DNA from: Acidimicrobiales bacterium | GTDB taxonomy: Bacteria > Actinomycetota > Acidimicrobiia > Acidimicrobiales > SZUA-35 | Length of the DNA: 64,000 bases | Assembly (NCBI GenBank): GCA_050633745.1 | Contig: JBOEHD010000063.1 | Coordinates: 48,346-112,345 of the forward strand | Direction of reading: 5' to 3' | In this document: positions 1 to 64,000 of the stretch, one piece after another | How positions within the stretch are numbered: position 1 is the first letter of the stretch | Layout of the letters: every line of letters starts with the position of its first letter | Program-made: the position numbers and the translations under genes | Notes under the pieces: model-generated | What the model saw: only the letters and a program-made list of their open reading frames with translations | Told to the model about the DNA's origin: nothing | The model's database searches: none

Positions 1-374
1 CGGTCGCTCGCTCCATTCACCGCTACCGAGGCGATGCAAAATTCACCACCTGGCTCTACTCGGTGGCCCGCAACACCGCCATAACGGAGATTCGTCGTCA
101 ACAACCAACAGTAGTGATCGATGATCGGTACCTCGACCATATGGACCAGCGTCGGGTCAGCTCTCTCGTCGCCGAACGTGACCTATTGCGCGATGCGATT
201 TACTCCTTACCGCCCATTTTCCGGGAGACCGTTCTACTTAGGGACGTCGAACGACTGAGCTACAGCGAGATCGCTGAACGCCAGGGCCTGGCGATCAACA
301 CCGTTCGGTCTCGACTGTCTCGTGGGCGAGCTCTGCTGGCCGCGCTACTTCCAGATCAGCGATCGAACCGATGA
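1..374 (+). CDS. ECF-type RNA polymerase sigma factor, 5'-truncated by the window edge
   Basis: The reading frame is open from position 3 (VARSIHRYRGDAKFTTWLYSVARN...), a region-2-like segment matching the paralog at 9242-9934. Region 4 helix-turn-helix: SLPPIFRETVLLRDVERLSYSEIAERQGLAINTVRSRLSRGRALL. The stop overlaps the kinase start (ATGA at 371-374). Confidence 0.85.
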   Translation, partial: VARSIHRYRGDAKFTTWLYSVARNTAITEIRRQQPTVVIDDRYLDHMDQRRVSSLVAERDLLRDAIYSLPPIFRETVLLRDVERLSYSEIAERQGLAINTVRSRLSRGRALLAALLPDQRSNR

Positions 375-2062
375 CGCCCCTGCGCACCAAACGCTACATC
401 GGCGGCTACCGGGTCATCGCTCCGATCGGGGCTGGCGGATTTGCCACCGTGTACCGAGCGATCAACGAGGCGACCGGGCAAGAGGTTGCGATCAAAGTCC
501 TGGCCGAGAATCACAGCCTGGTCGCTGACACCAGACGTCGCTTTCTAGAAGAGATCGATCTGCTGAGAACGGTTGATAGCCAAGCCATCGCTCAGATATA
601 CGAGGTCGGTGAGACCGAGACCGACCAGCCATTCATGGTGTTGGAGCTGGCCGATCGAGGCGATCTCAGGCGGCGGCTTGAGGAGATAAGAAGTAGCCAC
701 CAGGTACTCAGCCGAGCCGAACTGGCGCTGCTGGCCCACCATCTCTACGACTCGTTGACCACGCTGCATCGGGCGGAGATCGTTCACCGCGACGTTTCGC
801 CCGGCAACATCTTGATCCGCAGCCACCAGAACACACCAAACACCAAGCAACCAAAGAGCGACGGTTCGGTGGCATTACTCGAACCAGGCGAGCGGTTACT
901 CCTAGCCGACTTGGGCCACGCCAAAGACATGATCCGAGCCTCCGGCTTTACCGCTGGCGGCGGGACACGGGGCTTCACCTCACCAGAACAGCGGGACGAC
1001 ATTACCGTCGTCGACCTGCGTGCCGACATCTTCAGCGCAACCGCGGTCATCGAATGGGCGGCTCACGACGGCGAATATGCCGAGATCCTCGAACCGTTCT
1101 TCGACGTAGGGCTGGCAGAAGACCCGGCAGACCGCTTCACCAGCATGACGGAGTGGCACGCGGCGTTCTCTGCGTCATTGAGCGCAGGCAGCGACGAAGA
1201 CACAGGCGGACCGTTGGCTCTCGGCTCGATGGTCGACTTCGCCAAGGGCCAAGCTCCGTCCGTCAATCGGCGAGCCATCAGCGTGGCGGTCGCCGCCCTA
1301 GCCCTCGGGGGCATGGCCGCCTTCGTGCTAACGCAGCTCAACACCCCGAACGAGATCGGCAATGGAACGACGGTGGCCGGAGTGAGGGCCGATGTAAATC
1401 CAGACATCGACGATGGAGCAGATGGTTCGCTCAACAGCGGCCCAACGCTCGTAGTTAAGGCAACCGATGAGGATCTTCTACCCGCCAGCCCAACGGCGCC
1501 ACTGATCCAGACCTCCGATGCTGACGGAACAGTCCCCGGGTCCCCTACGTCAAACCCCAGTAGCACCTCGCAAGGGCCGTCAACCACCGCTGAAAGTGCC
1601 AGCACCACGGTCAGCGTCACTACGACGAGTACGAGCACCAGCACAAGCACCACCGAGGCCAGCACGACAAGCACAGCACCTACCACCACCGAGCAGCCCG
1701 GCGGCGGCACCGATCCGTCAGCCGACATTCTTGAGCCGGCTGACGGCGGTCGGATCCGCAACGAGATGAGTATTGCAGGCGTCGCAGAGGGACTTGCCCC
1801 AGAAGGCCTGGTCCGTGTTGCGGTGGTTAACAGTTCGACAGACTTGTACTGGAACGCCGAGGAAGAACAGTTCCAGCCCGAGCCTGTGCGGTTCGATGTC
1901 AAGGTCGAGCAGGACGAAGATGACAGCCTCCCGGGAACCTGGGAATATACGATCCCGGCTGAACGACTTGAGTCGGGCCTGTATTACATCCGCGTGTGGG
2001 CCAGCGATGCCGATGACAACCTTCCGTTAGGCAGCGACACACATGCCGTGGAGGTTAGGTAG
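371..2062 (+). CDS. Membrane Ser/Thr protein kinase (Hanks-type) with an extracytoplasmic Ig-like C-terminal module
   Basis: Kinase motifs: GAGGFATVY, VAIKVL, HRDVSPGN, DLG, GTRGFTSPE. One TM segment (AISVAVAALALGGMAAFVL). A Ser/Thr/Pro-rich linker is followed by a C-terminal beta-type module (LYWNAEEEQF...WEYTIPAERLESGLYYIRVWASDADDN). Confidence 0.9.
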   Translation: MTPLRTKRYIGGYRVIAPIGAGGFATVYRAINEATGQEVAIKVLAENHSLVADTRRRFLEEIDLLRTVDSQAIAQIYEVGETETDQPFMVLELADRGDLRRRLEEIRSSHQVLSRAELALLAHHLYDSLTTLHRAEIVHRDVSPGNILIRSHQNTPNTKQPKSDGSVALLEPGERLLLADLGHAKDMIRASGFTAGGGTRGFTSPEQRDDITVVDLRADIFSATAVIEWAAHDGEYAEILEPFFDVGLAEDPADRFTSMTEWHAAFSASLSAGSDEDTGGPLALGSMVDFAKGQAPSVNRRAISVAVAALALGGMAAFVLTQLNTPNEIGNGTTVAGVRADVNPDIDDGADGSLNSGPTLVVKATDEDLLPASPTAPLIQTSDADGTVPGSPTSNPSSTSQGPSTTAESASTTVSVTTTSTSTSTSTTEASTTSTAPTTTEQPGGGTDPSADILEPADGGRIRNEMSIAGVAEGLAPEGLVRVAVVNSSTDLYWNAEEEQFQPEPVRFDVKVEQDEDDSLPGTWEYTIPAERLESGLYYIRVWASDADDNLPLGSDTHAVEVR

Positions 2063-2094
2063 TAGCTGCAGCCCCCCAACCGTCTGGGAACCAA

Positions 2095-3144
2095 GTGCCA
2101 CAAATCGAATCGGTCACCACCGAAGTCCTGGCGGGCAAGAATCTAATAAACGTCATCGTTCGAGTCCGCGACCGTGACGGCGCTGAGGGAACCGGCGAAG
2201 CCTGGTGGGGTATCCCCGACCGCACCGACCCTCCACGGGCGGCCACACCTATAACCGCGGTGATCGACGATCTGCTGGCACCAAGAGTTGTCGGCCGCGA
2301 CGCCGATCACATAGAGCGAATTTGGCACGAGCTATGGGACTGGGGCTACCGCTACGCCGACCAGGGCATCTTTCAGATGGGACTATCGGGACTCGACCTG
2401 GCCCTGTGGGATCTGAAAGGTAAACGCCTAGAACAGCCGGTGGCGTCGCTGCTCGGCGGGCCGGCGAGCGATGGCATCCGCGCCTACGCAAGCTTCCCGG
2501 CGCTGCGAACCCCAGAGCTTCTGGTCAGCGAGACCACCAGGGCGATCGAAGCGGGATTTGGGGCGATCAAGCTTCATGAGCTTGACCCTGAACTCACCGC
2601 GTTGCTGCGCAACGAGTTCGGCGACGAGGTGGAAATCATGGTCGATGTGAATGGCCACTTCGATCCGATCGAAGCCATCGAACACGGAAAACGGCTCAGC
2701 GAGCTCGGGGTGCTTTGGTTCGAGGAACCGGTGCGGCCTATGCGCGATCACCGAGCGCTGAAACGGGTGAACGACGCCATCGCCTGCGATCTTGCGGCGG
2801 GCGAAAACGAATACACCCTCGATGACTTTGATCGCCTACTCAAGACCGGGGCCATCGCCTACCTCCAACCGGAAATCACCAAGATCGGCGGCATGACGCC
2901 CGCCCGACGGGTCAGCGCCCTGGCCGAGCTCTACAACGTGGCACTCAGCCCTCACAACTTCCGTCTCGGGCCGTCGCTCTACGCGTCAATCCAATGGGCA
3001 TTCACCACCCCAGCTACAAGGTGGATGGAGATTCCATGGCTGCCACCGGGCTCGGAATTTTCGTTCCCAACCGTGCTGCCACCGATGAAAGACGGCATGG
3101 TTCTGCCGCTGACCGAACCCGGCCTCGGTGTTCTCGCAAGCTAA
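2095..3144 (+). CDS. Enolase-superfamily enzyme (mandelate racemase / muconate lactonizing enzyme family, probable acid-sugar dehydratase)
   Basis: Family signature segments: GEAWWG, KLHELD, MVDVNGHF, WFEEP, AAGENEY (the metal-ligand Asp/Glu/Glu pattern). GTG start. Confidence 0.85.
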   Translation: MPQIESVTTEVLAGKNLINVIVRVRDRDGAEGTGEAWWGIPDRTDPPRAATPITAVIDDLLAPRVVGRDADHIERIWHELWDWGYRYADQGIFQMGLSGLDLALWDLKGKRLEQPVASLLGGPASDGIRAYASFPALRTPELLVSETTRAIEAGFGAIKLHELDPELTALLRNEFGDEVEIMVDVNGHFDPIEAIEHGKRLSELGVLWFEEPVRPMRDHRALKRVNDAIACDLAAGENEYTLDDFDRLLKTGAIAYLQPEITKIGGMTPARRVSALAELYNVALSPHNFRLGPSLYASIQWAFTTPATRWMEIPWLPPGSEFSFPTVLPPMKDGMVLPLTEPGLGVLAS

Positions 3145-3197
3145 ACGTCACTCGGGTTTGATGGGCCTCCGGTTGCAGTCGGGCCTAGCCTGAATTC

Positions 3198-4076
3198 ATG
3201 GCAAGCGTCGAAGCAAACGGAATGACCATCGAGTACGACATCCGAGGCGATGGTGAACCGATGCTGCTCGTCATGGGTTTGGCAGGCCAGCTGGTCGACT
3301 GGCCAGACGACTTTGTCGACCTCTTCGTCGACCAGGGCTTCAAGGTCATTCGATTCGATAACCGAGATATCGGCTTGTCGACAAAAACCAACTGGACACC
3401 GCCGAGCGATGCCAAGACCCTGAGGTCAATGATCACTCGCCGCCCGCTACCCGGGGTCGGCTACACGATCAGCGACATGGCAGCCGATGCTGCAGGCTTG
3501 CTCGACGCACTGGGCATCGACGACGCCCACGTTGTCGGAATGTCGATGGGCGGCATGATCGCCCAGGAGCTGGCCATCAACCATCCGCAGAAGGTTCGTT
3601 CCCTCTGCTCGGTCATGTCCAACACCGGCGACCGCAAGAACGGCGGCATCGCCGCTTCTCTCCTAGCCAAGATGGCCCGTCGCAAACCACCGACAAAGGC
3701 CACTGCAGCCGACGCCTCGGTTGAGCTGTTCAGTCTGATTGCCGGACCGCACTATGACCCGATCGAGCATCGCAAGCTGGTGGCGTTGAACATCGAACGC
3801 AGTTTCGCCCCCGACGGTGTCGCCCGACAGACCGCAGCCATTGCCGGCAGTCGCAACCGCACGCCGTTCCTGGCGTTGGTGAAAGCGCCGACGCTGGTCA
3901 TCCACGGCCTGGTCGACCCGCTAGTGAAACCGAGCGGCGGTGTGGCCACCGCCAAAGCTATCCCCGGGGCCCGGCTGTTGGCCTTTCCCGACATGGGTCA
4001 TGACCTGCCGCGGCCCCGTTGGCCTGAGATGCGCGACGCCATCATCGAAAACTGCGGGCGGGCTGTAAGGGTCTAG
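3198..4076 (+). CDS. Alpha/beta-fold hydrolase
   Basis: Nucleophile elbow GMSMGG. N-terminal LLVMGLAG oxyanion region. C-terminal HGLVDP...GH typical of the fold. Confidence 0.85.
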   Translation: MASVEANGMTIEYDIRGDGEPMLLVMGLAGQLVDWPDDFVDLFVDQGFKVIRFDNRDIGLSTKTNWTPPSDAKTLRSMITRRPLPGVGYTISDMAADAAGLLDALGIDDAHVVGMSMGGMIAQELAINHPQKVRSLCSVMSNTGDRKNGGIAASLLAKMARRKPPTKATAADASVELFSLIAGPHYDPIEHRKLVALNIERSFAPDGVARQTAAIAGSRNRTPFLALVKAPTLVIHGLVDPLVKPSGGVATAKAIPGARLLAFPDMGHDLPRPRWPEMRDAIIENCGRAVRV

Positions 4077-4113
4077 TTCTGCCACCGGGTGCTGCGCGGG
4101 TTAGTTTTGCCCG

Positions 4114-4899
4114 ATGGATGTTCGTTTGGATGGTAGGAACGCTCTAATCACCGGTGGAAGTCTGGGCCTCGGCCTAGCTATGGCCACCGAATTCGCTCGA
4201 TCGGGGGCGACGGTGGCCATCGTTGGCCGCACCCAGGCAACCCTCGATGAGGCGGTGGCCAGCATCACCGCCGAGGCGCCAGAGGCCACGGTGCAGGCCT
4301 TTGCCTGCGACGTTCGAGACGCCGCTGCTCTGACCGCGACCCATGAGCAGGTCGTGGCGGCCATCGGCCCGATCGACATTCTGGTCAACAACGCAGGTAC
4401 GTCGGCGGCCATGCCGTTCCTGAAGTCAACCGACGAGGACTGGCAGAACGACCTCGACCTGAAGTTGTTGGCTGCGGTTCGCCTCTGTCGGCTTTGTATC
4501 CCGGCCATGGTTGAGGCCGGGCGGGGCCGAATCATCAACGTGCTAAACACCGCGGCCAAGGCGCCCGGTGCGAAGTCTGCCCCGACCTCGGTGAGCCGAG
4601 CGGCCGGCATGGCGCTGACCAAGGTGCTGGCCTCCGAGTTCGCATCATCAGGAATTCTGGTCAACGCATTGAACACCGGCGTTCTAAAAACCAGCCAGTG
4701 GCATCGCCTGCACACCGAACGTTCCCCGGAGCTGACGTTCGATGAGTTCATCGAGTCGGTCGGCAAGAACATCCCGGTTGGTCGTATGGGTGACGCGTCA
4801 GAGTTCGCCAACCTGGCCTGCTTCCTCGCCTCCGATCAGGCTTCATACATCACCGGAACCGCTATCAACGTCGACGGTGGCATGGCGCCGGTGGTTTGA
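4114..4899 (+). CDS. Short-chain dehydrogenase/reductase (SDR)
   Basis: Cofactor motif ITGGSLGLGLA and the NNAG motif. Length of about 260 aa is typical of a classical SDR. Confidence 0.9.
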   Translation: MDVRLDGRNALITGGSLGLGLAMATEFARSGATVAIVGRTQATLDEAVASITAEAPEATVQAFACDVRDAAALTATHEQVVAAIGPIDILVNNAGTSAAMPFLKSTDEDWQNDLDLKLLAAVRLCRLCIPAMVEAGRGRIINVLNTAAKAPGAKSAPTSVSRAAGMALTKVLASEFASSGILVNALNTGVLKTSQWHRLHTERSPELTFDEFIESVGKNIPVGRMGDASEFANLACFLASDQASYITGTAINVDGGMAPVV

Positions 4900-4927
4900 G
4901 CCAGCGGTTTGAGCCGCTCGCCAGCCA

Positions 4928-5332
4928 CTAGCCAGCAGCACCCGGGTGCAGCGGATCTTGACCCAGACGGTCGAGTCTCCGCAGCTGGGCCTTCACATAG
5001 TCTCGGGCGCGGCGTTGGCCGCCGCGCTCACCTATGGCCTCTTGGAGGCGTAGCAGCCCGGCCCGAACTACCTCCCGCCGCGGCTGCCAACCGCTGGCTT
5101 CACACTGCGCTAGCCACTGGCACGGTGTGCTGTGACCGCGACGGCTATTGCACCGCGAGCAGGCCGCCAACTCGTTCTCGATCCAGCTCGGACCACCTTT
5201 GAGCTTCGGGACAAGATGCTCAGTCGTCGCTCGGACCAGGGGTGTATCGATCTCGCGGTTGCACCAAACGCACCGCGCTCCGTCCCGTTCGAGGATCAGC
5301 AGCAGCCGGGCCGCTCGATCTACCTGAGCCAC
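4928..5332 (-). CDS. Stand-alone HNH endonuclease
   Basis: HNH/zinc-ribbon core CVWCNREID...TTEHLVPKLKGGPSWIENELAACSRCNSRRGH. The start is uncertain. The ORF is open to 5467 (TTG), but that would overlap the divergent gene at 5447. The GTG at 5332 gives the usual ~20 aa lead before the first Cys pair. Confidence 0.65.
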   Translation of the reverse strand: MAQVDRAARLLLILERDGARCVWCNREIDTPLVRATTEHLVPKLKGGPSWIENELAACSRCNSRRGHSTPCQWLAQCEASGWQPRREVVRAGLLRLQEAIGERGGQRRARDYVKAQLRRLDRLGQDPLHPGAAG

Positions 5333-5446
5333 AAATCCAATGGTAGGTCGACAAAAACCGATCTTGCGCGGAACTTTTGTTGACTTCGACGCGACGAACG
5401 TGCTTTCCCGGTCGGTTTGATCCGGCCACACGCCACTGGAGCACAA

Positions 5447-7513
5447 ATGCGTCTTCGTCCACCTCAAGCGTCTCGAGCCGGTTTAAGACAACTTGTTTTC
5501 CTACTGATCTTCGCCGCCTGTCTGATGGCTATGCCTGCGGCCGCCAATGCTCTGACCTCGCCACAAACCAAGGTCAAGTCCCCAGCCCAGGGCAGCATCG
5601 TCACCGCTGATGTGACGGTGAGAGGGTCGGCTAGCCATGGCCGTGGGGTCGCTGAGGTCAGGCTGGTGTTCAAGAACCTCGATGACCGTACCTACTGGAA
5701 CGGCCACGATTGGCAGGATGAGTTCGTGCGGTTCTCGGTACCGGTGGACCGCCCGGGGGCCAAACAAACCAGTTGGTCCTACGTCATGCCGTGGCAAGAA
5801 ATGACCGAAGGTAACTACCGGGCTCGGGCCTTTGCTCGCAGCGTCGATGGCAACGGTGATTCCAGTGGCGGCGACCGGAAAGAGTTCAGCTACCGCACGA
5901 ACCATGACCTATACGACACCGAGATAACCGGTCCGACGGGGGCGATCTCTGACGCCGAGCCGATCACCGTTGTGGGTCGAGGACGTTCGAGCGAAGGCGT
6001 GGCGCTGGTCAGGGTGGCGATCCACCATCGCGAATCCAAGCAGTACTGGAACGGCGAATCGCAGCAGTGGCAGAAACGTTATGTGAACAGTTTGGCTGAG
6101 CTCGATGAGCCAGGTGGGAACGACGTCAACTGGCAGGTGGTCATCCCGGCCGGCAGCAATCTTGTTGGGCACTACACCGCTCGGGCATGGGTTCGGACCT
6201 CGACCGACAAGGGGGACCCGTTCGGCCGTGGACGCACCAGCTTCGAAACTGTTGCAACACCGCCTCCGACTACAACAACGACGGTGCCTCCAACCACAAC
6301 ACCTCCAACCACAACACCACCAACCACCGCGCCACCAACCACTGCCCCACCGACGACTCGGCCGCCGACCACTACCCCACCGACCACAACCCCGCCGACC
6401 ACCGCGCCACCAACCACTACCCCACCGACCACGCAACCTCCAACCACCCAGCCGTCCACAACGGCGCCAACCACCGCCCCGCCGACTACCGCTCCTCCGA
6501 GCACACAGCCGCCGTGTGCCGGTGGGAACGCGGCGATTCTGGTGCCGTGCAGCGGTGTGCTGATCGGGGCCTCGGGAGACTTCAAGGCCGACGACGGGTC
6601 GTCACAATCTAAGCAGGATCACTTTGCCAGGATGGAGGAACGGCTCGATGCCGACTTCGACATCTTTCATGACTTCCTGCAGTGGCGAGACATGGTTAGC
6701 AAGACCTGGCCAAACGCCAAGACGCAGGCCCTAGCCGATGATGGCCACATCCTGCTGACCAACTGGAAGTCGCCGACGCAGAGCGTCACAGACTGGGCCA
6801 GAATCGCCGACGGCGTGTACGACGCCGACATTCGGACCGCCGCTGGTCAGGTCAAAGCCTTCGGTGAACCGACATTCATCACCTTCTTCCACGAACCGGA
6901 GGACAACATCCGCGACACCGCTGACGGCGACCAGGCCAAGGTTCAGCAGTACATCGATGACTACAGCGCGGCATTCCGCCACATCCACGATGTGTTCGAA
7001 TCGGCCGGTGCCGACAACGCCATCTGGGTGTGGGATATGCAGGGTTGGCTTGGCGGTTTCGAAAGCTACTACGAGAACGGCCTCTACCCCGGCGATGACA
7101 TCATCGACTGGGTCGGCTGGAACCCCTACAACTGGTACGGCTGCGAGAACCACAACAACCCACGGAAGTGGAAGACCTTCGATCAGGTGATCAGCCCGTT
7201 CTACAACTGGTTGGATGAGGGAGGGCCGAACCGGCCGTCGCTGGACAAGCCGATGATGCTCGGCGAATGGGGCAGCGAAGAAAACGATGGCGCCTCCAAT
7301 TCGAGCCAGACGAAGGCCGAGTGGCTCGACGATGCCCGTCGGATGCTTCCCACCCAATTCCCCCGCTTGCGGGCGGTGGTGTACTTCGACACCGAAGGGC
7401 GCAGGGCCGACAACACGGTGCAGTTCTGCGAGTGGGCCATCGACAGCAGCCCGAGTTCGATGGCTGCGATGACCTCGCTACTGACCGATCCGGTTCTAAC
7501 TGCTCGCTGGTAG
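5447..7513 (+). CDS. Secreted modular glycoside hydrolase: signal peptide, 2x Ig-like module, Pro/Thr linker, GH26-like catalytic domain
   Basis: Signal peptide MRLRPPQASRAGLRQLVFLLIFAACLMAMPAAANA. Two repeats of the module (TYWNGHDWQDEFVRFSVPV...SWSYVMP...GNYRARAFA and QYWNGESQQW...NWQVVIP...GHYTARAWV). About 85 aa of PPTTT repeats. The C-terminal domain has a GH26-style layout: IADGVYDADI...FITFFHEPEDN, IWVWD, YPGDDIIDWVGWNPYNW, KPMMLGEWG. Confidence 0.8.
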   Translation: MRLRPPQASRAGLRQLVFLLIFAACLMAMPAAANALTSPQTKVKSPAQGSIVTADVTVRGSASHGRGVAEVRLVFKNLDDRTYWNGHDWQDEFVRFSVPVDRPGAKQTSWSYVMPWQEMTEGNYRARAFARSVDGNGDSSGGDRKEFSYRTNHDLYDTEITGPTGAISDAEPITVVGRGRSSEGVALVRVAIHHRESKQYWNGESQQWQKRYVNSLAELDEPGGNDVNWQVVIPAGSNLVGHYTARAWVRTSTDKGDPFGRGRTSFETVATPPPTTTTTVPPTTTPPTTTPPTTAPPTTAPPTTRPPTTTPPTTTPPTTAPPTTTPPTTQPPTTQPSTTAPTTAPPTTAPPSTQPPCAGGNAAILVPCSGVLIGASGDFKADDGSSQSKQDHFARMEERLDADFDIFHDFLQWRDMVSKTWPNAKTQALADDGHILLTNWKSPTQSVTDWARIADGVYDADIRTAAGQVKAFGEPTFITFFHEPEDNIRDTADGDQAKVQQYIDDYSAAFRHIHDVFESAGADNAIWVWDMQGWLGGFESYYENGLYPGDDIIDWVGWNPYNWYGCENHNNPRKWKTFDQVISPFYNWLDEGGPNRPSLDKPMMLGEWGSEENDGASNSSQTKAEWLDDARRMLPTQFPRLRAVVYFDTEGRRADNTVQFCEWAIDSSPSSMAAMTSLLTDPVLTARW
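6258..6513 (+). repeat. Coding low-complexity tandem repeat (CCN-ACN units encoding the PPTT(T/A) linker)
   Basis: Visible DNA periodicity (ccaccaaccac / ccgccgaccac units). Translates as PPTTTPPTTTPPTTAPPTTAPPTTRPPTTTPPTT.... It also generates the spurious ORFs 5909-6436(-), 6105-6563(+), 6172-6585(-) and 6187-6612(+). Confidence 0.85.
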
Positions 7514-7550
7514 CCGCTCGAAGGCGACTCGACGCAGCTTCCGGCACGGC

Positions 7551-9245
7551 TCAGTCAGCGACGGCGACATACCGTTGATCGCTGACTGGGTCGTTGGCGT
7601 CGGAACCGATGGCCCAGACCCGAACGAAGTAGCGGCCGGGCGGCAATTCATCGGCGCCGACGGTATATGACCAGCTGACGTCGTTGGCCCCTGAAGGCGT
7701 TACCGGAACCAAAAACCTGATCCACTCCGACTCGAATGACCGAGTCGAGTCATGCCAATACTTCTTGTCTTGCTCCCGACGGATCACCAGGTTCACCCCG
7801 TCGATGCCGTCTCGGTAGCTGGCACTACCGAGAACTTCAAGGTCGGTGGCGATCAGCGATTCGTCGAGCGGGCTATCGATGAAGGCACGCGGTGAACCTA
7901 TAAACAGCGGATCGATCGTGGTTGTGGTCGTCTCTCGAACGCTGGTCTCTGGGATGCTGGTCGCCGCGGTTGTCGCTGGCGACGTTGTCGCTGGTGACGT
8001 TGTGTCTGATGTTGCTGGTGTTGTTGTCGCTGATGTTGTGGTCGCTGTGGTGGTTGTCTCTGTTGTCGTCGCTGTCGCTAATGTCGAGGTTGGCGAGCTA
8101 CTCTCGGGCGGCGGCGGGCTACTCTCGGTATCGGCGGAGGTAGCTGAGTCTGCAGTACTCGTTTCGGTCACAGGTGCAGGTGGTGCGGCCTGCGACGTTG
8201 AAAGGGCGGGCGTCGGCGACGCTACCGATTGTGAGCTGCCCGTCGCACTGGAGTCGGTAGTCGACGACCCGAAACGATCATTGGCAAACCAAACAGCGGC
8301 GACGATCGCTGACAGGGCCAGTAACGCCCCGGCGGTCAGATACTCTTTGCGGAAAGAACGACCGGCAGCTATCGGGTGGCTTTCGACGGGGCGGTTCCCG
8401 ACGGTGTGCGGCGGAGATCGGCGATCCAGAATGTGGGTTAGCTCGGCCGACCATTCGGCCATCGACGGGTGGCGATCCTGCGGATTGGCGGCCATGCCGG
8501 TAGCGATGAACTCGGCCAGCTGATCGTCTAGCTCACCACCTTCGACCATCCATCGGATCAGTGCGGTGGCGCCGTAGACATCAGCCCGATGATCGACAAC
8601 CGCGATTTCCTGCTGTTGTTCTGGAGCGGCAAAGCCGCGGGTGCCTCCACCCGCTGTCAGCCCGGAGGCGAAGTGCAGATCCTTAGCGAATCCTAGGTCG
8701 GCCATCAGGTAACGCTCGTCCGGTGCCAGCAGCAGCGAATCTCGGGCGACATGATCGCCAAGCGCTGTGGAGGTGGCGATCAAGACATTCCCCGGGGTGA
8801 CGTCTCGGTGCACGATCCCCGCTTCGTGCAGCACACCGAGAGCGACCCTCAGGTGCTCAGCCAAGGCCAGTGCATCGGCACGGTCCGGTGAGCGGCCGCC
8901 AGCTGTTCTGCCAAGTCGAAACTGTTCAACCCGTCGACCGAGGTCGCCCCGGTCGGCCAATTCGAGCACCATGTATGGTTGACCGGCATCGGTTTCGCCC
9001 TGGCCATAGACCGTGGCGACGGCCGGGCTTCGAATAGCCATCAGTAGCGCCGCTTCCTCGAGGAAACGCTGCCGTAGATCGGGGACCTTACTGTAGTTAT
9101 CTGCCAGCACCTTCACTGCAACTTCGGTGTCGGCATCCTCGTCGAAGGCCCGGTAAACCGAAGCCGAAGAGCCGACTCCAATCAGCTCAAGCAAGCGGTA
9201 GCGGCCGATGTAGCGGGGCTCGCTAGTGCGGGTGGTGCGGGTCAC
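7551..9245 (-). CDS. Membrane Ser/Thr protein kinase, paralog of 371-2062, with the same Ig-like ectodomain
   Basis: Motifs: GVGSSASVY, VAVKVL, HRDVTPGN, DLG, GTRGFAAPE. TM segment LTAGALLALSAIVAAVWF. Thr/Ser-rich linker. C-terminal module KYWHDSTRSFESEWIRFLVPV...SWSYTVGADELPPGRYFVRVWAIGSDAND. The GTG start overlaps the sigma stop (GTGA, 9242-9245). Confidence 0.9.
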   Translation of the reverse strand: MTRTTRTSEPRYIGRYRLLELIGVGSSASVYRAFDEDADTEVAVKVLADNYSKVPDLRQRFLEEAALLMAIRSPAVATVYGQGETDAGQPYMVLELADRGDLGRRVEQFRLGRTAGGRSPDRADALALAEHLRVALGVLHEAGIVHRDVTPGNVLIATSTALGDHVARDSLLLAPDERYLMADLGFAKDLHFASGLTAGGGTRGFAAPEQQQEIAVVDHRADVYGATALIRWMVEGGELDDQLAEFIATGMAANPQDRHPSMAEWSAELTHILDRRSPPHTVGNRPVESHPIAAGRSFRKEYLTAGALLALSAIVAAVWFANDRFGSSTTDSSATGSSQSVASPTPALSTSQAAPPAPVTETSTADSATSADTESSPPPPESSSPTSTLATATTTETTTTATTTSATTTPATSDTTSPATTSPATTAATSIPETSVRETTTTTIDPLFIGSPRAFIDSPLDESLIATDLEVLGSASYRDGIDGVNLVIRREQDKKYWHDSTRSFESEWIRFLVPVTPSGANDVSWSYTVGADELPPGRYFVRVWAIGSDANDPVSDQRYVAVAD

Positions 9246-9934
9246 GACAGTCGACCCGCAAGTAAGGCTCGACCTCGGGAAAGTCGCGACCGCACGGTGT
9301 TGATCTCAAGGCCCTGCCGTTTTGCGATCTCGGCATAGCTCAGGCCTTCGATATCTCGCAGCAGCACCGTCTCGCGAAAGATCGGGGGCAGCGAGTCAAT
9401 CGCCTCTCGCACCACCTCCCGCTGGGTCACAATTGAAGACATCCGCCGGAGGGTCTTGTTGGCCAGGAGGTCGCTCTCCGCTAGTTCGTCTTCCGGCCGA
9501 AGCCGACGGAGCTGACCGATGGCGACGTTGCGGGTCAGTGCATAGAGCCAGGTGGTGAACTTGGAATCGCCCCGGAATCGTTCGATCGAACCGCTGACCG
9601 CTACCAGCACCTCCTGCTCGATGTCCTCGATCAGTGCCCCATTGTTAGAGAGCCGAGCGATAGCCGGAGCGGCCAGGTCGAGTTGGTCAACAAGACGCAG
9701 CAGCAGCTCAAGGCCGCGCTCCGAACCGGTCGCTGCCGAAGCGGCCACGAGATCTACCACCGTGGAGTCGACGCCAGCAAGCGAGACCAAACGATCGCCT
9801 GCCGCGGCCGACCCTGCGGTGTACGCCACGAGCAACTCAGCAGCGGAGGAAAACGATTGCGGCGATGACTGCGGCGGCGCTGGCGGCGGCGCCGTTGCCG
9901 AACGACGACTCCCGCTACTCCGCCGCCTTATCAC
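9242..9934 (-). CDS. ECF-type sigma factor, paralog of 1-374, with a long Ser/Ala/Pro-rich N-terminal extension
   Basis: Region 2: EDIEQEVLVAVSGSIERFRGDSKFTTWLYALTRNVAIGQLRR. Region 4: SLPPIFRETVLLRDIEGLSYAEIAKRQGLEINTVRSRLSRGRALL. GTG start at 9934. Confidence 0.85.
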   Translation of the reverse strand: MIRRRSSGSRRSATAPPPAPPQSSPQSFSSAAELLVAYTAGSAAAGDRLVSLAGVDSTVVDLVAASAATGSERGLELLLRLVDQLDLAAPAIARLSNNGALIEDIEQEVLVAVSGSIERFRGDSKFTTWLYALTRNVAIGQLRRLRPEDELAESDLLANKTLRRMSSIVTQREVVREAIDSLPPIFRETVLLRDIEGLSYAEIAKRQGLEINTVRSRLSRGRALLAGRLS

Positions 9935-10015
9935 GGTCTCACTCTATTCGGTTGGACAAGTACCGTCTACAGCCAGCTCGGGCGGTGACAGCTCGGGCCA
10001 GGCTGCCGGCCCGCG

Positions 10016-11335
10016 CTACGAAGTGAGGGTAGCCGCCGTCGATTGGTTGAGCTGGTCGATGCCCTGGATGATCTCCAACATGGTGGCAGAAGCCGACTCG
10101 ACGTCGCTCCGAGCCCGGTCGGTGGTATCACGCTGCTCTCGTACCCCGGTCTCGACCTGCTGCTGACGACCGACGATCGAGTCGACAAGCTCGGCAACGC
10201 CCGATACCCGGGTAGCGGAACTGGTCACCCGGGAACGTAGATCGTCGGTGATCTCTCGGATCTGGTCGGTGGCCTGTGAAGTCTGCTTTGCCAGGTCCTT
10301 CACTTCGGTTGCGACCACGGTGAAGCCGCGTCCGGCGGTGCCAGCTCGCTCGGCTTCGATGGTGGCATTTAGAGCGAGGAGATTGGTCTTGTTGGCAATG
10401 TCGGAGATCAGGTCGACCATCTCGGTGATTCGACGACTCCGCTCATCGAGTTCTTCGACGACCTGCTGTGTGGTCGAGGCCTCGTCGTTGGCCCGCAGGG
10501 CCAACTCCAGAACCTGATGAACCTCGTCGGAGATTGCGCTCGAAGTCTCGGTCATCGTTGTCATCGTTGATGATGTCTCGCCGATCATTTCTCGCACACG
10601 GGCCGAAGACGAAGCCAAATCAGAGGAGCGTCGGGCGACATCTTCGGCCTGGGCCACCTGTTGTTCGAGGTTCTGCCGCTGGCTCTCGGCGAGAACGATA
10701 CTCTCGTCGCTGAGCAGCTTCTGTCGCTCCATCGTGGCGTCCTGTTGTGCCGATAACATCAGCCATCGGTCATGCTGCAGTTGCAGTGTGTACCAGTTGA
10801 TGGATAGCGCCCCGATCAGCATCAGGACGAAGAAGACGTGCACCGCAGTCCACAACAGCGGATTCTGTTGCCCACGCTCGTGCTCAAAAAGGATGGCCGG
10901 ATCATAGACACTCAACGTGGCGTGGTGGACTGCGGTGAAGCCCACCACCGCTACGAACGGCCGCAGGTCGACATACAGAGCGGTCAGTGTGAGCACAACA
11001 AACCAATGGAAGTGAGCCTCGATGATGCCGCCGCTGAAGTGAATTAGAGTTGCTGCTGCGTAGACGAGACCCACCGAAGTGGCGATGGAACGAATCAGGC
11101 GGTGCATCTCACTCAGGCCAAGGACGCCAAGTACAAACACCGGCAAGGTCTCAACAGAGGCATGCCACAGGGCATAGTCCTTGAGTAGTCCGATAGCTAA
11201 CAACACCGGGATGTGTAGCAAGAGAGTACGGGTGATTAGTCGATGACGGAACTCGAACTGTTCGTCATCGATGGCTCGTCCGTTTGGAATATGGTCCTTA
11301 AAGCCAGTCACCCTTAAGTTGTCGGACTCCGTCAT
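10016..11335 (-). CDS. Methyl-accepting chemotaxis protein (MCP) signalling-domain protein with an N-terminal polytopic membrane domain
   Basis: Highly conserved MCP hairpin tip: [36 protein letters not shown]. The N-terminal ~200 aa hold 5-6 hydrophobic helices rich in His ([23 protein letters not shown]). I prefer the ATG at 11335 (MTESDNL) over the track start at 11419, because 11419 would overlap the divergent gene at 11380. Confidence 0.8.
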
Positions 11336-11379
11336 CCAAAAACTAAGCAAAAAGTCAGGCTGACATATCGGCCGAATCG

Positions 11380-13437
11380 ATGAAAGGACTCTGGGTGTCA
11401 AGGACCTTGGGGGCGTCACGAATTATTCGAAGAGCGACAATAGTGGCTGTTGCAATTTGTATAACCTGGCTCGGGCTTCTGCCCGGCGATGCAGGCGCGA
11501 TCACTGACGATCCTGACGTCGACACCTTCGCCGCGTATGAGTATCGCATCGACCCCGACCGAGGTGTTGTCGATGTAACGATCAACATGGCGGTGACGGC
11601 AGACAAACCGAATCGCACATTGAGCAGCGGCGACTACTACGAGTACTACTTTCAGGGCTATTTCCTGGCTGTTCCAGAAGAGGCGATCGACCTCAGGGTG
11701 ACCGACGCAGCCGACCGGGCCCTGAACTTCGAGGTGAACACCGAGAACGAAGGTTTCTCGATCCTGGACATCGATTTCCGCCGCAATATCTTTTACCGGC
11801 AAACCGCTGACGTGGTGGTGACGTACAGCCTGCCAAAGGGAGAAGCGCGCAGCGATGCTCCAGCCAGGGTTAATGAGGCCTATGCCGGGTTTTCGATATG
11901 GCTGACGCCGCAACTCGAAGGTGCTTCGGTGACTGTTGTCAGCCCAAAAGGGTTCGATAATGAAAGTACCGGTTCCGAACCGTTCAAGATCGAATCAAAT
12001 GCCGATGAGACTCTGTTTATCGCCGAAGACGTAGACCCGGAGGACTACTGGGCACTGGTCTCGTTAGCCCGAGACCAGTCTCTGACTACTACCGAACTCT
12101 CCATCGCGGGCAACGCCATCGAGGTCAGCGCTTGGCCAGACGATGCGGCCTGGTCCGAACATGTGACCATCAACCTTGAACAGGGTCTTCCTCGACTCAT
12201 CGAAACCGTCGGCCAGCCATGGCCCATCGACGGCGAGTTGGCGATCATCGAGTCGTACTCGCCATACCTGCTCGGTTACGCAGGCTGGTATGACCCGACC
12301 ACAAACCAGATCGAAATCGGCGACGAACTCGACAGCCATCTCGTCTTCCATGAGCTATCGCACGTGTGGTTCAACGATGAGCTCTTCGGCAAGCGGTGGA
12401 TCACCGAGGGGCTATCCGACGTGTTCGGAGCGGCGGTGGTCGAATCGATGGATCAGGAGCGGCCGAGGCCGCCGTCGACCTCGCTGCTCGACCCTATCGC
12501 CGGGCCGCTCAACGAGTGGAGTCAATTCGACCGTGATCCCGAGGTCGAAAGCTGGTCATACGATGCCAGCTGGACGGTGACCGAGGCCATCGCTGAAGCG
12601 GTAGGGATCGAGGTGCTGTCCGATGTAGTGCAGGCCGCGGCGGAAGACGAGATCTCGTACCTGGGCGATGGGCCACCTGAATCAGACTCGAGGGACGACG
12701 GCTGGCGGCGATACCTCGATCTCATCGAGAACCGGGGAGCGGTAACCGACGACAGCATCACCGATCTGTTCAGTGAGTGGGTAGTACCCGACCCGCTGAA
12801 GCCCATGCTGGCTAAGCGCTCGGAACATCGCGGCCGCTATGGGGAGCTGGTTGAGAGGGGTGAGACCTGGGCTGCACCTCACGCCGTTCGAGTCGCCATG
12901 TCGGAGTGGGAGTTCGACGACGCCGATGATCTTATGGCCGCTTCGGAGGCGATCTTGGACCGTCGAGAGCTGGTTTATGGGGTTCTTGCCCCGCTCGAAG
13001 CTTCGCTGCCAGCGAAGCTAGAAGCGGACTACGAGCACGCCACCTCAGACTTGCGCCAAACCTCATCGCTGATGACCGAGGTTGAGGACAGCGCCGACCA
13101 ACTCCGGCGTTCCTATGAAGCGGTGGAGAGCGTTTCAGGTCCGCTGCAGTGGGTGGGAGCGCTTGGCACCGACTACCCGACGGACTTCGATGAGGCTGTA
13201 TCGGCCTTCGAACGCGGCAACCTCACCGCCGCGACGGCTCAGAGCCGTGCAGTCGATGAGGAAGTTGCCGATCTTAGGAACCGAGGACTGTTCCGAGTGA
13301 TCTCGGTAGCCGTCGGAGTATTGCTTTGTATTGGCTTGCTTGCGGTGATCCTCAGCCGGCGGCGATATCGCCGCCGGCTGAATGCATCAGTGCAAGTTAG
13401 CGCCGCTGCAACAGAAGCTGATAGCAGCGCTAGTTAG
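11380..13437 (+). CDS. Secreted, C-terminally membrane-anchored zinc metallopeptidase (gluzincin, M1-like / peptidase MA clan)
   Basis: Signal peptide. HELSHVWF (HExxH) followed by WITEGLS (the Glu third ligand). C-terminal TM plus basic tail: [27 protein letters not shown]. Confidence 0.8.
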
Positions 13438-13445
13438 TGCCGGTG

Positions 13446-15170
13446 CTACTCGCCGCCGGTGACGCTGATGCGATCCTGTGGCCCGGGAGCCACTGGTGAG
13501 TTCGCACCGAAGTAGGTGACCAGGGCGTCAAGGTCGACTTCGCCGCCGAGGCGGTCGGTGCCGTCACGGAGGATGGAGAAGTTGTCGCCACCGTCGGATA
13601 GGAAGCTGTTGACCGTGATGCGGTAGCCAGCTGCGGGGTCGAGCACGACGCCGTCGATCATGATGGTCGAAGGGTCGACCCTTTCACCGTCGGCTGCGGA
13701 GGAATCCCAGGTGTATGAGAAGCCTTCCGAGACCTGCAGGATGCGAGGGTTGGTCTGACCGAGCCACTGCTGCTCGAGCAAGGTGTCGATCTGCTCGCCG
13801 GTCAGGGTCATGGTGACCAGGCTGTTGCCGAATGGCTGTACGCCGAAGGCTTCACCGAAGGTGAACTCGCCTGGGCCCTCATCACCGGAGGCTTCGAACA
13901 GGATGTCTGCTCGGATGCCACCGGGGTTCATGAACGCTGCGACCGCTGAACCGGTGATGTCACTTTCGGTTGCTGCAAGCTGGGCATCAGCGATGACGTC
14001 ACCGAGAGCCGACTCGCCGGCTGGGGTGTTGTCTTCGGTGATGTCTGTGGTGGTGGTGCCGATGACCTGGTTGGCCAGAGGATCCGACAGAGCGGTGTAC
14101 TTGTCGATCAGCTGCGTGACCTTGCGGACAGGCTTGACGCCCTCCTGCAGGTTGGGCACGTTGTTGATCGAGACGATGCTCATGTCCTTGGTCAAACGAT
14201 CGAGGTGCACGTCGATATCGGTGAACAAGCGACCGCGGTTGTCGGCCATGGTGACCCATTTGCCGTCGATCTCACAGATGAATTCGTCGTTGGTGTGACC
14301 AGCGATGACCAGGTCGACCGCGTCGTCGAACTGGGGAACGATCTCGGCGATCGGCCCGGTAAGGCCGGAGCCGCAGTCGTTCTGACCACCGTCGGAGAAG
14401 CCACCCTCGTGAAGCAGGATCACGATCGACTCGATGCCGTCTGCTTGCAGCTCAGGCACGATGGCGTTCACGGTCTCGACTTCATCTTCGAAGGTGAGAC
14501 CGGCGACGCCGGCCGGGGTGACGATCGAAGGGGTGCCTTCGAGGGTCATGCCGATGAAGGCGACCTTGATGCCTTCGTAACGCTTGATGGCTACACCGGG
14601 GAAGATCGTCTCGCCGGTGTCTTCATACTTGACGTTGGCTGCCAGGAACTGGAAGTTGGCGCCACGGAAGGGAGTGCCGTCGAGGTTGCCGTCGACCGGG
14701 TGCGGGCCGCCGTTCTGGAGACGGAGCAGCTCGTCGACGCCTTCGTCGAACTCGTGGTTGCCGACGCCGTTGAGCTCGAGGCGCATGAGGTTCATGGCTT
14801 CGATGGTCGGCTCGTCATGGAACAGTGCCGAAACGAGCGGTGATGCACCGACGAGGTCGCCAGCCGAAACGAGGATGGAGTTGCGGTTGTGGTACTCGCG
14901 GGCCCGCAGGTTGGCCGCCAGGTAGTCGGCCCGACCGACGCCGCCGAACGAGCCGGAGCTAGTGGCGATGTTGCCGTGGAAGTCGTTGATGGCCAGGATC
15001 TGGAGACGAACCGGGGCGAAGGTGCGACGTCGTGCTGTCTCAACATCTTCACTTGCCGAATCGGAGCCGGCATCTACTGTTGCCGCTGCTGGGGCTACCA
15101 GCGCTGAAGCACCCAGCATGAGGGCCACCAGGGCCAAGAGCGCTGCTCGCACTCGTCGATTACTTAACAT
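13446..15170 (-). CDS. Secreted bifunctional metallophosphatase / 5'-nucleotidase (UshA-like)
   Basis: Signal peptide MLSNRRVRAALLALVALMLGASALVAPAAA. Calcineurin-like phosphoesterase motifs NDFHGN, GDLVGASP, GNHEFD, and a C-terminal 5'-nucleotidase domain. Confidence 0.9.
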   Translation of the reverse strand: MLSNRRVRAALLALVALMLGASALVAPAAATVDAGSDSASEDVETARRRTFAPVRLQILAINDFHGNIATSSGSFGGVGRADYLAANLRAREYHNRNSILVSAGDLVGASPLVSALFHDEPTIEAMNLMRLELNGVGNHEFDEGVDELLRLQNGGPHPVDGNLDGTPFRGANFQFLAANVKYEDTGETIFPGVAIKRYEGIKVAFIGMTLEGTPSIVTPAGVAGLTFEDEVETVNAIVPELQADGIESIVILLHEGGFSDGGQNDCGSGLTGPIAEIVPQFDDAVDLVIAGHTNDEFICEIDGKWVTMADNRGRLFTDIDVHLDRLTKDMSIVSINNVPNLQEGVKPVRKVTQLIDKYTALSDPLANQVIGTTTTDITEDNTPAGESALGDVIADAQLAATESDITGSAVAAFMNPGGIRADILFEASGDEGPGEFTFGEAFGVQPFGNSLVTMTLTGEQIDTLLEQQWLGQTNPRILQVSEGFSYTWDSSAADGERVDPSTIMIDGVVLDPAAGYRITVNSFLSDGGDNFSILRDGTDRLGGEVDLDALVTYFGANSPVAPGPQDRISVTGGE

Positions 15171-15589
15171 TCAATGCCATCCTTATATACCCGGGGACGG
15201 AGACGTCCCACCATGTGCACGCAGCATGCTAGGTCAGGGCCCGGTGAGAATCCAGGGTCAGCTGGCAAGCTAGGACGATGACCCAAGCTGACATCTGGCG
15301 GTGGAGGCCAACTAGCTGTGGAAATCGGATCTAGAGATCGACCTCGGCCGGATCTGTGGATGACCGGCCGTCTGGCTGGCCCGGCCGTGTCACGCCGCCG
15401 ATGGCAACTTACTAGTTCTGTTACTTTCGATCGTCGTTTCGACGGGCGGCGCCAGCGACCGTAATCTAACCGTGGTATGCGGTGAGCGCCGTCGTCTCGT
15501 TCTGGACGTCTCAGGCTGACGAGTAACCTGCCCACCAAAACGTTGTTAGCAAACCATCTACTCAAGCTATGCAGTGACAGGAGCCCGAA

Positions 15590-16639
15590 ATGAAGATCTC
15601 TATGGCCTTGGGGGCCGGCGCAAGCCTCAATCCGAAAAGCCTGGCCACCCGGGCGAAGGATCTGGAAAGTGCTGGCGTCGACCTGTTCTGGGGCGGCGAA
15701 ATCTACGGCTTCGACCTCGTTTCGACCTTGGCGTTCGTTGCGGCCCACACTACGAAGGCTGAGCTGATGACCGGCATTCTGCCGATCTACAGTCGCTCCC
15801 CGGCCCTGATCGCCCAGACCGCCATGACAATCGACACGCTGTCGGAGGGCCGGTTCATTCTGGGACTTGGTTCGTCTGGCCCGCAGGTCATTGAAGGCTG
15901 GCACGGTGTTCCGTTCAAGAAGCCTCTGGGTCTGACTCGCGACATCATCGAGATCAGCCGCAAAGTGTGGTCTGGCGACAAAGTCGAGCACGAGGGGCGG
16001 GCCTTTAGCTTGCCGTTGCCGGAGGGCGAGGGCACGGGCCTTGGCAAGCCGCTGCGCCTGATGTGCAAGCCGTTCCGACAGGACATTCCGGTGGCGGTGG
16101 CCTCGATCGGACCGAAGAATGTTGAGATGACGGCCGAGTTGGCCAATCTGTGGCAGCCGATCCACTTCCTGCCGGAGATGTTCAACGAGGTATGGGGCGA
16201 CTCGCTGGCCGCTGGTAAGGCCAAGCGCGATCCGGAGCTCGGCGAGCTGAAGATCATCGCTGGCGGAACCGTGGCACTCGGTTCTGGGCCTGCGGTTGAC
16301 GAGGCTCGCAAAGCGGTGCGAGACAACGTCGGGTTTTACGTCGGCGGCATGGGCGCTCGCGACAAGAACTTCTACAACGACCTGTTCAAGCGTTATGGCT
16401 ATGAGGAAGAGGCCGTTGCCATTCAGGACCTGTTCCTTAGCGGCAAGCGCGAAGAGGCCTTCGCTGCGGTGCCAGACGATTACGTCGACCGGGCCAGCCT
16501 CACCGGCGACGAGGGTCATGTGCGGGAACGCATCGAGGTCTACAAAGAGGTCGGCATCACCTACCTGAACATCGACATCCCCGCTGGCACCGAGAACCCT
16601 CTCGAGGTCATCGAGAAGGTCAAGGCGTGGGCGGAGTAG
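15590..16639 (+). CDS. Luciferase-like monooxygenase (LLM) class, probable F420-dependent oxidoreductase
   Basis: LGLGSSGPQVIEGWHGVPF and overall LLM architecture. AGGAG ribosome-binding site 7 nt upstream of the ATG. Confidence 0.9.
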   Translation: MKISMALGAGASLNPKSLATRAKDLESAGVDLFWGGEIYGFDLVSTLAFVAAHTTKAELMTGILPIYSRSPALIAQTAMTIDTLSEGRFILGLGSSGPQVIEGWHGVPFKKPLGLTRDIIEISRKVWSGDKVEHEGRAFSLPLPEGEGTGLGKPLRLMCKPFRQDIPVAVASIGPKNVEMTAELANLWQPIHFLPEMFNEVWGDSLAAGKAKRDPELGELKIIAGGTVALGSGPAVDEARKAVRDNVGFYVGGMGARDKNFYNDLFKRYGYEEEAVAIQDLFLSGKREEAFAAVPDDYVDRASLTGDEGHVRERIEVYKEVGITYLNIDIPAGTENPLEVIEKVKAWAE

Positions 16640-16672
16640 TACCCGACCGCAAAGCAAACCAGAGGCTCGACC

Positions 16673-17587
16673 GTGACTGAAGTGCACACCTCGTCCACCG
16701 GCATCGACTTTGTTCGGACCGCCGATGAACGTTTCGCTGGCCTGGCCGACTACCCATACAAACCGATCTACGTCGAGGTTGACGGTCTTCGTATGGGTTA
16801 TGTCGATGTCGGGCCGGCCGATGGGCCGGTGATGCTGCTGCTTCACGGCGAGCCGACCTGGGGCTATCTCTATCGGCGGATGATTCCACCTCTGGTTGAA
16901 GCTGGGTTCCGCTGTGTGGTGCCCGACCTGATCGGTTTCGGACGTTCCGACAAACCGACCGACAGGTCGGTGTATACCTACAACGGGCATGTGGCCTGGA
17001 TGGCGGCGTTTCTCGACGCCATCGATCTTGGTGTGGCCACCCTGTTCGCTCAAGACTGGGGTGGCCTCATCGGTCTGCGTATTGCCGCGGAGCATCCGAG
17101 GCGTTTCGACCGAGTGGCCATCGGGAACACCGGTCTTCCGGTTGGACAATCGCTTGGGCCGGGCTTCGACGGGTGGCTGCAAGCATCGCAGACCATGGAG
17201 TTCATGGACGCTGGTGCGATGTTGCAGCGGGCTACTCAGGCCAGGGAGTTGACCGACGCCGAGATGGACGCCTACCGAGCACCGTTCCCCGACGAGACTC
17301 ATATGGCGGGCGCTCGGGAGTTCCCTACGCTGGTATCGATCACTCCAGAACATGGAGCGGTTGCCGAGAACCTTGCGGCGTGGACCGAGTTGGAGCGCTG
17401 GGAAAAGCCGTTCCTCACACTGTGGTGCCCAGGCGATCCAGTATTGGGCCACCTCAATCGTGAATTCATCGAGCGGGTACCCGGGGCTGCTGGCCAACCT
17501 CATCAAGAGCTCACCCCCGGAGGCCACTTCATCCAGGACGACCGGGGCGAAGACGTGGCCGCTGCCCTCATCGACTGGATGAGCTGA
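16673..17587 (+). CDS. Haloalkane dehalogenase-type alpha/beta hydrolase
   Basis: LLLHGEPTWGYLYRRMIP and the nucleophile motif AQDWGG are the diagnostic HLD-I (DhlA/DhmA-like) segments. C-terminal GGHFIQDD. Confidence 0.85.
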   Translation: MTEVHTSSTGIDFVRTADERFAGLADYPYKPIYVEVDGLRMGYVDVGPADGPVMLLLHGEPTWGYLYRRMIPPLVEAGFRCVVPDLIGFGRSDKPTDRSVYTYNGHVAWMAAFLDAIDLGVATLFAQDWGGLIGLRIAAEHPRRFDRVAIGNTGLPVGQSLGPGFDGWLQASQTMEFMDAGAMLQRATQARELTDAEMDAYRAPFPDETHMAGAREFPTLVSITPEHGAVAENLAAWTELERWEKPFLTLWCPGDPVLGHLNREFIERVPGAAGQPHQELTPGGHFIQDDRGEDVAAALIDWMS

Positions 17588-17661
17588 AACCACAGCTGGG
17601 TTACATGCGCTCGAAACCCCGCCGAAACCGGCCGGAAATCGAAGCGCCATAGCTTGAGTGC

Positions 17662-18732
17662 GTGGCTCCTTCAACTGGTGTGTCTGCTGTCGATCATCGA
17701 ATCTCTGCTTCACCGGAGACCTGCTTCTGGGGTTACTTTGACGCTGGAACGGCTCCGGTGCTCTCGGTCGAACCTGGCGAAGTGGTCGAGATCGAGGCGG
17801 TTACCCACCATGCCGGTGATGCTCCGGACCTGCTGATGGATGATGGCATCAAGGCCATCTGGGACGGCATCGCTCCTGAGACCCGGACCCCCGGGGTGCA
17901 TATCATGACCGGCCCAATCGAGGTGGCAGGCGCCCAACCTGGCGATGCACTGGTGGTGGAAATCCTGGCGATGTGGCCGCGCTTGGCTTATGGCTCCAAT
18001 TGCGCCGCTCATTGGGGGCGTCTGTATGAGGACATGGGCAAGGAGCGCATCACTATCTATGGACTCGACACCCCGGACGGTCATGAGGGTCGGCTGGACT
18101 TTCCCCCTATCGCTCGCCCCCTGTTCGGTTTCGACTTCACCGAGCGCGCGCTCTACGACATGCCCGGCGTGATCTCGCCTGCGGGCTCGACTGAACGAGA
18201 AAGGTTCGGCGTCGACGTGGCGGTCCCGGTTCGCCCGCACCTTGGGGTGATGGGGGTCGCTCCCCCGAGCACCGAGCGGCTCGACAGCGTGCCTCCCGGC
18301 ATCTTCGGTGGCAACGTTGACAACTGGCGGTTCGGACCTGGCGCAACGATTCGGTATCCGGTGTTTCATCCTGGCGCTGGCTTCTACGTCGGCGACCCGC
18401 ATTTCGCTCAGGGCGATGGCGAACTGTGCGGCACCGCAATCGAGGCATCGCTGGATGTGCAGCTTCGACTTTCGATCGAACCGGGAGCGGCACCCGAGGC
18501 TCCCCTGCTCGACTACGGCGACAAGATCTACACCCACGGCTTCGGAGCCAATCTCGATGAGGCGATGCTCAACACCGCCCGCCAAATGATTCGGCTCATG
18601 GTCAAACGTTTCGGCCTGACAACCGACGAAGCGTATTCGCTCGCTTCGGTCGCGGTAGACATCGGAGTGACCCAGGTGGTCGACGGCACCGTAGGATGCC
18701 ATGCCTCCATCGACCCTTCGATGTTCGTCTGA
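17662..18732 (+). CDS. Acetamidase/formamidase family amidohydrolase
   Basis: FGGNVDNW, GDPHFAQGDGELCGTAIE and an N-terminal PVLSVEPGEVVEIE, all typical of the FmdA/AmdA family. Confidence 0.85.
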   Translation: MAPSTGVSAVDHRISASPETCFWGYFDAGTAPVLSVEPGEVVEIEAVTHHAGDAPDLLMDDGIKAIWDGIAPETRTPGVHIMTGPIEVAGAQPGDALVVEILAMWPRLAYGSNCAAHWGRLYEDMGKERITIYGLDTPDGHEGRLDFPPIARPLFGFDFTERALYDMPGVISPAGSTERERFGVDVAVPVRPHLGVMGVAPPSTERLDSVPPGIFGGNVDNWRFGPGATIRYPVFHPGAGFYVGDPHFAQGDGELCGTAIEASLDVQLRLSIEPGAAPEAPLLDYGDKIYTHGFGANLDEAMLNTARQMIRLMVKRFGLTTDEAYSLASVAVDIGVTQVVDGTVGCHASIDPSMFV

Positions 18733-18758
18733 GTCATCCAGCCACCCAACCGCCCCGC

Positions 18759-20102
18759 CTAGCATCGTTGCGGTGTCGGCACGGTGGCATGATGTGTGCC
18801 GTTCGGTTTGTAGATCTTCAGACTGCGATCCGGTAGTAGTTTGATCGACCATTGCCCCTCATGAACTCGGTGATGGTGCTTCGAACACAGCGGAATCAGA
18901 TTGTCGAAATCGGTTGCACCACCGTTTTCCCATTCCCGGATGTGGTGGGCCTGACACCACCCGATTGGCGCAGCACACCCTTCCCAACCGCACCGTGCGT
19001 GGATGGTCTTTACGGCTGCCCACTGGGCATCGGTAGCGGTGCGGTACTTGCGCCCGACGTTGATCGGCACCCCGGACTGGTCGAGCGAGACTGGCCGGAC
19101 AACCGCATCGCAGCACAGCCGAGCTATCGACTCCGGCGCCACATCGTGTCCGCTCTCGGTCTGCCGAACCGAGCGCTCATGAGCCCCGTTGACCATCGTG
19201 TCGTGGTCGACAACCACCAGCACCGACGCCATCCGTCTGCCTCGGTCAGCGCCCCCGATATCACCACGCTCACTTCCAGGTTCGGTGACCAGCTCGACCA
19301 GCGCCTGCGCGGCCAAGTTGCTGTCCTTGGTCACCGCTTCATCGCATGCCGCTGCGATTGAGGACACTCGCCGATCGATTGCGCTGACCAACATCTCATA
19401 GCGCTCAGGATCCAACAGTCCCGAGAACCGACCCATACCCGTCGCATGATCGAACCAGTACCGGAACTCAGACGCCGCCTGTTTAGCCTTCGTATCACGA
19501 AGACCGTGATCGGTCGTCGCCGCATCAACACAACGTTTCACGTATCGATCGAACGACTCGGGCAACATACGCTGCGCCCGCTCAACCAGATCGGCAAAAT
19601 TGAAGAACTCTCGCTGCTCGTCGGACAGCTTGGCGGTATGCCGAGCAACCGAATCAACGTGGGAGCCCGTGGTCGCACCAACCGATGCCGCATTACTCAG
19701 GCCCTCAACCTGCTCAACTGTTCTAGCTCGCGCCGACTCGCGGCGAGCCTGCCGAGAGCCAACCTCACCCTCACCCCGCAACGTCTCCTCAGCTGGAGCA
19801 GCAACACCCTCACCAGCGAGCCGATTCGATCGCACACCGATACGAATCACCAAACCATCAAGGCATCGCTGCACCGCTCGCACGTCGCCGAGCAAAGACT
19901 TCAACTCCGGTTCGTCGAAACCAGACACATCAAACTTGGCTAACCCCGCAGGTAGCCCTCGAAGCACCGACCGGATCCCAGCGTCACCGCCAACATCAAC
20001 ATCAACACCCACATCAACACCGCCGTCGACAACATCACGGCGATCGCCATCCAACCCCAACACAGCCAAACCCCACAGCGGCCCACATACGGAGCCAACC
20101 AA
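18759..20102 (-). CDS. DUF222 / HNH endonuclease-domain protein (actinobacterial 13E12-repeat-type)
   Basis: C-terminal HNH: CGWEGCAAPIGWCQAHHIREWENGGATDFDNLIPLCSKHHHRVHEGQW. The long helical N-terminal region is typical of DUF222. Confidence 0.85.
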   Translation of the reverse strand: MVGSVCGPLWGLAVLGLDGDRRDVVDGGVDVGVDVDVGGDAGIRSVLRGLPAGLAKFDVSGFDEPELKSLLGDVRAVQRCLDGLVIRIGVRSNRLAGEGVAAPAEETLRGEGEVGSRQARRESARARTVEQVEGLSNAASVGATTGSHVDSVARHTAKLSDEQREFFNFADLVERAQRMLPESFDRYVKRCVDAATTDHGLRDTKAKQAASEFRYWFDHATGMGRFSGLLDPERYEMLVSAIDRRVSSIAAACDEAVTKDSNLAAQALVELVTEPGSERGDIGGADRGRRMASVLVVVDHDTMVNGAHERSVRQTESGHDVAPESIARLCCDAVVRPVSLDQSGVPINVGRKYRTATDAQWAAVKTIHARCGWEGCAAPIGWCQAHHIREWENGGATDFDNLIPLCSKHHHRVHEGQWSIKLLPDRSLKIYKPNGTHHATVPTPQRC

Positions 20103-20270
20103 TCCAGTAACGGATTCCAGTTTCAGGGGAGGCCGAAAGCCTCAAAGGGCCGCAGCGACCGAAGAATTTCAGGCCACTTGCAGGTACTCAAACTTTAGCG
20201 TACAATTGTTCGACCCGCAACGGCAACCGGCGTCTTTCGTACCAAATATTTGGCACCAGAAACGCAGCAC

Positions 20271-20756
20271 TCAGAAGGCCATATACATCACGTGCATTCC
20301 AACCAAGCCGTGCCGTTTGTGGTCAAAGGCTTTAGGAACCGTTCCGACAATCTCGAAGCCGAGCGACTGCCAGAGACCAACCGCAGCACCGTTCGTCTCG
20401 ACTACCGCATTGAATTGCATGCCGTGATAACCGGCGGCTCGAGCCCAGTCGAGCGCGTGGAGAGCAAGCCCTCGCCCCACGCCGCGATTGCGATATGCCG
20501 GGGCGACCATAAACGACGCCGTGGCGATGTGGGAGCCCCGGGCCGGCCGGTTCGGCCCCATCTTGGCTGAGCCAGCGATCTGGCCGTCGATCTTTGCAAC
20601 TACCGTGCGACCTGGCGGCGACTCCATCCAGAGCGATCGGTCGGCCTCCATATCAGGAGGTTCTGGAAAGGCGATAGTCTCGCCAGCGGTAACGATCTCG
20701 GCGTAGAACGGCCAAATCTCCGACCAGTCTCCCGGCGCGGCTTCTCGGATCTCCAT
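20271..20756 (-). CDS. GNAT family N-acetyltransferase
   Basis: Acetyl-CoA binding motif VAPAYRNRGVGRGL. 161 aa. Confidence 0.85.
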   Translation of the reverse strand: MEIREAAPGDWSEIWPFYAEIVTAGETIAFPEPPDMEADRSLWMESPPGRTVVAKIDGQIAGSAKMGPNRPARGSHIATASFMVAPAYRNRGVGRGLALHALDWARAAGYHGMQFNAVVETNGAAVGLWQSLGFEIVGTVPKAFDHKRHGLVGMHVMYMAF

Positions 20757-20919
20757 AGGGCGACTCTACGTTGCGTCGCTCACGCCGGATCGTCATTTTC
20801 TAGCAGCTGTTATTGGTATCGCTAGCGATCTCAGCCGTTGCGCCCCGTAGAAACAGATAGCCAACCATGCCATATGGCCAGGTCCGCTGAAACTGCCTCC
20901 GAGGTGCCACACTGAAACG

Positions 20920-22278
20920 GTGATGATCATTCGCGGCTCGATAGTGACCATGAACCCCGACCGCGAAATCATCCGTGACGGCGCGGTGCTGATCGACGGA
21001 TCGACGATCGCTGCGGTCGGTCGGTTCGATGAGATCGTTGCCGCCAACCCCGATACCGCTGTCAACGGCTCGGCCTCTGACCTCGTCCTGCCGGGCTACG
21101 TCAACGGCCACCAGCATCTGACCGGTGACCGGCTGATCCAATCGTCGATCCCCGACAATCTGGCTCCCGGCGAGGCGATCTTTACCTGGGTCGTGCCGGT
21201 CCACGGGGCACACACCGGCGATGACGACGAACTCTCTGCCACGTTGACTCTGGCCGAGTCACTGCGCAACGGCATCACCAGCACCTTCGAGGCGGGCACC
21301 GTGGCCCACCCCGACCGGGTGGCAGCAGCCGCAACCAAGGCCGGCGCTCGACTCACCGTCGGCACCTGGGGTTGGGACATCGAGCACGGCCCGTTCACCG
21401 GAACCGTCGACGAGGTCCTCGATCGCCAGCGTGCCGCGCTCGACCTGGTCACCGGCCCCAGGGTGTCGAGCTGGGTCAGCCTCGTCGGCCACGATCTGAT
21501 GTCGGATGAACTAGTGGTCGCGGCCACCGAACTGGCCCGAGATCGCAACGTCGGTATGACCTTCCACCTGTCGCCAAGCACCAGCGATCAGGAGAGCTAC
21601 CTGGAACGAACTGGCAAGCGTCCCATCGTGCATCTTGGATCACTCGGCGTGCTTGGCCAACATCTGGCGATCGCCCACGCGGTCCACATCGACGAGGCCG
21701 AGATCGAGCTTTTGGTCGACACCGGCACCGCCGTGGTGTCATGCCCCTGGGCCTACCTGAGACTCGGTCAGGGGCTAACCCGATCGTTCCGCCATCTCGA
21801 TCTGTGGAAGCAGAACGCCAGGCTGGCGTTGGGTTGCGATGCGGAAAACGCCGGCGACATGGTCGACGGCATTCGTACCGCGGCGCTGTTTGCCGGCGTG
21901 GCAAAGGATCGTGGTCTCGACCCGACGGTGTTCGGCGCCCACGATGCGCTCGAGCTACTGACCATCCGTGGAGCCGAGGCCATGGGGGTCGGTGATTCGG
22001 TTGGCTCGATCGAGGTCGGTAAGCAGGCCGACCTCGTGGTCCACGACCGCACACGCATCGAATGGATACCTCAGAGCCCCGACCCGGTGCTGCAACTAAT
22101 CTGGGGCAGCGACGGCCGTTCGGTTCGAGACGTCTACGTCGGTGGCGATCAGGTAGTGCACGACTATGAGCTAACCACCGTCGACACAGCCGCCCTGATT
22201 GATGAGGCGGTGGCGGCCGGGAAAGCGTTGCGAAATCGAAGCGGTGTGGCTGAAACGTCGCGCTGGCCAGTGACCTAG
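20920..22278 (+). CDS. Amidohydrolase-superfamily deaminase/chlorohydrolase-like enzyme
   Basis: Metal-binding LPGYVNGHQHL, a downstream HLS and AHAVH His, and a C-terminal GSIEVGKQADLVV. Paralog of 23869-25257. Confidence 0.85.
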   Translation: MMIIRGSIVTMNPDREIIRDGAVLIDGSTIAAVGRFDEIVAANPDTAVNGSASDLVLPGYVNGHQHLTGDRLIQSSIPDNLAPGEAIFTWVVPVHGAHTGDDDELSATLTLAESLRNGITSTFEAGTVAHPDRVAAAATKAGARLTVGTWGWDIEHGPFTGTVDEVLDRQRAALDLVTGPRVSSWVSLVGHDLMSDELVVAATELARDRNVGMTFHLSPSTSDQESYLERTGKRPIVHLGSLGVLGQHLAIAHAVHIDEAEIELLVDTGTAVVSCPWAYLRLGQGLTRSFRHLDLWKQNARLALGCDAENAGDMVDGIRTAALFAGVAKDRGLDPTVFGAHDALELLTIRGAEAMGVGDSVGSIEVGKQADLVVHDRTRIEWIPQSPDPVLQLIWGSDGRSVRDVYVGGDQVVHDYELTTVDTAALIDEAVAAGKALRNRSGVAETSRWPVT

Positions 22279-22288
22279 GATTAGGGCC

Positions 22289-22816
22289 ATGACTTACCCT
22301 AACGCTCTAGTGTTCATCGACTTTCCGGTGACCGATGTCGACGCGGCAAACACCTTCTATACAAACGTCTTCAACTGGGAAGTCGAGGAACGTATCCCCG
22401 GCATCTTCCATCGGATCATCCCCGGCTCGAACTTCAAGCTCGAAGATGGCACCGAGAGCCCGGTCGGCAACCTCCACATGGGAATCTCCTACTGCGGAGA
22501 CGTCCGACCCCACCCCGATCCTGCCCCCCAGGAGCCGCTAAACATGAACCCCGGTGGACGGGCCACTCGGGCATGGATCCTGGTCAGCGAAGACGATTCG
22601 TTCGATCGCATCATGGAAGCCGCTCTGGCAAACGGCGGCACCGAGCTGTGGCGTAACCACTTCTGGACCGAGTTCGGAGGCGCCAACGCCTCGTTCCTCG
22701 ATCCCTGGGGTAACCAGCTGATGTTGTGGCAGCACCTTCCCGACGCCGAGCAGGACGAAGAGACCCACCAGGTAGTCGGCGACTTCACCGTGCCCGACGG
22801 TTGGACCGTCGAATAG
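22289..22816 (+). CDS. VOC (glyoxalase/bleomycin-resistance/dioxygenase) family protein
   Basis: N-terminal FIDFPVTDVDAANTFYTNVFNWE and C-terminal DPWGNQLMLWQ, typical of the beta-alpha-beta-beta-beta modules. Confidence 0.75.
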   Translation: MTYPNALVFIDFPVTDVDAANTFYTNVFNWEVEERIPGIFHRIIPGSNFKLEDGTESPVGNLHMGISYCGDVRPHPDPAPQEPLNMNPGGRATRAWILVSEDDSFDRIMEAALANGGTELWRNHFWTEFGGANASFLDPWGNQLMLWQHLPDAEQDEETHQVVGDFTVPDGWTVE

Positions 22817-22835
22817 CGGTAATAGCCTCGCAGTC

Positions 22836-23864
22836 TTAGCTGTTTAGCAGGGCCAGCATCCGGGCTGAGCCCTCGATCGTCTCTCGCAAACCCTGGTACA
22901 TGTCGTCGCGCTGCACGGCCGCCAGGTTACAGCTGACACCACTAAAGCCGAGGTTGAGCAGGTCCTGAACCTGAGCCGCACATTGCTCCGGGGTGCCGAC
23001 GATGGCGAACTTACGGGCCAGGTCAGCGTCGATGAGTCGCAGCATCTCCGGCGGGTCGAATCGATCGAGGTCGAAGTACCAGCCGGTGGCCTCATCGAGC
23101 GTTGCCACGATGGCCGCACGCCGCTCCGGATCGACCGGAGGGCCGTACTCGCCAAGGATGTCGAGATAGTGGGCGGCGAACCGCTTTACCGACTCGACGG
23201 CCAACGACTCGTCGTCGGAGATACACAGCGTGACCCGAGGCAGCACCTCGACTTCGGACACGTCACGACCGACCCGGGCCGCGCCCTCGGCCAACCAACC
23301 CCGGTAGCGGGCCACGATCTCCGAGGTCAGATGGCGAGCACCGACGAGGGCGATGTCGGCCACCTCACCAGCCAACCTCATCACCCCGGGGCTGCGAGTC
23401 CCAATGGCGATCGGTACCGGCTGGGTTGGAGGGCGGATCAGCTTGGCGCCATCGGTCGAAACCGTCTCACCATCGAGGTTGACGGTCTCGCCTGCTAGCA
23501 GGCCTCGCATGGCGGCGATCGTCTCCCGCAGCGTGTGAACCGGCCTCGGGTAATCGATGCCGAGCTCTTCAAGCCCAGCCCCAACACCGATGCCGCAGAA
23601 CGCCCGGCCGCCCGACAGCTCCTGCAACGTAGCCAGCGCCGAAGCGTGCACCGCGGCGTGCCGGGTGTAGGGGTTGGTGACCATCGAACCGATCTGGATG
23701 CGCTCGGTTCTGGCGGCGATCAACGCCTGCAGCTGATAGGTGTCGGGCCATAGAGCCACGCACGAGATGCCCAGCCGATCGAACCCTGCGTCCTCGACCA
23801 GGCATCCGAGTTCGACCGCTTCGGCCGGCGCCATGCCGGGCGTGATTTCTGCTTCAAAGGTCAT
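22836..23864 (-). CDS. LLM-class (F420/flavin-dependent) oxidoreductase, last gene of the long minus-strand operon
   Basis: LLM architecture (IQIGSMVTNPYTRH, GIGVGAG). The track ORF starts at 23927. I prefer the ATG at 23864 (MTFEAEI), which lies 4 nt after the upstream gene's stop (23869). Confidence 0.85.
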   Translation of the reverse strand: MTFEAEITPGMAPAEAVELGCLVEDAGFDRLGISCVALWPDTYQLQALIAARTERIQIGSMVTNPYTRHAAVHASALATLQELSGGRAFCGIGVGAGLEELGIDYPRPVHTLRETIAAMRGLLAGETVNLDGETVSTDGAKLIRPPTQPVPIAIGTRSPGVMRLAGEVADIALVGARHLTSEIVARYRGWLAEGAARVGRDVSEVEVLPRVTLCISDDESLAVESVKRFAAHYLDILGEYGPPVDPERRAAIVATLDEATGWYFDLDRFDPPEMLRLIDADLARKFAIVGTPEQCAAQVQDLLNLGFSGVSCNLAAVQRDDMYQGLRETIEGSARMLALLNS

Positions 23865-23868
23865 AGAT

Positions 23869-25257
23869 CTACAGCACCGGCCACTTGGACTTGTCCGGCA
23901 GACCCGACCTGGCGGTGATGGCCTCACCCGCCACTTGGCAACGGGAGTAGAAGGTGCCCTCGTCGATGGTGGTCATCTGACCGTTCTCCACGACCTTGTG
24001 GCCGTCGACGAATACGGTGTGTACCCCACGCCCATCGGCCGACCACACCAGCTGATTCATCACGTTCAGCAGCGGGCTCCACTCGGGGCGGTCGGTGTCG
24101 TGCAGCACCACGTCGGCCTTCTTACCGACCTCAAGCGAACCGATCGAGTCCTGCATCTGCATCGTCTTTGCCCCACCGATGGTTGCCATCTCGTAGGCCA
24201 TTTCGGCCGGGAACATCTGCGGATCCTGACGGGCATCTTTGAACAGCCCGGCGACAAGGTAGGTAGCCCGCATCAGGTCGGAGTAGTTCGAGGCGTTGTT
24301 GCCATCGGTGCCGATGCTGACGTTCATCCCCATCTGCATCATCTCCGGCATCTTGCCAACCTGGGTGACCCCGTAACTGACCTTGAGCGCGGTGGTCGGG
24401 CAGTGGGCCACCGACACGCCGGTCTCGGCCATGACCTGCAACTCGGAGTCGTCGACTTGCACACAGTGGGTGATGGCAACGTCGTCACGCAGCACTCCGA
24501 GCTCGGCCAGGTGGATCATCGGCCGCTGACCGAATTCAGCGACGAAACCCTCGGGGTCGAGCTTGGCTGGCGACATGTGAAAGCTCATGCCGACGCTGTG
24601 CTCATCGGCCAGCTCGCGGGCCGCCTTCCATAGCGGGTCGGAGCAGGTGGTGTGGCCGACCAGTATCGACCAGGCCCCAAGGCGCCCGTCGGCCACCGAG
24701 GCAAATTCCGTGAGCTGGCGCTGCAGGAAAGCGATCGACTGATCGGTGTCCTGCTTGTACACGTCGGGCTCGGGTGGCAGGTCCCACACCCACTTGCCGA
24801 CCCGGCCCCGGATGCCGACCTCGACCAAACCGTCGATTACCTCGTCGAGGAACCGGATGGTGCCAGCCTCAAGGAACGTGGTGGTGCCGGACTTCAACAT
24901 CTCGACCGCGGCCAGCTGGGCCGAGAGTCGCTCTTCGGCTGCGGTGTACACCGCATACAGCGGGCACAGCCACATGAAGACGTTCTCTTCGAACGGCGTG
25001 TCGTCTGGAACGTAGCCCCGGGTCAGCGGTTCACCGGTGATGTGAATGTGGGTGTTTACCAGCCCGGGGGTGACAACAAAACGGTCACCACCAACCACCT
25101 GTTTCGGCTTATACAGCTCTTCCAGCACCGAACGTTTGCCGACGCCGACGATTTCGCTGCCCCGAATGGCCACTGCGCCGTCGCGGATGATGTCGCGGGT
25201 GGCGTTGACGGTTACCACGTGGCTTCCGACTATGAGGGTGTCGATCGGTTCGGGCAT
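23869..25257 (-). CDS. Amidohydrolase-superfamily deaminase/chlorohydrolase-like enzyme
   Basis: PGLVNTHIHITGEP (the HxH metal site), FHMSP, THCVQVD and GSLEVGKKADVVLHD. Confidence 0.9.
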   Translation of the reverse strand: MPEPIDTLIVGSHVVTVNATRDIIRDGAVAIRGSEIVGVGKRSVLEELYKPKQVVGGDRFVVTPGLVNTHIHITGEPLTRGYVPDDTPFEENVFMWLCPLYAVYTAAEERLSAQLAAVEMLKSGTTTFLEAGTIRFLDEVIDGLVEVGIRGRVGKWVWDLPPEPDVYKQDTDQSIAFLQRQLTEFASVADGRLGAWSILVGHTTCSDPLWKAARELADEHSVGMSFHMSPAKLDPEGFVAEFGQRPMIHLAELGVLRDDVAITHCVQVDDSELQVMAETGVSVAHCPTTALKVSYGVTQVGKMPEMMQMGMNVSIGTDGNNASNYSDLMRATYLVAGLFKDARQDPQMFPAEMAYEMATIGGAKTMQMQDSIGSLEVGKKADVVLHDTDRPEWSPLLNVMNQLVWSADGRGVHTVFVDGHKVVENGQMTTIDEGTFYSRCQVAGEAITARSGLPDKSKWPVL

Positions 25258-25260
25258 GGG

Positions 25261-26343
25261 TTACCTCCGAGGTTTGGTGGCGACGAAACTCTGCTGAAAT
25301 CCGATCGGTTCGATCAGCCGTAGCTTCTCAAAACCGGCCTCCACCAGCCACTCGGAGAACTGCTGATGCGTGAAACAAAAGCCCTTCTCGGTGCTGGCCA
25401 TCATGGTCGTACCCATGATCACTGCGTGCGGGTTGAACTTCCGCTCGATGTCGGTGAAGTAGTCGGCCAAAACCAACCGGCCCTCCGGCTTAAGGGCGTC
25501 GAAGGCCCGCTCGATCAGCCGCTTGGCCCCGTCGGCTCCTTCGGTTCGACAGATGTGGCCCAGCACCACGATGTCGTAGTGATCGGGTTCGATGTCGATG
25601 GTGTGGAAGTCCCCGGGCCGGAACTCACAGCGGTCGGCAACCCCGTGCTCCTCGGTCATCTTCTCGGCGACGGCGATCACCCCGTCGAGGTCGTTGATCA
25701 CCGCGGTTCCGTCGGGGCAACCGTTCAGCATGGCGATGGCCCACGGCGCACCGCCGGCGCCGAGGTCGAGCACCCGCGGAGCCCGCAGCGCCGAGTACCG
25801 CATCTTCAGATCGGCTCGGGTGGCGCAGCGGAACATGGTGGTGAAGGTGCCTTCAACCAGCGGCACGTAGAACGCAACCGGGTCGTCTTCAATCGGGGTG
25901 GCGGGGCGACCGTTGCGCACCGTGTCGGCCAGGCGGGTCCAGTTCTCATGAGGCCCGGGGGCGACCGGGATAAGGGCTGACATCGAAGCCGGGCCGTCGG
26001 ATACCAGGTACCGTTTCGCCGCGTCGTTTAGCTCGTAGACATCGGTGAACTGATCGAGCAGTTCCAGCGCTACCACCGCGTCGAGCAACGAACGCACATG
26101 ATCGACCGGGGCGTCGATTTCGGCCGCGATTACTTCGACGGTTGTCGGGCCAAGCCGTTGCATGGTGTCGAACACGTCGAGCTCGAGCGCGGCCAGCAAG
26201 ATGTAGTACCGGCCGAGCCCTTCGATGGCGGCCCACACCGGAGCGGCGGCTGGAGGTTTGTAGTCGGTCCACGGTCGGCCCTTGTGGGCCATCGTGTGAG
26301 ACTTCTTCAACTCCGGATAGGGAGCATCGCGGGGCTCGAACAT
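25261..26343 (-). CDS. Class I SAM-dependent O-methyltransferase (family-2 type with an N-terminal dimerisation/winged-helix part)
   Basis: SAM motif VLDLGAGGAPWAIAML, plus GDFH and a downstream LKPEGRLVLADYF. Confidence 0.85.
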   Translation of the reverse strand: MFEPRDAPYPELKKSHTMAHKGRPWTDYKPPAAAPVWAAIEGLGRYYILLAALELDVFDTMQRLGPTTVEVIAAEIDAPVDHVRSLLDAVVALELLDQFTDVYELNDAAKRYLVSDGPASMSALIPVAPGPHENWTRLADTVRNGRPATPIEDDPVAFYVPLVEGTFTTMFRCATRADLKMRYSALRAPRVLDLGAGGAPWAIAMLNGCPDGTAVINDLDGVIAVAEKMTEEHGVADRCEFRPGDFHTIDIEPDHYDIVVLGHICRTEGADGAKRLIERAFDALKPEGRLVLADYFTDIERKFNPHAVIMGTTMMASTEKGFCFTHQQFSEWLVEAGFEKLRLIEPIGFQQSFVATKPRR

Positions 26344-26346
26344 CGG

Positions 26347-27381
26347 CTACGGGCGCAGCACGATCTTGCCGAAGAAGTCGCTGTTCATCATCTTGCCCTG
26401 GGCTTCGGCGGCATCGGCCAGAGCGTATTCGGAGTCGATGACAACCTCGAAGTCGCCGCCGCAGAACTTGTCCCACACCGGGCCGAACTCTTCTGGCCGG
26501 TAGGGGTCGGAGCCCATGATCTTGATGCCGGAGTGGAATAGGTAGCCAAGCGACGGGATCGTAGCTTCGTCGCCGGACGAGTTGCCGCAGTTGACCAGGC
26601 GTCCACGTATACCAAGACCGAACAGCGACGGGCCGAACAGCGCGGTGCCGACATGGTCAAACACCATGTTGACCCCTGCCCCCTGAGTGACCTCTCGGGC
26701 GAAGCCGGCAACATCGCCCGTGCGGTTGTTGAGCACATGGTCGGCGCCCAGAGCCAGCGCACGCTCGCACTTCTCGTCGGTGCCCGCGGTGGCCAGCACC
26801 GTTGCGCCTGCGTTCTTTGCCAGCTGGATGCCCGCGGTCGACACGCCGGAACCGGCGGCATGAATCATGACCGTCTCCCCCGGCTGCAGGCCACCGACGT
26901 CGAACAGGGCATGGTCGGCGGTGAGATAGCAGGTTGGGAAGGTGGCGGCGTGTTCGAATGGCATGTCATCGGGCACCCGATACACGTGGCTAGCCGGTGC
27001 TAGACATTTCTCGGCGTACCCGCCGTCGACGGTTCCGCCGATGATGCCCAGCTCACCGTATAGATCGCCCATGCCTGCGAGCTTTGAGTCTTCGGCAACG
27101 CCAGCCAGCGATGGATCGACGACGACTCGGTCGCCGACGGCCACCCCGGTAACCGAGGACCCAACCGCCGAAACGGTGCCCGCCACATCCATGCCTGCGA
27201 TGTGGGGATACTGGAACCCGGGCATCTGGAACCAGCCGTTGCGTTGCACCACGTCGAGCCGGTTGAGCGATGTGGCGGCGACATCGATCACTACATCGCC
27301 GGGACCGGGTTCGGGGTCTGCCACATCGGCATACCTGAAAACCTCGGGTCCACCTGCTTGTTCGTAGAACATTGCTTTCAC
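26347..27381 (-). CDS. Medium-chain dehydrogenase/reductase (zinc-type ADH / quinone oxidoreductase family)
   Basis: GAGSGVSTAGIQLAK Rossmann motif, a GroES-like N-terminal part (GDRVVVDP) and a C-terminal GKIVLRP. Confidence 0.9.
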   Translation of the reverse strand: MKAMFYEQAGGPEVFRYADVADPEPGPGDVVIDVAATSLNRLDVVQRNGWFQMPGFQYPHIAGMDVAGTVSAVGSSVTGVAVGDRVVVDPSLAGVAEDSKLAGMGDLYGELGIIGGTVDGGYAEKCLAPASHVYRVPDDMPFEHAATFPTCYLTADHALFDVGGLQPGETVMIHAAGSGVSTAGIQLAKNAGATVLATAGTDEKCERALALGADHVLNNRTGDVAGFAREVTQGAGVNMVFDHVGTALFGPSLFGLGIRGRLVNCGNSSGDEATIPSLGYLFHSGIKIMGSDPYRPEEFGPVWDKFCGGDFEVVIDSEYALADAAEAQGKMMNSDFFGKIVLRP

Positions 27382-27451
27382 TGGAGTAACCCCATTCGAT
27401 TTCGATGGCCGGTGTTGATGGTGATGGTTGTACTGATGATGGTTGTGTTGA

Positions 27452-28384
27452 TCATTTCAGTCCCCTGATGAACGGCCGGGCCAGTGCAGCGGGCGGCCGG
27501 ACACGGTGAGCGTAGACCGCCATGGCCAACAGGGTGACGACGAACGGCAACGACTGCAGCAGTTCACTATTCAACTGATAACCCAGACCCTGAATTGAAA
27601 GTCGGAACGACAGAGCGGCGGCGAACAGCACACACCCGGCGATCGTTCCCTTGAGGGCCCAACCGCCAAAGATCACTGCGGCGATAGCGATAAAGCCCCG
27701 GCCGCCGACGATCGAATCCTCAAACCGGCCGATCTGGACAAAGATCAGAAACGCCCCGCCGAGTCCCGAGGTCAAACCGGCGTAGTAGATGGTCTGACGA
27801 CGGCGCCGGTTGACATGGATGCCTGAAACATCGGCCGATTGTGGGTTCTCGCCGGAGGCTCGAACTTCCAAACCCCAGCGGGTGCGGTACATCAGCCACC
27901 ATGATGCTGGCACCACCAGATACAGCAAATAGAACGGCCATGGTTGGCCGAACAGCGCCTGGCCGATCAGTGGAATATCGCTCAGCAGCGGGATGTCCCA
28001 GGTGGTTGCCACTTTGGTCGACGGGGCGATCTCACGATCGAGGAACCCGGTGAGCCCGAAGACCAGGATGTTCAGGGTCAGCCCAACCACAAACTGGTCG
28101 GCCGCTAACCGGTGGCTCATCTCCGCCTGCACCGAAGCCACGATCATGCCTCCGAGAGCGCCACAGATCAGCCCAACGATCACCGAGTCGGTGATGTGGT
28201 AGCCGACCGCCGAGGCGAACGCCCCAGAAAGCAGCATGCCTTCGACGGAAATGTTGAGCGTGCCCGACCGTTCGGCAACCCACTCACCGGTGGCGGCGAA
28301 GGCCAGCAGGCCGGCGAAGAGCGCGGCGTTGATGTAGGTCGAGTCCGAGGTCAGAATGTCGCCAACCGCTCGTAGAAAGTCCAT
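27452..28384 (-). CDS. ABC transporter permease (BMP/simple-sugar type, second permease)
   Basis: Polytopic membrane protein of about 310 aa, adjacent to a second permease, a double-NBD ATPase and a BMP-type binding protein. Confidence 0.9.
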   Translation of the reverse strand: MDFLRAVGDILTSDSTYINAALFAGLLAFAATGEWVAERSGTLNISVEGMLLSGAFASAVGYHITDSVIVGLICGALGGMIVASVQAEMSHRLAADQFVVGLTLNILVFGLTGFLDREIAPSTKVATTWDIPLLSDIPLIGQALFGQPWPFYLLYLVVPASWWLMYRTRWGLEVRASGENPQSADVSGIHVNRRRRQTIYYAGLTSGLGGAFLIFVQIGRFEDSIVGGRGFIAIAAVIFGGWALKGTIAGCVLFAAALSFRLSIQGLGYQLNSELLQSLPFVVTLLAMAVYAHRVRPPAALARPFIRGLK

Positions 28385-28406
28385 GATTTATTCGCCTCCT
28401 CCCCCG

Positions 28407-29504
28407 CTAGGTCCTGGCCGTCGCCGCGGCACGGGCCCGACGGCGATCTCGAATGAACATGACCGCTGGCGGCAACAGCAGCGCCAAAACCAACAGCCCC
28501 TGAATGACATCGGTTATGCGGCCCTCGACACCGGTGCTGCCGACAAAGCTTGAGCCGGTGCGCAGCCCGGCGAACACGAATGCCACAGGGATGGCCACTG
28601 CGGCCTTTTCCCTGGCCACCAAGGCAACCAGCAGACCGGTCCAACCGATGTTGTTGCTGAACCCGGGGACCAGTTGGTAGTTGCCGAAGGCGAACCCGCC
28701 ACCAGCCAGCATCGCCGCTCCGGCAAAGCCAGCGAAGGCCCCGCCGAGCAGGAGCGCCCCTGCTCCGTATCGGTTGACGTCGACCCCTGCTCGCTGGGCG
28801 GTGCGCTGGTTTCGTCCCAGCATGCGCAGCCGGAAGCCACACACCGTTCTGGCCAAGGCGAAGGCCACCACGCCAGCCAGCAAGATGGCAATGAAGACCG
28901 TGATGGGAAACTCATTGCCCATGATCTCCGGGCGGGGCAGTCGATTGTCCTCAGCCAGCTGCTCACTGACCTGGTTGCGATTGCCACGGTCGGCTGCGGG
29001 GGCCAGCAGCAGCCAATCCCAGCGCAAGCCGTAGGCAACCGCCTGGCCTGCGACGGTCACCAGCAGCAGGGTCGAAAGTACTTCTGGCACGCCTCGCCAG
29101 AATCGGAGCAGCGCCGCCACCCCGGCCCACAGCGCGCCGCCAAGGGCACCGAAGAACAGCAGGAGCACCACGTTCAGTGGCCCCGGTCCGCCGATCAGGA
29201 AAGAAAAGTAGGTTGCCATGGCCGCTCCGATGAGCAGCTGACCTTCTTGACCGATGTTGACCAGGCCCGCCTTGGCCGAGATGATCGTGCCAAGCGCAAC
29301 CAACAGCAGTGGAGCGGCGGCGCCAAGGGTCTCGCCCCAGCGGCCGGGGCGGCGCAGGCTGCCGTCGAGCAACGCGCTGAGAACTGGGCGCCAGCTGCCG
29401 CCGGTCGCTTCGACCAGGAGCATCGACAGCGTGAGCGCCACGGTGACGCTGAGGACGTAGAGCATGATCCACTCGCCGACTCGTACCTGACGTCCAGCGG
29501 TCAC
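28407..29504 (-). CDS. ABC transporter permease (first permease)
   Basis: Hydrophobic from MLYVLSVTVALTLSMLL onward. The first ~100 aa of the track ORF (to 29813) are Arg-rich and overlap the ATPase gene, so I reject them. Likely start is the GTG at 29504 (a GTGA overlap with the ATPase stop) or the ATG at 29465. Confidence 0.85.
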   Translation of the reverse strand: MTAGRQVRVGEWIMLYVLSVTVALTLSMLLVEATGGSWRPVLSALLDGSLRRPGRWGETLGAAAPLLLVALGTIISAKAGLVNIGQEGQLLIGAAMATYFSFLIGGPGPLNVVLLLFFGALGGALWAGVAALLRFWRGVPEVLSTLLLVTVAGQAVAYGLRWDWLLLAPAADRGNRNQVSEQLAEDNRLPRPEIMGNEFPITVFIAILLAGVVAFALARTVCGFRLRMLGRNQRTAQRAGVDVNRYGAGALLLGGAFAGFAGAAMLAGGGFAFGNYQLVPGFSNNIGWTGLLVALVAREKAAVAIPVAFVFAGLRTGSSFVGSTGVEGRITDVIQGLLVLALLLPPAVMFIRDRRRARAAATART

Positions 29505-31177
29505 GATGTCGCCCCGCCCATCAGCATGCCGATTCTGTCGAGATCGGCTTCGGCCCGGCTCATTTCGCCGACGCTGCGCCCGGCGTGCATAACCACAATG
29601 CGGTGCGCCAAGTCCATCACTTCTTCGAGCTCGCTTGAGATCAACAGCACCGCCACGCCATCGGCGGCGGCTCGGCGAAGCTGGTCTGTCATGTATTCGA
29701 TCGCGCCAACGTCGAGGCCTCGAGTCGGTTGAGCAGCCACCAGCACCGCCGGGGAATGCGACAGCTCCCGAGCCAAAACGACTCGCTGCTGATTGCCGCC
29801 CGAGAGCGACCACAGCGGAGCGTCGGGGCCAGCGCAGGCTATGTCGAACTTCTCGATCATTTCCTCGGCGAAGGCCTGCAGACGTTTGCTGTCGAGCACG
29901 CCGTTCTTGGCGAAACGTTCGGGGTTTACCAGCACAAGGTTCTCGGCGACGGTCATGTCGAGCACAACGCCAGAATCGTGGCGGTCTTCGGGAATCACCG
30001 ATATGCCGGCTGCAGCCATCGCCCCGGAGCGACCGGTCTTTACAACCGTGTCGTTTACCTGCACCGAACCGGATTCAAGACCGACCAGGCTGGAGAGCAG
30101 ATCGCCCAGGGTGCGCTGACCGTTGCCCTCGACCCCGGCGATACCGACGATTTCACCGGCCCCGACCTGGAGCGATAGCCCATCGAGCAGCGTGACACCA
30201 CCGGGACCACGGGCTGTCACATCGTCAATACGTAGTACCGGTTCGCTACGCAGCACCGGCGCAGTGCTAACTCCGGCTTCTGTTCCCGCCTCCGTTTCCG
30301 ACTCGGACTCAAGCTCCGAAGCGGATTCGGTTTCGGCAACCGGCTCGGCTTCGGAGCCTCCGTTTGTGGCAACGTCGCTCAGCAGACCGAAGGCGGCCCG
30401 TTCGGAGCGCAACGAGACGTCGCGCCCGACCATGCCCCGGGCCAGGGTGCGGGCGTCGGTCTCGTTGGTGTCCATGCGATCGACGACGGCGCCACGGCGC
30501 ATGATCGTGACCTCATCGGTTGAAGCAAGGATCTCGTCGAGCTTGTGGCTTACCAGCACGACGGCCCGCCCCTCGGCGGCCACCACGTGACGCAGCGAGA
30601 TGAACAACTGCTCGGACTCGTCGGGGGTGAGCACCGAGGTCGGCTCATCGAACACCACGATGTTTGGGTTGCGACGCAGGCACTTGATAATCTCGACCCG
30701 CTGCCGCAGCCCGGCGGTCAGGTCTCCAACCCTGGCATCGGGTTCGATGGCCAGGCCGTACTCGTCGGAAATGTCGCCGATGCGGTTACGGACCGCCGCC
30801 GGATCGAGGCGACCCGCTTCGCCCAGCGCCACGTTTTCCCACACCGTCAGCGCTTCGACCAGGCTGAAGTGCTGGTGGACCATGGCGATGCCGAGCGATG
30901 AGGCGTCGAGCGGATCCTGGATCACGCTCTCCTTGCCGTCGACCCTGATCTGTCCGCTGTCCGGCAGGACCAGGCCGATGAGAATCTTCATCAACGTGGA
31001 CTTGCCAGCACCGTTCTCACCCAGGATGCCGTGGATACGGCTCCGCTTAAGCGCGAGGTCGACGTCATCGCAGGCGACGACCGCTCCAAAACGTTTTGTG
31101 ATCCCGAGCAGCTCAACCGCGGGGACCGAAGCTTCTGTAGCTTCGGTCCCCGTGGTGCTGGAGCTATTACCTGTCAC
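29501..31177 (-). CDS. ABC transporter ATP-binding protein with duplicated NBDs and an acidic inter-domain insert
   Basis: Walker A GENGAGKST, signature LSGGNQQRV / AGLRQRVEI, and Walker B VVFDEPT and LLDEP-type motifs, each present twice. The linker contains SEAEPVAETESASELESESETEAGTEAG. Confidence 0.95.
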   Translation of the reverse strand: MTGNSSSTTGTEATEASVPAVELLGITKRFGAVVACDDVDLALKRSRIHGILGENGAGKSTLMKILIGLVLPDSGQIRVDGKESVIQDPLDASSLGIAMVHQHFSLVEALTVWENVALGEAGRLDPAAVRNRIGDISDEYGLAIEPDARVGDLTAGLRQRVEIIKCLRRNPNIVVFDEPTSVLTPDESEQLFISLRHVVAAEGRAVVLVSHKLDEILASTDEVTIMRRGAVVDRMDTNETDARTLARGMVGRDVSLRSERAAFGLLSDVATNGGSEAEPVAETESASELESESETEAGTEAGVSTAPVLRSEPVLRIDDVTARGPGGVTLLDGLSLQVGAGEIVGIAGVEGNGQRTLGDLLSSLVGLESGSVQVNDTVVKTGRSGAMAAAGISVIPEDRHDSGVVLDMTVAENLVLVNPERFAKNGVLDSKRLQAFAEEMIEKFDIACAGPDAPLWSLSGGNQQRVVLARELSHSPAVLVAAQPTRGLDVGAIEYMTDQLRRAAADGVAVLLISSELEEVMDLAHRIVVMHAGRSVGEMSRAEADLDRIGMLMGGATS

Positions 31178-32367
31178 CCGCCGCTGTACGCCGCACCGGA
31201 GATGCCACCAAGCACGCCGAGTAGCTCACCATCGGTAGTCACCGCGGTGAAGGCGTCGCTTACCAACGCGTTAGAGTCGCCGGCTGCCGAGCAGAGCACG
31301 GCGCCGTTGAGTCCGGCCTCGGTTGGGAACTGGTAGGTCGAACCTTCGGCCAGGTCACCGGCGACGATCAGGCGCAAGGCCTGCGATGCGTAGATGCCAC
31401 CGTCGAACACGATGGTGCCGGTCCAGTTGATGCCATCATCCCGCTCGCAGATGTCGGCCGGCCCTGCGGCGAATACCGCCATACCCTCATCGGTTGCCAA
31501 CTGGCCAACGGGCTCGAGGGCCCCGCCGAGGTAGGCGTAGGCCAGCGTCGAGCCGTTGGCCTTTGCGTTGGTCAGCGCCGCGGTGGCGTTGCCGGAGTTG
31601 TCGAAGTCGAACTGGAAGTCGCCGGTACCGACGTACTCCATCACGAACGACGGGTCGACCGACTGCATACCGGCCACGGTGGCATCGTAAGCCTCGACCT
31701 CAAACGGGAGGTCGCAGCAGCCGAGCCATACGGCCTGGGTGCTTCCCTGTTCCTGCAGCACCGCGCCCATGGCTACACCAGCGGTGTAGTGGATGGCTGC
31801 GCCCCAGTCGGTGGCCTGAGCCAAACCGGGCAGCTCGGTGAAACCGGCTCCGCAGTTGCAGTACCAGAAGATGTCTGGGAACTGCTCGGTGAGGTCGGCT
31901 AGCGGCTCGGCGATTTCGCTGGCACCGACCATCATGATGTCGACACCCTGCTGGGCGAGGTCGGCCATGGCCTGCGCCGCTTCGGCGCTGCCGATGTTGT
32001 CGCTCACGATCGGCGGCGCGAAGCCGTTCTCAACCGAGAATGTTTCGGCGAAGTCGACCAGTGACTGGTAGTAGCCGTTGTCATCACGGGGCCCGGCGGC
32101 AGCGACGCCGATGGTGACCGTTCCATCGCCGTTTGCGTCAAACGCGGTGACCAGTTCGTCGGTCTCCGGCTCTTCTTCGGGAACCTCGGCCTGTTCTTCC
32201 TCGGTGTCCGGCTCATCGACCGTTTCGGTCGACTCCTCGGTTCCGGTGTCCGCTTCGTCGTTAGACGCTTCGGGCTCATCGCTACCGCAGGCGGCGACGA
32301 ACATTGCCAATACCGCGAGCAGTGCGACTAAACGCACCCCTCTGGCCTTAGGGAACTGTGACGACAT
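31174..32367 (-). CDS. BMP-family (Med/PnrA-like) ABC substrate-binding lipoprotein
   Basis: Lipobox LAMFVAACGS, a ~50 aa acidic linker, then BMP-type segments (TIGVAAAGPRDDNGYYQSLVDFAE). Confidence 0.85.
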   Translation of the reverse strand: MSSQFPKARGVRLVALLAVLAMFVAACGSDEPEASNDEADTGTEESTETVDEPDTEEEQAEVPEEEPETDELVTAFDANGDGTVTIGVAAAGPRDDNGYYQSLVDFAETFSVENGFAPPIVSDNIGSAEAAQAMADLAQQGVDIMMVGASEIAEPLADLTEQFPDIFWYCNCGAGFTELPGLAQATDWGAAIHYTAGVAMGAVLQEQGSTQAVWLGCCDLPFEVEAYDATVAGMQSVDPSFVMEYVGTGDFQFDFDNSGNATAALTNAKANGSTLAYAYLGGALEPVGQLATDEGMAVFAAGPADICERDDGINWTGTIVFDGGIYASQALRLIVAGDLAEGSTYQFPTEAGLNGAVLCSAAGDSNALVSDAFTAVTTDGELLGVLGGISGAAYSGG

Positions 32368-32403
32368 TTTCTCTCCTCTTCCTAACCTCTTTGTGAGGAC
32401 TGC

Positions 32404-33588
32404 TTATCGTTTAGCTGTGTCGGCTGTGGCCCACGCAGCTTGGTAGCGCGAAACGAGCCACCGATTGAACTGAATATGGCTTTCTTCCTGCCACGAGTAC
32501 CGCCCTCGTGGGGCGAAGCGGGACCGCAAACCACGCTGCACCTTGGTTGTGGCGTCCTGGTCCTGTTCGACGAAGACCTGCACGCCGGCATCCGATAGTG
32601 CCATCTTCTGTTCGAACAGCGGGTCTTCTAGTGCCGACGGGTGAAAAATGTAGCCGATCTCAACGTCGATCGTTTCGGGGCCGGTCGGACGTACCAGGAA
32701 GAAAAAGCACTGATCGGGGGCGGTGCCGAAGCACAGCGTCGGCGGGACGAGGGCGAAGGTCGAGCGGGTCCGCTCTTCTTCGGTGAGATCGGGAAAGACG
32801 TCCATGATGACCCGGTGGGTGGCATTAAAGCCACCGTCGATGTGGGTGTAGCCAGCAGTGCGAAAGATCACATTCGAATCGTCGGACCACGGCACCGGGA
32901 ACGCCGACATGCTCGACGGGCAGAAATCCTGCACGAACTGATGCAACCGGTTGGCGTGATAGCCGTCGTTGAAATTTTCGAACATCACCTTCCAGTTCCA
33001 CTCCATACCTTCGAGCGTGAATGTGCCAGGACAAACAGCGTTTTCGAGGTCGTAGTTGTTAAGGAACGATGAATAGCGATCCAGGGTCGGGGCCAGCGGG
33101 GCGGCGTCAGGATCGAAGTTCACAAAGATGAAGCCCAGCCACTCCTCGACCTTCAGTTGCGGCAGAGCAAAGGCACCCTTGTCGAAATCGATGGTCTTCT
33201 CCATGGCCGGCGCGCCGAGCAGGCGACCGTCGAGGCCATAGTTCCAGTGGTGATAGGGGCACTTGAAGGTGCTGCTGTTGCCTTCGCCCTCGCAGACCTG
33301 CATCGCCCGATGCTGGCAGACCGACGACATGGCCCGGACCTCGCCCGCCTTATCGCGAGCCACCACGATGGGTTCATCGACCAGGGTGACGGTGAACCAG
33401 TCCCCGACCTCGGGGATACGTTCGGCCCGGCCGACACAGAGCCATTCCTTCATGAACAGTGCTTCCGCCTCGAAGGCCAGCACCTCGGGCGAGGTGTAGA
33501 GCTCGCTCGGCAAGGTTACAGCGGTGCCAACATCGGTGATTGATGCGTCGAGGCCCGCCATCAGTTCGTCGGTCAGGATGTGGTTCAT
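32404..33588 (-). CDS. Rieske [2Fe-2S] non-heme-iron oxygenase, alpha-subunit type
   Basis: Rieske CQHRAMQV...CPYHHWNY. Mononuclear iron motif ENFNDGYHANRLH. Confidence 0.9.
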   Translation of the reverse strand: MNHILTDELMAGLDASITDVGTAVTLPSELYTSPEVLAFEAEALFMKEWLCVGRAERIPEVGDWFTVTLVDEPIVVARDKAGEVRAMSSVCQHRAMQVCEGEGNSSTFKCPYHHWNYGLDGRLLGAPAMEKTIDFDKGAFALPQLKVEEWLGFIFVNFDPDAAPLAPTLDRYSSFLNNYDLENAVCPGTFTLEGMEWNWKVMFENFNDGYHANRLHQFVQDFCPSSMSAFPVPWSDDSNVIFRTAGYTHIDGGFNATHRVIMDVFPDLTEEERTRSTFALVPPTLCFGTAPDQCFFFLVRPTGPETIDVEIGYIFHPSALEDPLFEQKMALSDAGVQVFVEQDQDATTKVQRGLRSRFAPRGRYSWQEESHIQFNRWLVSRYQAAWATADTAKR

Positions 33589-35159
33589 GGTTGATCGCTC
33601 GCTTGTTGCAGAAGGAATTTGCGGATCTTGCCCACGCTGGTCCGGGGCAGCTCTTCCAGGAAGGTGATGTCGCGGGGTTGTTTTGCTTTGGCTAGTCGCT
33701 CGTCACACCAGGCCATCAGGTCCTCGACCGTGGGCGGCGACTCTGGGTCAAGCGCTACGACAAACGCCACGGGGACTTCATCGCGTATCGGGTCGGGGGC
33801 GCCGACGACCGAAGCTTCGAGCACCGCGGGATGTTCGGTCAGCACCGATTCGACCTCGACGATAGAGACGTTCTCACCGGAGACCTTCAGCACGTCGGAG
33901 CGACGCCCATCGAAGAAGAATCGGCCGTCGGCGTCGACGATGGCACGGTCACCGGTGCGGAACCATGGGCCTCGAAAGCTCGCCGCGGTGGTCTCCGGGT
34001 CGGACAGGTACTCCTGGAAGAGGCTGATCCCCCGCTCCCCCCGAACCACCACTTCGCCGACCTGACCAACAGCGACCGGATGTCCGTCGGCGTCGTGAAG
34101 CTCGACCTCGCAGCCCTTGGTGACGAAACCCATCGAGTCCGGGCGAGGCTCGGTGGCGTCGTTGGTTAGGACCGCGGGGATCGTCTCGGTCATGCCGTAG
34201 AGCTGACGGGGACGGCAGCCAAACCACTCAGACAGGGTCTCGTACTGATCGTCGGCCAGGTTCTGGGCGAACCAGCAGTGACGCAGCGCGGCGCCCGGAA
34301 CCGGTCCACCGCGAGCCAGGATCATGCGCATCGGTGCGGCGAAGAGGCTGGCGCAGGTGGCCTCGTGGCGGGCCACCTGTTCAAGAAACCCGCTGGCGGA
34401 GAAGGTGTGGATCAGAGCGACCGAAGCCCCGACCGAGATGGCGGATGCGAACGAGTAGTACTGGGCGTTGGCGTGGAACAGCGGCAGCACCACCAGCTGG
34501 CGGTCCTGCGCTGTGAGCTGCGCCGCCTCGGCCATGGTCTTGCCGACAAAGGCGTAGTTGGCCTGGGTGATCACCACGCCCTTCGGCCGACCGGTGGTAC
34601 CGCTGGTGAACATCACCGCCGCGGTGTCGGTCGGCGCCGGTTCGGGCCAATTGGTGAACCCCGTATCGAAGCTGGAATCCGAGCCCGAGTCCGAATTGGA
34701 GTTGGAGTCGGAGTCGGAGTTAGAGAACGGGGCAAAGCTGGCGTCTGCCTCGTCGATCTCGATAACCACAAGGTCGGCGGGGGCTGCGGCCCGGTAGGTC
34801 TCGCGGCGGGTGGCGGCGCAGAAGCCGACAACCGGTGCGGTGCGCTCTAGATGATCGACCAGTTCAGCGGTTCGAGCCATCGGATCGCTCGGCACGATCC
34901 AAGCACCGAGTCGCGCCGCGGCGATCCACACCGCGATGAAGGTCGGGCAGTTGGTTAACGCCAGATGCACGGCGTTGCCGGGCTTGACCGAGTTGGCCGT
35001 CAGCAGCGCGGCCACCGCCGCTACTCGATGGTCGAACTCGCTATAGGTCCACTGCGTGACGCTGCCGTCGGGGCCCTCGAACCGAAGAAACACCGCGTCA
35101 GAGTGAGCGTCGACGCTGTCAGCCCATAGCTGGGCAAAGGTTGTGACCTCGTCGTTCAT
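33585..35159 (-). CDS. AMP-dependent synthetase/ligase (acyl/aryl-CoA ligase, ANL superfamily)
   Basis: MFTSGTTGRPKGV, YGMTE, FRTGDRA..DADG and PRTSVGKIRK. An unusual SNSDSDSNSNSDSGSDSS insert precedes the P-loop. Confidence 0.9.
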   Translation of the reverse strand: MNDEVTTFAQLWADSVDAHSDAVFLRFEGPDGSVTQWTYSEFDHRVAAVAALLTANSVKPGNAVHLALTNCPTFIAVWIAAARLGAWIVPSDPMARTAELVDHLERTAPVVGFCAATRRETYRAAAPADLVVIEIDEADASFAPFSNSDSDSNSNSDSGSDSSFDTGFTNWPEPAPTDTAAVMFTSGTTGRPKGVVITQANYAFVGKTMAEAAQLTAQDRQLVVLPLFHANAQYYSFASAISVGASVALIHTFSASGFLEQVARHEATCASLFAAPMRMILARGGPVPGAALRHCWFAQNLADDQYETLSEWFGCRPRQLYGMTETIPAVLTNDATEPRPDSMGFVTKGCEVELHDADGHPVAVGQVGEVVVRGERGISLFQEYLSDPETTAASFRGPWFRTGDRAIVDADGRFFFDGRRSDVLKVSGENVSIVEVESVLTEHPAVLEASVVGAPDPIRDEVPVAFVVALDPESPPTVEDLMAWCDERLAKAKQPRDITFLEELPRTSVGKIRKFLLQQASDQP

Positions 35160-35165
35160 CGTCGT

Positions 35166-36752
35166 TTACTCGGGTGTGCCGTAGCCGCCGCCGCCGGGCA
35201 GCTCCAGCCGAACAACATCTTCGCCGGCAAGGCTAATCCTGGCCTGTGTCTCGACCGACTCGCCGTTGACTTTGAATGAGCCGGCTGCTCCGGCTTCGCC
35301 GCCAAACAGGCCCAGGGGCGGGGCCGAAAGGCGGCTGGTCACCGCGTTGAGCTGCCATGCTTTGTCGGTTGCCACGCTGAACTCGATGGTTTGCCCTAGG
35401 CCGCCCGGCTGGGCACCGGAGCCGCCCGAACCGGGCCGCAGCGACTTCTCACGGAACCGGATGGGGGCCGACGCCTCGACCACCTCGATCGGCACCGCCG
35501 ACACCCCGGTGGGGTAGGAGCAGGCGTTGAGCCCGGGCTTTGAGGAACGGGCGCCAACCCCACCGGCGTAGGTGAACATGGCGGTGATGAACGGGCTGCC
35601 ATCAGGATGGTTGCCATTAACCTGCATCGTCCACACCGCACCGGCGCCTTCGGCCATCGCCGCCTCCGGTCGAACCTGAGCCAGTGCCTTGAGCAGCGCG
35701 TTTGGCAGGAACATGCCGACGACGTGGCGGGCGGTTCCCGGCTGAGGGCTGACCGCATTCACAATCGAACCCTCGGGGGCCTTCACCAGGATCGGAGCCA
35801 GGCTGCCGTGGTTGTTTGGAATGTCGGGGTTCAGTACCGAACGCACGGTGAAGGTGGTGTAGGCGTGGGTGTAGTTCATCACCACGTTGATGCCCCACGG
35901 CGAGGCCTCGGAGGTGCCTTCGTAGTCGACGGTTATCTCGCCTGCGTCTGCATCGACCTGCAGTGAGCAGACGATGTCGATGGTGCTGCCGTCGGCCAGG
36001 TCGAGCACTGCGCTGGCGTCGTATGTGCCGCTCGGCAGTTCCCGAATGCTCTCACGAGTGGCCGCTTCGGAGCGGGTGATGATCTCGTCGGCCAGGCTCT
36101 CGATGTCTTGCAGATCGTGGGCGTCGCACAGGGTCGACAGTCGCTGGGCGCCGACCTCTCCCGATGCCATCTGGGCGTGGAGGTCACCGGCCATGTGATC
36201 GGGCTGACGCACGTTCGACATGATGAACTTCCACACGTCGTCGTTTCGTTCGCCGCGCTTCATCAGCTTGCAGATCGGGATCCACAGGCCTTCCTCGAAT
36301 ACGTCGCGCCCGCCAGCGCCGATGCCGTAGCCGCCGACGTCGGTGTGGTGAATGGTCGAGCCGAACAGGGCGATGACCTTGCCGTTGCGCCACGCCGGAA
36401 CCAGCACGGTCACGTCGAGCAACTGACCGGCGGTCTTGTACGGATCGTTGGTGATCAGAATGTCGCCCGGCTCGAGCGTGTCGACCGGATACTCATCGAG
36501 CATCTTCGATGCCCCGATGGCCAGGCTGTTGATGTGCCCGGGGGTTCCGGTTACCGCCTGAGCCACCATGCGGCCACGGCGATCGAATACCGCGTTTGCC
36601 AGGTCGCCGGCTTCTCGCACGATCGGTGAGAACGCCGAACGCTGTAGCGCCCTGGCCTGCTCATTGACCGTTGAGATCAGCGACTGCCAGAGAATCTCCA
36701 GCTCGATCGGATCGAACGGGGACGACGCGGGGCGGTCTTCGATGATGGTCAT
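35166..36752 (-). CDS. hyuB: Hydantoinase B / oxoprolinase family protein
   Basis: N-terminal DPIELEILWQSLISTVNEQARALQRSAFSPIVREAGDLANAVFD, typical of Hydantoinase_B. The ATG at 36752 overlaps the hyuA stop (ATGA). I reject the track start at 36809. Confidence 0.9.
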   Translation of the reverse strand: MTIIEDRPASSPFDPIELEILWQSLISTVNEQARALQRSAFSPIVREAGDLANAVFDRRGRMVAQAVTGTPGHINSLAIGASKMLDEYPVDTLEPGDILITNDPYKTAGQLLDVTVLVPAWRNGKVIALFGSTIHHTDVGGYGIGAGGRDVFEEGLWIPICKLMKRGERNDDVWKFIMSNVRQPDHMAGDLHAQMASGEVGAQRLSTLCDAHDLQDIESLADEIITRSEAATRESIRELPSGTYDASAVLDLADGSTIDIVCSLQVDADAGEITVDYEGTSEASPWGINVVMNYTHAYTTFTVRSVLNPDIPNNHGSLAPILVKAPEGSIVNAVSPQPGTARHVVGMFLPNALLKALAQVRPEAAMAEGAGAVWTMQVNGNHPDGSPFITAMFTYAGGVGARSSKPGLNACSYPTGVSAVPIEVVEASAPIRFREKSLRPGSGGSGAQPGGLGQTIEFSVATDKAWQLNAVTSRLSAPPLGLFGGEAGAAGSFKVNGESVETQARISLAGEDVVRLELPGGGGYGTPE

Positions 36753-38836
36753 GACTGGGACTCCCGGGTTGCGATCAGGCTGCCGTCTGCGGCCACTTCC
36801 ACACTCCAACCCGGTCGGATGACCGAGGTGGTTTCTCGTTCTTCGACCACAGCAGGGCCGGAAAAGGTTGCTCCGGCGCCAAGGCTTGAGCGGTCGTAGA
36901 CCGGCGCCTCAATGGCTGCAGATCCCCGGCCAAAAACCATGGGCCGAGTGCGATTAGGGGTTGGGTCGCCGGTGGCAGGGGCGAGGTTGTCGTCTGGCTC
37001 GACCACGGTTGTGGTGGCCGATGCCGATAGCCGCCAGGTGACCGCTTCTACCGGCACATCGGGAATCGCCATGCCGTAGATCCGGCGATACTCCTCTTCG
37101 AATGCGGTGGTCAGCTGCTCGGCGGTGGCGGGCCAGGCGTTGCCTTCACCGACCCAGATGGTGATCTCGTTTCCCTGACCGGCGTAGCGGGCGTCGACGC
37201 CGTAGCGGAACACCACCGCGTCTGCGGGAACGCCTGCGGCCAGCAGCACCCGCCGCCCCTCGTCTCGGAGTTCGTCGAGCAGCGCATCGCGCTCGGCGGG
37301 CTCGATCGAGTCGACCAGGCGAGGCAACGAACGGGCAAGATCGATTCGTACCGGTGAGACCAGGGTGCCGAACGCGGAGAGCACGCTGGCGTTGACCGGG
37401 AAGATCACCGTTTCCGCTTCGAGCAGCTCGGCAACACCGCAGGCGTGAACCGGGCCGGCGCCGCCGAAAGCGATCAGCGGAATGCCTCGCAGATCGATGC
37501 CCATCTCCACACCGTGCATGCTGGCTGCGGCGGCCATATTCTGATTGACCACTTCATGGATACCGGCCGCAGTATCGATCATGGCCAGGCCGAGCCCGCC
37601 GGCGACCGTGTTAGTTGCGCCTTCGGCGGCCGGCACGTCGAGCGGCATGTCGCCACCGAGGAACGCCGCCGGATCGAGCAGACCGAGCAACATGTCGGCG
37701 TCGGTCACCGCGGGGACGGTGCCGCCGCGGCCGTAGCTGGCAGGACCGGGATCGGCGCCTGCCGACTCGGGGCCAACCTTGAGCAATCCGAACTGATCGA
37801 CCCTGGCCAAACTGCCACCGCCGGCGCCTATCTCGACCAGATCGACCGATGGCACCGATACGGGGAAGCCCGAGCCCTTCTTGAAGCGGTAGGCCCGAGC
37901 GACCTCGAAGGTGTTTGTCAGTTCGGGTTCGCTGTCGACGATCAGGCAGGCCTTGGCCGTGGTGCCGCCCATATCGAAACACAGCAGCTGCTCAACACCG
38001 AGGCGCTTGGCGAACCAGCTGCCAGCCAGGGCCCCAGCGGCGGGCCCGGATTCGACGAGGCGGATAGGGCCTCGGGCCGCGTCCTCGGCCGATACCACGC
38101 CGCCATTAGACAGCATCATCAGTACCGAGCCGCCGAAGCCTTCGGCCGACAACCACTTCTGTAGCTCGTCGAGGTACGGGCCGATGACCGGCATCGTCGA
38201 GGCGTTACATGCCGTTGTGACCATGCGGGGGTACTCGCGGATCTGGGGCGAAATTTCGGCCGAGATGCAGACCGGAACGCCAAGCTCGGCCCGCAGGTAG
38301 TCGGCTACTTTGACCTCGTTAGCCCGGTTGACGTAGGAGTTCAGCAGGCAGATGGCCACCGATTCCACGTCGGCGGCCCGCAGCTGGGTGGCCAGTGCAG
38401 CCAGCGCGGCATCGCTCGGGTCGGTGAGGATCGAACCGTCGGCCGCGGTGCGCTCGTCGAGTTCGAAGGTGAGATCCCGGGGAATCGGAGGAGCGGGGAA
38501 CTCGATCTGCAGGTCGTACATGTCGTAGCGATGCTCGTCGCGGATCAGCAGCGTGTCGCCGAAGCCCTGGGTAGTGACCAGGCCTGCTCGGCCGGTTTTG
38601 CCCTCGATCAGCGCGTTGGTGATGAGGGTGGTGGCGTGGACGATCGGCGCGGTGATGTCGCTCGGGGCTACCCCGGCCTTGGCCAGCAGTTGGGTCACGC
38701 CGGCGCGCACCCCGTCGAGTGGGGCGGCGGGGGTGGTCAACGTTTTGTCGACCACTACTCGACCGGTCTCGCCGTCGAGCAAAACCACATCGGTAAACGT
38801 TCCACCGATATCGACCGCAAGGCGCCAGTCGGCCAT
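36749..38836 (-). CDS. hyuA: Hydantoinase A / oxoprolinase family protein (ATP-hydrolysing subunit)
   Basis: WRLAVDIGGTFTDVVLLD at the N-terminus, an internal FDMGGTTAK, and a length of 695 aa. Confidence 0.9.
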   Translation of the reverse strand: MADWRLAVDIGGTFTDVVLLDGETGRVVVDKTLTTPAAPLDGVRAGVTQLLAKAGVAPSDITAPIVHATTLITNALIEGKTGRAGLVTTQGFGDTLLIRDEHRYDMYDLQIEFPAPPIPRDLTFELDERTAADGSILTDPSDAALAALATQLRAADVESVAICLLNSYVNRANEVKVADYLRAELGVPVCISAEISPQIREYPRMVTTACNASTMPVIGPYLDELQKWLSAEGFGGSVLMMLSNGGVVSAEDAARGPIRLVESGPAAGALAGSWFAKRLGVEQLLCFDMGGTTAKACLIVDSEPELTNTFEVARAYRFKKGSGFPVSVPSVDLVEIGAGGGSLARVDQFGLLKVGPESAGADPGPASYGRGGTVPAVTDADMLLGLLDPAAFLGGDMPLDVPAAEGATNTVAGGLGLAMIDTAAGIHEVVNQNMAAAASMHGVEMGIDLRGIPLIAFGGAGPVHACGVAELLEAETVIFPVNASVLSAFGTLVSPVRIDLARSLPRLVDSIEPAERDALLDELRDEGRRVLLAAGVPADAVVFRYGVDARYAGQGNEITIWVGEGNAWPATAEQLTTAFEEEYRRIYGMAIPDVPVEAVTWRLSASATTTVVEPDDNLAPATGDPTPNRTRPMVFGRGSAAIEAPVYDRSSLGAGATFSGPAVVEERETTSVIRPGWSVEVAADGSLIATRESQS

Positions 38837-39219
38837 CAGCCTTCCCTCAGATCGTCACGGGGCGGGGCGAACACATCGAGAATCCAGCATTCGTCGTACT
38901 CGTCGTCACCGACGAAGATGCTGTCGCCGTGCCAAACGCTCGGCGGCGCAAGGTAAGCCTGATGTTCGTCAAGCACCGTTCTCTCGGCGTCATCGTCATC
39001 GCTCACGATGCGGAAGTCGAGGGCGCCGCGCACGATAACCCCGAGCTGCTCATGATCGTCGTGCTTGTGCAGGAACGAGCCGGTGGCACCGCCCTTGATC
39101 CGCCAGAAACAGAGCTGCAGATTTTCGCCGGTGATAACCCGGCGGCGGAAGCCTTCCCGGTCGGTCTCGACAAACTCGTCGTCTTCAAAGAAGTGGCAGT
39201 ACTGGTTTGCAAGGTTCAT
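38836..39219 (-). CDS. Cupin-domain protein
   Basis: About 127 aa with a cupin-like GSFLHKHDDHEQLGVIVRG...PPSVWHG pattern. Coupled on both sides (TGATG at 38836, a 4-nt overlap at 39216-39219). Confidence 0.7.
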   Translation of the reverse strand: MNLANQYCHFFEDDEFVETDREGFRRRVITGENLQLCFWRIKGGATGSFLHKHDDHEQLGVIVRGALDFRIVSDDDDAERTVLDEHQAYLAPPSVWHGDSIFVGDDEYDECWILDVFAPPRDDLREG

Positions 39220-39704
39220 TCGTTCGTCTCCAATAGGGCGCCGTATTTGCCCACGTCGGCCGCCAAGTCGAGAGGCCGGATGATCGCTTGATGCTCATCA
39301 TCGCCCCATAGATGCGGAGGCACCAGCCACATGACCTCAAATTCCAGGCCATCAGGATCTTTGCAGTACAGGCTCTTGTTCACGCCATGGTCCGAAGCCC
39401 CAGCCAGCGAGCCAGCAGCCCGGAGGCGTTCTTCCATTTCCACCAGTTGGCTCAGCGTGCTGACTTCCCAGGCAACGTGATACATGCCGACGGTTTCCTT
39501 GCCCGCGGCCGAGGGTCCTGCGCCGTCGCCGATGGTAAAGAAGGCGATGTCGTGGTGGTTGTCCGAGCTTGGTGCCCGCATGAAGGCGTACTTGCCTTCC
39601 TCACTCATGATGGTTTTGAAGTCGAGAACGTCTTCGTAAAACTCACGATGGCGGTCTGAGCTCCGCACGTACAACACGGCGTGATTCATGCCCTTTATGC
39701 TCAT
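39216..39704 (-). CDS. VOC-family protein resembling one-domain extradiol dioxygenases
   Basis: MNHAVLYVRSSDRHREFYEDVLDF, HHDIAFF, YHVAWEV and YCKDPDGLEFEVMW (His/His/Glu-type metal pattern). Confidence 0.8.
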   Translation of the reverse strand: MSIKGMNHAVLYVRSSDRHREFYEDVLDFKTIMSEEGKYAFMRAPSSDNHHDIAFFTIGDGAGPSAAGKETVGMYHVAWEVSTLSQLVEMEERLRAAGSLAGASDHGVNKSLYCKDPDGLEFEVMWLVPPHLWGDDEHQAIIRPLDLAADVGKYGALLETNE

Positions 39705-39717
39705 TTGGTTACGCTCA

Positions 39718-40710
39718 TTATTCGGCTCCTATCATCTCGGCGAAGCGGCGGCGCCACTCGACCGAAGGTCTATCCGACTGCACATTGACCAGCCCGGTCC
39801 GACCGAGCGGCAGGGTGCCGGAGACCTGTTCCAACATCTTCTTGTCTTCGGCACCGATGGCTCGGTCGAAGGCGATGATCTCTTCCGGGTCGGTGTTGTG
39901 ATCGTCGTTCCGCCACACCACAAAGGTAAACAGCGAATGCAGATCGTCGACCGGGGTGCTGCACAGCAACAGTATGTGCTCTAGCCCGTCGTCGTAAGCG
40001 ATGGTGCTTCGCACCGTAAACGGCAGGGCAAAGCCGGTGGTCATAACCCGGTGCACCGTTTCTTCCTCGCTACCGCTGACCGCAACCGCTTCGTCGGGGT
40101 TGGCGGCGTCGACCTCGTATCGGTAGCCGAAAAAGCCGTCGGCGAGTTCTTGCAGGCTCAGCTTCGGGACCATGGGGTCTTGGCCTGCGCCGAACGTGCC
40201 GGTGTGAACCCAGGGGAAGTGACTGAAGTCCATGAAGTTGTCGACCATACGGGGGGCCGAAGCCGCCCACGGTTCAACGCCGGTGTTTAGCCGTCTAAAC
40301 GCCGGGTCGTCGTCCTGGGCGATGGTTGGAATCTCGGTGGTCGGTTCGCCAGGGCAAACCCAGATCAGGCCGTACTTGTCGGCCACCTGTTTGGTCTCGA
40401 GATGGGCTGTCGGGGGAATCGCTGCGTCAGGGCCAGACGATGGCACGAGCGTGCATCGGCCCTCTGATCCGAACTCCCAGCCGTGGTAGGCGCACGAAAG
40501 CGTGCCGGCGTTGCTGGTGCCGATCGACAGTGGTGCTTCGCGGTGGGGGCAGCGGTCAGCCGCGGCGATCGGCTCACCATCGGGGCCTCGCCACAGCACT
40601 AGATCCTCGCCAAGTAGCCGAATCGGGCGGGGTGAGACATTGAGGTCGGACGAATCAACGACCGGATACCAGGCCCCTCGCAATGACTCACTTTGTACGA
40701 ATGACGTCAT
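39718..40710 (-). CDS. Rieske [2Fe-2S] oxygenase, phthalate-family / PaO-KshA-VanA-like; first gene of the long operon
   Basis: CPHREAPLS...CAYHGWEF and the iron motif NFMDFSHFPWVH. I prefer the ATG at 40710 (MTSFVQSE), preceded by GGGAG. The track start at 40797 would bury the operator-like palindrome in coding sequence. Confidence 0.85.
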   Translation of the reverse strand: MTSFVQSESLRGAWYPVVDSSDLNVSPRPIRLLGEDLVLWRGPDGEPIAAADRCPHREAPLSIGTSNAGTLSCAYHGWEFGSEGRCTLVPSSGPDAAIPPTAHLETKQVADKYGLIWVCPGEPTTEIPTIAQDDDPAFRRLNTGVEPWAASAPRMVDNFMDFSHFPWVHTGTFGAGQDPMVPKLSLQELADGFFGYRYEVDAANPDEAVAVSGSEEETVHRVMTTGFALPFTVRSTIAYDDGLEHILLLCSTPVDDLHSLFTFVVWRNDDHNTDPEEIIAFDRAIGAEDKKMLEQVSGTLPLGRTGLVNVQSDRPSVEWRRRFAEMIGAE

Positions 40711-40776
40711 GGAGCTCCCGAATCCAACTGCTACCTGACCTACTACCTGACCTGGCGGCCTGACCGTGTGGCTCTC

Positions 40777-40797
40777 TTGGTCTGACCAACTGACCAA
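40777..40797. promoter_or_regulatory. Putative GntR-family operator upstream of the 15-gene operon
   Basis: TTGGTCTGACCAACTGACCAA. It has a TTGGT-N3-ACCAA inverted repeat plus a tandem second CTGACCAA. The 17-mer GGTCTGACCAACTGACC recurs at 42157-42173 beside the GntR gene. The site lies in the 110-bp divergent gap between 40710 and 40821. Confidence 0.5.
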
Positions 40798-40820
40798 GAG
40801 AATATCCTACAATAACAGAT

Positions 40821-41276
40821 GTGCCCGCAACCTCTGAATCGTTAAATCCCGGATCCGCTGCCGCGGTGGCCCGTTCCTACCTGAACGCCTTCACCGACCG
40901 GGATCCTGCGGCCATCGCGGCCCACGTCGCCGATGGCTTCATAAACGAACACACTTCGGCACTGGGCGCTGGTTGCATCGGGCGCGCTGCCTACCTCGAA
41001 CGCTTGCCGGGCTTCTTAGCCGACATGGTCGACCTCGACTACCAAATCGAAGAGCTCGTGGTCGACGGCGACCGAGTGGCGGCGTTCTACACGATGACCG
41101 CTCGCTGGCAGGGCCAAGCGCCCATCTCGGTGCGAGGTGTGCAGCGGTTAGTGATCGCCGAAGGACTGATCGTTCACCGCACCGATTACTGGGACAGCGC
41201 AGTGTTTCTGACCCAGGCCAGCGAAGAGGCCAGATCGGCGCTGGCCTCGTTCGGCGTCAACAGCCCGAGCGATTAG
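40821..41276 (+). CDS. SnoaL/NTF2-like (ester-cyclase-like) protein
   Basis: ARSYLNAFTDRDPAAIAAHVADGFINEH and later IVHRTDYWD, typical of the SnoaL-like fold. GTG start. Confidence 0.7.
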   Translation: MPATSESLNPGSAAAVARSYLNAFTDRDPAAIAAHVADGFINEHTSALGAGCIGRAAYLERLPGFLADMVDLDYQIEELVVDGDRVAAFYTMTARWQGQAPISVRGVQRLVIAEGLIVHRTDYWDSAVFLTQASEEARSALASFGVNSPSD

Positions 41277-41303
41277 CTGAGACTGTCAGCCAACCGAGGG
41301 CCG

Positions 41304-42041
41304 TTAATCCAGATCGTCGACCATCGACTGTTCAACCGAGTTCAGGTGCTCTTCGGCCGCGGCTCGCACGCCGTCGACATCGCCGGCGACAAAGGCGCTG
41401 GCGATCAGGCGATGGGCTTCGCTGGAGTCGGCGATGATGCGACTCACTTCGGGCTGGTTGCTCTCAGCGCTTAGAAGGGCGTCGAACTCGTGCGACCGGA
41501 ACAGCCGATCCAACACCTTGCCGTAAAGCTCGATCAGCAACGGGTTGCCGCAGTTAGATGCAATGGTGGTGTGGAACTGACGATCGAGTCGACGGAACCC
41601 AACGATGTCGAGATCCTCGTCGAACTGCTTCACCAGCGCCTCGACCTCTGCCCTCGCTTTGCCATCAGCTCGACCGGCGGCCAACACGAAGATCGGCACT
41701 TCAAGCACTCGTCTGGTCTCGAACAATTCGGCCACGAACGACTTGCGGTCGCCGCCATCATCGACAACCACATCGGGAAGGTGCTCGGCGACGTACGAGC
41801 GGTTGCCTTTTCGTTCGACGACGCCGAGCGAGAGTAAACCCTGCATGGCCTCTCGGACCGAGGTCCGGGCCACTTGAAAGCGGTCGCTGAGTTCGCGCTC
41901 GGATGGCATGGCCGCGCCCGGCGCGAGTTCGCCCATCGTTATGCGAGCCAACAGCTGGGCTCGCACCTGAGCACTTACCGTTTCCCGCTCGATCGGAGCG
42001 AAGGGGTGGGGTTCAGCCGAGCGAGATTCAGACATCGTCAC
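41304..42041 (-). CDS. GntR-family transcriptional regulator (FadR/FCD subfamily)
   Basis: N-terminal winged HTH: LPSERELSDRFQVARTSVREAMQGLLSLGVVE. The C-terminal helical FCD-type domain has His residues. Confidence 0.9.
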   Translation of the reverse strand: MTMSESRSAEPHPFAPIERETVSAQVRAQLLARITMGELAPGAAMPSERELSDRFQVARTSVREAMQGLLSLGVVERKGNRSYVAEHLPDVVVDDGGDRKSFVAELFETRRVLEVPIFVLAAGRADGKARAEVEALVKQFDEDLDIVGFRRLDRQFHTTIASNCGNPLLIELYGKVLDRLFRSHEFDALLSAESNQPEVSRIIADSSEAHRLIASAFVAGDVDGVRAAAEEHLNSVEQSMVDDLD

Positions 42042-42112
42042 TAGTCACCGTCATTAGTTGCCCTTGCAGGTCATAAGCGCCTTTTGTAGCCCGGATGGTG
42101 GTCCTGGGCCAA

Positions 42113-42132
42113 TTGTCTGACCAACGGGCCAA
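42113..42132. promoter_or_regulatory. Putative GntR operator (degenerate copy)
   Basis: TTGTCTGACCAACGGGCCAA, the same layout as 40777-40797. It lies in the GntR/VOC divergent intergenic region. Confidence 0.35.
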
Positions 42133-42154
42133 ACCATAGCTCCTGATGAAACTG

Positions 42155-42175
42155 GTGGTCTGACCAACTGACCGA
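42155..42175. promoter_or_regulatory. Putative GntR operator (autoregulatory copy)
   Basis: GTGGTCTGACCAACTGACCGA. It shares an exact 17-mer with the 40777-40797 site and sits 16 nt upstream of the GTG at 42191. Confidence 0.5.
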
Positions 42176-42190
42176 TGATAGGTTCGAACT

Positions 42191-42673
42191 GTGAGCGATT
42201 CCATCTACGAACTTCATCCGACAGAACCACGGTGGACCCACATTGCGCTGCGGGTCAAAGACATCGACGCAACCATCGCCTGGTTCGAGGAGTTCACCCC
42301 GATACGTCTCATCGATCGCCGCGAAGACGACATGGGCTACGGCGCATGGCTCGGCATGAAGGGCGAGACCAACAATCCGTTCGTTCTGGTGCTGGCCCAG
42401 TTCTTCGACGGCAAAGACCCGTTCGCCGACGCTCCAATCGCCACGCTCGCTCCATTCGCCCACTTCGGTATGGAATTGCCGAAGCGAGAAGATGTCGATG
42501 CCATCGCCGAAAAGGCCGCCGCGGCCGGTTGCCTTGGCATGCCGCCGACGATGATGCCAGCCCCTATCGGCTACATCACCATGCTGCGCGACCCCGACGG
42601 GAACATGGTCGAGTTCTCATGGGACCAGGGCGTCTACGCCACTCTGCAAGAGCAGTGGGACGCAGAAAAGTAA
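42191..42673 (+). CDS. VOC (glyoxalase-fold) family protein
   Basis: WTHIALRVKDIDATIAWFEEFT, HFGMELP and MLRDPDGNMVEFSW. Confidence 0.75.
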   Translation: MSDSIYELHPTEPRWTHIALRVKDIDATIAWFEEFTPIRLIDRREDDMGYGAWLGMKGETNNPFVLVLAQFFDGKDPFADAPIATLAPFAHFGMELPKREDVDAIAEKAAAAGCLGMPPTMMPAPIGYITMLRDPDGNMVEFSWDQGVYATLQEQWDAEK

Positions 42674-42700
42674 CCAGCTAGCCGCAACTAGCAGCCGCAG

Positions 42701-43354
42701 CTAGTGCTGGCCGAAGGTGTCCCAGTGGGTCAGCTCGGTGGCCGGTAGACGCTTGGCTAGTTTGAAATCGGTTCCCTTGGTGTAGGCCACAGGAAAGAGG
42801 CCGGCCTGGGTGTAGCGGTCGAACGGGATGCCGAGCAGTTCGGCAACAGGTTTTTCGTCTGGCAGGTGGAGCGTGGTCCACGCCGAACCGAGGCCGCGTT
42901 CGCGCAACGCCAGCATGAAGCTCCACACCGCGGGCAGAATCGATCCCCACTGGCTGGCCTGGCCAAAGGTGGGCAGCCCCTCGTCGAGCCGTCCTTCGAT
43001 CAGGGGGATCACCAGGTACGGAGCGCGATGGAAGTTCTCCGACAGGTACATGGCCGAGGAACGCACCAGTTCCTGACGGTCGGCTCTAGTGTCGCCCTCT
43101 GCGTACTCCCGACCCGGTTGGGCGGCGTAGGCGTTGAAGTTTTTGGCGTAGGCCTCGGCCACCGCCTTCTTCTTGGCTGGGTCCTCGATCACCATCCACT
43201 GCCAACCCTGGGTGTTCGATCCGGTCGGCGCCTGTAGAGCAATCTCGATGCACTCCAAGACCAGCGACCGCTCGACCGGACGATCGAAGTCGAGCCGTTT
43301 GCGTACAGACCGAGTGGTGGTCAGGACCTCATCAGCGGACAAACCAAGCATCAT
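42701..43354 (-). CDS. Nitroreductase-family flavoprotein
   Basis: MMLGLSADEVLTTTRSVRKRLDFDRPVERS...ALQAPTGSNTQGWQW. The first 118 codons of the track ORF (to 43708) are Arg/Gly/Pro-rich and overlap tesB on the opposite strand, so I reject them. Confidence 0.8.
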   Translation of the reverse strand: MMLGLSADEVLTTTRSVRKRLDFDRPVERSLVLECIEIALQAPTGSNTQGWQWMVIEDPAKKKAVAEAYAKNFNAYAAQPGREYAEGDTRADRQELVRSSAMYLSENFHRAPYLVIPLIEGRLDEGLPTFGQASQWGSILPAVWSFMLALRERGLGSAWTTLHLPDEKPVAELLGIPFDRYTQAGLFPVAYTKGTDFKLAKRLPATELTHWDTFGQH

Positions 43355-43440
43355 TTTGGGCTCCAAGTACAGATCGGATGGTTCACAGAACAGCGAGTAT
43401 CCTCCACCTGCATGCCTGATGTCGAGGAGAGGGAACGCCA

Positions 43441-44325
43441 ATGATCGATGAAGAGCCGGTGCGGGCGCTACTGGATCAGCTCGACCTCGAAGAGTTGGAC
43501 GTGAACCTGTACCGAGGCCACAACCCCAGCGAGCGTCACAACCAACGGGTCTTCGGCGGTTTGGTCGCGGCGCAGGCGTTGCGGGCTGCAACGCTGACGG
43601 TCGACTCGGACCACCACCCCCACTCCCTGCACGGTTACTTCCTACGCGGTGGCAAACCGGGTCGCCCCATCGTGTTCCACGTCGACCGGATCCGCGACGG
43701 CCGCTCATTCACCACCCGCCGGGTAGTTGCGGTGCAGTTCGGTGAAGCGATCTTCAACATGACCGCCAGCTTCCAGACCCACGAAGACGACCCAACCGAC
43801 TACCAGACCAGCCTTTCGCCGGACATCCCGGGGCCCGACGAGGTCCCCGATCGCACACCAAGGGATGAGCAGCACGCCGAGTGGATGAAGCGCTCCCCGT
43901 TCCAAACCAAGGAACTGGGTCCAGGAAAAGTCGATGAGCATGGTGTCTATTCATCGACCCGACGAGTGTGGTTCCGGGCCAAATCAGCGCTGCCCGATGA
44001 CCCCCTACTACATGCCTGTGCGTTGGCCTATGCAACCGATATGGGAGCGGTGACCGCTGCCGTTGTTCCGGTGTTGGGCGACGAGTGGGTTGAGGCGTTC
44101 GCCAAGATGATGTCGGCCAGCCTCGACCATGCGGTGTGGTTCCACCGACCGATTCAGATCGACCAGTGGCACTACTACGACCTCAACGCCGTCAGCAATC
44201 AAAACTCTCGTGGTTTGATCCGAGGAACCATTCACCACAACGACGGAACCCTGGTGGCCTCGATGACCCAGGAAGCGCTCATGCGTAAACTACGACCGGT
44301 AGCCACCGAAGCCGAACTGGGCTAG
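43441..44325 (+). CDS. tesB: Acyl-CoA thioesterase II
   Basis: LYRGHNPSERHNQRVFGGLVAAQAL, DRIRDGRSFTTRRV and the double hot-dog layout. GAGGAGAGGGAA ribosome-binding site upstream. Confidence 0.9.
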   Translation: MIDEEPVRALLDQLDLEELDVNLYRGHNPSERHNQRVFGGLVAAQALRAATLTVDSDHHPHSLHGYFLRGGKPGRPIVFHVDRIRDGRSFTTRRVVAVQFGEAIFNMTASFQTHEDDPTDYQTSLSPDIPGPDEVPDRTPRDEQHAEWMKRSPFQTKELGPGKVDEHGVYSSTRRVWFRAKSALPDDPLLHACALAYATDMGAVTAAVVPVLGDEWVEAFAKMMSASLDHAVWFHRPIQIDQWHYYDLNAVSNQNSRGLIRGTIHHNDGTLVASMTQEALMRKLRPVATEAELG

Positions 44326-44375
44326 CGGCTCGACCTCTTCAAGCGAGATCACAGACCGCGACCTAGTATCGAGGC

Positions 44376-45479
44376 ATGTGGCGGAAGCGGGGAATTCGGA
44401 GCGGTGCTATTTGGGTATTGCTGTTCGCAGCGATATCTCTTTTTGGGTGCGCAAGTGGGAAGGACGAGGGAACAGCGATCAGCGGCGAAACCGCGGTCGC
44501 TTCGCCGACAATAGCGTCCGAAGCGGCGACCACTTCGTCCGAGCCGGAAACCACGACGACCACCGAGCCACCACCCCCGGACTACGCCGCTATATACCTA
44601 CAGCTACACGACGAGGCGGTGGCATTCATCATGAACCCGCTCGAACAACCGAGCGATGCGATCAACTGTGTGCAGAACGTCGACTGCATTGTGGTTAAGA
44701 ACCAAGCGATCGACGGCCAGTTCTGGAGGGGCATGGGCTCGGACAATCTGACCGTCAGCTCCGTTGAGGTACTAGACGAAATCAGCTCCGACCTGGTCCA
44801 TCTCAAGGTGACCGTCAACGCCGAAGAACTAATCGAGTTAGTCGACTCCAACGGCGAGGTTATCGAGTCGGTCGGAGTCCCAACCGACGCCGCCGAGCGG
44901 GTTGCACTTATCAAACAGGGTGAGGGTTGGATCTTCTCCGGACCCTCGGATGGGCGGCGTTGGGAGCGCTCAAGGTACGAAGCACCGCCGGAGCCGTTCA
45001 GCCTCGACGATCCGCTCGATGAGCCGATGACTCCGACCGGCGAAGAGGGCGTGACCGACGATGGGGTGGCCTGGCGAACCCTGACCACCGAGGACCGTTT
45101 TTGTCTTGAAGCCTCGACACCATCGATCGGCAAGATGACTAGATGCCTGTCTGCGCCACCCTGGGACGTTGGCGCCCTGCGCTACTCAATGAACTTTTCG
45201 GGGGACTCGGCGACTGGCCAGGAATACATCGTCATGTGGTTCGGGCTGAAGGTCGACGAGGCCGCAATATTCTTCGAGGACGACACGGAGCAACGCACAC
45301 GATTCTTCCCGGTCGACTCCTCGGCTGCATTCAGAGACGATGTCGAACTGTCGATCGCCATATCAAAGATCGACCAACGTCCATTGGCGGTCTCGGCCTA
45401 TGGGCCGGAAACCGAGTCCCACAAAACTACGTTCGATTGGCCGGTCCCGAAGGACAACCCCAACGACACCGACGGCTAG
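44376..45479 (+). CDS. Hypothetical lipoprotein
   Basis: Signal peptide with lipobox (LLFAAISLFGCASG) and a Thr/Pro linker (TTSSEPETTTTTEPPPP). I recognise no domain. Confidence 0.7.
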   Translation: MWRKRGIRSGAIWVLLFAAISLFGCASGKDEGTAISGETAVASPTIASEAATTSSEPETTTTTEPPPPDYAAIYLQLHDEAVAFIMNPLEQPSDAINCVQNVDCIVVKNQAIDGQFWRGMGSDNLTVSSVEVLDEISSDLVHLKVTVNAEELIELVDSNGEVIESVGVPTDAAERVALIKQGEGWIFSGPSDGRRWERSRYEAPPEPFSLDDPLDEPMTPTGEEGVTDDGVAWRTLTTEDRFCLEASTPSIGKMTRCLSAPPWDVGALRYSMNFSGDSATGQEYIVMWFGLKVDEAAIFFEDDTEQRTRFFPVDSSAAFRDDVELSIAISKIDQRPLAVSAYGPETESHKTTFDWPVPKDNPNDTDG

Positions 45480-45504
45480 CTCACCGCAGCGAATGGCGGC
45501 CGCG

Positions 45505-46290
45505 CTATGCGATGGGTAAACCTTGGACCTGAACCCGGTGGATGGTTCGGGGATCGTCGCCGTGATCGTGGACCGCGTAGTGCAGCACCGAGCGGTTGTC
45601 CCACATGACGAGATCTCCCGCCTGCCAGCGGTGACGGGCCTGAAAATCCGGTCGGGCCGAATGTTCATAAAGGAATTCGAGCAGACCCCGACTCTCGTTG
45701 CGGCGCCAACCTTCGAACCGCTGGGTGAAAGCCCGGCACACATAGAGCGCCTCATCGTTGCGCTCTTCGTGGCGACGAACCACCGGGTGGACCGCCCGAG
45801 GGGCCTCGCTCGGATCCTGCCGATATAACTTGGCTAGCCCCTCGGCACTGTGAACGGCCTGCATATCTCGCAGCTGACCCTGGAGCGTTTCCGACAGCTC
45901 GGAGAAGGCGAGGTGCTGGTTGGCAAATGCCGTCTCACCGCCGAGCTCGGGCGCTTCCAGCGCATGGAGCATCGTCAACTTCGGCGGCACCGCTTCGTAG
46001 CTCATGTCGCTATGCCAGTGTTCGTTGGGGTCTTTCGCCTTGCCCCGATTCTCCAACCGCATAACTTCCGGATGCTCCGCCGTCCCGTTGTACGGGTGCT
46101 GCTGCAGCGGACCCCAACGAGCGGCGAACCGCTTCTGTTCAACAGCGCTGAGCTGCTGGTCGGGGAAGGCCAAAACGTGATGTTCGGCGAAGGCGGTTTG
46201 GATCTTGGCGAAGGTCTCGTCGTCGACATGACGTACGTCGACACCGGTAACCACAGCCCCAAGTGGCGCAGCAAAACGATCGATTTCCAC
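45505..46290 (-). CDS. TauD/TfdA-family Fe(II)/2-oxoglutarate-dependent dioxygenase
   Basis: WHSDMSYEAVPPKLTMLHALEAPELGGETAFAN (HxD facial triad) and DNRSVLHYA. Confidence 0.9.
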   Translation of the reverse strand: MEIDRFAAPLGAVVTGVDVRHVDDETFAKIQTAFAEHHVLAFPDQQLSAVEQKRFAARWGPLQQHPYNGTAEHPEVMRLENRGKAKDPNEHWHSDMSYEAVPPKLTMLHALEAPELGGETAFANQHLAFSELSETLQGQLRDMQAVHSAEGLAKLYRQDPSEAPRAVHPVVRRHEERNDEALYVCRAFTQRFEGWRRNESRGLLEFLYEHSARPDFQARHRWQAGDLVMWDNRSVLHYAVHDHGDDPRTIHRVQVQGLPIA

Positions 46291-46332
46291 TCCGTCAGTC
46301 TCTCACGAGTACCAACCGGGCGACAGCCCGAG

Positions 46333-47820
46333 CTACTCGAGCGTGCGGAATGTGATGTAACTCTCGCTGCCCGGGCGTGCGAAGTGCGGCGGGTCTCCGT
46401 GCCCGGTTACCACAAAACGCTCTCTGGCAATCCCGAAATCGACCAGCGCGTCGACCACCGCATCACCCTGGGTGTGGCTTAGATCATGATTCCGCTCACT
46501 CGTTGCTTCGGTGTAAGTATGAGCGGCGATTTCGACAGCAATGGTCGGGTCGATTTTCAGCGCTGTTGCGACGTCGGCCAACAATGCAAAGCTCGTTTCG
46601 GTGAGCTCGCCGGTACCGGGCTCGAAGTCGATGGCGTCGGTGTCGATCTGAGAAACAGCAACCGAAATGGCCGCGGGTAGACCGACTGCAATCTCGACCC
46701 TGGTTTCCAAGCCGGTGTCGATTGAGGTCTGCCCCATGCCGACTTCTGACAATCGCTCAGCGTCGGCTCCGGCTGCGGTCATGTAGGCGACGGCCTCATC
46801 CAAAATCTCGTGAGAAAGGTCATGGCTGCGGGCACGAGAGTCGGTGTAGGCATAGGCCAGCAACGACAGCGACGACGTGTTGCGCTCTGCCATCGCCTCG
46901 ATCGCCAGGTCGAGGTTTGCCGAAACCTCAGCGGTGAGTGCGCCGTCGGCACCAATCGCCGCGACGTTGGTATCCATGCCGGCCAACGCCGCGGCCAAGT
47001 CGGGATCGTCGGCTTCGAACAGCAGCAGGGTCTGCCCGTCCCGAGGACGGGCGACCGCGCTACCGAGACCGGTGGATGTCAATCGACCGGGATCGACGTC
47101 GGCGGCGATGAGGGCCTCGATGATCGACCGGGCCTGAAGCGTGCTCAAACCGTGGTTGTGACCTGGTGTTGACTGGGTGAAGGTTGCGACCTTCACCTCG
47201 GTGGGGATCAAGGGGTGCGCCTCGAGGATCGATGCGACTTCGTCAAGCACACCCTGACCGGCCTCGGTCAGCCGATCGGTGCCGGGGGAAAACTGAATAC
47301 CAGACAGGTCTATCGTCGCCAGCTGTGACTCCAGCGCCTCAAGCGATGATGACGAATCGAGCGAGGTCGTCGAGCCGCCAGCCTCGGTGGGCTGGGTGGT
47401 AGCGGGCTGGGTCGAGCTGGGTTGCTGGGTGGTAGAGACCTGCACCTCCGCGCTGCTCGACGGCGCAATCGCGCTCGCCGTCGCCGGATCATCGGCTGCA
47501 GGCTCGGCTGCCTCGTTTGATCGCTGGGTGCCAAGCCAATAGCCCCCGACGGCAGCGACAGCGATGCATGCCGCGACGAGCACCATAGGCACCACGCCGA
47601 CTCGCCGAGCCGAGTTGGCTGGAGCCGCGGCGGTATCGACGCCCCTTTGACCGGCTCCAGCGGCGGTAACTGGATCGGGGATACTCGACACCTCGATGCC
47701 GTGCCAGCCGCCTTCTTCGGGGAGGTCCTGACCCGAGAGTTCCTGGTCACCATCGGCCGGCAATACCTCACGAAGCAACCTGCCTAGATCATTTGTCTGA
47801 TCTTCTTCGGTCTGCCGCAT
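46333..47820 (-). CDS. Single-pass membrane protein with three tandem OmpA/MotB-like C-terminal domains
   Basis: TM segment VVPMVLVAACIAVAAVGGYWL and a Ser/Thr/Ala/Pro linker. Three repeats of the OmpA_C-type pattern follow (IQFSPGTDRLTEAGQGVLDEVASIL..., ...SHDLSHEILDEAVAYMTAAGADAERL..., IDFEPGTGELTETSFALLADVATAL...NHDLSHTQGDAVVDALVDFGIARERF). Confidence 0.8.
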   Translation of the reverse strand: MRQTEEDQTNDLGRLLREVLPADGDQELSGQDLPEEGGWHGIEVSSIPDPVTAAGAGQRGVDTAAAPANSARRVGVVPMVLVAACIAVAAVGGYWLGTQRSNEAAEPAADDPATASAIAPSSSAEVQVSTTQQPSSTQPATTQPTEAGGSTTSLDSSSSLEALESQLATIDLSGIQFSPGTDRLTEAGQGVLDEVASILEAHPLIPTEVKVATFTQSTPGHNHGLSTLQARSIIEALIAADVDPGRLTSTGLGSAVARPRDGQTLLLFEADDPDLAAALAGMDTNVAAIGADGALTAEVSANLDLAIEAMAERNTSSLSLLAYAYTDSRARSHDLSHEILDEAVAYMTAAGADAERLSEVGMGQTSIDTGLETRVEIAVGLPAAISVAVSQIDTDAIDFEPGTGELTETSFALLADVATALKIDPTIAVEIAAHTYTEATSERNHDLSHTQGDAVVDALVDFGIARERFVVTGHGDPPHFARPGSESYITFRTLE

Positions 47821-47985
47821 TTCAAGCCCCCGTCACAATGCTTGAGCATGTTTCAAATTAGAACACCCAGCGCGATCGATTATAACATTCTTTAGAAAGT
47901 TGAGAGCCATCGGATTGCCGAGGCTTAAGGTTAATTTGGGGTTCGTCTACCGTGCGGCCCTGTCGGCCGCTGTCAAGGTTGGACT

Positions 47986-49287
47986 ATGAAACCAGCCCGC
48001 CGACCAAGGTGGCTCTTTGCCAGCCCCTTTGTGTTCTTCACGATCGCCGGGCTGGTTGGGATGCTGGCCATCGGTGGCGGCGGTCTCGTGGCATCGCAGC
48101 GGGCCGGTCGGGCCGAGGCGATGGCCGATGTCCGGGCGCTGACCCAGGTCGTGGCCAAGACCGTCGTCGAGCCGAATCTCACCGCCGAGCTGATCGCCGG
48201 AGACGAGGGAAATATCGCCGTGCTCGATGCGATCGTGACCGAGCGAGTCATCGATGACACCACGGTGCGGGTCAAGCTCTGGGACGCCAGCGGCAAGATC
48301 GTGTACTCCGATGAACCGCTGTTGATCGGCGAGGTCTACGAGCTTGAGGCCGACAAACATCGTTCGCTCTGGTCTGGCGAGACCGTTTCCGAGATCAGCG
48401 ACCTTCAAGGCCCGGAGAACCGTTTCGAGGCCCAGATGTCTAGCGAAATGATGGAGGTCTACCTCCCGATCGAAGGGCCGGATGGCGGTCCACTGCTCTA
48501 CGAGTCGTACTTTGCGATGTCGTCGGTTTCAGACTCGGCCAGCAGAATCCGAAGCGAGTTTTTGCCGATTATTGTCGTGCCGGTAGTCCTCATGGGGGGC
48601 CTACATTTTGCGCTGGTGTGGGGTCTGCGCCAACGGGTCCGCCGGGCGCAGGCCGAACGAGAGCGCCTGCTTCGCCGAGCGGTCGAGTCCTCAGATCTCG
48701 AGCGCCGCCGGATCGCCGCCGATCTGCACGACGGTGTTGTGCAGGATCTGGTCGGCACGTCGTTTGCCGTTTCCGCTGCCGCCGAGTCTGCCGCGGTTCA
48801 CGCCCCGGAACTGTCGAGCGACCTCCGCTCAGCCGCAGTCGGCACCAGGCGCAGTCTTCAATCGCTTCGCTCTCTACTGGTAGACATCTATCCTCCGAAC
48901 CTCCATGAACAGGGGCTCGAAGCGGCTCTTGTCGATCTCCTGGCACCGGCCAGAGACCTGGGTATCGAAACAGAACTGACGATCGATGGGGAACTCGAAG
49001 CGGCGCCGGAGAAGACCGCCCTGCTGTATCGGGTGATCCAAGAGTCGGTACGCAACGTGTTTAGGCACGCCAACGCCGATCATCTCAACGTTCATCTGGC
49101 GACAAACCCCGACGGCACGACGGTGGAGATCATGGACGACGGAGCGGGCTTTGTCTCGCCTCATCGCGAGAACGGCCATCTTGGACTACGCCTTTTGGCC
49201 GACCTCACCGCCGACGCTGGAGCTGGCTTCACCGTCGAGTCCGAACCGGGCGTCGGGACCACCATTCGTTTGGAGCTCACGTCATGA
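47986..49287 (+). CDS. Sensor histidine kinase, NarL-partner type (HisKA_3)
   Basis: Two TM segments flank a ~150 aa extracytoplasmic region. H-box RRRIAADLHDGVVQDL. HATPase N and G boxes (VRNVFRHANA, DDGAGF, GLRLLAD). Confidence 0.9.
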   Translation: MKPARRPRWLFASPFVFFTIAGLVGMLAIGGGGLVASQRAGRAEAMADVRALTQVVAKTVVEPNLTAELIAGDEGNIAVLDAIVTERVIDDTTVRVKLWDASGKIVYSDEPLLIGEVYELEADKHRSLWSGETVSEISDLQGPENRFEAQMSSEMMEVYLPIEGPDGGPLLYESYFAMSSVSDSASRIRSEFLPIIVVPVVLMGGLHFALVWGLRQRVRRAQAERERLLRRAVESSDLERRRIAADLHDGVVQDLVGTSFAVSAAAESAAVHAPELSSDLRSAAVGTRRSLQSLRSLLVDIYPPNLHEQGLEAALVDLLAPARDLGIETELTIDGELEAAPEKTALLYRVIQESVRNVFRHANADHLNVHLATNPDGTTVEIMDDGAGFVSPHRENGHLGLRLLADLTADAGAGFTVESEPGVGTTIRLELTS

Positions 49288-49916
49288 TCAGGGTTCTGGT
49301 GGTCGACGATCACACGATCGTCAGAGTCGGGTTGCAGAGGCTGCTCGAGCAGTCTTCCGATATCGAGATCGTCGGTGTCGCCGACCGCGGAGAACAGGCG
49401 GTGACCCTCGACGCCGAACTGGAGCCAGACGTCGTACTCATGGACCTCTCGATGCCAGGGCAGTCTGGCATCGAGTCGACCAGGAAGATCTGCGCCTCCC
49501 GCCAAGGCGCATCGGTGGTGATCCTCACCGCATCGACCGACCCAAACCAGATCGTCGACGCCTTCGATGCCGGCGCGGTTGGATACCTGGTCAAAGATTC
49601 CGACCCTCAGGTACTCGTCGAGGGCGTTCGGTCGGCAGCCAACGGTGACAGTCCACTCGATGCCCGAGCGGCGCGGTATCTGCTTCGAGGACGCCACACC
49701 AACCATCATTCAGCCAGCCAGCAACTGACCAAACGCGAGCGCGACGTCCTAGAACTGGTAAGCCGAGGGCTGGCAAACAAGGCGATCGCCCGCAGCCTCG
49801 GCATCAGCGAGAAGACGGTGAAGGCTCACTTGACCAGGGTTTTTGCGGCCATCGGTGTTAGCGACCGAACCCAAGCTGCGCTGTGGGCCAAGGAGCACCT
49901 CAGCCTCTCACCATGA
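49284..49916 (+). CDS. NarL/LuxR-family response regulator
   Basis: Receiver IRVLVVDDHTIVR...DVVLMDLSMPG. C-terminal HTH LTKRERDVLELVSRGLANKAIARSLGISEKTVKAHL. ATGA overlap with the kinase gene. Confidence 0.95.
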   Translation: MIRVLVVDDHTIVRVGLQRLLEQSSDIEIVGVADRGEQAVTLDAELEPDVVLMDLSMPGQSGIESTRKICASRQGASVVILTASTDPNQIVDAFDAGAVGYLVKDSDPQVLVEGVRSAANGDSPLDARAARYLLRGRHTNHHSASQQLTKRERDVLELVSRGLANKAIARSLGISEKTVKAHLTRVFAAIGVSDRTQAALWAKEHLSLSP

Positions 49917-50033
49917 CTCTCGCGCTGAATCTCGGTCCGAATCTCTCCGGGACCCCCATCTTGTACTCCCATGGTCCTAGGACCAATGTCCACTACCCCC
50001 ACCGTCGACGGCACGGTCAAGCTAAAAGGTGTA

Positions 50034-50341
50034 TGAACAAGACACCTTCGGTTCGCCGCCGGTCGCTTCGCTCAACCTCAGAGGCCTCCCTAATCGAGGG
50101 CTCAGTTTCATCGCGTTCGAGCGAACCGGATCTATCGGTGGAGATCTCGGGCGGCCCTGCCCGAGCGACCGTGCATGTGCGGGTAGCGGGGAGGCGCCCG
50201 CACCCCCTGGCCCTCGATGGATCCGGCTGTGGTCGCCTCCGGCTCCATCCTGAGGCCGGGGGTGCACCGGTCACCATCTTGTTCGATGACCTGGTGATCC
50301 TCCAGGGAACCACCCCACCGCCTAGCGGGACGGTCGGATGA
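50034..50341 (+). CDS. Possible small leader protein (about 102 aa) preceding the glycan operon
   Basis: ATG-initiated part of track ORF 49883-50341. It ends 13 nt before the GT start codon and has moderate GC3 bias. I recognise no domain, so the call is weak. Confidence 0.3.
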
Positions 50342-50354
50342 TGGGAGGTTGCAG

Positions 50355-51566
50355 GTGACACGCGTACTTATATACAGCCACGACACCTACGGCCTGGGGC
50401 ACTTCCGACGAAGCTCGCTGCTGGCATCTGGGGTTGTCGCAACCCACGCCGAGGCCGAAGTATTGATCGTCACCGGGTCGCCGAGAACCCAGTCGTTCCG
50501 CCTCCCCGATCGGGTAGACACCGTGAAGCTCCCGACTGCGACCAAAGACGGTAGCGGTCGCTATCGGGCTCGCAAGCTCAACATGGACCTGCAGTCGCTG
50601 GTGCGATTTCGTAGTGATCTAATCAGCACCACGATCAACAACTACCGGCCAGACGTCATCCTGGTAGACCACGCACCCCTCGGTATGAGCCGGGAGTTGG
50701 TACCGGCACTTGAACAAATCGGGCTTCGGCACAAGCGGCCCCGATTGGTTCTCGGTCTCCGCGACATTATCGATGAGGTCGGCCGGGTCGACGCCGCTTG
50801 GCACCGAGACGGCACCTGGGGCTGGATCGATGCCTACGACGAAGTCCTGGTCTATGGCGACCAGCGGCTGCAAACCACAGCGAGCGAGCTCGGACTGGCC
50901 CATCGCTCGACTACTCCGGTGCACCACACCGGCTATGTCGCGCCGGCCATGCCGGGGCCGACAACCGGCCAGCCGTTCCTGCTCGTCACCGCCGGTGGAG
51001 GCGGCGATGGACAAGCCATGCTTCGGGCCTACCTTGATGCCGTAGAGCACGGGGCGACCGAAGGCCTGAAGTCGGTCGTGGTCACCGGTCCCCTTCTGTC
51101 TCCGGGCAGGCGGGCGGAGTTGATGACTCGGGCGTCGCTGCTCCCCACGGTCGAAATCGTGGAGTTCACCGATCAACTTCGTCCACTCATCAGCTCGGCG
51201 GTCGGGGTGATCTCGATGGCCGGTTACAACACCGTTGTCGAGCTACTCGCTGCGAATACACCGGCACTGCTCGTGCCCCGCTGCGCGCCGCGATTGGAGC
51301 AGCATCTTCGGTCGGCCCGACTCGCCGCTGTCGTGCCACAGCTGCAGCACTGCCCGATCGAGATGCTCGACCGTGACCGGATCCGAGACTTCGTCACGAG
51401 CCGCTCAGCCAGCGCCGTCGAACCGCCGACGGTCAATCTCGCAGGTGTGGAGCGATCCGTGGAGCTGTTGTTGGGCGGCCTGTGTGCCGAACCCTCGAAG
51501 CTCGAACGCTCACCAGCGACAGAGACAAAGAGATCGGCCCTGATGGAAGGAGCCAACCATGGCTGA
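50355..51566 (+). CDS. GT-B glycosyltransferase (MurG/GT28-C-terminal-like)
   Basis: N-terminal VLIYSHDTYGLGHFRRS, a family signature I recall from uncharacterised MurG-like transferases. C-terminal MAGYNTVVELL. GTG at 50355 is preceded by GGGAGG. The track lists a TTG at 50349. Confidence 0.8.
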   Translation: MTRVLIYSHDTYGLGHFRRSSLLASGVVATHAEAEVLIVTGSPRTQSFRLPDRVDTVKLPTATKDGSGRYRARKLNMDLQSLVRFRSDLISTTINNYRPDVILVDHAPLGMSRELVPALEQIGLRHKRPRLVLGLRDIIDEVGRVDAAWHRDGTWGWIDAYDEVLVYGDQRLQTTASELGLAHRSTTPVHHTGYVAPAMPGPTTGQPFLLVTAGGGGDGQAMLRAYLDAVEHGATEGLKSVVVTGPLLSPGRRAELMTRASLLPTVEIVEFTDQLRPLISSAVGVISMAGYNTVVELLAANTPALLVPRCAPRLEQHLRSARLAAVVPQLQHCPIEMLDRDRIRDFVTSRSASAVEPPTVNLAGVERSVELLLGGLCAEPSKLERSPATETKRSALMEGANHG

Positions 51567-52788
51567 AGGTATGCACGTCGGCTACATCCTGAAGCAGTAT
51601 CCGCGGCTGTCGGAAACCTTTGTTCTGAACGAGATCCTGGGGTTGGAAGAGCAGGGTATAAAGACCTCAATCCACTCGTTGCGTCACGCTACGGAAGGAC
51701 GTTTCCACCCTGCAATTGGCAGGGTCAGGGGCCAGGTTCGCTATGTGTCCGATGTGAACAAGGCCAGTTTCCTCGATGCCATTCGTGCCCTGCCGAGGCT
51801 CCAGCAGCATCGACTGCCCGAGATCCTGGAGTTCCTCGATCATCTCCCTGAGGAACGTCGGGCCCGGCTTCTGCTGAACGCGATTGACGTCGCCGAGTCC
51901 GCACTCGACGCCGGGGTCAACCATCTGCACGCCCATTTCCTCACCGTCGCAGCACAGACCGCGTACCTCGTATCGCTGTTGACCGGGCTGCCGTATTCGA
52001 TCACCGCCCATGCCAAGGACATCTATCGCACATCGGTCGACTGGGAGTTGGCGGGACGCCTGGCCGGAGCGGCCTCAACTGTTGTCACCGTTTGTGATGC
52101 CAACCTGCGATTCCTGGCCCATCGTCTCGATGGCGCAAATGCACGATTGGTCCGTATCTACAACGGGCTTGGATCACAGCGGTCGAGCGAGCTGCAGCCG
52201 CCGGCCGAGTCCGCGGTTCGGCAATCCGACCTGGTGCTGGGGGTTGGGCGAATGGTTGAGAAGAAGGGCTTCGACCTACTCATCGAATCGATCGCTCTGC
52301 TGTCGGAGCACCAGGACGTGCGCTGCGTTCTTGTGGGTGATGGCGAGCGGCGGGCCGCCCTGGAAGCCCAGGCCACCATGCTCGGTATCGCCGACCGCGT
52401 CACCTTTGCCGGTGCCCTGGGACAGGACGAGGTCGCCCGCTGGCTCGATCGGGCTAGCCTGCTCGCCGCCCCGTGCCGGGTCGGGGGCGATGGAAATCAG
52501 GATGCTCTACCGACGGTGCTGCTTGAGGCCCTCCAGGCCGGAGTTCCCGCCATCTCGACACCGGTCGGCGGTATCGAGGAGATCGTCACCCACGGTCAAG
52601 AAGGACTGATCGTTCCGACCGAGGATCCGCAGGCACTGGCCGATGCGATCGGTTCGCTCCTGGCCAACCCACAGCAGCGGGTGCGCTTCGGGATCGCCGG
52701 GCAGGCGAAGGTGGCCAAAACGTTCGACCAACGGGTCACGATCGAAGAGCTGATAGATGTCTTCTATCAGCGCGAGCCGGTGCGATGA
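51559..52788 (+). CDS. Glycosyltransferase, GT4 / Glycos_transf_1 family
   Basis: GRMVEKKGFDLLIE, GDGERRAALE and EALPTVLLEALQAGVPAISTPVGGIEEIV (the EX7E region). Confidence 0.9.
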   Translation: MAEGMHVGYILKQYPRLSETFVLNEILGLEEQGIKTSIHSLRHATEGRFHPAIGRVRGQVRYVSDVNKASFLDAIRALPRLQQHRLPEILEFLDHLPEERRARLLLNAIDVAESALDAGVNHLHAHFLTVAAQTAYLVSLLTGLPYSITAHAKDIYRTSVDWELAGRLAGAASTVVTVCDANLRFLAHRLDGANARLVRIYNGLGSQRSSELQPPAESAVRQSDLVLGVGRMVEKKGFDLLIESIALLSEHQDVRCVLVGDGERRAALEAQATMLGIADRVTFAGALGQDEVARWLDRASLLAAPCRVGGDGNQDALPTVLLEALQAGVPAISTPVGGIEEIVTHGQEGLIVPTEDPQALADAIGSLLANPQQRVRFGIAGQAKVAKTFDQRVTIEELIDVFYQREPVR

Positions 52789-53888
52789 TCGGGCTCGACA
52801 TCGTTCAGGTCAACGCCGATCGGGGCATTGCTCCCGGGGCCACGAAGGGAGCGGCACTGCACCTTCGAGGTGTCGCCGCCGGCCTCGCAGCCTGTGGCCA
52901 CTCATTGCAGACCTATTCAGCTCGGTTGGCGGAGGGACCGTTCCCTGTTCCCGTGAAACCGTTGCACGAACTTGAAACCGTGACCGAGGCGGCGGTCGTC
53001 TATGAACGGTATTCACTAGGTCATCTCGGCGGCTTGGAGCTTGCTCGATCGCTCGATGTGCCGTTCGTCCTGGAGGTAAACGCACCGCTGGTCGATGAAG
53101 CGATCGCCCATCGGCCGGGCACGCTGCCACCGAACGCCGCTGACGTAGAAGAGAAGTTGCTCGCCGAGGCCGACCTGGTGATCACCGTTTCCACCGCTCT
53201 GTCGGAATGGGTGAGCACCAAACGGGACGGGCTGATCGAAACCATTGCGAACGGCTTCGAACCGAGCTGGTTTCCACCACCCAATCGAGCGGCGGCCGAG
53301 GCCGGTGGGGCCGATCAGCACATCGTGTTCCTGGGGCACCCAAAACCGTGGCACGGCGCTGAGCTCTTGGTCGACCTGCTGATCGATATGGCAGAGCTCG
53401 GCTACCGGCCACAACTGCTGGTGGTCGGTGGCGGTCCGGGAGCCGACACCCTCGTGGCTCGCGCTACCGAGCTCGGAGTCGGACAGCAGATCGTGGTCAC
53501 CGGGCCCACCGAACCGCATCGGGTGGCCGTTCATCTGGCAACCGCCGCAATTGGGCTGGCGCCCTACCCACGGCAAGACCCGTTCTACTTCTGCCCGCTC
53601 AAGATCGTCGACTATCTGGCTGCGGGGCTGCCGATAGTGGCCACCCGGCAAGGAGACATCGCCGAACTGGTGCAGGATGCTGGCCTGCTGGTTGAGCCCG
53701 ACGATCGAGCGGCGCTGGCAACCGCGGTGGCCGAATTGTTGGGCGACCGGCAACGGGCACGCACGATGGGCATCTCGGGACGGCGGCGGGCACTCACGGA
53801 GATGACGTGGCGACGTGTTGCCGAGATGACCGAGCAGGCGATCCTTCAGCTTCGCCACGAGTCGCTGCAGGCGGCATCCGGGCGGTGA
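52785..53888 (+). CDS. Glycosyltransferase, GT4 / Glycos_transf_1 family
   Basis: FLGHPKPWHGAELL, VGGGPG and FYFCPLKIVDYLAAGLPIVATRQGDIAELV. ATGA overlap with the upstream gene. Confidence 0.85.
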   Translation: MIGLDIVQVNADRGIAPGATKGAALHLRGVAAGLAACGHSLQTYSARLAEGPFPVPVKPLHELETVTEAAVVYERYSLGHLGGLELARSLDVPFVLEVNAPLVDEAIAHRPGTLPPNAADVEEKLLAEADLVITVSTALSEWVSTKRDGLIETIANGFEPSWFPPPNRAAAEAGGADQHIVFLGHPKPWHGAELLVDLLIDMAELGYRPQLLVVGGGPGADTLVARATELGVGQQIVVTGPTEPHRVAVHLATAAIGLAPYPRQDPFYFCPLKIVDYLAAGLPIVATRQGDIAELVQDAGLLVEPDDRAALATAVAELLGDRQRARTMGISGRRRALTEMTWRRVAEMTEQAILQLRHESLQAASGR

Positions 53889-55612
53889 GGTTACGCAGGC
53901 GGTCTCCCATCGACCTGGATCAATCCGAGCTGCGCCACGCGTTTACCGTGTTCCGACCGGCGCTGCGCGGGCAGTCACATCGTATGGCCGCCGCCCTCGG
54001 GTTGGCCCTCGGTGTGACCACGCTCGAGTTGCTGAAACCCTGGCCGATCACCCTGGCGCTCGACCACCTGATCGGCCAGGACGGAGCCTCCGTAGCCTTC
54101 ACCCCCATTGTGCTGTTCGCCGCGGCGGCGTTTGCCATCCCTGGATTTCTCGGGCTGCTAGGCGAACGGCTCCAGATCGTCATCGCTCAGATCAGCCGCA
54201 AGGCAACCGTGCGGATCAGGGCTGACGTCTTCGATCACATCCAGCGACTGGAGTTGGCAGAGCATCAAAAGCACTATTCCGGTGACCTCCTCATCCGCCT
54301 CATGGGTGACGTCAACATGATCCGAGATCTGCTGTTCCCCAGCTGGGTCACCCTACTGTCGAGAGGTTCGGTACTGATCGGTGGGGCGGTGGTGTTTGCC
54401 GTCGTCGAGTGGCGGCTGTTCGTCGTGGCGCTGGTTCCGCTGCCGCTGCTCTGGGTAAGCGTCGATCGCGGCTCGGCGGCGGTCAAGGCCGCGGCGGGCA
54501 AGCAACGTCGCAAGGAGGGGGCAATCGCCGCCCAGGCCGCTGAGACTCTGACAAGAGTCAGTCTTATCAAGGCCTTCAACGCTGAGGATCGGATCTCGCA
54601 CCGATTCCGCAGCCAGGCTCGCAGCGCCGAACGGGCCTCGATGGCCTCAACCAGGAAGTCGGCCCGTATGGCTAGCTTGAGCGAGCTCCTCACCGGAGCC
54701 GGTGTTGCCCTCGTGCTGCTCTTGGGCGCCCGCCGGGTCCAGGCTGGGCTGCTAACCCCGGGGCAGCTGATATTGGCCGTTTCGTACACCAGAATGATCT
54801 ACAAGCCCATTCGCAAGTTGACCGGCGAAGGCGCTCGACTAGCCAAGGCCACCGCCTGTGCGCTGCGGGTCATCGAGCTACTCGAGCGACCGGTCGAGGC
54901 TGGCGATCGAGGCAAACCGACATCGTCACTTGGCGGTGATATCGAATTCGTTGGCGTATCCCACCGCTACCCCGACGGCCGCCAGTCGCTCGACAAGCTC
55001 GACGCGGTCATCCCGGCTGATTCAATGACCGCAGTCGTCGGGCGAAACGGGAGCGGCAAGTCAACGATGATCGGACTACTGCTGCGGCTCCTCCGCCCCT
55101 CGGGTGGCAACGTCCATATCGGTGGTGTCGATGTCAGTACCTACCGACTCGACCAGTACCGCCAGCAGCTGGCCTACGTGCCTCAAGAGCTGACCCTGTT
55201 CGGCGGGACCATCCGGGAGAACATTGCGTTCGGCAAACCCGACGCCACTGACGCCGAGCTAACGATCGCAGCCGAGCTAGCGATGCTCGGCCCGGTGCTT
55301 GAGCGGTTGCCCAACGGCTTAGACACCGAGCTCGACGAGGGTGGCACCTCGCTCTCCGGTGGCGAGGCACGTCGGGTCATGCTGGCCAGGGCGGCGGTCC
55401 GCGATTCGTCGGTCATGCTGCTCGACGAGCCGCTGGTCGGCCTCGATCCGGCCGCTCGAACCACGGTGGCTCGGGCGATCAGCAGGGTGGCGCATGGCCG
55501 AACAACCGTAGTCATACACCATGGAGACCTCACCGACTTGGCCCCCGACTCCATCATCGAGTTGGACCCCGAAGACGCTGGTGGCCCTGAACTGAAGGTG
55601 GTTGCGACATGA
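53885..55612 (+). CDS. ABC exporter, fused TMD-NBD (MsbA/type-I exporter-like)
   Basis: Six-helix TMD, then Walker A GRNGSGKST, signature LSGGEARRV and Walker B MLLDEP. The in-frame GTG at 53885 overlaps the upstream stop (GTGA). I reject the track start at 53807. Confidence 0.9.
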   Translation: MRLRRRSPIDLDQSELRHAFTVFRPALRGQSHRMAAALGLALGVTTLELLKPWPITLALDHLIGQDGASVAFTPIVLFAAAAFAIPGFLGLLGERLQIVIAQISRKATVRIRADVFDHIQRLELAEHQKHYSGDLLIRLMGDVNMIRDLLFPSWVTLLSRGSVLIGGAVVFAVVEWRLFVVALVPLPLLWVSVDRGSAAVKAAAGKQRRKEGAIAAQAAETLTRVSLIKAFNAEDRISHRFRSQARSAERASMASTRKSARMASLSELLTGAGVALVLLLGARRVQAGLLTPGQLILAVSYTRMIYKPIRKLTGEGARLAKATACALRVIELLERPVEAGDRGKPTSSLGGDIEFVGVSHRYPDGRQSLDKLDAVIPADSMTAVVGRNGSGKSTMIGLLLRLLRPSGGNVHIGGVDVSTYRLDQYRQQLAYVPQELTLFGGTIRENIAFGKPDATDAELTIAAELAMLGPVLERLPNGLDTELDEGGTSLSGGEARRVMLARAAVRDSSVMLLDEPLVGLDPAARTTVARAISRVAHGRTTVVIHHGDLTDLAPDSIIELDPEDAGGPELKVVAT

Positions 55613-56892
55613 TTCATGATGCGCTTCGATCGCTGCTCGACGAGCAGCAGGCCACGCAGCAGCTGACCGATGCGGGCCTAGACCTCGCCATCGCAACGCC
55701 CGACTACGTTCGGTACAAGCCTAAACAGCCAACGATGATCGGCTATCGGTTCCTCAGCAGAGACGGTAGCGAAACAAGAGGCTACGCCGTGTGGTGCCCC
55801 GACCCGCCACGAGCCTCAGCCATCTACGACAAGGCGCTGTCGCTGCGGCCCCGCCGATCAGTCTTTGGGCCCGGCGTCATACGGCTAAACGACAACGCCG
55901 TGGTCTACGGTTTTCCAAACGATGCTCGCCTGCGCCGCCTTCGGTGGTACTCCCAGCCGCGAAAGATAAAGCGTTCGCTACACGGACTGCCGGGTCTGCT
56001 CGACGACATCTCATCGCACAGAACCAACGTCGAAGTTCTGAGGTACAAACCCGAGCGGCGAGTGGTTGTGCGCATCGACCTCGTTTCCCGGACTAGGCTC
56101 AAGATCCCGGTGGTCCTGCGATACACCACCGGACGGGATGCACCCTTGCTGGCGAAGACCGCCGAAGCGTTACGCCGTAACGGGGTGGCTACCCCTGCTC
56201 CGCTCGCGCAGATTGAGAACGGTCGGGTCGGGATCGACGAGTTTGCCGCAGGGGAGCAGTTGCGGTCAATCATCGATCGAGGTTTGGCCTCGCCTGCAGC
56301 AACAGCCGATGCGATCCAACACTTCCACCGCACCACCCCTCCATCAGGGACCGCCAAGCGCCTCATCGACGATGATCTGTTCCAGGCCCGGAAGGCTCTC
56401 TCCGGTCTCGCAGAGTTACATCCGTCGCTCGCCGGTCCGCTGGCGGCGCTGGCTCAGCGCCTCTCAAGAACCGCTCCCCACAACCCCGGCCCGTTGCGGC
56501 TCATCCATGGCGATCTTCATCCGAAGAACATCCTGGGAGATCCAACCGGGCACGACGACACCATCACATTCGTCGACCTTGAACGGGCTGCGGTGGGGCA
56601 GCCGGCAAGCGACCTTGGACGCTTACTAGGACACGCCAAGGCGCTTGAGATCCGGGACCCCGGCTCGTATGCGACGGCCACGGAGTTCGCCCAAACCGTG
56701 ATCGATCGCTATCGGGTCGGGGTTCCGATTCCCGACGCCGAACTCAGTTGGTACACCGCCATCGCGCTCATCGACCAAGCCACCCTCGTGGCCCGCCACC
56801 TCGAAGGCGACTGGCGCTGGTCGAGCGCATACCTGGCCGCAGCAGCATTTCGAGAACTGGCCACGACCTCCACTCGAAAGGAACTGGTGTGA
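55609..56892 (+). CDS. Protein-kinase-like (APH/ChoK family) phosphotransferase
   Basis: Catalytic loop LIHGDLHPKNIL followed by TFVDLER. N-terminal lobe LRYKPERRVVVR. ATGA overlap upstream. Confidence 0.75.
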   Translation: MIHDALRSLLDEQQATQQLTDAGLDLAIATPDYVRYKPKQPTMIGYRFLSRDGSETRGYAVWCPDPPRASAIYDKALSLRPRRSVFGPGVIRLNDNAVVYGFPNDARLRRLRWYSQPRKIKRSLHGLPGLLDDISSHRTNVEVLRYKPERRVVVRIDLVSRTRLKIPVVLRYTTGRDAPLLAKTAEALRRNGVATPAPLAQIENGRVGIDEFAAGEQLRSIIDRGLASPAATADAIQHFHRTTPPSGTAKRLIDDDLFQARKALSGLAELHPSLAGPLAALAQRLSRTAPHNPGPLRLIHGDLHPKNILGDPTGHDDTITFVDLERAAVGQPASDLGRLLGHAKALEIRDPGSYATATEFAQTVIDRYRVGVPIPDAELSWYTAIALIDQATLVARHLEGDWRWSSAYLAAAAFRELATTSTRKELV

Positions 56893-58187
56893 GCCGAAAC
56901 GCAGGGAGGCCTGCGATAGCGGTAGTCGGCGTGGGATACGTCGGGCTGACTTCGGCGGCATGTCTCGCCCACCTTGGCCTTGACGTGACCGCAATCGACA
57001 TCGACGAGAACAAAATTCGCCAGCTCAACGGCGGCTCTTCGCCGATCATGGAACTCGGCCTCAACCAACTTCTGGTCGCAGGACTTGCGTCGGGTCGATT
57101 ACGTTTCACCAGCGACTACGCGGCCACCGCCAACACCGACATCGTGCTGCTCTGCCTGCCAACACCGCACAGTGAACGCGAGAACGGGCCCGACCTTTCG
57201 GCGGTACGGGCGGCGGTGATGCGGCTACGGGAGCAACTCCCACTCGACGCCATCATCGTCACAAAGTCGACCGTGCCGGTAGGCACTCAGCGAGCGCTGC
57301 AGGAGCTCATAGAACGGCCCGATATTTCCGTGGCCTCGAATCCGGAATTCCTCCGGGAAGGCACCGCGGTCTCTGACTTTCTGGAACCGGATCGCATCGT
57401 GATTGGCGCCGATCACCAACCGGTCGCCGACCGGGTGGCCGGTATCTACCGCGGGATTACCGCGCCGATTACCTTCTGCGACCCGCTGTCGGCGGAGCTG
57501 ATCAAGTATTCGGCCAACAGCTTCCTGGCCACCAAGCTCTCGTACATCAACGAGCTAACCCGCCTCTGTGACCGCATCGGTGCCGACATCGAATCGGTGG
57601 CCGAGGGCATTGGTTCCGACCCTCGGATCGGGACGTCGTTCCTCGCCCCCGGGCCGGGATGGGGTGGCTCCTGTTTCCCAAAGGACACCCGGGCGCTCAT
57701 GCACCTGGCCAGACGAACCGGGCAGTACCTGCCGGTTATCGAGTCGGCATACCAGAGCAACCTCGACCAGCTGGATCACATCGCCGACCGGATCCAGCAA
57801 CTGTGCCCGACGCGACTCGATCGGGCCCGTATCGCAGTGTGGGGTGCCACGTTCAAGGCCGGCACCGACGACACTAGGCAATCTCCGGCGCTGCAGGTCA
57901 TCGACCGCCTAATCGATCGTGATGCCACAGTCGTGGTCTACGATCCGGCGGCCAAAACCGATGACCTCCCAGTCGTTGCGGCCCCAGACATCTATGCCGC
58001 CTGTGACGAGGCCGACCTGCTCGTAGTGCTGACCGAGTGGCCGGAGTTCGCCGACGCCGACCTAACCACGGTCGCTCAACGGCTCGCAGGCAAGACGATC
58101 TACGACACGCGGCAAATCGTCGACCCGGTGAAGGCCGCCGACGCCGGGTTGTATCTCGTGCAGCTCGGACGTCTTCCGGCGGCCTGA
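56889..58187 (+). CDS. ugd: UDP-glucose 6-dehydrogenase
   Basis: IAVVGVGYVGLTSAACLA Rossmann motif, NPEFLREGTAV and the catalytic GGSCFPKD. The in-frame GTG at 56889 overlaps the upstream stop. I reject the track start at 56748. Confidence 0.9.
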   Translation: MSRNAGRPAIAVVGVGYVGLTSAACLAHLGLDVTAIDIDENKIRQLNGGSSPIMELGLNQLLVAGLASGRLRFTSDYAATANTDIVLLCLPTPHSERENGPDLSAVRAAVMRLREQLPLDAIIVTKSTVPVGTQRALQELIERPDISVASNPEFLREGTAVSDFLEPDRIVIGADHQPVADRVAGIYRGITAPITFCDPLSAELIKYSANSFLATKLSYINELTRLCDRIGADIESVAEGIGSDPRIGTSFLAPGPGWGGSCFPKDTRALMHLARRTGQYLPVIESAYQSNLDQLDHIADRIQQLCPTRLDRARIAVWGATFKAGTDDTRQSPALQVIDRLIDRDATVVVYDPAAKTDDLPVVAAPDIYAACDEADLLVVLTEWPEFADADLTTVAQRLAGKTIYDTRQIVDPVKAADAGLYLVQLGRLPAA

Positions 58188-59224
58188 TGACCACTCTGTC
58201 GGGACCGGATGGAACGCAATCATCTGTGGGGTCGGGCCCTGCGTGGCTGGCGGCCTGGCCGATCGCTTACCCACACGTGCATCGGTCGTGGACCGTTCGC
58301 TCCCCCAACGGGGCGGCATGGGCGACGCTGACCCCCGAGACGGGCGAGGTCGAACCGGTAGAACCAGCTGGCGATCGGCGGTTGCCCGGCCTTGCGGTGG
58401 CCTTGAGATCCGGCCGCCTTGTGGCATACCGGGCGGGGCGACGAGCCGTCGTCAGATCCCAGCCCAGCCAGACGAAACCGGGCAGCTTTATCAAGGTGGT
58501 GCGACCCTCCCGGGTCGATGGCGTGGTCCGAACTCACCAACGACTTTTTGCCGCCAACCTGCCGGCCATGATCCCACGAGTCCTGCAGTTCGACGACGAC
58601 GGCCGGATCGGGTTGGAGGCACTGCCAGGGCCGTCGGTCCACGATCTGTTCCGATCGACGAGCCACCGGGAACCGTCGATTCCAGTCGAACAGATCGCCG
58701 AAGCCCTGTCGTGCGTTCACCGGATCGAGCCCGAGGGCAACCCGCGACCCGATGACCCACCGGAGAAGTGGGTCGCCATGGTCGGCCGAGCCGAACCGAA
58801 CATGATCGAGCCGCTACAGGAGGTGGCATCACAGCTGCCATCGCTCCCGGCAGCGGAGCCAGCGGTGATCCACGGTGATCTACACGACAAGAACATCCTG
58901 CTGGGCGAGCGATCGATCGCCCTGATCGACCTGGACGGCGTGAAGACCGGCGCCGCCGAAGATGAGCTGGCCAATCTTGGCGTGCACCTTCAGCTGCGCT
59001 GCCTACAATCCGGACGCCCGATTGCCTACGGGCAGTCGTTGGCGGCTCGCCTCTATCGGCGCTACGGCGAGATTCGAACGGTTTCACCTTCCAGGATCGA
59101 TGCCGCGGAACGTCACGTTTGGTTCCGCTTGGCTTGCCTTTATCGATTTCGGGTGAGCAGCAGACCGTTGGTGCCAGACCTTCTTCACCTGGCAGCAGGC
59201 GGCAGCCAGGCCAGCAGTCGCTAG
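58187..59224 (+). CDS. Protein-kinase-like (APH family) phosphotransferase, paralog of 55609-56892
   Basis: VIHGDLHDKNILL...ALIDLDG and an N-lobe LVAYRAGRRAVVR. The ATG at 58187 overlaps the ugd stop (TGATG). I reject the track start at 58037. Confidence 0.7.
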   Translation: MTTLSGPDGTQSSVGSGPAWLAAWPIAYPHVHRSWTVRSPNGAAWATLTPETGEVEPVEPAGDRRLPGLAVALRSGRLVAYRAGRRAVVRSQPSQTKPGSFIKVVRPSRVDGVVRTHQRLFAANLPAMIPRVLQFDDDGRIGLEALPGPSVHDLFRSTSHREPSIPVEQIAEALSCVHRIEPEGNPRPDDPPEKWVAMVGRAEPNMIEPLQEVASQLPSLPAAEPAVIHGDLHDKNILLGERSIALIDLDGVKTGAAEDELANLGVHLQLRCLQSGRPIAYGQSLAARLYRRYGEIRTVSPSRIDAAERHVWFRLACLYRFRVSSRPLVPDLLHLAAGGSQASSR

Positions 59225-60561
59225 CCGGAGCCGTTACCGGCTGTGCTGCCGGAGCCGTTACCGGCTGTGCTGCCGAAGTCATAGCCGGCTGTACCGTCGG
59301 CCAGCGGGAGTACGAGGGTGACTAGCGAGCCGCCAAGCTCGCCACTCCCGATCTCCAACTCGCCGCCCACGGCCTCAACGGTGCGCTTAGCGATCGACAA
59401 TCCCAGGCCGGTCGAGCCGCCGGTCGACGAACCGGTCGCCAGTTCCTCCGCTCGGATTCCGGTGCCACCATCCTCCACCCAGATCCGAGCCTGATCGCCC
59501 CAGCGGCCGAACCCGATGGCCAGCGGAATGCCTTCTTCGGTGTGGGCAAAGACGTTTTCCAGCAGCGTGTCGACCGCAGCCGCCAACTCCTGTTCAAGCA
59601 CCGCGACCGGCAGGTGGCCAACACTCTGCACGAATCGCCACGGCCGAGCTTGATCTTCGGCTAGTACCCGCCAGAACTCCGCTCTGTTAATGGTGACCGC
59701 GGCGGCGTCACAAACCGATTTGCCGCCGAGCGCTCCCCTGGCCTCGGCGATCAGCTCGTTGACCACAAGGGTCACATCGTCGAGATCGGCGGCTAACTCC
59801 TGAGCCAGCGCTGGATCGTCGACGTGCTCTATACGCATACGAAGCTTGGTCAAAGGAGTCCGCAGCCGGTGAGAGAGCTCGGCCACCAACTCACGTTCGC
59901 GGTTCAACATCTGGGTGATACGAGAGCCGAGGTCGTTGAACGACCCGCCGAGCTCAAGGAGTTCCGGCGGCCCATCGGGCACAACGGTGACGTCGAGGTG
60001 TCCGTCGCCGAGCCGGCGGGCGGCGGCAGCCAATTCTTCGGCGGGCCGCACGATGGTTCGAGCCAGGCGGTCGGCGACGATGACCGAGATGCCGACCAGC
60101 ACCGCACCGACCGCCGCCAGTGTCAACCAGGCCCGCCATTGCCCCCGCCAGAGAGCGTCGTTGTCGACGAACACCCGGATTGCCGAAATGGTCTCCGGCC
60201 CGGTAGCGACCGCCACCACCACCTCCGCTCCACCCGGCACCGGCCCGATCGCCGAGACCCCTTCCATCCGGGCTCGCTCAAGCCGAGCCGAGTCGCTGTC
60301 GGATCCGATGGACCACCCCTGCGAAGTCTCTATCGACATCCGGGCTTCACGCCCGGCGTTTGTGGTATTCATGGCCGACTCGATCTGGGCCCTGGTCCCG
60401 TCGGCAACCAGCGCAGGCACAACTGCTGAAGCGTCGGCGGTTGCGGCATCGATTGCCCGATCTTCGGCGGTCCGTCTGACCAAGAACCCCAGTGGCACGA
60501 CGAAGGCCACAACAATCAGCATTGATATTGCCACGAATACCGCAATCAGCTGACGCCTCAT
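59221..60561 (-). CDS. Sensor histidine kinase (HAMP + HisKA + HATPase), OmpR-partner type
   Basis: Two TM segments. H-box ELSHRLRTPLTKL. N/G boxes (LENVFAHT, EDGGTGI, GSTGLGLSI). The C-terminal tail is STAGNGSGSTAGNGSG. Confidence 0.9.
   Translation of the reverse strand: MRRQLIAVFVAISMLIVVAFVVPLGFLVRRTAEDRAIDAATADASAVVPALVADGTRAQIESAMNTTNAGREARMSIETSQGWSIGSDSDSARLERARMEGVSAIGPVPGGAEVVVAVATGPETISAIRVFVDNDALWRGQWRAWLTLAAVGAVLVGISVIVADRLARTIVRPAEELAAAARRLGDGHLDVTVVPDGPPELLELGGSFNDLGSRITQMLNRERELVAELSHRLRTPLTKLRMRIEHVDDPALAQELAADLDDVTLVVNELIAEARGALGGKSVCDAAAVTINRAEFWRVLAEDQARPWRFVQSVGHLPVAVLEQELAAAVDTLLENVFAHTEEGIPLAIGFGRWGDQARIWVEDGGTGIRAEELATGSSTGGSTGLGLSIAKRTVEAVGGELEIGSGELGGSLVTLVLPLADGTAGYDFGSTAGNGSGSTAGNGSG
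59224..59271. repeat. Perfect 24-bp tandem duplication at the 3' end of the kinase gene
   Basis: gccggagccgttaccggctgtgct occurs twice back to back (59224-59247 and 59248-59271). It encodes the duplicated STAGNGSG tail. Confidence 0.9.
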
Positions 60562-61238
60562 GTCGGATCGACCAGCTTGATGCCAACTCCTCGCACGGTG
60601 TGCAGATAGCGCGGCTCAGCTGCGGTCTCGCCCAGCTTGCGTCGCAACCAAGAAAGGTGGACATCGATCGTCTTGTCGGCCCCACCGTATGGCTCCCGCC
60701 AGACTTCGGCGTACAGCTCTTCTCGGGCTACGACCCGGCCGGCGTTGGCCACCAGATAGGCGAGAAGATCGAACTCCTTTCGATTGCACACCACATCGGC
60801 CCCATCGACTGTCAGGGTGCGAGATCGGGTGTCGACCGTCAGGCCACCGACCGTCAATACCCGGGCCCCTCCGCTGGCGGCGATTCGCCGCAGGATGGCC
60901 CGAAGGCGGGCTTCGAGTTCCGCTCCGGAGAACGGCTTGACCACATAGTCGTCGGCCCCTGCATCGAGCAGGCGGACGATCTCCGCATCATCATCCCTCG
61001 CGGTGGCGATGATGACCGGCACATCCGAAACGGCCCGAATCATGCGAAGAACATCTGACCCGTCGACATCGGGCAAACCCAGATCGAGAACAACAACATC
61101 GGGGCTCACATCGATGACCGACTGCAGCCCGGCCATGCCCGTCGATTCGGCACGAACGGCGTGCCCGGCGCCAGCCATAGCGCGGATCGCCAGCTCACGA
61201 ATTGTCAGATCATCTTCGATCACGAGCACCGATGCCAT
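60558..61238 (-). CDS. OmpR/PhoB-family response regulator
   Basis: Receiver VLVIEDDLTIRE...DVVVLDLGLPDVDG. Winged-helix output domain LTVDGADVVCNRKEFDLLAYL...IDVHLSWLRRKL. Confidence 0.95.
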   Translation of the reverse strand: MASVLVIEDDLTIRELAIRAMAGAGHAVRAESTGMAGLQSVIDVSPDVVVLDLGLPDVDGSDVLRMIRAVSDVPVIIATARDDDAEIVRLLDAGADDYVVKPFSGAELEARLRAILRRIAASGGARVLTVGGLTVDTRSRTLTVDGADVVCNRKEFDLLAYLVANAGRVVAREELYAEVWREPYGGADKTIDVHLSWLRRKLGETAAEPRYLHTVRGVGIKLVDPT

Positions 61239-61340
61239 TGCTCACGACACTACGGCTTGGACGACAATCTCACAGCGGTTTAGGAGTAATTTAGGGGTTG
61301 CTTCAGCCTGGTCTGCTTCCTCTTCCAGCACACTGAAAGC

Positions 61341-62075
61341 ATGTTGAAGGTCGCTGGGTATGTGCTGCTCTGGCTGATAGGGAGCACCGCCGCGGTTGCC
61401 GTGGCATGGACCGGCGTTGCAGTGGTCGATGATGACATTATCCCCGCTTCTGCCCTTCCAGAGGTAGTAACCGATGGCCCGCAGTTGGCAAGCGCGGCGC
61501 AGCAGACCGATCAGTCAGGCGTCACGGCAGTCCAGGCCTCCGTCTCCTCTGTTTCACCGACAGCCAGCTCATCGGCGGCCAGCGCGTCCAGTCCGTCATC
61601 GGCTACAGCTCGGACTCCAGCCACAACATCTTCAGCAGCTGCGACATCTTCAGTATCTGCAGCGTCTGCAGCATCTGCGGGCTCATCGACCGAGGCACCG
61701 ACGACCGCGGCCACCACCAGCGCTTCGACAACATCGACAAGCGAGTCGACCTCGACGACGAGAGTGACTACAACACCGACGACGAGCGCGACCACCAGCA
61801 CCACGGCGCCAACCACCTCGACGACTACCGCGACGTCAGCGCCGACCAGCGCTCCCAGCCAGACGAAGACCTTCAACCTCATTGGAGGGTCGACGTCAAT
61901 ATCGTTCGCTCCGGGAGCGGTGAAGATTCTGTGGGCGTCACCGAAACCGGGGTTTGAGGTCAAGGTCGGATCGAGCGGCCCCGGCGTGAGCGTGGAGTTC
62001 GAAAGCGACGAGCAAGAATCAGAGATCAGAGCGTGGTGGGACAACGGTCCTGCAACCGATATCCGCGAGCGTTAG
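61341..62075 (+). CDS. Hypothetical membrane-anchored protein with a long Ser/Thr/Ala linker and a small C-terminal domain
   Basis: N-terminal TM (VAGYVLLWLIGSTAAVAVAW), about 130 aa of S/T/A low complexity, and a C-terminal ~70 aa beta-like segment. Divergent from the two-component system. Confidence 0.6.
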   Translation: MLKVAGYVLLWLIGSTAAVAVAWTGVAVVDDDIIPASALPEVVTDGPQLASAAQQTDQSGVTAVQASVSSVSPTASSSAASASSPSSATARTPATTSSAAATSSVSAASAASAGSSTEAPTTAATTSASTTSTSESTSTTRVTTTPTTSATTSTTAPTTSTTTATSAPTSAPSQTKTFNLIGGSTSISFAPGAVKILWASPKPGFEVKVGSSGPGVSVEFESDEQESEIRAWWDNGPATDIRER

Positions 62076-62083
62076 CGAGGCGG

Positions 62084-62572
62084 CTACGACGCCTCGGCCG
62101 CTGGCTCGCCGAGTAACTGCTTCGCTGCGTTCCCGGCTCGGTTGTTCAGGTTGGCCTGCCCGGCAACCAGGATCAACTCAGATAGCTGTTCCTCGGTGAA
62201 GTGACTTCGCAACTCGGCCACAAGTTCGGGGTCGAGTTCGTGACTCTCACCGCACATGGCGTCTGCGAGGTGCAGCACCGCCCGGGATCGATCGTCGAAG
62301 ACGTCGTCCCAGGTTGCTGGCGCCTCGAGCGCGTTGATCTCGTCTTCGGTAACCCCTCGTCGTCTCGCCGAGACAACATGACCGGTGATTCAAGTGGGGC
62401 ATTGGTTGACGATCGAGCTGCGCAGGAACACCAGTTCCTTCAGCTGGGCCGGAGCCGCTCCCCCGTCTGCCCACAGGGTTTTTCCAAAGGCGTTGTACGG
62501 ATCGGTGGTTCCATCCACCTTGGCCAATACATAGGCCAACGGTGCACCGGATAGCTTCGGTCGACTCTTCAC
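62084..62572 (-). CDS. AhpD / carboxymuconolactone-decarboxylase (CMD) family protein with one in-frame TGA (62390-62392): candidate selenoprotein, alternatively a pseudogene
   Basis: Track ORFs 62390-62572 and 62084-62278 share one frame. They are separated only by the TGA and 37 stop-free codons. The joined translation reads LKELVFLRSSIVNQCPT[TGA]ITGHVVSARRRGVTEDEINAL...LHLADAMCGE..., the CMD core, with the TGA where the second Cys of CxxCxxxH belongs. Confidence 0.6.
62359..62377 (-). promoter_or_regulatory. Hairpin downstream of the in-frame TGA (candidate bacterial SECIS element)
   Basis: mRNA GUUGUCUC-GGC-GAGACGAC forms 8 bp including one G-U pair. It starts 13 nt after the UGA, which puts the G-containing apical loop about 20 nt from the UGA. 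Confidence 0.35.
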
Positions 62573-62743
62573 GAGACCCAGTATGTCTTACGCAGCTAGA
62601 AGTGCGCTCAAAACCCCTGAGACCGGAACCGACGGGAACCCACAGCCTGTGAATAACACTGTTGAAATTACAGCGTTGGCACTAATCCAGGGCCCTGGGA
62701 GCCTGTGGTTTACCTGGCGAAATCCACAGTGTGTTTCTCAGCC

Positions 62744-63499
62744 TCAGTCGATTTTGGCTGCACCGCCGAGGAAGAGGTGTCCGATCTGGGGATGATCGAG
62801 CACTTCTTGGGCGGTGCCCGCCAAGGCGACCCGACCCTGTTGCATAACGATGCAGTTGTCGCTGATCTCCAGCGCTTTCTTGGCGTTCTGCTCGATCATC
62901 AACACGCTCACCCCATCGTCGGTCAACGAGCGAAGCAAGCCGAAGACTTGCTCGACCAAGATCGGGGAAAGGCCGATCGATGGCTCATCGATGAGCAGCA
63001 GCTTCGGTTCAAGCAACATGGCCCGGCCAACTTCCAGCATCTTCTGTTCGCCGCCGCTGAGCGTGCCTGCCTGATCGTTGGCCTTCTGCCTAAGAATCGG
63101 AAACTGGGTGAAGGCGATCGACTCGATCCGCTCCCGACACAGTGACAGGTTGCCGAGGCTTACCCCGCCAAGCTCGAGATTGCTGCGGACCGTCATGCTG
63201 GGAAAGATGTTTCGACCCTGAGGCACAAAGGCGATTCCGCGGGCGAGCAGTTGGGGCTGGCTGAGCCCAACAACATCGTCGGCACCAAAAAGAATGCGCC
63301 CGGAACGAACCTTGACCAATCCGAAGACGGCCTTGAGCGCCGTCGACTTTCCGGCGCCGTTGGGGCCGATGATCGTCGTGAGCTTGCCCTGTTCCACATC
63401 GAAGGTGGTCTCGTGGAGGATCGTGGTCGAGCCGTAGCCACCGACCACATCGATGAGTTGGAGCGTCGGGTCAGCTGCCACCAAGATATGCCTCCACAA
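62744..63499 (-). CDS. livF: Branched-chain amino acid ABC transporter ATP-binding protein (LivF type)
   Basis: Walker A GPNGAGKST, signature LSGGEQKMLEVGRAM, Walker B LLLIDEPSIGLSP, and the C-terminal AYLGG-like FLGG. The start may be a few codons downstream of 63499. Confidence 0.9.
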   Translation of the reverse strand: MWRHILVAADPTLQLIDVVGGYGSTTILHETTFDVEQGKLTTIIGPNGAGKSTALKAVFGLVKVRSGRILFGADDVVGLSQPQLLARGIAFVPQGRNIFPSMTVRSNLELGGVSLGNLSLCRERIESIAFTQFPILRQKANDQAGTLSGGEQKMLEVGRAMLLEPKLLLIDEPSIGLSPILVEQVFGLLRSLTDDGVSVLMIEQNAKKALEISDNCIVMQQGRVALAGTAQEVLDHPQIGHLFLGGAAKID

Positions 63500-64000
63500 C
63501 TCTTGAGTCGTTCCGGACCTCGTCCGGGGTGCCTTCCATGAGCACCGCGCCCTCGGCCATCACGATGATGCGATGAGCGAGGTTGAAGATGAATTCCATG
63601 TTGTGCTCAACGATTACCATCGTCGCCCCGTCGGTCTCGTTCATGTCGCGTATCTGTCGCTCGACATCGGCCAGCATCGTGAGGTTGACGCCTCCGGCCG
63701 GTTCGTCGAGAAATGCCACCGCAGGATTCGAGACCAATGCCATGGCGGTATCCAACAGTTTCTGTTGGCCGTAGCTCAGGTTCCCAGCCAGCTCGTCGGC
63801 CAGGTGGGCGAGCCGGAATCGCTCGATGAGCCGGTCGACATCGGCATCCAAGCCCATCCCCGGGCTTCGGAACAGTCGACTAGCTACCGAGCCGATGTGC
63901 TCCTGGGCCGCAGCCTTTAGGTTGTCGCGAACCGACATCGATTCGAAGACCTGAAGCAGTTGAAAGGTGCGAGCTAAGCCATGCTTGGCTCGCCGCGGTG
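63471..64000 (-). CDS. livG: Branched-chain amino acid ABC transporter ATP-binding protein (LivG type), 5'-truncated by the window edge
   Basis: The frame stays open upstream of the track ATG to the window end (..GLARTFQLLQVFESMSVRDNL). Signature LSYGQQKLLDTAMAL, Walker B AFLDEPAGG, IVEHNMEF, and C-terminal AYLGGS. Confidence 0.9.
   Translation of the reverse strand, partial: PRRAKHGLARTFQLLQVFESMSVRDNLKAAAQEHIGSVASRLFRSPGMGLDADVDRLIERFRLAHLADELAGNLSYGQQKLLDTAMALVSNPAVAFLDEPAGGVNLTMLADVERQIRDMNETDGATMVIVEHNMEFIFNLAHRIIVMAEGAVLMEGTPDEVRNDSRVVEAYLGGS

What the first reader, a model, noticed from the sequence alone, without database searches (positions are those of the whole stretch)
22836..40710. 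About 18 kb, 15-gene single-strand operon mixing aromatic-oxygenase, ATP-dependent hydantoinase-type, CoA-ligase, deaminase, methyltransferase and BMP-importer functions, matching no pathway I recognise
Fifteen consecutive minus-strand genes run with gaps of 0-70 nt, and many pairs have overlapping stop/start codons (ATGA, GTGA, TGATG). The order is:
1. PaO/KshA-type Rieske oxygenase.
2. One-domain extradiol-dioxygenase-like VOC protein.
3. Cupin.
4. HyuA.
5. HyuB.
6. ANL CoA ligase.
7. Second Rieske oxygenase (alpha-subunit type).
8. BMP-family binding lipoprotein.
9. Double-NBD ATPase.
10. First permease.
11. Second permease.
12. MDR reductase.
13. O-methyltransferase.
14. Amidohydrolase-superfamily deaminase/chlorohydrolase.
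15. LLM oxidoreductase.

The unit has its own candidate operator and an adjacent GntR regulator. The gene content suggests uptake of a polar, possibly N-heterocyclic or purine/nucleoside-like substrate, since BMP-type binding proteins usually serve those. That would be followed by hydroxylation and ring cleavage, ATP-dependent ring opening or carboxylation, CoA activation and deamination.

I know of no characterised pathway with this composition. One loose analogy is creatinine or N-methylhydantoin breakdown (deaminase plus ATP-dependent hydantoinase), but the carbamoylsarcosine amidase step is missing and the oxygenases would be unexplained.
Basis: inference. Interest (0 to 1): 0.7.

Follow-up and report, generated by a model that had tools for sequence, protein, structure and literature searches.

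The report
Orphan N-heterocycle breakdown operon, Acidimicrobiia
This is a real, repressor-controlled set of about 20 genes, conserved in dozens of marine and sponge-associated actinobacteria, that most likely imports and breaks down a flat nitrogen-containing ring compound (possibly vitamin-B2-like) by a route nobody has yet characterised.

Summary
The 15 co-directional genes are real: six junctions have overlapping stop/start codons and the other gaps are 3-79 nt. The family calls mostly hold.

The unit is larger than reported, about 20920-42673 and 20 genes. The terminal LLM gene is specific to this lineage.

A FadR-type operator (TGGTCNGACCA) sits in front of the operon and of the GntR gene, and recurs at the same places in related genomes.

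Conservation:
- Gene order is kept in 46 of 48 full-length loci from Acidimicrobiia species.
- Diverged versions exist in cultured Embleya, Thermocatellispora and Streptomyces, and in Dormibacterota.
- No protein reaches an NCBIfam equivalog cut-off.
- No paper describes the cluster.

Nine of its gene families lie inside Streptomyces clusters that match, by domain content and protein sizes, the lumichrome (vitamin B2) catabolic operon described in 2025. This window lacks that operon's P450, molybdenum hydroxylase and TPP enzymes. It has instead an ATP-dependent HyuAB, a one-domain extradiol dioxygenase, two alpha-only Rieske oxygenases and a CoA ligase.

Best reading: an uncharacterised, ATP-assisted pathway for breaking down a planar N-heterocycle. 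The substrate is unproven. The creatinine analogy is not supported.

The parts
20920..22278 (+). Second TRZ/ATZ-type amidohydrolase ('amidohyd2'), convergent with the operon
   Evidence: Pfam Amidohydro_1. Nearest PDB entries are MTA/SAH-type deaminases 4dyk, 4gbd and 4f0r, E about 1e-38. Homologues of 46-53% identity sit in the Embleya, Thermocatellispora and Streptomyces clusters.
22289..22816 (+). VOC2, a VOC-fold protein without the usual N-terminal metal-binding His
   Evidence: Pfam Glyoxalase. A homologue is present on the opposite strand in 25 of 48 full-length loci. Conserved residues listed.
22836..23864 (-). g15, LLM-class (F420-type) oxidoreductase; lineage-specific addition to the operon
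   Evidence: Pfam Bac_luciferase; best NCBIfam hits are F420 Mer-like and below cut-off. Found in 0 of 48 related loci. Start ATG 23864, 4 nt after the g14 stop.
23869..25257 (-). g14, TRZ/ATZ-type amidohydrolase (deaminase or ring hydrolase; possibly an SAH/MTA-type deaminase serving the methyltransferase)
   Evidence: Pfam Amidohydro_1. Best NCBIfam hit is 5'-deoxyadenosine deaminase, 296 bits against a cut-off of 522. Nearest PDB entries 4dzh and 4f0r, E about 1e-44. Found in 29 of 48 loci; 64% identical to the Streptomyces NBC_00841 homologue, which also sits next to MDR and OMT genes.
25261..26343 (-). g13, family-2 SAM-dependent methyltransferase with dimerisation domain
   Evidence: Pfam Methyltransf_2 + Dimerisation. 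Nearest PDB entries RedM, MfnG, DSYB and DnrK. The SAM-binding motif VLDLGAGGA is visible in the sequence. Found in 44 of 48 loci.
26347..27381 (-). g12, MDR (zinc-ADH fold, quinone-oxidoreductase-like) reductase
   Evidence: Pfam ADH_N/ADH_zinc_N. Found in 44 of 48 loci. 42-45% identical to the MDR genes in the Embleya and Streptomyces clusters.
27452..28384 (-). g11, ABC permease 2
   Evidence: Pfam BPD_transp_2; found in 47 of 48 loci.
28407..29504 (-). g10, ABC permease 1 (start GTG 29504, GTGA overlap with the g09 stop)
   Evidence: Pfam BPD_transp_2; start choice; found in 47 of 48 loci.
29501..31177 (-). g09, ABC ATPase with two nucleotide-binding domains
   Evidence: Pfam ABC_tran in two stretches. 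51-55% identical to the ATPases of the Embleya and Streptomyces clusters.
31174..32367 (-). g08, lipoprotein substrate-binding protein with BMP/PnrA fold and an acidic D/E/T-rich linker
   Evidence: Lipobox VAAC at C27 and six invariant or nearly invariant cysteines. The AlphaFold model (pLDDT 82.8) matches PnrA, AtzT, RfuA, Lbp, BmpD and 4p98 at E 1e-15 to 1e-13. Pfam Bmp reaches only E=0.023.
32404..33588 (-). g07, alpha-only Rieske oxygenase
   Evidence: Pfam Rieske + Ring_hydroxyl_A. CxH...CxxH and the E/D-x3-D-x2-H-x4-H iron motif are intact. PDB similarity to CntA, Stc2 and phthalate dioxygenase covers only residues ~22-220. Found in 47 of 48 loci.
33585..35159 (-). g06, ANL-family acyl-CoA ligase
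   Evidence: Pfam AMP-binding. Best NCBIfam hit is CaiC-like, 320 bits against a cut-off of 651. Nearest PDB entries are malonyl-CoA and oxalyl-CoA ligases. Found in 43 of 48 loci; absent from L005, L013, L022 and L089.
35166..36752 (-). g05, HyuB subunit of an ATP-dependent hydantoinase/oxoprolinase-type enzyme
   Evidence: Pfam Hydantoinase_B, 478 bits. Median 84% identity across the loci. 71-76% identical to Embleya, Thermocatellispora, Rhodococcus and Dormibacterota orthologues.
36749..38836 (-). g04, HyuA subunit
   Evidence: All three Hydantoinase_A domains. PDB scores: N-methylhydantoinase 376 bits, caprolactamase 335 bits, acetophenone carboxylase 232 bits, acetone carboxylase 205 bits.
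38836..39219 (-). g03, small metal-binding cupin, translationally coupled to HyuA
   Evidence: Cupin_2 E=7e-5. H53, E57 and H97 conserved in 62 sequences. Nearest PDB entries 4e2g and KdgF. It lies directly upstream of HyuA in Rhodococcus, in Dormibacterota and in the unclassified assemblies L088 and L089.
39216..39704 (-). g02, one-domain extradiol-dioxygenase-type VOC
   Evidence: Pfam Glyoxalase. Invariant H8, H50, H51, H76, Y113 and E121/E123 in 55 sequences. By my own knowledge, their spacing matches the 2-His-1-carboxylate triad plus catalytic His and Tyr of BphC-type enzymes. 61-66% identical in Embleya and Dormibacterota.
39718..40710 (-). g01, VanA_C-type alpha-only Rieske oxygenase
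   Evidence: Pfam Rieske + VanA_C. Full-length PDB similarity to the N-demethylases NdmA/NdmB and to SxtT/SxtDIOX, E about 1e-39. Motifs intact. Found in 27 of 48 loci.
40778..40788 (.). Operator TGGTCTGACCA inside the palindrome CTCTTGGTC-N9-GACCAAGAG, followed by further GGTCAG repeats, between SnoaL and g01
   Evidence: Sequence read. Enrichment. The same motif lies in front of g01 or g02 in related loci.
40821..41276 (+).
   Evidence: Pfam SnoaL_2/SnoaL. 61% identical to the family found in 15 related loci. Fused to a VOC domain in L089.
41304..42041 (-). GntR/FCD-family regulator
   Evidence: Pfam GntR + FCD. 50% identical orthologues sit next to the cluster in Embleya and Dormibacterota.
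42113..42166 (.). Pair of operator sites (TTGTCTGACCA and TGGTCTGACCA) between the GntR gene and VOC2b
   Evidence: Paired sites upstream of the GntR gene in many loci.
42191..42673 (+).
   Evidence: Pfam Glyoxalase E=1e-12. 67% identical to the family found in 14 loci. H17, H91 and E141 conserved. 45-47% identical homologues in the Embleya, Thermocatellispora and Streptomyces clusters.

Best explanation
This is a substrate-inducible catabolic regulon for a polar, planar N-heterocycle. The leading candidate class is a flavin-, alloxazine- or pteridine-like compound (riboflavin, lumichrome or a relative).

Proposed sequence. Only the gene content, the fold, the motifs and the conservation are shown; every enzymatic step is inferred.
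1. The GntR/FCD repressor sits on TGGTCNGACCA operators in front of its own gene, of VOC2b and of the main operon, and is released by the substrate or an intermediate.
2. A lipoprotein binding protein with the BMP fold and a CUT2-type ABC system (g08-g11) import the compound.
3. The TRZ/ATZ amidohydrolases (amidohyd2, g14) hydrolyse exocyclic amidine or ureido groups, by analogy with the LumM step of lumichrome breakdown. Alternatively, g14 may remove the SAH made by the methyltransferase.
4. HyuAB spends ATP to hydrolyse a resonance-stabilised cyclic amide or ureide. In the known lumichrome pathway the corresponding ring opening is reversible and reaches only 40% conversion.
5. The two alpha-only Rieske oxygenases hydroxylate or N-dealkylate. 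This produces a vicinal-diol ring that the one-domain extradiol dioxygenase g02 cleaves.
6. The cupin, the SnoaL-like protein, VOC2/VOC2b, the MDR and (in relatives) an AKR and aldolases tidy up the ring-fission products. The CoA ligase activates a carboxylate product where it is present.
For: **Organisation and regulation**
- Tight, translationally coupled operon.
- Operator enriched in the window and conserved in position in 36 loci.
- Gene order kept in 46 of 48 full-length loci from different Acidimicrobiia species, with median identities of 65-84%.

**Diverged versions elsewhere**
- Embleya has VOC 66%, GntR 50%, cupin 48%, HyuA 71%, HyuB 75%, CoA ligase 55%, ATPase 55%, MDR 44% and amidohyd2 53%.
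- Thermocatellispora and Dormibacterota also carry versions.

**Substrate class**
- The binding-protein model hits only BMP-fold proteins at the top. Their ligands are nucleosides, guanine/hydroxyatrazine and riboflavin.
- The Streptomyces canus cluster L091 carries homologues of nine window families: MDR 42%, amidohyd2 47%, SBP 29%, ATPase 51%, permeases 40% and 49%, AKR 52%, VOC2b 45% and SnoaL 44%.
- In L091 these lie between a 733-aa self-sufficient P450, ADH, ALDH, FAH, a 387-aa amidohydrolase, a 257-aa HpcH aldolase and a 118-aa cupin.
- That content and those sizes match the published lum operon: LumU 81 kDa, LumT/N, LumM 52 kDa, lumOPQR, LumV, LumW 40 kDa, LumX 26 kDa and LumY 16 kDa (PMC12746152).
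- The Embleya binding protein, which serves a HyuAB-type cluster, is 54-56% identical to the binding proteins of these lum-like clusters.

**Enzyme features**
- g02 keeps a complete extradiol catalytic set.
- Both Rieske proteins keep their cluster and iron motifs.
- HyuA scores higher against lactam/hydantoin hydrolases than against carboxylases, and HyuB has the short, hydrolase-type length.
- A caprolactamase-like pair next to Rieske genes is strongly induced in skatole degradation (bioRxiv 10.1101/2024.12.29.630347).
Against: - No substrate was tested and no enzyme is an equivalog of a characterised one.
- The window's binding protein is only 29-33% identical to the Streptomyces and Embleya ones, so the ligand may differ.
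- The signature lum genes are absent: P450 LumU, TPP decarboxylase LumK/L, molybdenum hydroxylase LumJ and the Rieske alpha-beta pair with its ferredoxin and reductase. I found them neither in the window genes scanned with Pfam nor among the recurrent genes of the Acidimicrobiia loci.
- The lum assignment of the Streptomyces clusters rests on domain content and protein sizes only. I could not obtain the N. simplex sequences.
- No reductase for the Rieske oxygenases lies in the window.
- A methyltransferase is an odd member of a catabolic route.
- By my own knowledge, dissolved flavins in seawater are very dilute, which is hard to square with a 20-gene regulon kept in many marine lineages.
- Both amidohydrolases are nearest to adenosine-type deaminases. 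Soil relatives add FGGY or APH kinases and DeoC-family aldolases. Both points fit a nucleoside equally well.
Confidence: 0.45

Rival explanations
1. Catabolism of a purine-type base or a modified or N-methylated nucleoside. The BMP importer takes up the nucleoside or base. The two adenosine-deaminase-like amidohydrolases deaminate it or open a ring. The NdmA-like Rieske N-demethylates or hydroxylates it. A reductase dearomatises the ring, and HyuAB opens the resulting hydantoin or ureide ring.
For: - The top structural relatives of the binding protein bind nucleosides and guanine.
- Both amidohydrolases are nearest to MTA/SAH/adenosine deaminases.
- g01 aligns over its full length with the methylxanthine N-demethylases NdmA and NdmB.
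- Soil relatives carry FGGY, APH or PfkB kinases and DeoC-family aldolases that could handle a pentose.
- The reductive urate pathway shows the same logic of reduction, then amidohydrolase ring cleavage, then hydantoinase. That paper also notes LLM/F420 reductases next to SsnA in some phyla (PMC12507026). Here an LLM gene follows g14.
Against: - A purine offers no ring for the conserved extradiol dioxygenase g02, nor for the metal-type VOC2b.
- g14 and amidohyd2 score far below the SsnA cut-offs (140 and 119 bits against 444).
- The LLM gene is absent from all 48 related loci.
- No nucleoside hydrolase or phosphorylase, xanthine dehydrogenase or uricase turned up in the cluster.
- g01 is missing from 21 of 48 loci.
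Confidence: 0.18
2. Two or more independent pathways that merely lie side by side. One is an importer/MDR/OMT/amidohydrolase module. The other is a VOC/cupin/HyuAB/(CoA ligase) module that handles a common small lactam.
For: - The modules occur separately. Streptomyces NBC_00841 and S. canus have the first without HyuAB.
- Rhodococcus sp. WS4 and Bosea pNBC550 have cupin-HyuAB with other transporters.
- Thermocatellispora uses an MFS carrier, and an SBP_bac_5 binding-protein gene adjoins the Dormibacterota cluster.
Against: - Both modules are kept in one fixed order in 39-46 of 48 Acidimicrobiia loci.
- They are found together again, in a different arrangement, in Embleya and in L088 and L089.
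- The importer sits in the middle of the operon with overlapping stop/start codons on one side.
- One operator motif serves several promoters of the region.
Confidence: 0.15
3. HyuAB is a ketone carboxylase of the acetophenone/acetone-carboxylase kind, with the cupin as its small subunit. A Rieske enzyme hydroxylates an alkyl side chain. MDR/AKR oxidise the alcohol to a methyl ketone. HyuAB carboxylates the ketone, the CoA ligase activates the beta-keto acid, and a thiolase cleaves it.
For: - HyuAB followed directly by a CoA ligase mirrors the acetophenone carboxylase plus benzoylacetate-CoA ligase pair (own knowledge; PMC5214803 was listed).
- A thiolase and a second CoA ligase follow the cluster in 14 sponge-symbiont loci.
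- The Rhodococcus context has thiolase, DUF35 and SDR genes.
Against: - HyuA scores 376 and 335 bits against hydantoinase and caprolactamase, but 232 and 205 bits against the carboxylases.
- HyuB is about 530 aa, the length of hydrolases, not the roughly 700 aa of carboxylase subunits. It scores 72 bits against ApcD.
- The CoA ligase is missing from several otherwise complete clusters.
Confidence: 0.1
4. Creatinine degradation by creatinine deaminase and ATP-dependent N-methylhydantoinase. This is how hyuA/hyuB are usually read in sponge metagenomes.
For: - The best PDB hit of HyuA is an N-methylhydantoinase.
- Amidohydrolase-superfamily deaminases are present.
- Sponge studies count hyuAB as creatinine genes (PMC6742649), and many carriers here are sponge symbionts.
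Against: - No isochorismatase-type N-carbamoylsarcosine amidase, creatininase or sarcosine oxidase appears in the window genes scanned with Pfam or among the recurrent genes of the related loci.
- The Rieske enzymes, the extradiol dioxygenase, the MDR, the OMT, SnoaL, the VOCs and the CoA ligase would have no role.
- Orthologues of 71-76% identity sit in soil bacteria next to kinases and aldolases.
- The deaminases are not of the cytosine-deaminase type.
Confidence: 0.04

Closest known systems
Lumichrome (riboflavin) catabolic lum operon of Nocardioides simplex (Sinha et al. 2025, PMC12746152) and lum-like clusters of Streptomyces canus and Streptomyces sp. NBC_00841
   Same: - Both are large actinobacterial operons for a fused N-heterocycle. 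Both have a four-gene importer, TRZ/ATZ-size amidohydrolases, Rieske oxygenation, extradiol cleavage, a small cupin and (in relatives) pyruvate aldolases.
- Nine window families have homologues of 29-52% identity inside the S. canus lum-like cluster.
   Different: - The window lacks the self-sufficient P450, the molybdenum hydroxylase, the two-subunit TPP decarboxylase, the Rieske beta subunit, the ferredoxin and reductase, and the FAH.
- It has HyuAB, a one-domain extradiol enzyme, alpha-only Rieske oxygenases, a CoA ligase and a methyltransferase. None of these is reported for lum: the words ATP, CoA and hydantoinase do not occur in the paper.
- The binding proteins are only about 30% identical.
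- Homology to the N. simplex proteins themselves was not tested.
ATP-dependent lactam/hydantoin hydrolases of the HyuA/HyuB family (N-methylhydantoinase, 5-oxoprolinase, caprolactamase CapAB)
   Same: Same two-subunit architecture, same domain set and same lengths. These are the best PDB and NCBIfam matches.
   Different: - Scores are well below the equivalog cut-offs: CapA 477 of 1000 bits and CapB 174 of 1000 bits.
- The pair is always accompanied by a small cupin and usually by a VOC dioxygenase. That is not reported for the characterised members I know of (own knowledge).
Reductive uric acid pathway of E. coli and Clostridia (PMC12507026)
   Same: Same logic for breaking an N-heterocycle: a reductase, then a TRZ/ATZ-related amidohydrolase that opens a ring, then a hydantoin-ring hydrolase. 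That paper notes LLM/F420 reductases beside SsnA in some phyla.
   Different: The enzymes there are SsnA, a dihydropyrimidinase-type HyuA, XdhD and YgfK. None is orthologous here, and that pathway is anaerobic and uses no oxygenases.
BMP/PnrA-family nucleoside, guanine/hydroxyatrazine (AtzT) and riboflavin (RfuA) ABC importers
   Same: Same fold, a lipoprotein anchor, a double-NBD ATPase and two BPD_transp_2 permeases.
   Different: Only 15-18% identical to any solved member, and below the Pfam Bmp threshold. It carries a long acidic linker and six conserved cysteines. Its ligand is unknown.
Skatole (skt) cluster of Rhodococcus ruber R1
   Same: A caprolactamase-like pair lies beside a Rieske oxygenase in an induced heterocycle-degradation cluster.
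   Different: That cluster is built around an aniline-dioxygenase set (glutamine-synthetase-like and amidotransferase-like proteins) and a two-component flavin monooxygenase. None of these is found here.

Membership tests
Creatinine / N-methylhydantoin pathway | ATP-dependent N-methylhydantoinase (HyuA + HyuB) | tested here: inconclusive
   The family is present, but no equivalog exists to test against and the substrate is unknown.
Creatinine / N-methylhydantoin pathway | N-carbamoylsarcosine amidase (isochorismatase family) and sarcosine oxidase or dehydrogenase nearby | tested here: not met
   Not found in the window genes scanned with Pfam or among the recurrent families of the 80 loci.
Creatinine / N-methylhydantoin pathway | Cytosine-deaminase-type creatinine deaminase | tested here: not met
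   Both amidohydrolases are nearest to MTA/SAH-type deaminases and TRZ/ATZ enzymes.
Lumichrome (lum) operon | Self-sufficient P450 LumU, TPP decarboxylase LumK/L and molybdenum hydroxylase LumJ. The authors of PMC12746152 treated these as essential markers (Fig. S73). | tested here: not met
   No such domains in the window genes scanned with Pfam or among the recurrent genes of the Acidimicrobiia loci.
Lumichrome (lum) operon | Rieske alpha + beta dioxygenase with ferredoxin and reductase (LumABCD) | tested here: not met
   There are two alpha-only Rieske proteins and no beta subunit, ferredoxin or reductase in the window.
Lumichrome (lum) operon | Extradiol catechol dioxygenase | tested here: met
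   g02 has invariant H8, H76 and E121/E123 plus H50/H51 and Y113.
Lumichrome (lum) operon | Four transport genes and an amidine-hydrolysing amidohydrolase of about 52 kDa | tested here: inconclusive
   The window proteins are homologous to those of the Streptomyces lum-like clusters. The N. simplex sequences themselves could not be obtained.
BMP/PnrA-type ABC importer | BMP-fold lipoprotein binding protein | tested here: met
   Foldseek top hits are PnrA, AtzT, RfuA and BmpD at E about 1e-15, and the lipobox is present. The Pfam Bmp score of 14 bits is below the 24-bit cut-off.
BMP/PnrA-type ABC importer | Fused double-NBD ATPase plus two BPD_transp_2 permeases | tested here: met
   Pfam. NCBIfam hits to CUT2-type and 'putative B6' ABC components, all below cut-off.
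HyuA/HyuB ATP-dependent hydrolases (as opposed to acetone/acetophenone carboxylases) | Three HyuA domains, a HyuB of about 520-590 aa, and higher similarity to hydrolases than to carboxylases | tested here: met
HyuA/HyuB ATP-dependent hydrolases (as opposed to acetone/acetophenone carboxylases) | ATP-dependent hydrolysis of a cyclic amide | not testable with these tools
   Needs an enzyme assay.
Rieske non-haem iron oxygenases | CxH-x15-17-CxxH cluster motif and 2-His iron motif | tested here: met
   g01: C83...H105 and D186...H198. g07: C91...H113 and E204...H216.
Rieske non-haem iron oxygenases | Cognate reductase or ferredoxin encoded nearby | tested here: not met
   None among the window genes scanned with Pfam. 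A ferredoxin lies beside the cluster in L056, L083 and L084.
GntR/FCD-regulated operon | GntR + FCD domains and a palindromic TGGT-N3-ACCA-type operator at the regulated promoters | tested here: met

The most novel reading that the evidence does not exclude
This is a P450- and molybdenum-independent, ATP-driven route for breaking down vitamin B2-type heterocycles (riboflavin, lumichrome or a related lumazine or pterin). It would be widespread in pelagic and sponge-associated Acidimicrobiia and also present in soil actinomycetes and Dormibacterota. HyuAB would carry out a new reaction: ATP-coupled opening of a fused uracil or quinoxalinone lactam ring. That would be the first flavin or pteridine catabolic pathway known in marine bacteria. 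It would also mean that the 'N-methylhydantoinase' genes counted as creatinine-degradation markers in sponge metagenomes are partly misassigned.
Probability: 0.22. Interest if true: 0.8.

Novelty: new variant of a known kind. Interest (0 to 1): 0.6.

Why it matters
- **An orphan pathway in abundant bacteria.** The cluster is one of the better conserved multi-gene units in marine, sediment and sponge-symbiont Acidimicrobiia. It is kept in 46 of 48 full-length loci from different species, and it has no assigned substrate.
- **A possible annotation error.** Its hyuA/hyuB genes are annotated 'N-methylhydantoinase' and are counted as creatinine-degradation capacity in sponge-holobiont studies. The gene context argues against that reading.
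- **A link to a pathway solved only in 2025.** Partial homology to lumichrome-type clusters suggests that variant routes for flavin-like or related heterocycles exist well beyond soil Nocardioides. The authors of that study anticipated variants but had found the known clusters only in soil bacteria.
- **Directly testable.** Diverged versions are present in cultured strains: Embleya sp. NBC_00896, Thermocatellispora tengchongensis and many Streptomyces. A defined operator and repressor give a simple read-out for finding the inducer.

Tried and rejected
**Equivalog naming.** NCBIfam on 18 proteins gave no hit at or above a curated cut-off.

**Exact-sequence lookup.** The binding protein is not on record in the contig collection.

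**Literature.** Searches on homarine/Rieske, Acidimicrobiia/hydantoinase/sponge, hydantoinase/Rieske/CoA ligase, Poriferisocius, caprolactamase, N-methylhydantoinase structure, oxoprolinase/Rieske/purine and lumichrome/hydantoinase found no paper describing this cluster.

**Betaine or carnitine substrate.** I considered this because g07 resembles GbcA, CntA and Stc2 and g06 resembles CaiC. I set it aside because the g07 similarity covers only the Rieske domain and the start of the catalytic domain (residues ~22-220), and because the importer is BMP-type.

**DMSP cleavage or acrylate route** (cupin as a lyase, MDR as AcuI, OMT resembling DsyB). I set it aside because the cupin is nearest to KdgF and 4e2g and the OMT is nearer to RedM than to DSYB.

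**Other ideas considered only from memory, with nothing here to test them.** These were opine or Amadori lactams, mycosporine-like amino acids, tetrapyrrole-derived maleimides, biotin, kynurenate, indole-3-acetate and the AI-2 (lsr) system.

**Finding the N. simplex lum importer.** I searched with the Streptomyces binding protein. The top 120 hits were all other actinomycetes, with no Nocardioides. That search did, however, lead to the S. canus lum-like cluster.

**g15 against the RcaE-like LLM.** The window's LLM is unrelated to the LLM of Streptomyces NBC_00841.

**Internal promoters and terminators.** The scan found nothing above chance.

Full report
**Observation.** The window comes from an Acidimicrobiales metagenome-assembled genome. 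The binding protein is 100% identical to NCBI locus ACRBK7_09240.

With the most plausible start codons, the junctions are as follows:
- 4-nt overlaps at g02/g03, g04/g05, g06/g07, g08/g09 and g09/g10.
- A 1-nt overlap at g03/g04.
- Gaps of 3-79 nt elsewhere.

Base composition is even across the block and its flanks. Terminator-like and promoter-like sites inside the block do not exceed chance.

Pfam confirms the family calls, with one exception. The binding protein scores only E=0.023 against Bmp. A model built from 30 homologues (pLDDT 82.8) has the BMP/PnrA fold. Its top Foldseek hits are PnrA with nucleosides, AtzT, RfuA with riboflavin, Lbp with guanosine, BmpD and 4p98, at 15-18% identity.

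No protein reaches an NCBIfam equivalog cut-off.

**True extent and regulation.** tblastn of the window proteins against 80 genome loci fetched around binding-protein homologues gave these counts in the 48 loci of at least 18 kb:

| Gene set | Loci with it (of 48) |
|---|---|
| Cupin, HyuA, HyuB, Rieske g07 and the four transport genes, together | 46 |
| The same plus g02, g06, g12 and g13 | 39 |
| g01 | 27 |
| g14 | 29 |
| LLM g15 | 0 |

Gene order is the same throughout.

- A SnoaL-like gene at 40821-41276 (+), lying between the GntR gene and g01.
- A metal-type VOC gene (VOC2b) at 42191-42673 (+), divergent from the GntR gene.
- The convergent pair VOC2 (22289-22816) and a second TRZ/ATZ amidohydrolase (20920-22278).

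These rest.

A FadR-like palindrome, TGGTCTGACCA, lies at 40778-40788 between SnoaL and g01. It recurs at 42156-42166, with a one-mismatch copy at 42113-42123, between the GntR gene and VOC2b. Exact copies of TGGTCNGACCA occur in 36 of the 80 loci, mostly in front of GntR, g01, g02 or VOC2.

The unit is therefore a GntR/FCD regulon of about 20 genes spanning about 20920-42673. The flanking genes are unrelated: kinases, a chemoreceptor, a 5'-nucleotidase, HNH, GNAT, a nitroreductase, a thioesterase, TauD and OmpA.

**Individual proteins.**
- **g01** aligns over its full length with the N-demethylases NdmA and NdmB and with SxtT/SxtDIOX (E about 1e-39).
- **g07** resembles CntA, Stc2 and phthalate dioxygenase only over its first ~220 residues. 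This says little about its substrate.
- Both Rieske proteins keep the cluster motif and the iron motif. No reductase lies in the window.
- **g02** has invariant H8, H50, H51, H76, Y113 and E121/E123 in 55 sequences. By my own knowledge of the family, this spacing matches the metal triad plus catalytic His and Tyr of BphC-type extradiol dioxygenases.
- **The cupin** keeps H53, E57 and H97, and **VOC2b** keeps H17, H91 and E141.
- **HyuA** scores 376 bits against an N-methylhydantoinase and 335 bits against caprolactamase. It scores 232 and 205 bits against acetophenone and acetone carboxylase. HyuB has the short, hydrolase-type length.
- **Both amidohydrolases** are nearest to MTA/SAH/adenosine-type deaminases.
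- **The methyltransferase** is nearest to RedM, MfnG, DSYB and DnrK.
- **The CoA ligase** gives no informative closest relative.

**Relatives outside Acidimicrobiia.** HyuB orthologues of at least 76% identity to the Embleya HyuB used as query are widespread. The window's own HyuB is 71-76% identical to those of Embleya, Thermocatellispora, Rhodococcus and Dormibacterota.

- **Embleya sp. NBC_00896** carries a rearranged version of the cluster. Identities are VOC 66%, GntR 50%, cupin 48%, binding protein 33%, ATPase 55%, MDR 44%, HyuA 71%, HyuB 75%, CoA ligase 55% and amidohyd2 53%. It also has VOC2, VOC2b, SnoaL and an AKR. Extra genes are an FGGY kinase, a DeoC-family aldolase, a 2-oxoacid:ferredoxin oxidoreductase and an amidase.
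- **Thermocatellispora** and a **Dormibacterota** genome show the same families with an MFS carrier or an adjoining SBP_bac_5 binding-protein gene. They add RraA-like or HpcH aldolases and FGGY or APH kinases.
- **L088 and L089**, two assemblies whose taxonomy I did not establish, show further variants. One lacks the CoA ligase and has a VOC-SnoaL fusion.
- **Rhodococcus sp. WS4** and **Bosea pNBC550** have only cupin-HyuAB with other transporters.
- **Streptomyces sp. NBC_00841** has the importer, MDR, OMT, g14 (64% identical), amidohyd2, VOC2b and SnoaL, but no HyuAB.

The cluster is therefore modular. In Acidimicrobiia, however, the modules are fixed in one operon.

**Link to a known pathway.** The binding protein of the Streptomyces cluster has close homologues in many cultured actinomycetes.

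In Streptomyces canus the locus reads as follows: self-sufficient P450 (733 aa), ADH, ALDH, PucR-type regulator, MDR, TRZ/ATZ amidohydrolase (464 aa), flavin reductase, Bmp binding protein, ATPase, two permeases, AKR, VOC, SnoaL, FAH, Amidohydro_1 (387 aa), HpcH aldolase (257 aa), cupin (118 aa) and IclR.

This content and these sizes fit the lumichrome catabolic operon of Nocardioides simplex, reconstituted in 2025 (PMC12746152):

| Lum protein | Description in the paper |
|---|---|
| LumU | single-polypeptide P450, 81 kDa |
| LumT, LumN | oxidise 7-hydroxymethyl- and 7-formyl-lumichrome |
| LumM | 52 kDa, hydrolyses an amidine |
| lumOPQR | four transport genes |
| LumV | FAH |
| LumW | 40 kDa hydrolase |
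| LumX | 26 kDa aldolase |
| LumY | 16 kDa cupin |

Streptomyces NBC_00841 also has the P450 fusion (768 aa).

Nine window families have homologues inside the S. canus cluster at 29-52% identity. The Embleya binding protein, which serves a HyuAB-type cluster, is 54-56% identical to the lum-like ones. The window's own binding protein is only 29-33% identical to them.

I could not obtain the N. simplex sequences. The lum identity of the Streptomyces clusters is therefore inferred from domain architecture and protein sizes, not from alignment.

**Interpretation.** These points are shown:
- A conserved, operator-controlled operon.
- A BMP-fold importer.
- Intact catalytic motifs in two Rieske oxygenases and in an extradiol dioxygenase.
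- A hydrolase-like HyuAB.
- Partial homology to lum-like clusters.

The rest is inferred. The substrate would be a planar N-heterocycle. Amidohydrolases would remove amidine or ureido nitrogen. HyuAB would use ATP to open a stabilised cyclic amide. In the lum pathway the corresponding ring opening by LumH is reversible and reaches only 40% conversion, so ATP coupling would make sense for a dilute substrate. Rieske hydroxylation or N-dealkylation would then set up extradiol cleavage.

The window lacks the genes that the lum authors treat as essential markers: P450, TPP decarboxylase, molybdenum hydroxylase and the Rieske alpha-beta set. It is therefore not a lum operon. At most it is a different route for a related compound.

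A purine- or nucleoside-type substrate remains a serious rival. In its favour are the adenosine-type deaminases, the NdmA-like g01, and the kinases and DeoC-family aldolases in soil relatives. The reductive urate pathway also supplies the same reduce-then-hydrolyse logic (PMC12507026). Against it, a purine gives the conserved extradiol dioxygenase nothing to cleave.

Three other readings are less likely:
- A ketone-carboxylase reading of HyuAB.
- A two-pathway juxtaposition.
- The creatinine reading used in sponge metagenomics (PMC6742649).

The reasons are given under the rival explanations.

**Verdict.** The creatinine analogy and the 15-gene boundary do not hold.

The cluster is a new variant of a known kind: a regulated catabolic operon for an N-heterocycle. 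Its substrate is unknown, but it is readily testable in cultured Embleya, Thermocatellispora and Streptomyces strains.

Noticed in passing
L083 (Streptomyces sp. NBC_00841, NZ_CP108854.1 636000-685000): 430-3286 and 9496-36004: An LLM-family monooxygenase (547 aa), a PfkB kinase and a flavin reductase lie about 6 kb from a lum-like gene set (Rieske alpha-beta, extradiol VOC, FAH, amidohydrolases, BMP importer, P450 fusion). By my own knowledge, that trio is the composition of the Microbacterium rca riboflavin-to-lumichrome genes. The lum paper states that no strain is known in which rcaE is colocalised with lumichrome genes. If this LLM is an RcaE orthologue, this strain would be such a case.
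   Followed up: partly
window 31174-32367 (residues 28-75 and cysteines C170, C172, C217, C218, C307, C359): After its lipobox, the binding protein carries a D/E/T-rich acidic linker of about 45 residues. It also has six invariant or nearly invariant cysteines, arranged as two vicinal pairs plus two single residues. Neither the linker nor the cysteines have been compared with the solved BMP proteins. Their role is unknown.
   Followed up: no
window 40731-40797: Besides the palindromic operator there are five GGTCAG copies within about 65 nt upstream of g01: two within the palindrome and three more spaced 12-13 nt apart. This could mean cooperative binding of several repressor dimers.
   Followed up: no
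L089 17832-18581: A single 249-aa protein fuses a VOC (Glyoxalase_6) domain to a SnoaL domain. In the window and in most relatives, VOC2b and SnoaL are separate genes. The fusion suggests they act together.
   Followed up: no
14 loci, e.g. L007 14733-15752 and L002 14765-15799: Many Acidimicrobiia versions carry an extra aldo/keto reductase gene (about 340 aa) between permease 2 and the MDR gene. In the window only a 70-nt gap is found there. Homologues of 50-59% identity sit in the Embleya, Thermocatellispora, Dormibacterota and S. canus clusters.
   Followed up: partly
L022, L023, L024, L036 (e.g. L036 15004-17752): Some loci carry a second pair of paralogues of the two Rieske genes (g07-like and g01-like) next to VOC2. 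This suggests several position-specific oxygenations or N-dealkylations.
   Followed up: no
Sponge-symbiont loci (Poriferisocius group), e.g. L048 853-2124 and 18370-20979: This clade lacks g01 and, within the stretch fetched, the GntR gene. It has an amidohydrolase_2-type protein (by sequence inspection only, not scanned) and an SDR upstream. Downstream it has a second CoA ligase and a thiolase.
   Followed up: partly
window 13446-15170 (-) and 15164-18852 (-): A 5'-nucleotidase/metallophosphoesterase gene lies about 6 kb from the regulon. It follows two large ORFs (849 and 380 aa) with no Pfam match at E <= 1e-5. It could supply nucleosides for uptake, but there is no evidence of linkage.
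   Followed up: no
window 10016-11419 (-): An ORF with a methyl-accepting chemotaxis signalling domain lies next to an ECF-type sigma factor gene and a Ser/Thr kinase gene in this Acidimicrobiales genome.
   Followed up: no
window 45505-46290 (-): A TauD/TfdA-family dioxygenase gene lies 3 kb beyond the regulon, next to an OmpA-domain protein. No operator motif was found near it.
   Followed up: no

What the first reader, a model, noticed from the sequence alone, without database searches (positions are those of the whole stretch)
40777..42175. Three copies of a GntR-type operator motif (exact shared 17-mer) link the regulator to the 15-gene operon
The sequence GGTCTGACCAACTGACC occurs exactly twice in 64 kb, and both copies are in divergent promoter gaps.
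- 40779-40795 lies between the Rieske gene that opens the operon and the SnoaL-like gene.
- 42157-42173 lies between the GntR gene and the VOC gene.

In full, the first site reads TTGGT-CTG-ACCAA-CTG-ACCAA. That is the classic GntR/FadR-type T.GT-N3-AC.A inverted repeat plus a tandem extra half-site. Its flanks (CTTGGTC...GACCAAG) are also palindromic.

A third, degenerate copy (TTGTCTGACCAACGGGCCAA, 42113-42132) lies 23 nt upstream of the second. This predicts one regulon with four promoters: the 15-gene operon, the SnoaL gene, the regulator itself and the VOC gene at 42191. It also supports the shorter start (40710) for the Rieske gene.
Basis: seen in the sequence. Interest (0 to 1): 0.55.

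Follow-up and report, generated by a model that had tools for sequence, protein, structure and literature searches.

The report
Repressor binding sites for a catabolic cluster
Three copies of a short DNA motif next to a GntR/FadR-type regulator gene are almost certainly that repressor's binding sites, because dozens of related genomes keep them at the same promoters; this is a solid but ordinary example of a well-known kind of gene switch.

Summary
The exact shared repeat is 18 nt, not 17: TGGTCTGACCAACTGACC at 40778-40795 and 42156-42173. A degenerate third copy lies at 42113-42132. A matrix built only from related genomes finds exactly these three sites in the 64 kb window.

- About 45 orthologous loci from Ilumatobacter-like Acidimicrobiia were examined. 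In them the 19-21 bp motif is almost invariant, while the flanking intergenic DNA is randomised.
- The motif always sits on a core promoter: just upstream of an extended -10 box for the VOC gene, at about +1 of the Rieske gene, and near the start of the regulator's own transcript.
- The 11-bp core TGGTCTGACCA is identical to the proven operator of Corynebacterium glutamicum LldR. The regulator has GntR and FCD domains and the FadR DNA-contact arginines.

- The motif is a composite: a palindrome plus an extra half-site 8 bp away.
- Most relatives carry a fourth operator between the Rieske gene and the next gene. It is absent here.
- The SnoaL gene is optional.
- A distant GntR lineage in soil metagenomes uses the same 18-mer.

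Verdict: a new member of a known kind, of modest interest.

The parts
40777..40797 (.). Operator 1 (class C): TTGGTCTGACCAACTGACCAA. It has an 11-bp palindrome TGGTC-T-GACCA (40778-40788) plus an extra half-site CTGACCAA 8 bp away. It lies between the Rieske and SnoaL genes.
   Evidence: Exact repeat. Matrix score 36.5 of a possible 37.1. The orthologous position is conserved in 40 unique loci with uninformative flanks.
42155..42175 (.). Operator 2 (class A): GTGGTCTGACCAACTGACCGA. It abuts the predicted extended -10 box of the VOC gene promoter.
   Evidence: (score 34.8). In 37 of 39 orthologous sites a TANNNT box, 32 of them with a preceding TGn, lies mostly 4-6 nt beyond the extra half-site on the VOC strand.
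42106..42132 (.). Operator 3 (class B), nearest the regulator gene: GGGCCAA-TTGTCTGACCAA-CGGGCCAA. The central palindrome is degenerate and is flanked by GGCCAA-type outer half-sites.
   Evidence: 3-mismatch match. Matrix score 19.3 against a shuffle maximum of 15.4. Orthologues show a symmetric four-half-site site, tGGnccGnTGGTCnGACCAatgGnCCa, at the same place.
41304..42041 (-). Gene for the FadR-subfamily GntR regulator, with a winged-helix DNA-binding domain and an FCD effector domain. The ATG at 42035 is an alternative start.
   Evidence: Pfam GntR 9.7e-16 and FCD 1.9e-22. Best solved relatives are NanR, LldR and PdhR. Conserved are R49/R59/R63 and the FCD residues H157/H210/H232, with D153 nearly invariant.
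39718..40710 (-). Rieske oxygenase gene (VanA_C type, nearest to NdmA). It is the first gene of the minus-strand cluster; the start at 40710 is supported.
   Evidence: Pfam, solved structures, and the conserved N-terminus and ribosome-binding site in orthologues.
22836..40710 (-). Fifteen co-directional genes with gaps of 70 bp or less: Rieske, VOC, cupin, hydantoinase A/B, AMP-ligase, Rieske alpha subunit, unknown, ABC ATPase, two permeases, ADH, O-methyltransferase, amidohydrolase, unknown. This is the presumed target operon.
   Evidence: ORFs, Pfam, synteny with L001-L019. A single transcript is inferred from spacing only.
40821..41276 (+). SnoaL-like gene, divergent from the Rieske gene. 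It is an accessory member, absent from about half of the related clusters.
   Evidence: Pfam, synteny.
42191..42673 (+). VOC (glyoxalase-fold) gene, divergent from the regulator. This pairing is kept in almost all relatives.
   Evidence: Pfam, synteny.
42176..42184 (+). Predicted extended -10 box TGATAGGTT of the VOC promoter. It ends 6 nt before the GTG start, so the mRNA is probably leaderless.
   Evidence: Read from the sequence. Its position is conserved in 37 of 39 orthologous sites. The promoter itself is inferred.
40804..40809 (-). Predicted -10 box TAGGAT of the Rieske promoter, 6-7 nt upstream of operator 1. This puts the operator at about +1 to +21.
   Evidence: Read from the sequence. 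In 20 of 40 orthologous sites a TANNNT box ends 7-9 nt before the operator. Inferred.
40808..40813 (+). Predicted -10 box TACAAT of the SnoaL promoter, 7 nt before the annotated GTG. Operator 1 then falls in its -35 and spacer region.
   Evidence: Read from the sequence. TACAAT/TAGACT/TACACT occurs at the same offset in SnoaL-bearing relatives L006, L007 and L013. Inferred.
42133..42138 (-). Predicted -10 box TATGGT of the regulator's own promoter, next to the outer half-site of operator 3.
   Evidence: TAGGGT or TATGGT lies directly before TTGGCCCG in the window, L012, L014 and L015. Inferred; other relatives have a TATAAT box on the other side of the site instead.

Best explanation
The three motifs are operators of the adjacent FadR-subfamily GntR repressor.

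**How repression works.** Without its ligand, the dimeric repressor binds the TGGTC-N-GACCA palindrome. It probably recruits a further subunit or dimer through the extra half-site 8 bp away. Because every site overlaps a core promoter, binding keeps RNA polymerase off.
- Operator 2 covers roughly -14 to -35 of the VOC gene promoter.
- Operator 1 covers about +1 to +21 of the Rieske/15-gene cluster promoter, and the -35/spacer region of the back-to-back SnoaL promoter.
- Operator 3 sits at the start of the regulator's own transcript, giving negative autoregulation.

**How induction works.** A small molecule, probably a substrate or intermediate of the pathway, binds the FCD domain (likely metal-containing) and releases the repressor. 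The whole cluster is then switched on together.

**Shown here:** the sites, their conservation, their positions relative to conserved -10-like boxes, and the regulator's family.

**Inferred:** binding by this protein, repression rather than activation, stoichiometry, the inducer, and transcription of the 15 genes as one unit.
For: - **Significance and specificity in the window.** Shuffles expect 0.23 matches against 3 found. A matrix from orthologues finds exactly these 3 sites.
- **Phylogenetic footprint.** In 19 loci found through the regulator protein alone (58-79% identity), the 21-mer recurs with 1-3 mismatches upstream of the regulator and upstream of the Rieske gene. Information content is near maximal across 19 positions and near zero in the flanks.
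- **Restricted distribution.** Across 347 kb, 63 core hits with at most one mismatch fall in the four expected gaps and 28 fall elsewhere. Of those 28, all but two carry one mismatch; several recur in the Rieske alpha-subunit gene.
- **Promoter overlap.** 37 of 39, 20 of 40 and 23 of 25 sites have a TANNNT box at a fixed offset in the three site classes. Background is 0.0068 per nt.
- **Regulator identity.** GntR and FCD domains. The arginines equivalent to FadR R35/R45/R49 are invariant (PMC2602784).
- **Known operator.** The core is identical to the LldR operator TGGTCTGACCA, which lies at -4 to +13 of its promoter and has an adjacent weak TTGGGCCAA site that takes a second dimer.
- **Co-occurrence with GntR genes.** In an independent metagenome scan for the 18-mer, 26 of 80 loci are the orthologous cluster. 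About 17 more carry the motif directly upstream of a distant GntR/FCD gene of 30-34% identity.
- **Lineage tracking.** More distant Acidimicrobiales homologues (33-35% identity) lack the motif.
Against: - There is no binding, expression or transcription-start data.
- The tool's sigma-70 scan finds no canonical -35/-10 pair in 40600-42300. The promoter boxes are -10-only predictions in a phylum whose promoters are poorly characterised.
- A distant GntR lineage uses the same 18-mer, and LldR uses the same core. A paralogue elsewhere in this unseen genome could therefore also bind.
- Some 18-mer hits in metagenomes are coding-sequence coincidences, for example L033 inside a peptidase M28 ORF.
- The fourth operator that relatives have before the second gene is absent here. 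Control of the downstream 14 genes therefore depends on read-through from the Rieske promoter, which is untested.
Confidence: 0.8

Rival explanations
1. The sites are real FadR-type operators, but they are bound mainly by a different FadR-family regulator encoded elsewhere in the genome (for example an LldR-like protein). The adjacent GntR would then be only a bystander or a co-regulator.
For: The same 11-bp core is the LldR operator in another actinobacterium. The same 18-mer is used by a GntR lineage only 30-34% identical. On TARA contig L035 the motif sits upstream of a different oxygenase pair with no GntR gene on the 11 kb held.
Against: In the 18 protein-found loci that show the regulator's upstream region, its gene is directly flanked by the sites, including one over its own promoter region. 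The motif is missing next to more distant homologues in the same class. Local autoregulated repressors are the rule in this subfamily (PMC4494728).
Confidence: 0.08
2. The regulator activates, or both activates and represses, from these sites rather than acting as a simple repressor.
For: Some FadR-family proteins, FadR itself included, activate at certain promoters (general knowledge). The promoter assignments here are only predictions.
Against: In all three site classes the motif overlaps or abuts the -10 box or the predicted start site. This is the geometry of steric repression, as for LldR at -4 to +13.
Confidence: 0.07
3. The inverted repeat at site 1 acts at the RNA level, as a hairpin at the 5' end of the Rieske mRNA that affects stability or attenuation, rather than (or as well as) serving as a protein-binding DNA site.
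For: The window sequence folds into a 10-11 bp stem of -15.7 kcal/mol, z = -4.1. Orthologous class C sites form a 7-9 bp stem, TGGTCAG-TTGGT-CTGACCA. The centre base T that makes this outer repeat perfect occurs in 14 of 15 protein-found class C sites, but in 0 of 16 class A sites, which are not predicted to be transcribed.
Against: The same motif is conserved at positions upstream of the -10 box, where it is not transcribed (classes A and D). Z-scores in orthologues vary from -1.3 to -5. Rfam gives no match. The window itself carries the 'wrong' centre base.
Confidence: 0.04
4. The motif is a dispersed genomic repeat (REP/MITE-like) or a chance recurrence with no regulatory role.
For: Exact 18-mer hits also occur inside coding sequences in unrelated metagenome contigs, for example L033, L056 and L083 in a peptidase M28 gene.
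Against: There are only three sites in 64 kb, all intergenic. Across 347 kb of related loci, perfect cores lie almost only in the four orthologous gaps. Position, orientation and promoter offset are conserved.
Confidence: 0.01

Closest known systems
LldR (CGL2915) of Corynebacterium glutamicum and its cgl2917-lldD operator
   Same: - It is a FadR-subfamily GntR repressor from an actinobacterium.
- The high-affinity site is the identical 11-bp palindrome TGGTCTGACCA, overlapping the transcription start (-4 to +13).
- An adjacent weak TTGGGCCAA-type site lets a second dimer bind (PMC2602784).
- The window's operator 3 is likewise flanked by GGGCCAA elements.
- The PDB entry 2di3 aligns with the window regulator at E = 5e-10.
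   Different: - It is not an orthologue: the NCBIfam LldR model scores 67.8 bits against a cut-off of 311.
- The target genes are not lactate genes.
- The extra half-site here is fixed 8 bp from the palindrome half-site and is as conserved as the core. The LldR second site lies 15 bp centre-to-centre from the first, counted from the oligonucleotide sequence.
NanR of Escherichia coli
   Same: - It is the best-scoring solved structure (6on4, E = 1.3e-12) and the best NCBIfam model (98 bits).
- NanR recognises tandem direct repeats of an 8-mer, TGGTATAW (PMC4494728), and assembles several dimers cooperatively on them (PMC8012715).
- The motif here can be read as (TGGTCAGW)x2 followed by CCA, that is, a tandem repeat with the same 8-bp period.
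   Different: - The score is far below the NanR cut-off of 260, and the targets are not sialic acid genes.
- The repeat unit differs, and here it ends in a true palindrome.
- NanR cooperativity needs a 32-residue N-terminal extension. This regulator has about 23 residues before the winged helix. The distant GntR lineage that uses the same 18-mer has only about 10.
FadR and PdhR of E. coli (archetypal FadR-subfamily palindrome binders)
   Same: - Domain architecture, the DNA-contact arginines, and the TGGTN3ACCA consensus with a 3-nt GT...AC spacing.
- One or two sites in a divergent regulator/structural-gene gap, as catalogued for the subfamily.
   Different: FadR has the FadR_C effector domain rather than FCD. 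Its operator is a single pseudopalindrome with no phased third half-site.
DipR of Alcaligenes faecalis (a GntR/FadR repressor with six operators in one catabolic cluster)
   Same: One local FadR-type repressor controls several promoters of a single catabolic cluster and its own gene. The sites overlap the -35/-10/+1 region and are conserved across strains (PMC11472048).
   Different: Its motif is different (GWATAC), as are its pathway and phylum. DipR binding has been shown experimentally; binding here has not.

Membership tests
GntR superfamily, FadR subfamily (FCD type) | N-terminal GntR winged helix-turn-helix domain | tested here: met
   Pfam PF00392, E = 9.7e-16, residues 24-82.
GntR superfamily, FadR subfamily (FCD type) | All-helical C-terminal FCD effector/oligomerisation domain with conserved Asp/His metal ligands | tested here: met
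   Pfam PF07729, E = 1.9e-22. H157, H210 and H232 are invariant and D153 is nearly invariant across 10 aligned homologues. That these are metal ligands comes from general knowledge of FCD structures.
GntR superfamily, FadR subfamily (FCD type) | DNA-contact residues equivalent to FadR Arg35, Arg45, Arg49 and Gly66 | tested here: met
   R49, R59 and R63 are invariant and G79 is nearly invariant. They align with the PSER / VSR / LRE arginines of LldR, which PMC2602784 equates with the FadR residues.
GntR superfamily, FadR subfamily (FCD type) | Operator matching T.GT-N3-AC.A (TGGTN3ACCA) in the promoter of adjacent genes | tested here: met
   TGGTCTGACCA at 40778-40788 and 42156-42166, and TTGTCTGACCA at 42113-42123. 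Consensus taken.
GntR superfamily, FadR subfamily (FCD type) | The protein binds the operator and is released by a small-molecule effector | not testable with these tools
   This needs EMSA or footprinting and ligand screening. Only co-occurrence and conservation are available.
LldR (lactate regulator) orthologous group | Passes the equivalog model and controls a lactate permease/dehydrogenase operon | tested here: not met
   NCBIfam NF007741 scores 67.8 bits against a cut-off of 311. The neighbouring genes are oxygenases, hydantoinase-type enzymes and ABC transporter genes.
NanR (sialic acid regulator) subfamily | Passes the subfamily model | tested here: not met
   NF003011 scores 98.3 bits against a cut-off of 260.
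NanR (sialic acid regulator) subfamily | Operator made of two or more tandem 8-bp-period repeats, bound cooperatively by several dimers through a long N-terminal extension | tested here: inconclusive
   An 8-bp-period tandem TGGTCAG-T-TGGTCAG is present and conserved. However, the repeat sequence differs, there are only two units, and the N-terminal extension is shorter. The extension is also absent from the distant GntR lineage that shares the motif. Stoichiometry is untestable here.
Dispersed repeat (REP/MITE-like) | Many copies at unrelated positions, including inside genes | tested here: not met
   Three copies in 64 kb, all intergenic. In 347 kb of relatives, perfect cores are almost confined to four orthologous gaps.
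Known structured RNA (Rfam) | Match to a covariance model at or above the gathering score | tested here: not met
   The only hit is RAGATH-28 at 23.3 bits against a gathering score of 45.3, E = 0.21. It lies inside the Rieske coding region, not at the motifs.

The most novel reading that the evidence does not exclude
The third half-site, phased 8 bp from the palindrome, may define a distinct and widespread composite operator class, (TGGTCAGW)x2-CCA. This class would combine FadR/LldR-type palindrome recognition with NanR-type tandem-repeat recognition, and would load more than one dimer on a 19-21 bp site.

The centre base would then set which pair of half-sites is optimal. It is A at all 16 VOC-proximal sites and T at 14 of 15 Rieske sites. 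With A the site is a perfect direct repeat; with T it is a perfect outer inverted repeat. This could tune affinity or stoichiometry promoter by promoter, or add a hairpin at the 5' end of the Rieske mRNA.

The same composite is shared by unrelated regulons in marine Acidimicrobiia and in soil bacteria.
Probability: 0.25. Interest if true: 0.5.

Novelty: new member of a known kind. Interest (0 to 1): 0.3.

Why it matters
- **Regulatory map.** The result gives a confident, testable map for a conserved 15-gene catabolic cluster of unknown substrate in Ilumatobacter-like marine and freshwater Acidimicrobiia, a group with almost no experimental genetics.
- **Route to the substrate.** The repressor and operator pair could be used to find the inducer, and so the pathway substrate. 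The enzymes resemble N-demethylases and N-methylhydantoinase.
- **Promoter information.** The conserved operator-to-promoter offsets give rare evidence on promoter architecture in this class: -10-only and extended -10 boxes, and probably leaderless transcripts.
- **Limits.** The switch is a textbook FadR-type arrangement, so the conceptual gain is small unless the three-half-site architecture proves mechanistically distinct.

Tried and rejected
- **Dispersed repeat:** rejected by the matrix scan of the window and by core-motif counts in 347 kb of related loci.
- **Recent local duplication as the cause of the identical copies:** rejected. Both positions are conserved across about 40 loci with unrelated flanks. 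The identity over 18 nt in the window comes from an atypical centre base at site 1.
- **Extra half-site as a -35 promoter element:** rejected. The composite keeps its internal geometry while sitting upstream of the -10 box (class A), downstream of it (class C) or over it (class D).
- **Known RNA family:** none found.
- **Canonical sigma-70 promoters:** the tool finds none, so promoter calls rest on conserved TANNNT boxes only.
- **Additional operators inside the window's operon:** the gaps at 32368-32403, 27382-27451, 28385-28406 and 39705-39717 hold none. The matrix hit at 12150 is coding.
- **A fifth operator before the unknown 397-aa gene:** it exists in L008, and nearby in L019, but not generally.
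- **All metagenome 18-mer hits as operators:** not so. Some are coding coincidences (L033-type). The collection's size is not given, so the chance rate could not be computed.
- **Fixed-phase cooperative pairing of the two sites in the regulator/VOC gap:** not supported. Spacing ranges from 42 to 143 bp across relatives.
- **Not attempted:** the large protein-database searches, structure prediction and fold search. Family assignment was already clear, and these tools cannot model DNA binding.
Full report
**1. The observation**

The 17-mer GGTCTGACCAACTGACC occurs exactly twice, at 40779-40795 and 42157-42173. A 3-mismatch copy lies at 42114-42130. Dinucleotide-preserving shuffles expect 0.23 matches, and none of 100 shuffles gave three. 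The repeat finder shows the exact shared stretch is 18 nt, TGGTCTGACCAACTGACC (40778-40795 and 42156-42173). It also confirms the flanking 10-nt inverted repeat TCTCTTGGTC/GACCAAGAGA around site 1.

Pfam confirms the neighbouring genes:
- a Rieske/VanA_C oxygenase (39718-40710, -), which opens a run of 15 co-directional genes;
- a SnoaL-like gene (40821-41276, +);
- a GntR+FCD regulator (41304-42041, -);
- a VOC (glyoxalase-fold) gene (42191-42673, +).

All three motif copies are intergenic.

**2. Anatomy of the motif**

Site 1 reads TTGGTC-T-GACCAA-CT-GACCAA. It therefore holds a perfect 13-bp palindrome plus a third half-site. On the other strand it reads TTGGTCAG-TTGGTCAG-ACCAA, which is a tandem 8-bp-period repeat ending in the palindrome. 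Site 2 is gTGGTC-T-GACCAA-CT-GACCga. Site 3 is GGGCCAA-TTGTC-T-GACCAA-CG-GGCCAA: a degenerate palindrome flanked by GGCCAA-type elements.

**3. Comparative test**

A search of one genome per species with the regulator protein returned 19 orthologous loci (58-79% identity). All are MAGs, and most are labelled Ilumatobacter, Acidimicrobiia or a broader actinobacterial taxon. It also returned 11 distant homologues.

tblastn shows conserved synteny. The VOC gene is divergent from the regulator. An optional SnoaL gene follows. Then come Rieske, VOC, cupin, hydantoinase A and B, AMP-ligase, Rieske alpha subunit and the unknown gene.

These loci were found without using the motif. Even so, the 21-mer recurs with 1-3 mismatches at the same positions.

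Adding orthologous metagenome contigs allows each site class to be anchored on the core. Information content is then near maximal over 19 positions and near zero in the flanks. There are 40 unique sequences for the Rieske site.

Across 347 kb of these loci plus the window, 63 core matches with at most one mismatch fall in four specific gaps and 28 fall elsewhere. Of the latter, all but two carry one mismatch, and several recur in the Rieske alpha-subunit gene.

A matrix trained on 42 orthologous sites, with the window excluded, scores the three window sites at 36.5, 34.8 and 19.3. The next hit scores 11.8 and lies inside a 685-aa ORF. The shuffle maximum is 15.4. The motif is therefore a conserved, position-specific element and not a dispersed repeat.

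**4. Geometry relative to promoters**

The tool's sigma-70 scan finds no canonical -35/-10 pair. Conserved -10-type boxes (TANNNT), however, sit at fixed offsets from the motif, against a background of 0.0068 per nt.

| Site class | Position | Sites with a TANNNT box at the fixed offset | Implied operator position |
|---|---|---|---|
| A | VOC-proximal | 37 of 39 (32 preceded by TGn), mostly 4-6 nt beyond the extra half-site on the VOC strand | about -14 to -35 |
| C | Rieske gene | 20 of 40, ending 7-9 nt upstream | about +1 to +21 |
| D | fourth site in relatives | 23 of 25, TATGGT overlapping the palindrome | over the -10 box |

In the window the predicted boxes are:
- TGATAGGTT (42176-42184), 6 nt before the VOC GTG, so the transcript is probably leaderless;
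- TAGGAT (40809-40804, - strand), upstream of operator 1 for the Rieske gene;
- TACAAT (40808-40813), for SnoaL;
- TATGGT (42138-42133, - strand), for the regulator.

The internal geometry of the composite motif stays the same while its position relative to the -10 box differs between classes. The third half-site therefore belongs to the protein-binding site and is not a promoter element.

All these placements are the steric-repression kind. LldR's site, for example, lies at -4 to +13.

**5. The regulator**

It has GntR and FCD domains. The best solved relatives are NanR (E = 1.3e-12), C. glutamicum LldR (5e-10) and PdhR (1.8e-09). The best NCBIfam models are NanR, LldR and PdhR, all far below their cut-offs. 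It is thus a FadR-subfamily member but not an orthologue of any named regulator.

The arginines equivalent to FadR R35/R45/R49 are invariant. So are three FCD histidines; an FCD aspartate is nearly invariant.

**6. What is already known**

The 11-bp core is identical to the operator of C. glutamicum LldR, TGGTCTGACCA, which was defined by EMSA and ITC. There, an adjacent weak TTGGGCCAA site allows a second dimer to bind (PMC2602784). It is also cited as such in PMC11472048.

NanR, the closest solved relative, binds tandem TGGTATAW repeats (PMC4494728). It assembles three dimers cooperatively through an N-terminal extension (PMC8012715).

The present operator reads as a hybrid of the two: an LldR/FadR palindrome whose left half is duplicated in tandem with an 8-bp period.

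Divergent gaps with two operon-specific sites are common in the subfamily. Here the spacing of the two sites in the regulator/VOC gap varies from 42 to 143 bp among relatives, which points to independent sites.

**7. How far the motif spreads**

- 26 are the orthologous cluster.
- About 17 carry the 18-mer directly upstream of a GntR/FCD gene only 30-34% identical, in a different conserved context (cCGACTCTGC-motif-TTTGACAAGT...TGTCAAG). One example lies next to sugar-type ABC transporter genes.
- Some of the rest are coding coincidences, for example inside a peptidase M28 gene.

More distant Acidimicrobiales homologues (33-35% identity) lack the motif. The composite operator therefore predates this cluster and is not unique to it. 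This leaves a small chance of cross-talk with a paralogue.

**8. Differences between the window and its relatives**

- Most relatives have a fourth operator, GCTA-TGGTCTGACCA-TCAGTCCAC, in a gap of about 100 bp between the Rieske gene and the next (VOC) gene. In the window and in its closest relative L001 these genes are 13 and 2 bp apart and the site is gone. Control of the downstream genes here must come from the Rieske promoter.
- SnoaL is absent from about half of the relatives, yet site 1 is retained.
- In motif-unbiased loci the centre base of the palindrome is A at all 16 VOC-proximal sites and T at 14 of 15 Rieske sites. The window is the single exception, which is why its two copies are identical.
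- With T, the Rieske site is a perfect outer inverted repeat, TGGTCAG-TTGGT-CTGACCA, and can fold as an RNA hairpin. A symmetric dimer cannot sense this base, so its class-specific conservation is unexplained.

**9. Rivals considered**

| Rival | Weight | Basis |
|---|---|---|
| Dispersed repeat | rejected | |
| Known RNA family | none found | |
| RNA hairpin acting alone | about 0.04 | the motif is also conserved where it is not transcribed |
| Different cognate regulator | about 0.08 | same motif used by other GntR lineages |
| Activator rather than repressor | about 0.07 | promoter assignments are predictions |

**10. Verdict**

This is a new member of a known kind: a locally encoded, autoregulated FadR-type repressor with operators over the promoters of its catabolic cluster.

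The three-half-site composite operator and its class-specific centre base are the only features that might go beyond the textbook. Testing them needs binding and stoichiometry experiments.

Noticed in passing
window 40778-40788 and 42156-42166; loci L001-L019: The centre base of the palindrome is class-specific in relatives: A at all 16 VOC-proximal sites and T at 14 of 15 Rieske sites, in the same orientation. The window's Rieske site is the only exception. A symmetric dimer cannot read this base, so its conservation is unexplained. It switches the site between a perfect tandem repeat and a perfect outer inverted repeat.
   Followed up: partly
window 40728-40765: The Rieske leader holds a tandem 12-mer, CTGCTACCTGAC/CTACTACCTGAC. 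Together with a third unit this gives three GGTCAGG elements on the minus strand, in the same orientation as the operator half-sites. Relatives lack this. They could be extra weak half-sites or slippage products.
   Followed up: partly
L002-L011, L013, L016, L017, L019 (e.g. L003 11883-11903); absent at window 39705-39717: A fourth conserved operator, GCTATGGTCTGACCATCAGTCCAC, lies between the Rieske gene and the next gene (VOC or cupin) in most relatives. Its TATGGT box overlaps the palindrome. The window and L001 have lost both the gap and the site.
   Followed up: yes
L042, L044, L047, L054, L057, L069, L070, L073, L074, L085, L087, L091, L103, L105, L106: Soil-metagenome contigs carry the identical 18-mer just upstream of a GntR/FCD gene only 30-34% identical to the window's. 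It sits in its own conserved context (…CGACTCTGC-motif-TTTGACAAGT…TGTCAAG). In L091 it lies next to sugar-type ABC transporter genes.
   Followed up: partly
window 22836-40710: The cluster enzymes point to catabolism of an N-methylated heterocycle or betaine-like compound. The first Rieske protein is nearest to the caffeine N-demethylases NdmA/NdmB and to SxtT. The second is nearest to carnitine monooxygenase CntA and stachydrine demethylase. The hydantoinase A/B pair is nearest to N-methylhydantoinase and caprolactamase. An amidohydrolase, an O-methyltransferase, an ADH and a branched-chain-type ABC importer are also present. The substrate is unknown.
   Followed up: partly
L035 3783-3800 (TARA contig): The same 18-mer sits upstream of a different pair of Rieske oxygenase genes (42-44% identity to the window's). 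No GntR gene is detected on the 11 kb held.
   Followed up: no
L008 19271-19281; L019 18971-18981: An additional operator-like site (TGGTCTGACCATCAGGCCAA and TGGTAAGACCATCAGTCCA) lies after the Rieske alpha-subunit gene, upstream of the unknown 397-aa gene, in two relatives only.
   Followed up: yes
L004, L006, L009 (record titles): Contigs binned as Gammaproteobacteria, Chthoniobacterales and Azotimanducaceae MAGs carry the Ilumatobacter-type cluster. L004 and L009 match L003 gene for gene; L006, like the window, also carries SnoaL. This suggests mis-binning or recent horizontal transfer.
   Followed up: no
window 40585-40664 (-): A weak Rfam match to RAGATH-28 (23.3 bits against a gathering score of 45.3, E = 0.21) lies inside the Rieske coding region. 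It is most likely chance.
   Followed up: no
window 42701-43708 (-) and 43441-44325 (+): The nitroreductase-family ORF and the acyl-CoA thioesterase ORF overlap by about 270 bp as listed, with their 5' ends facing. At least one start codon is probably further downstream.
   Followed up: no
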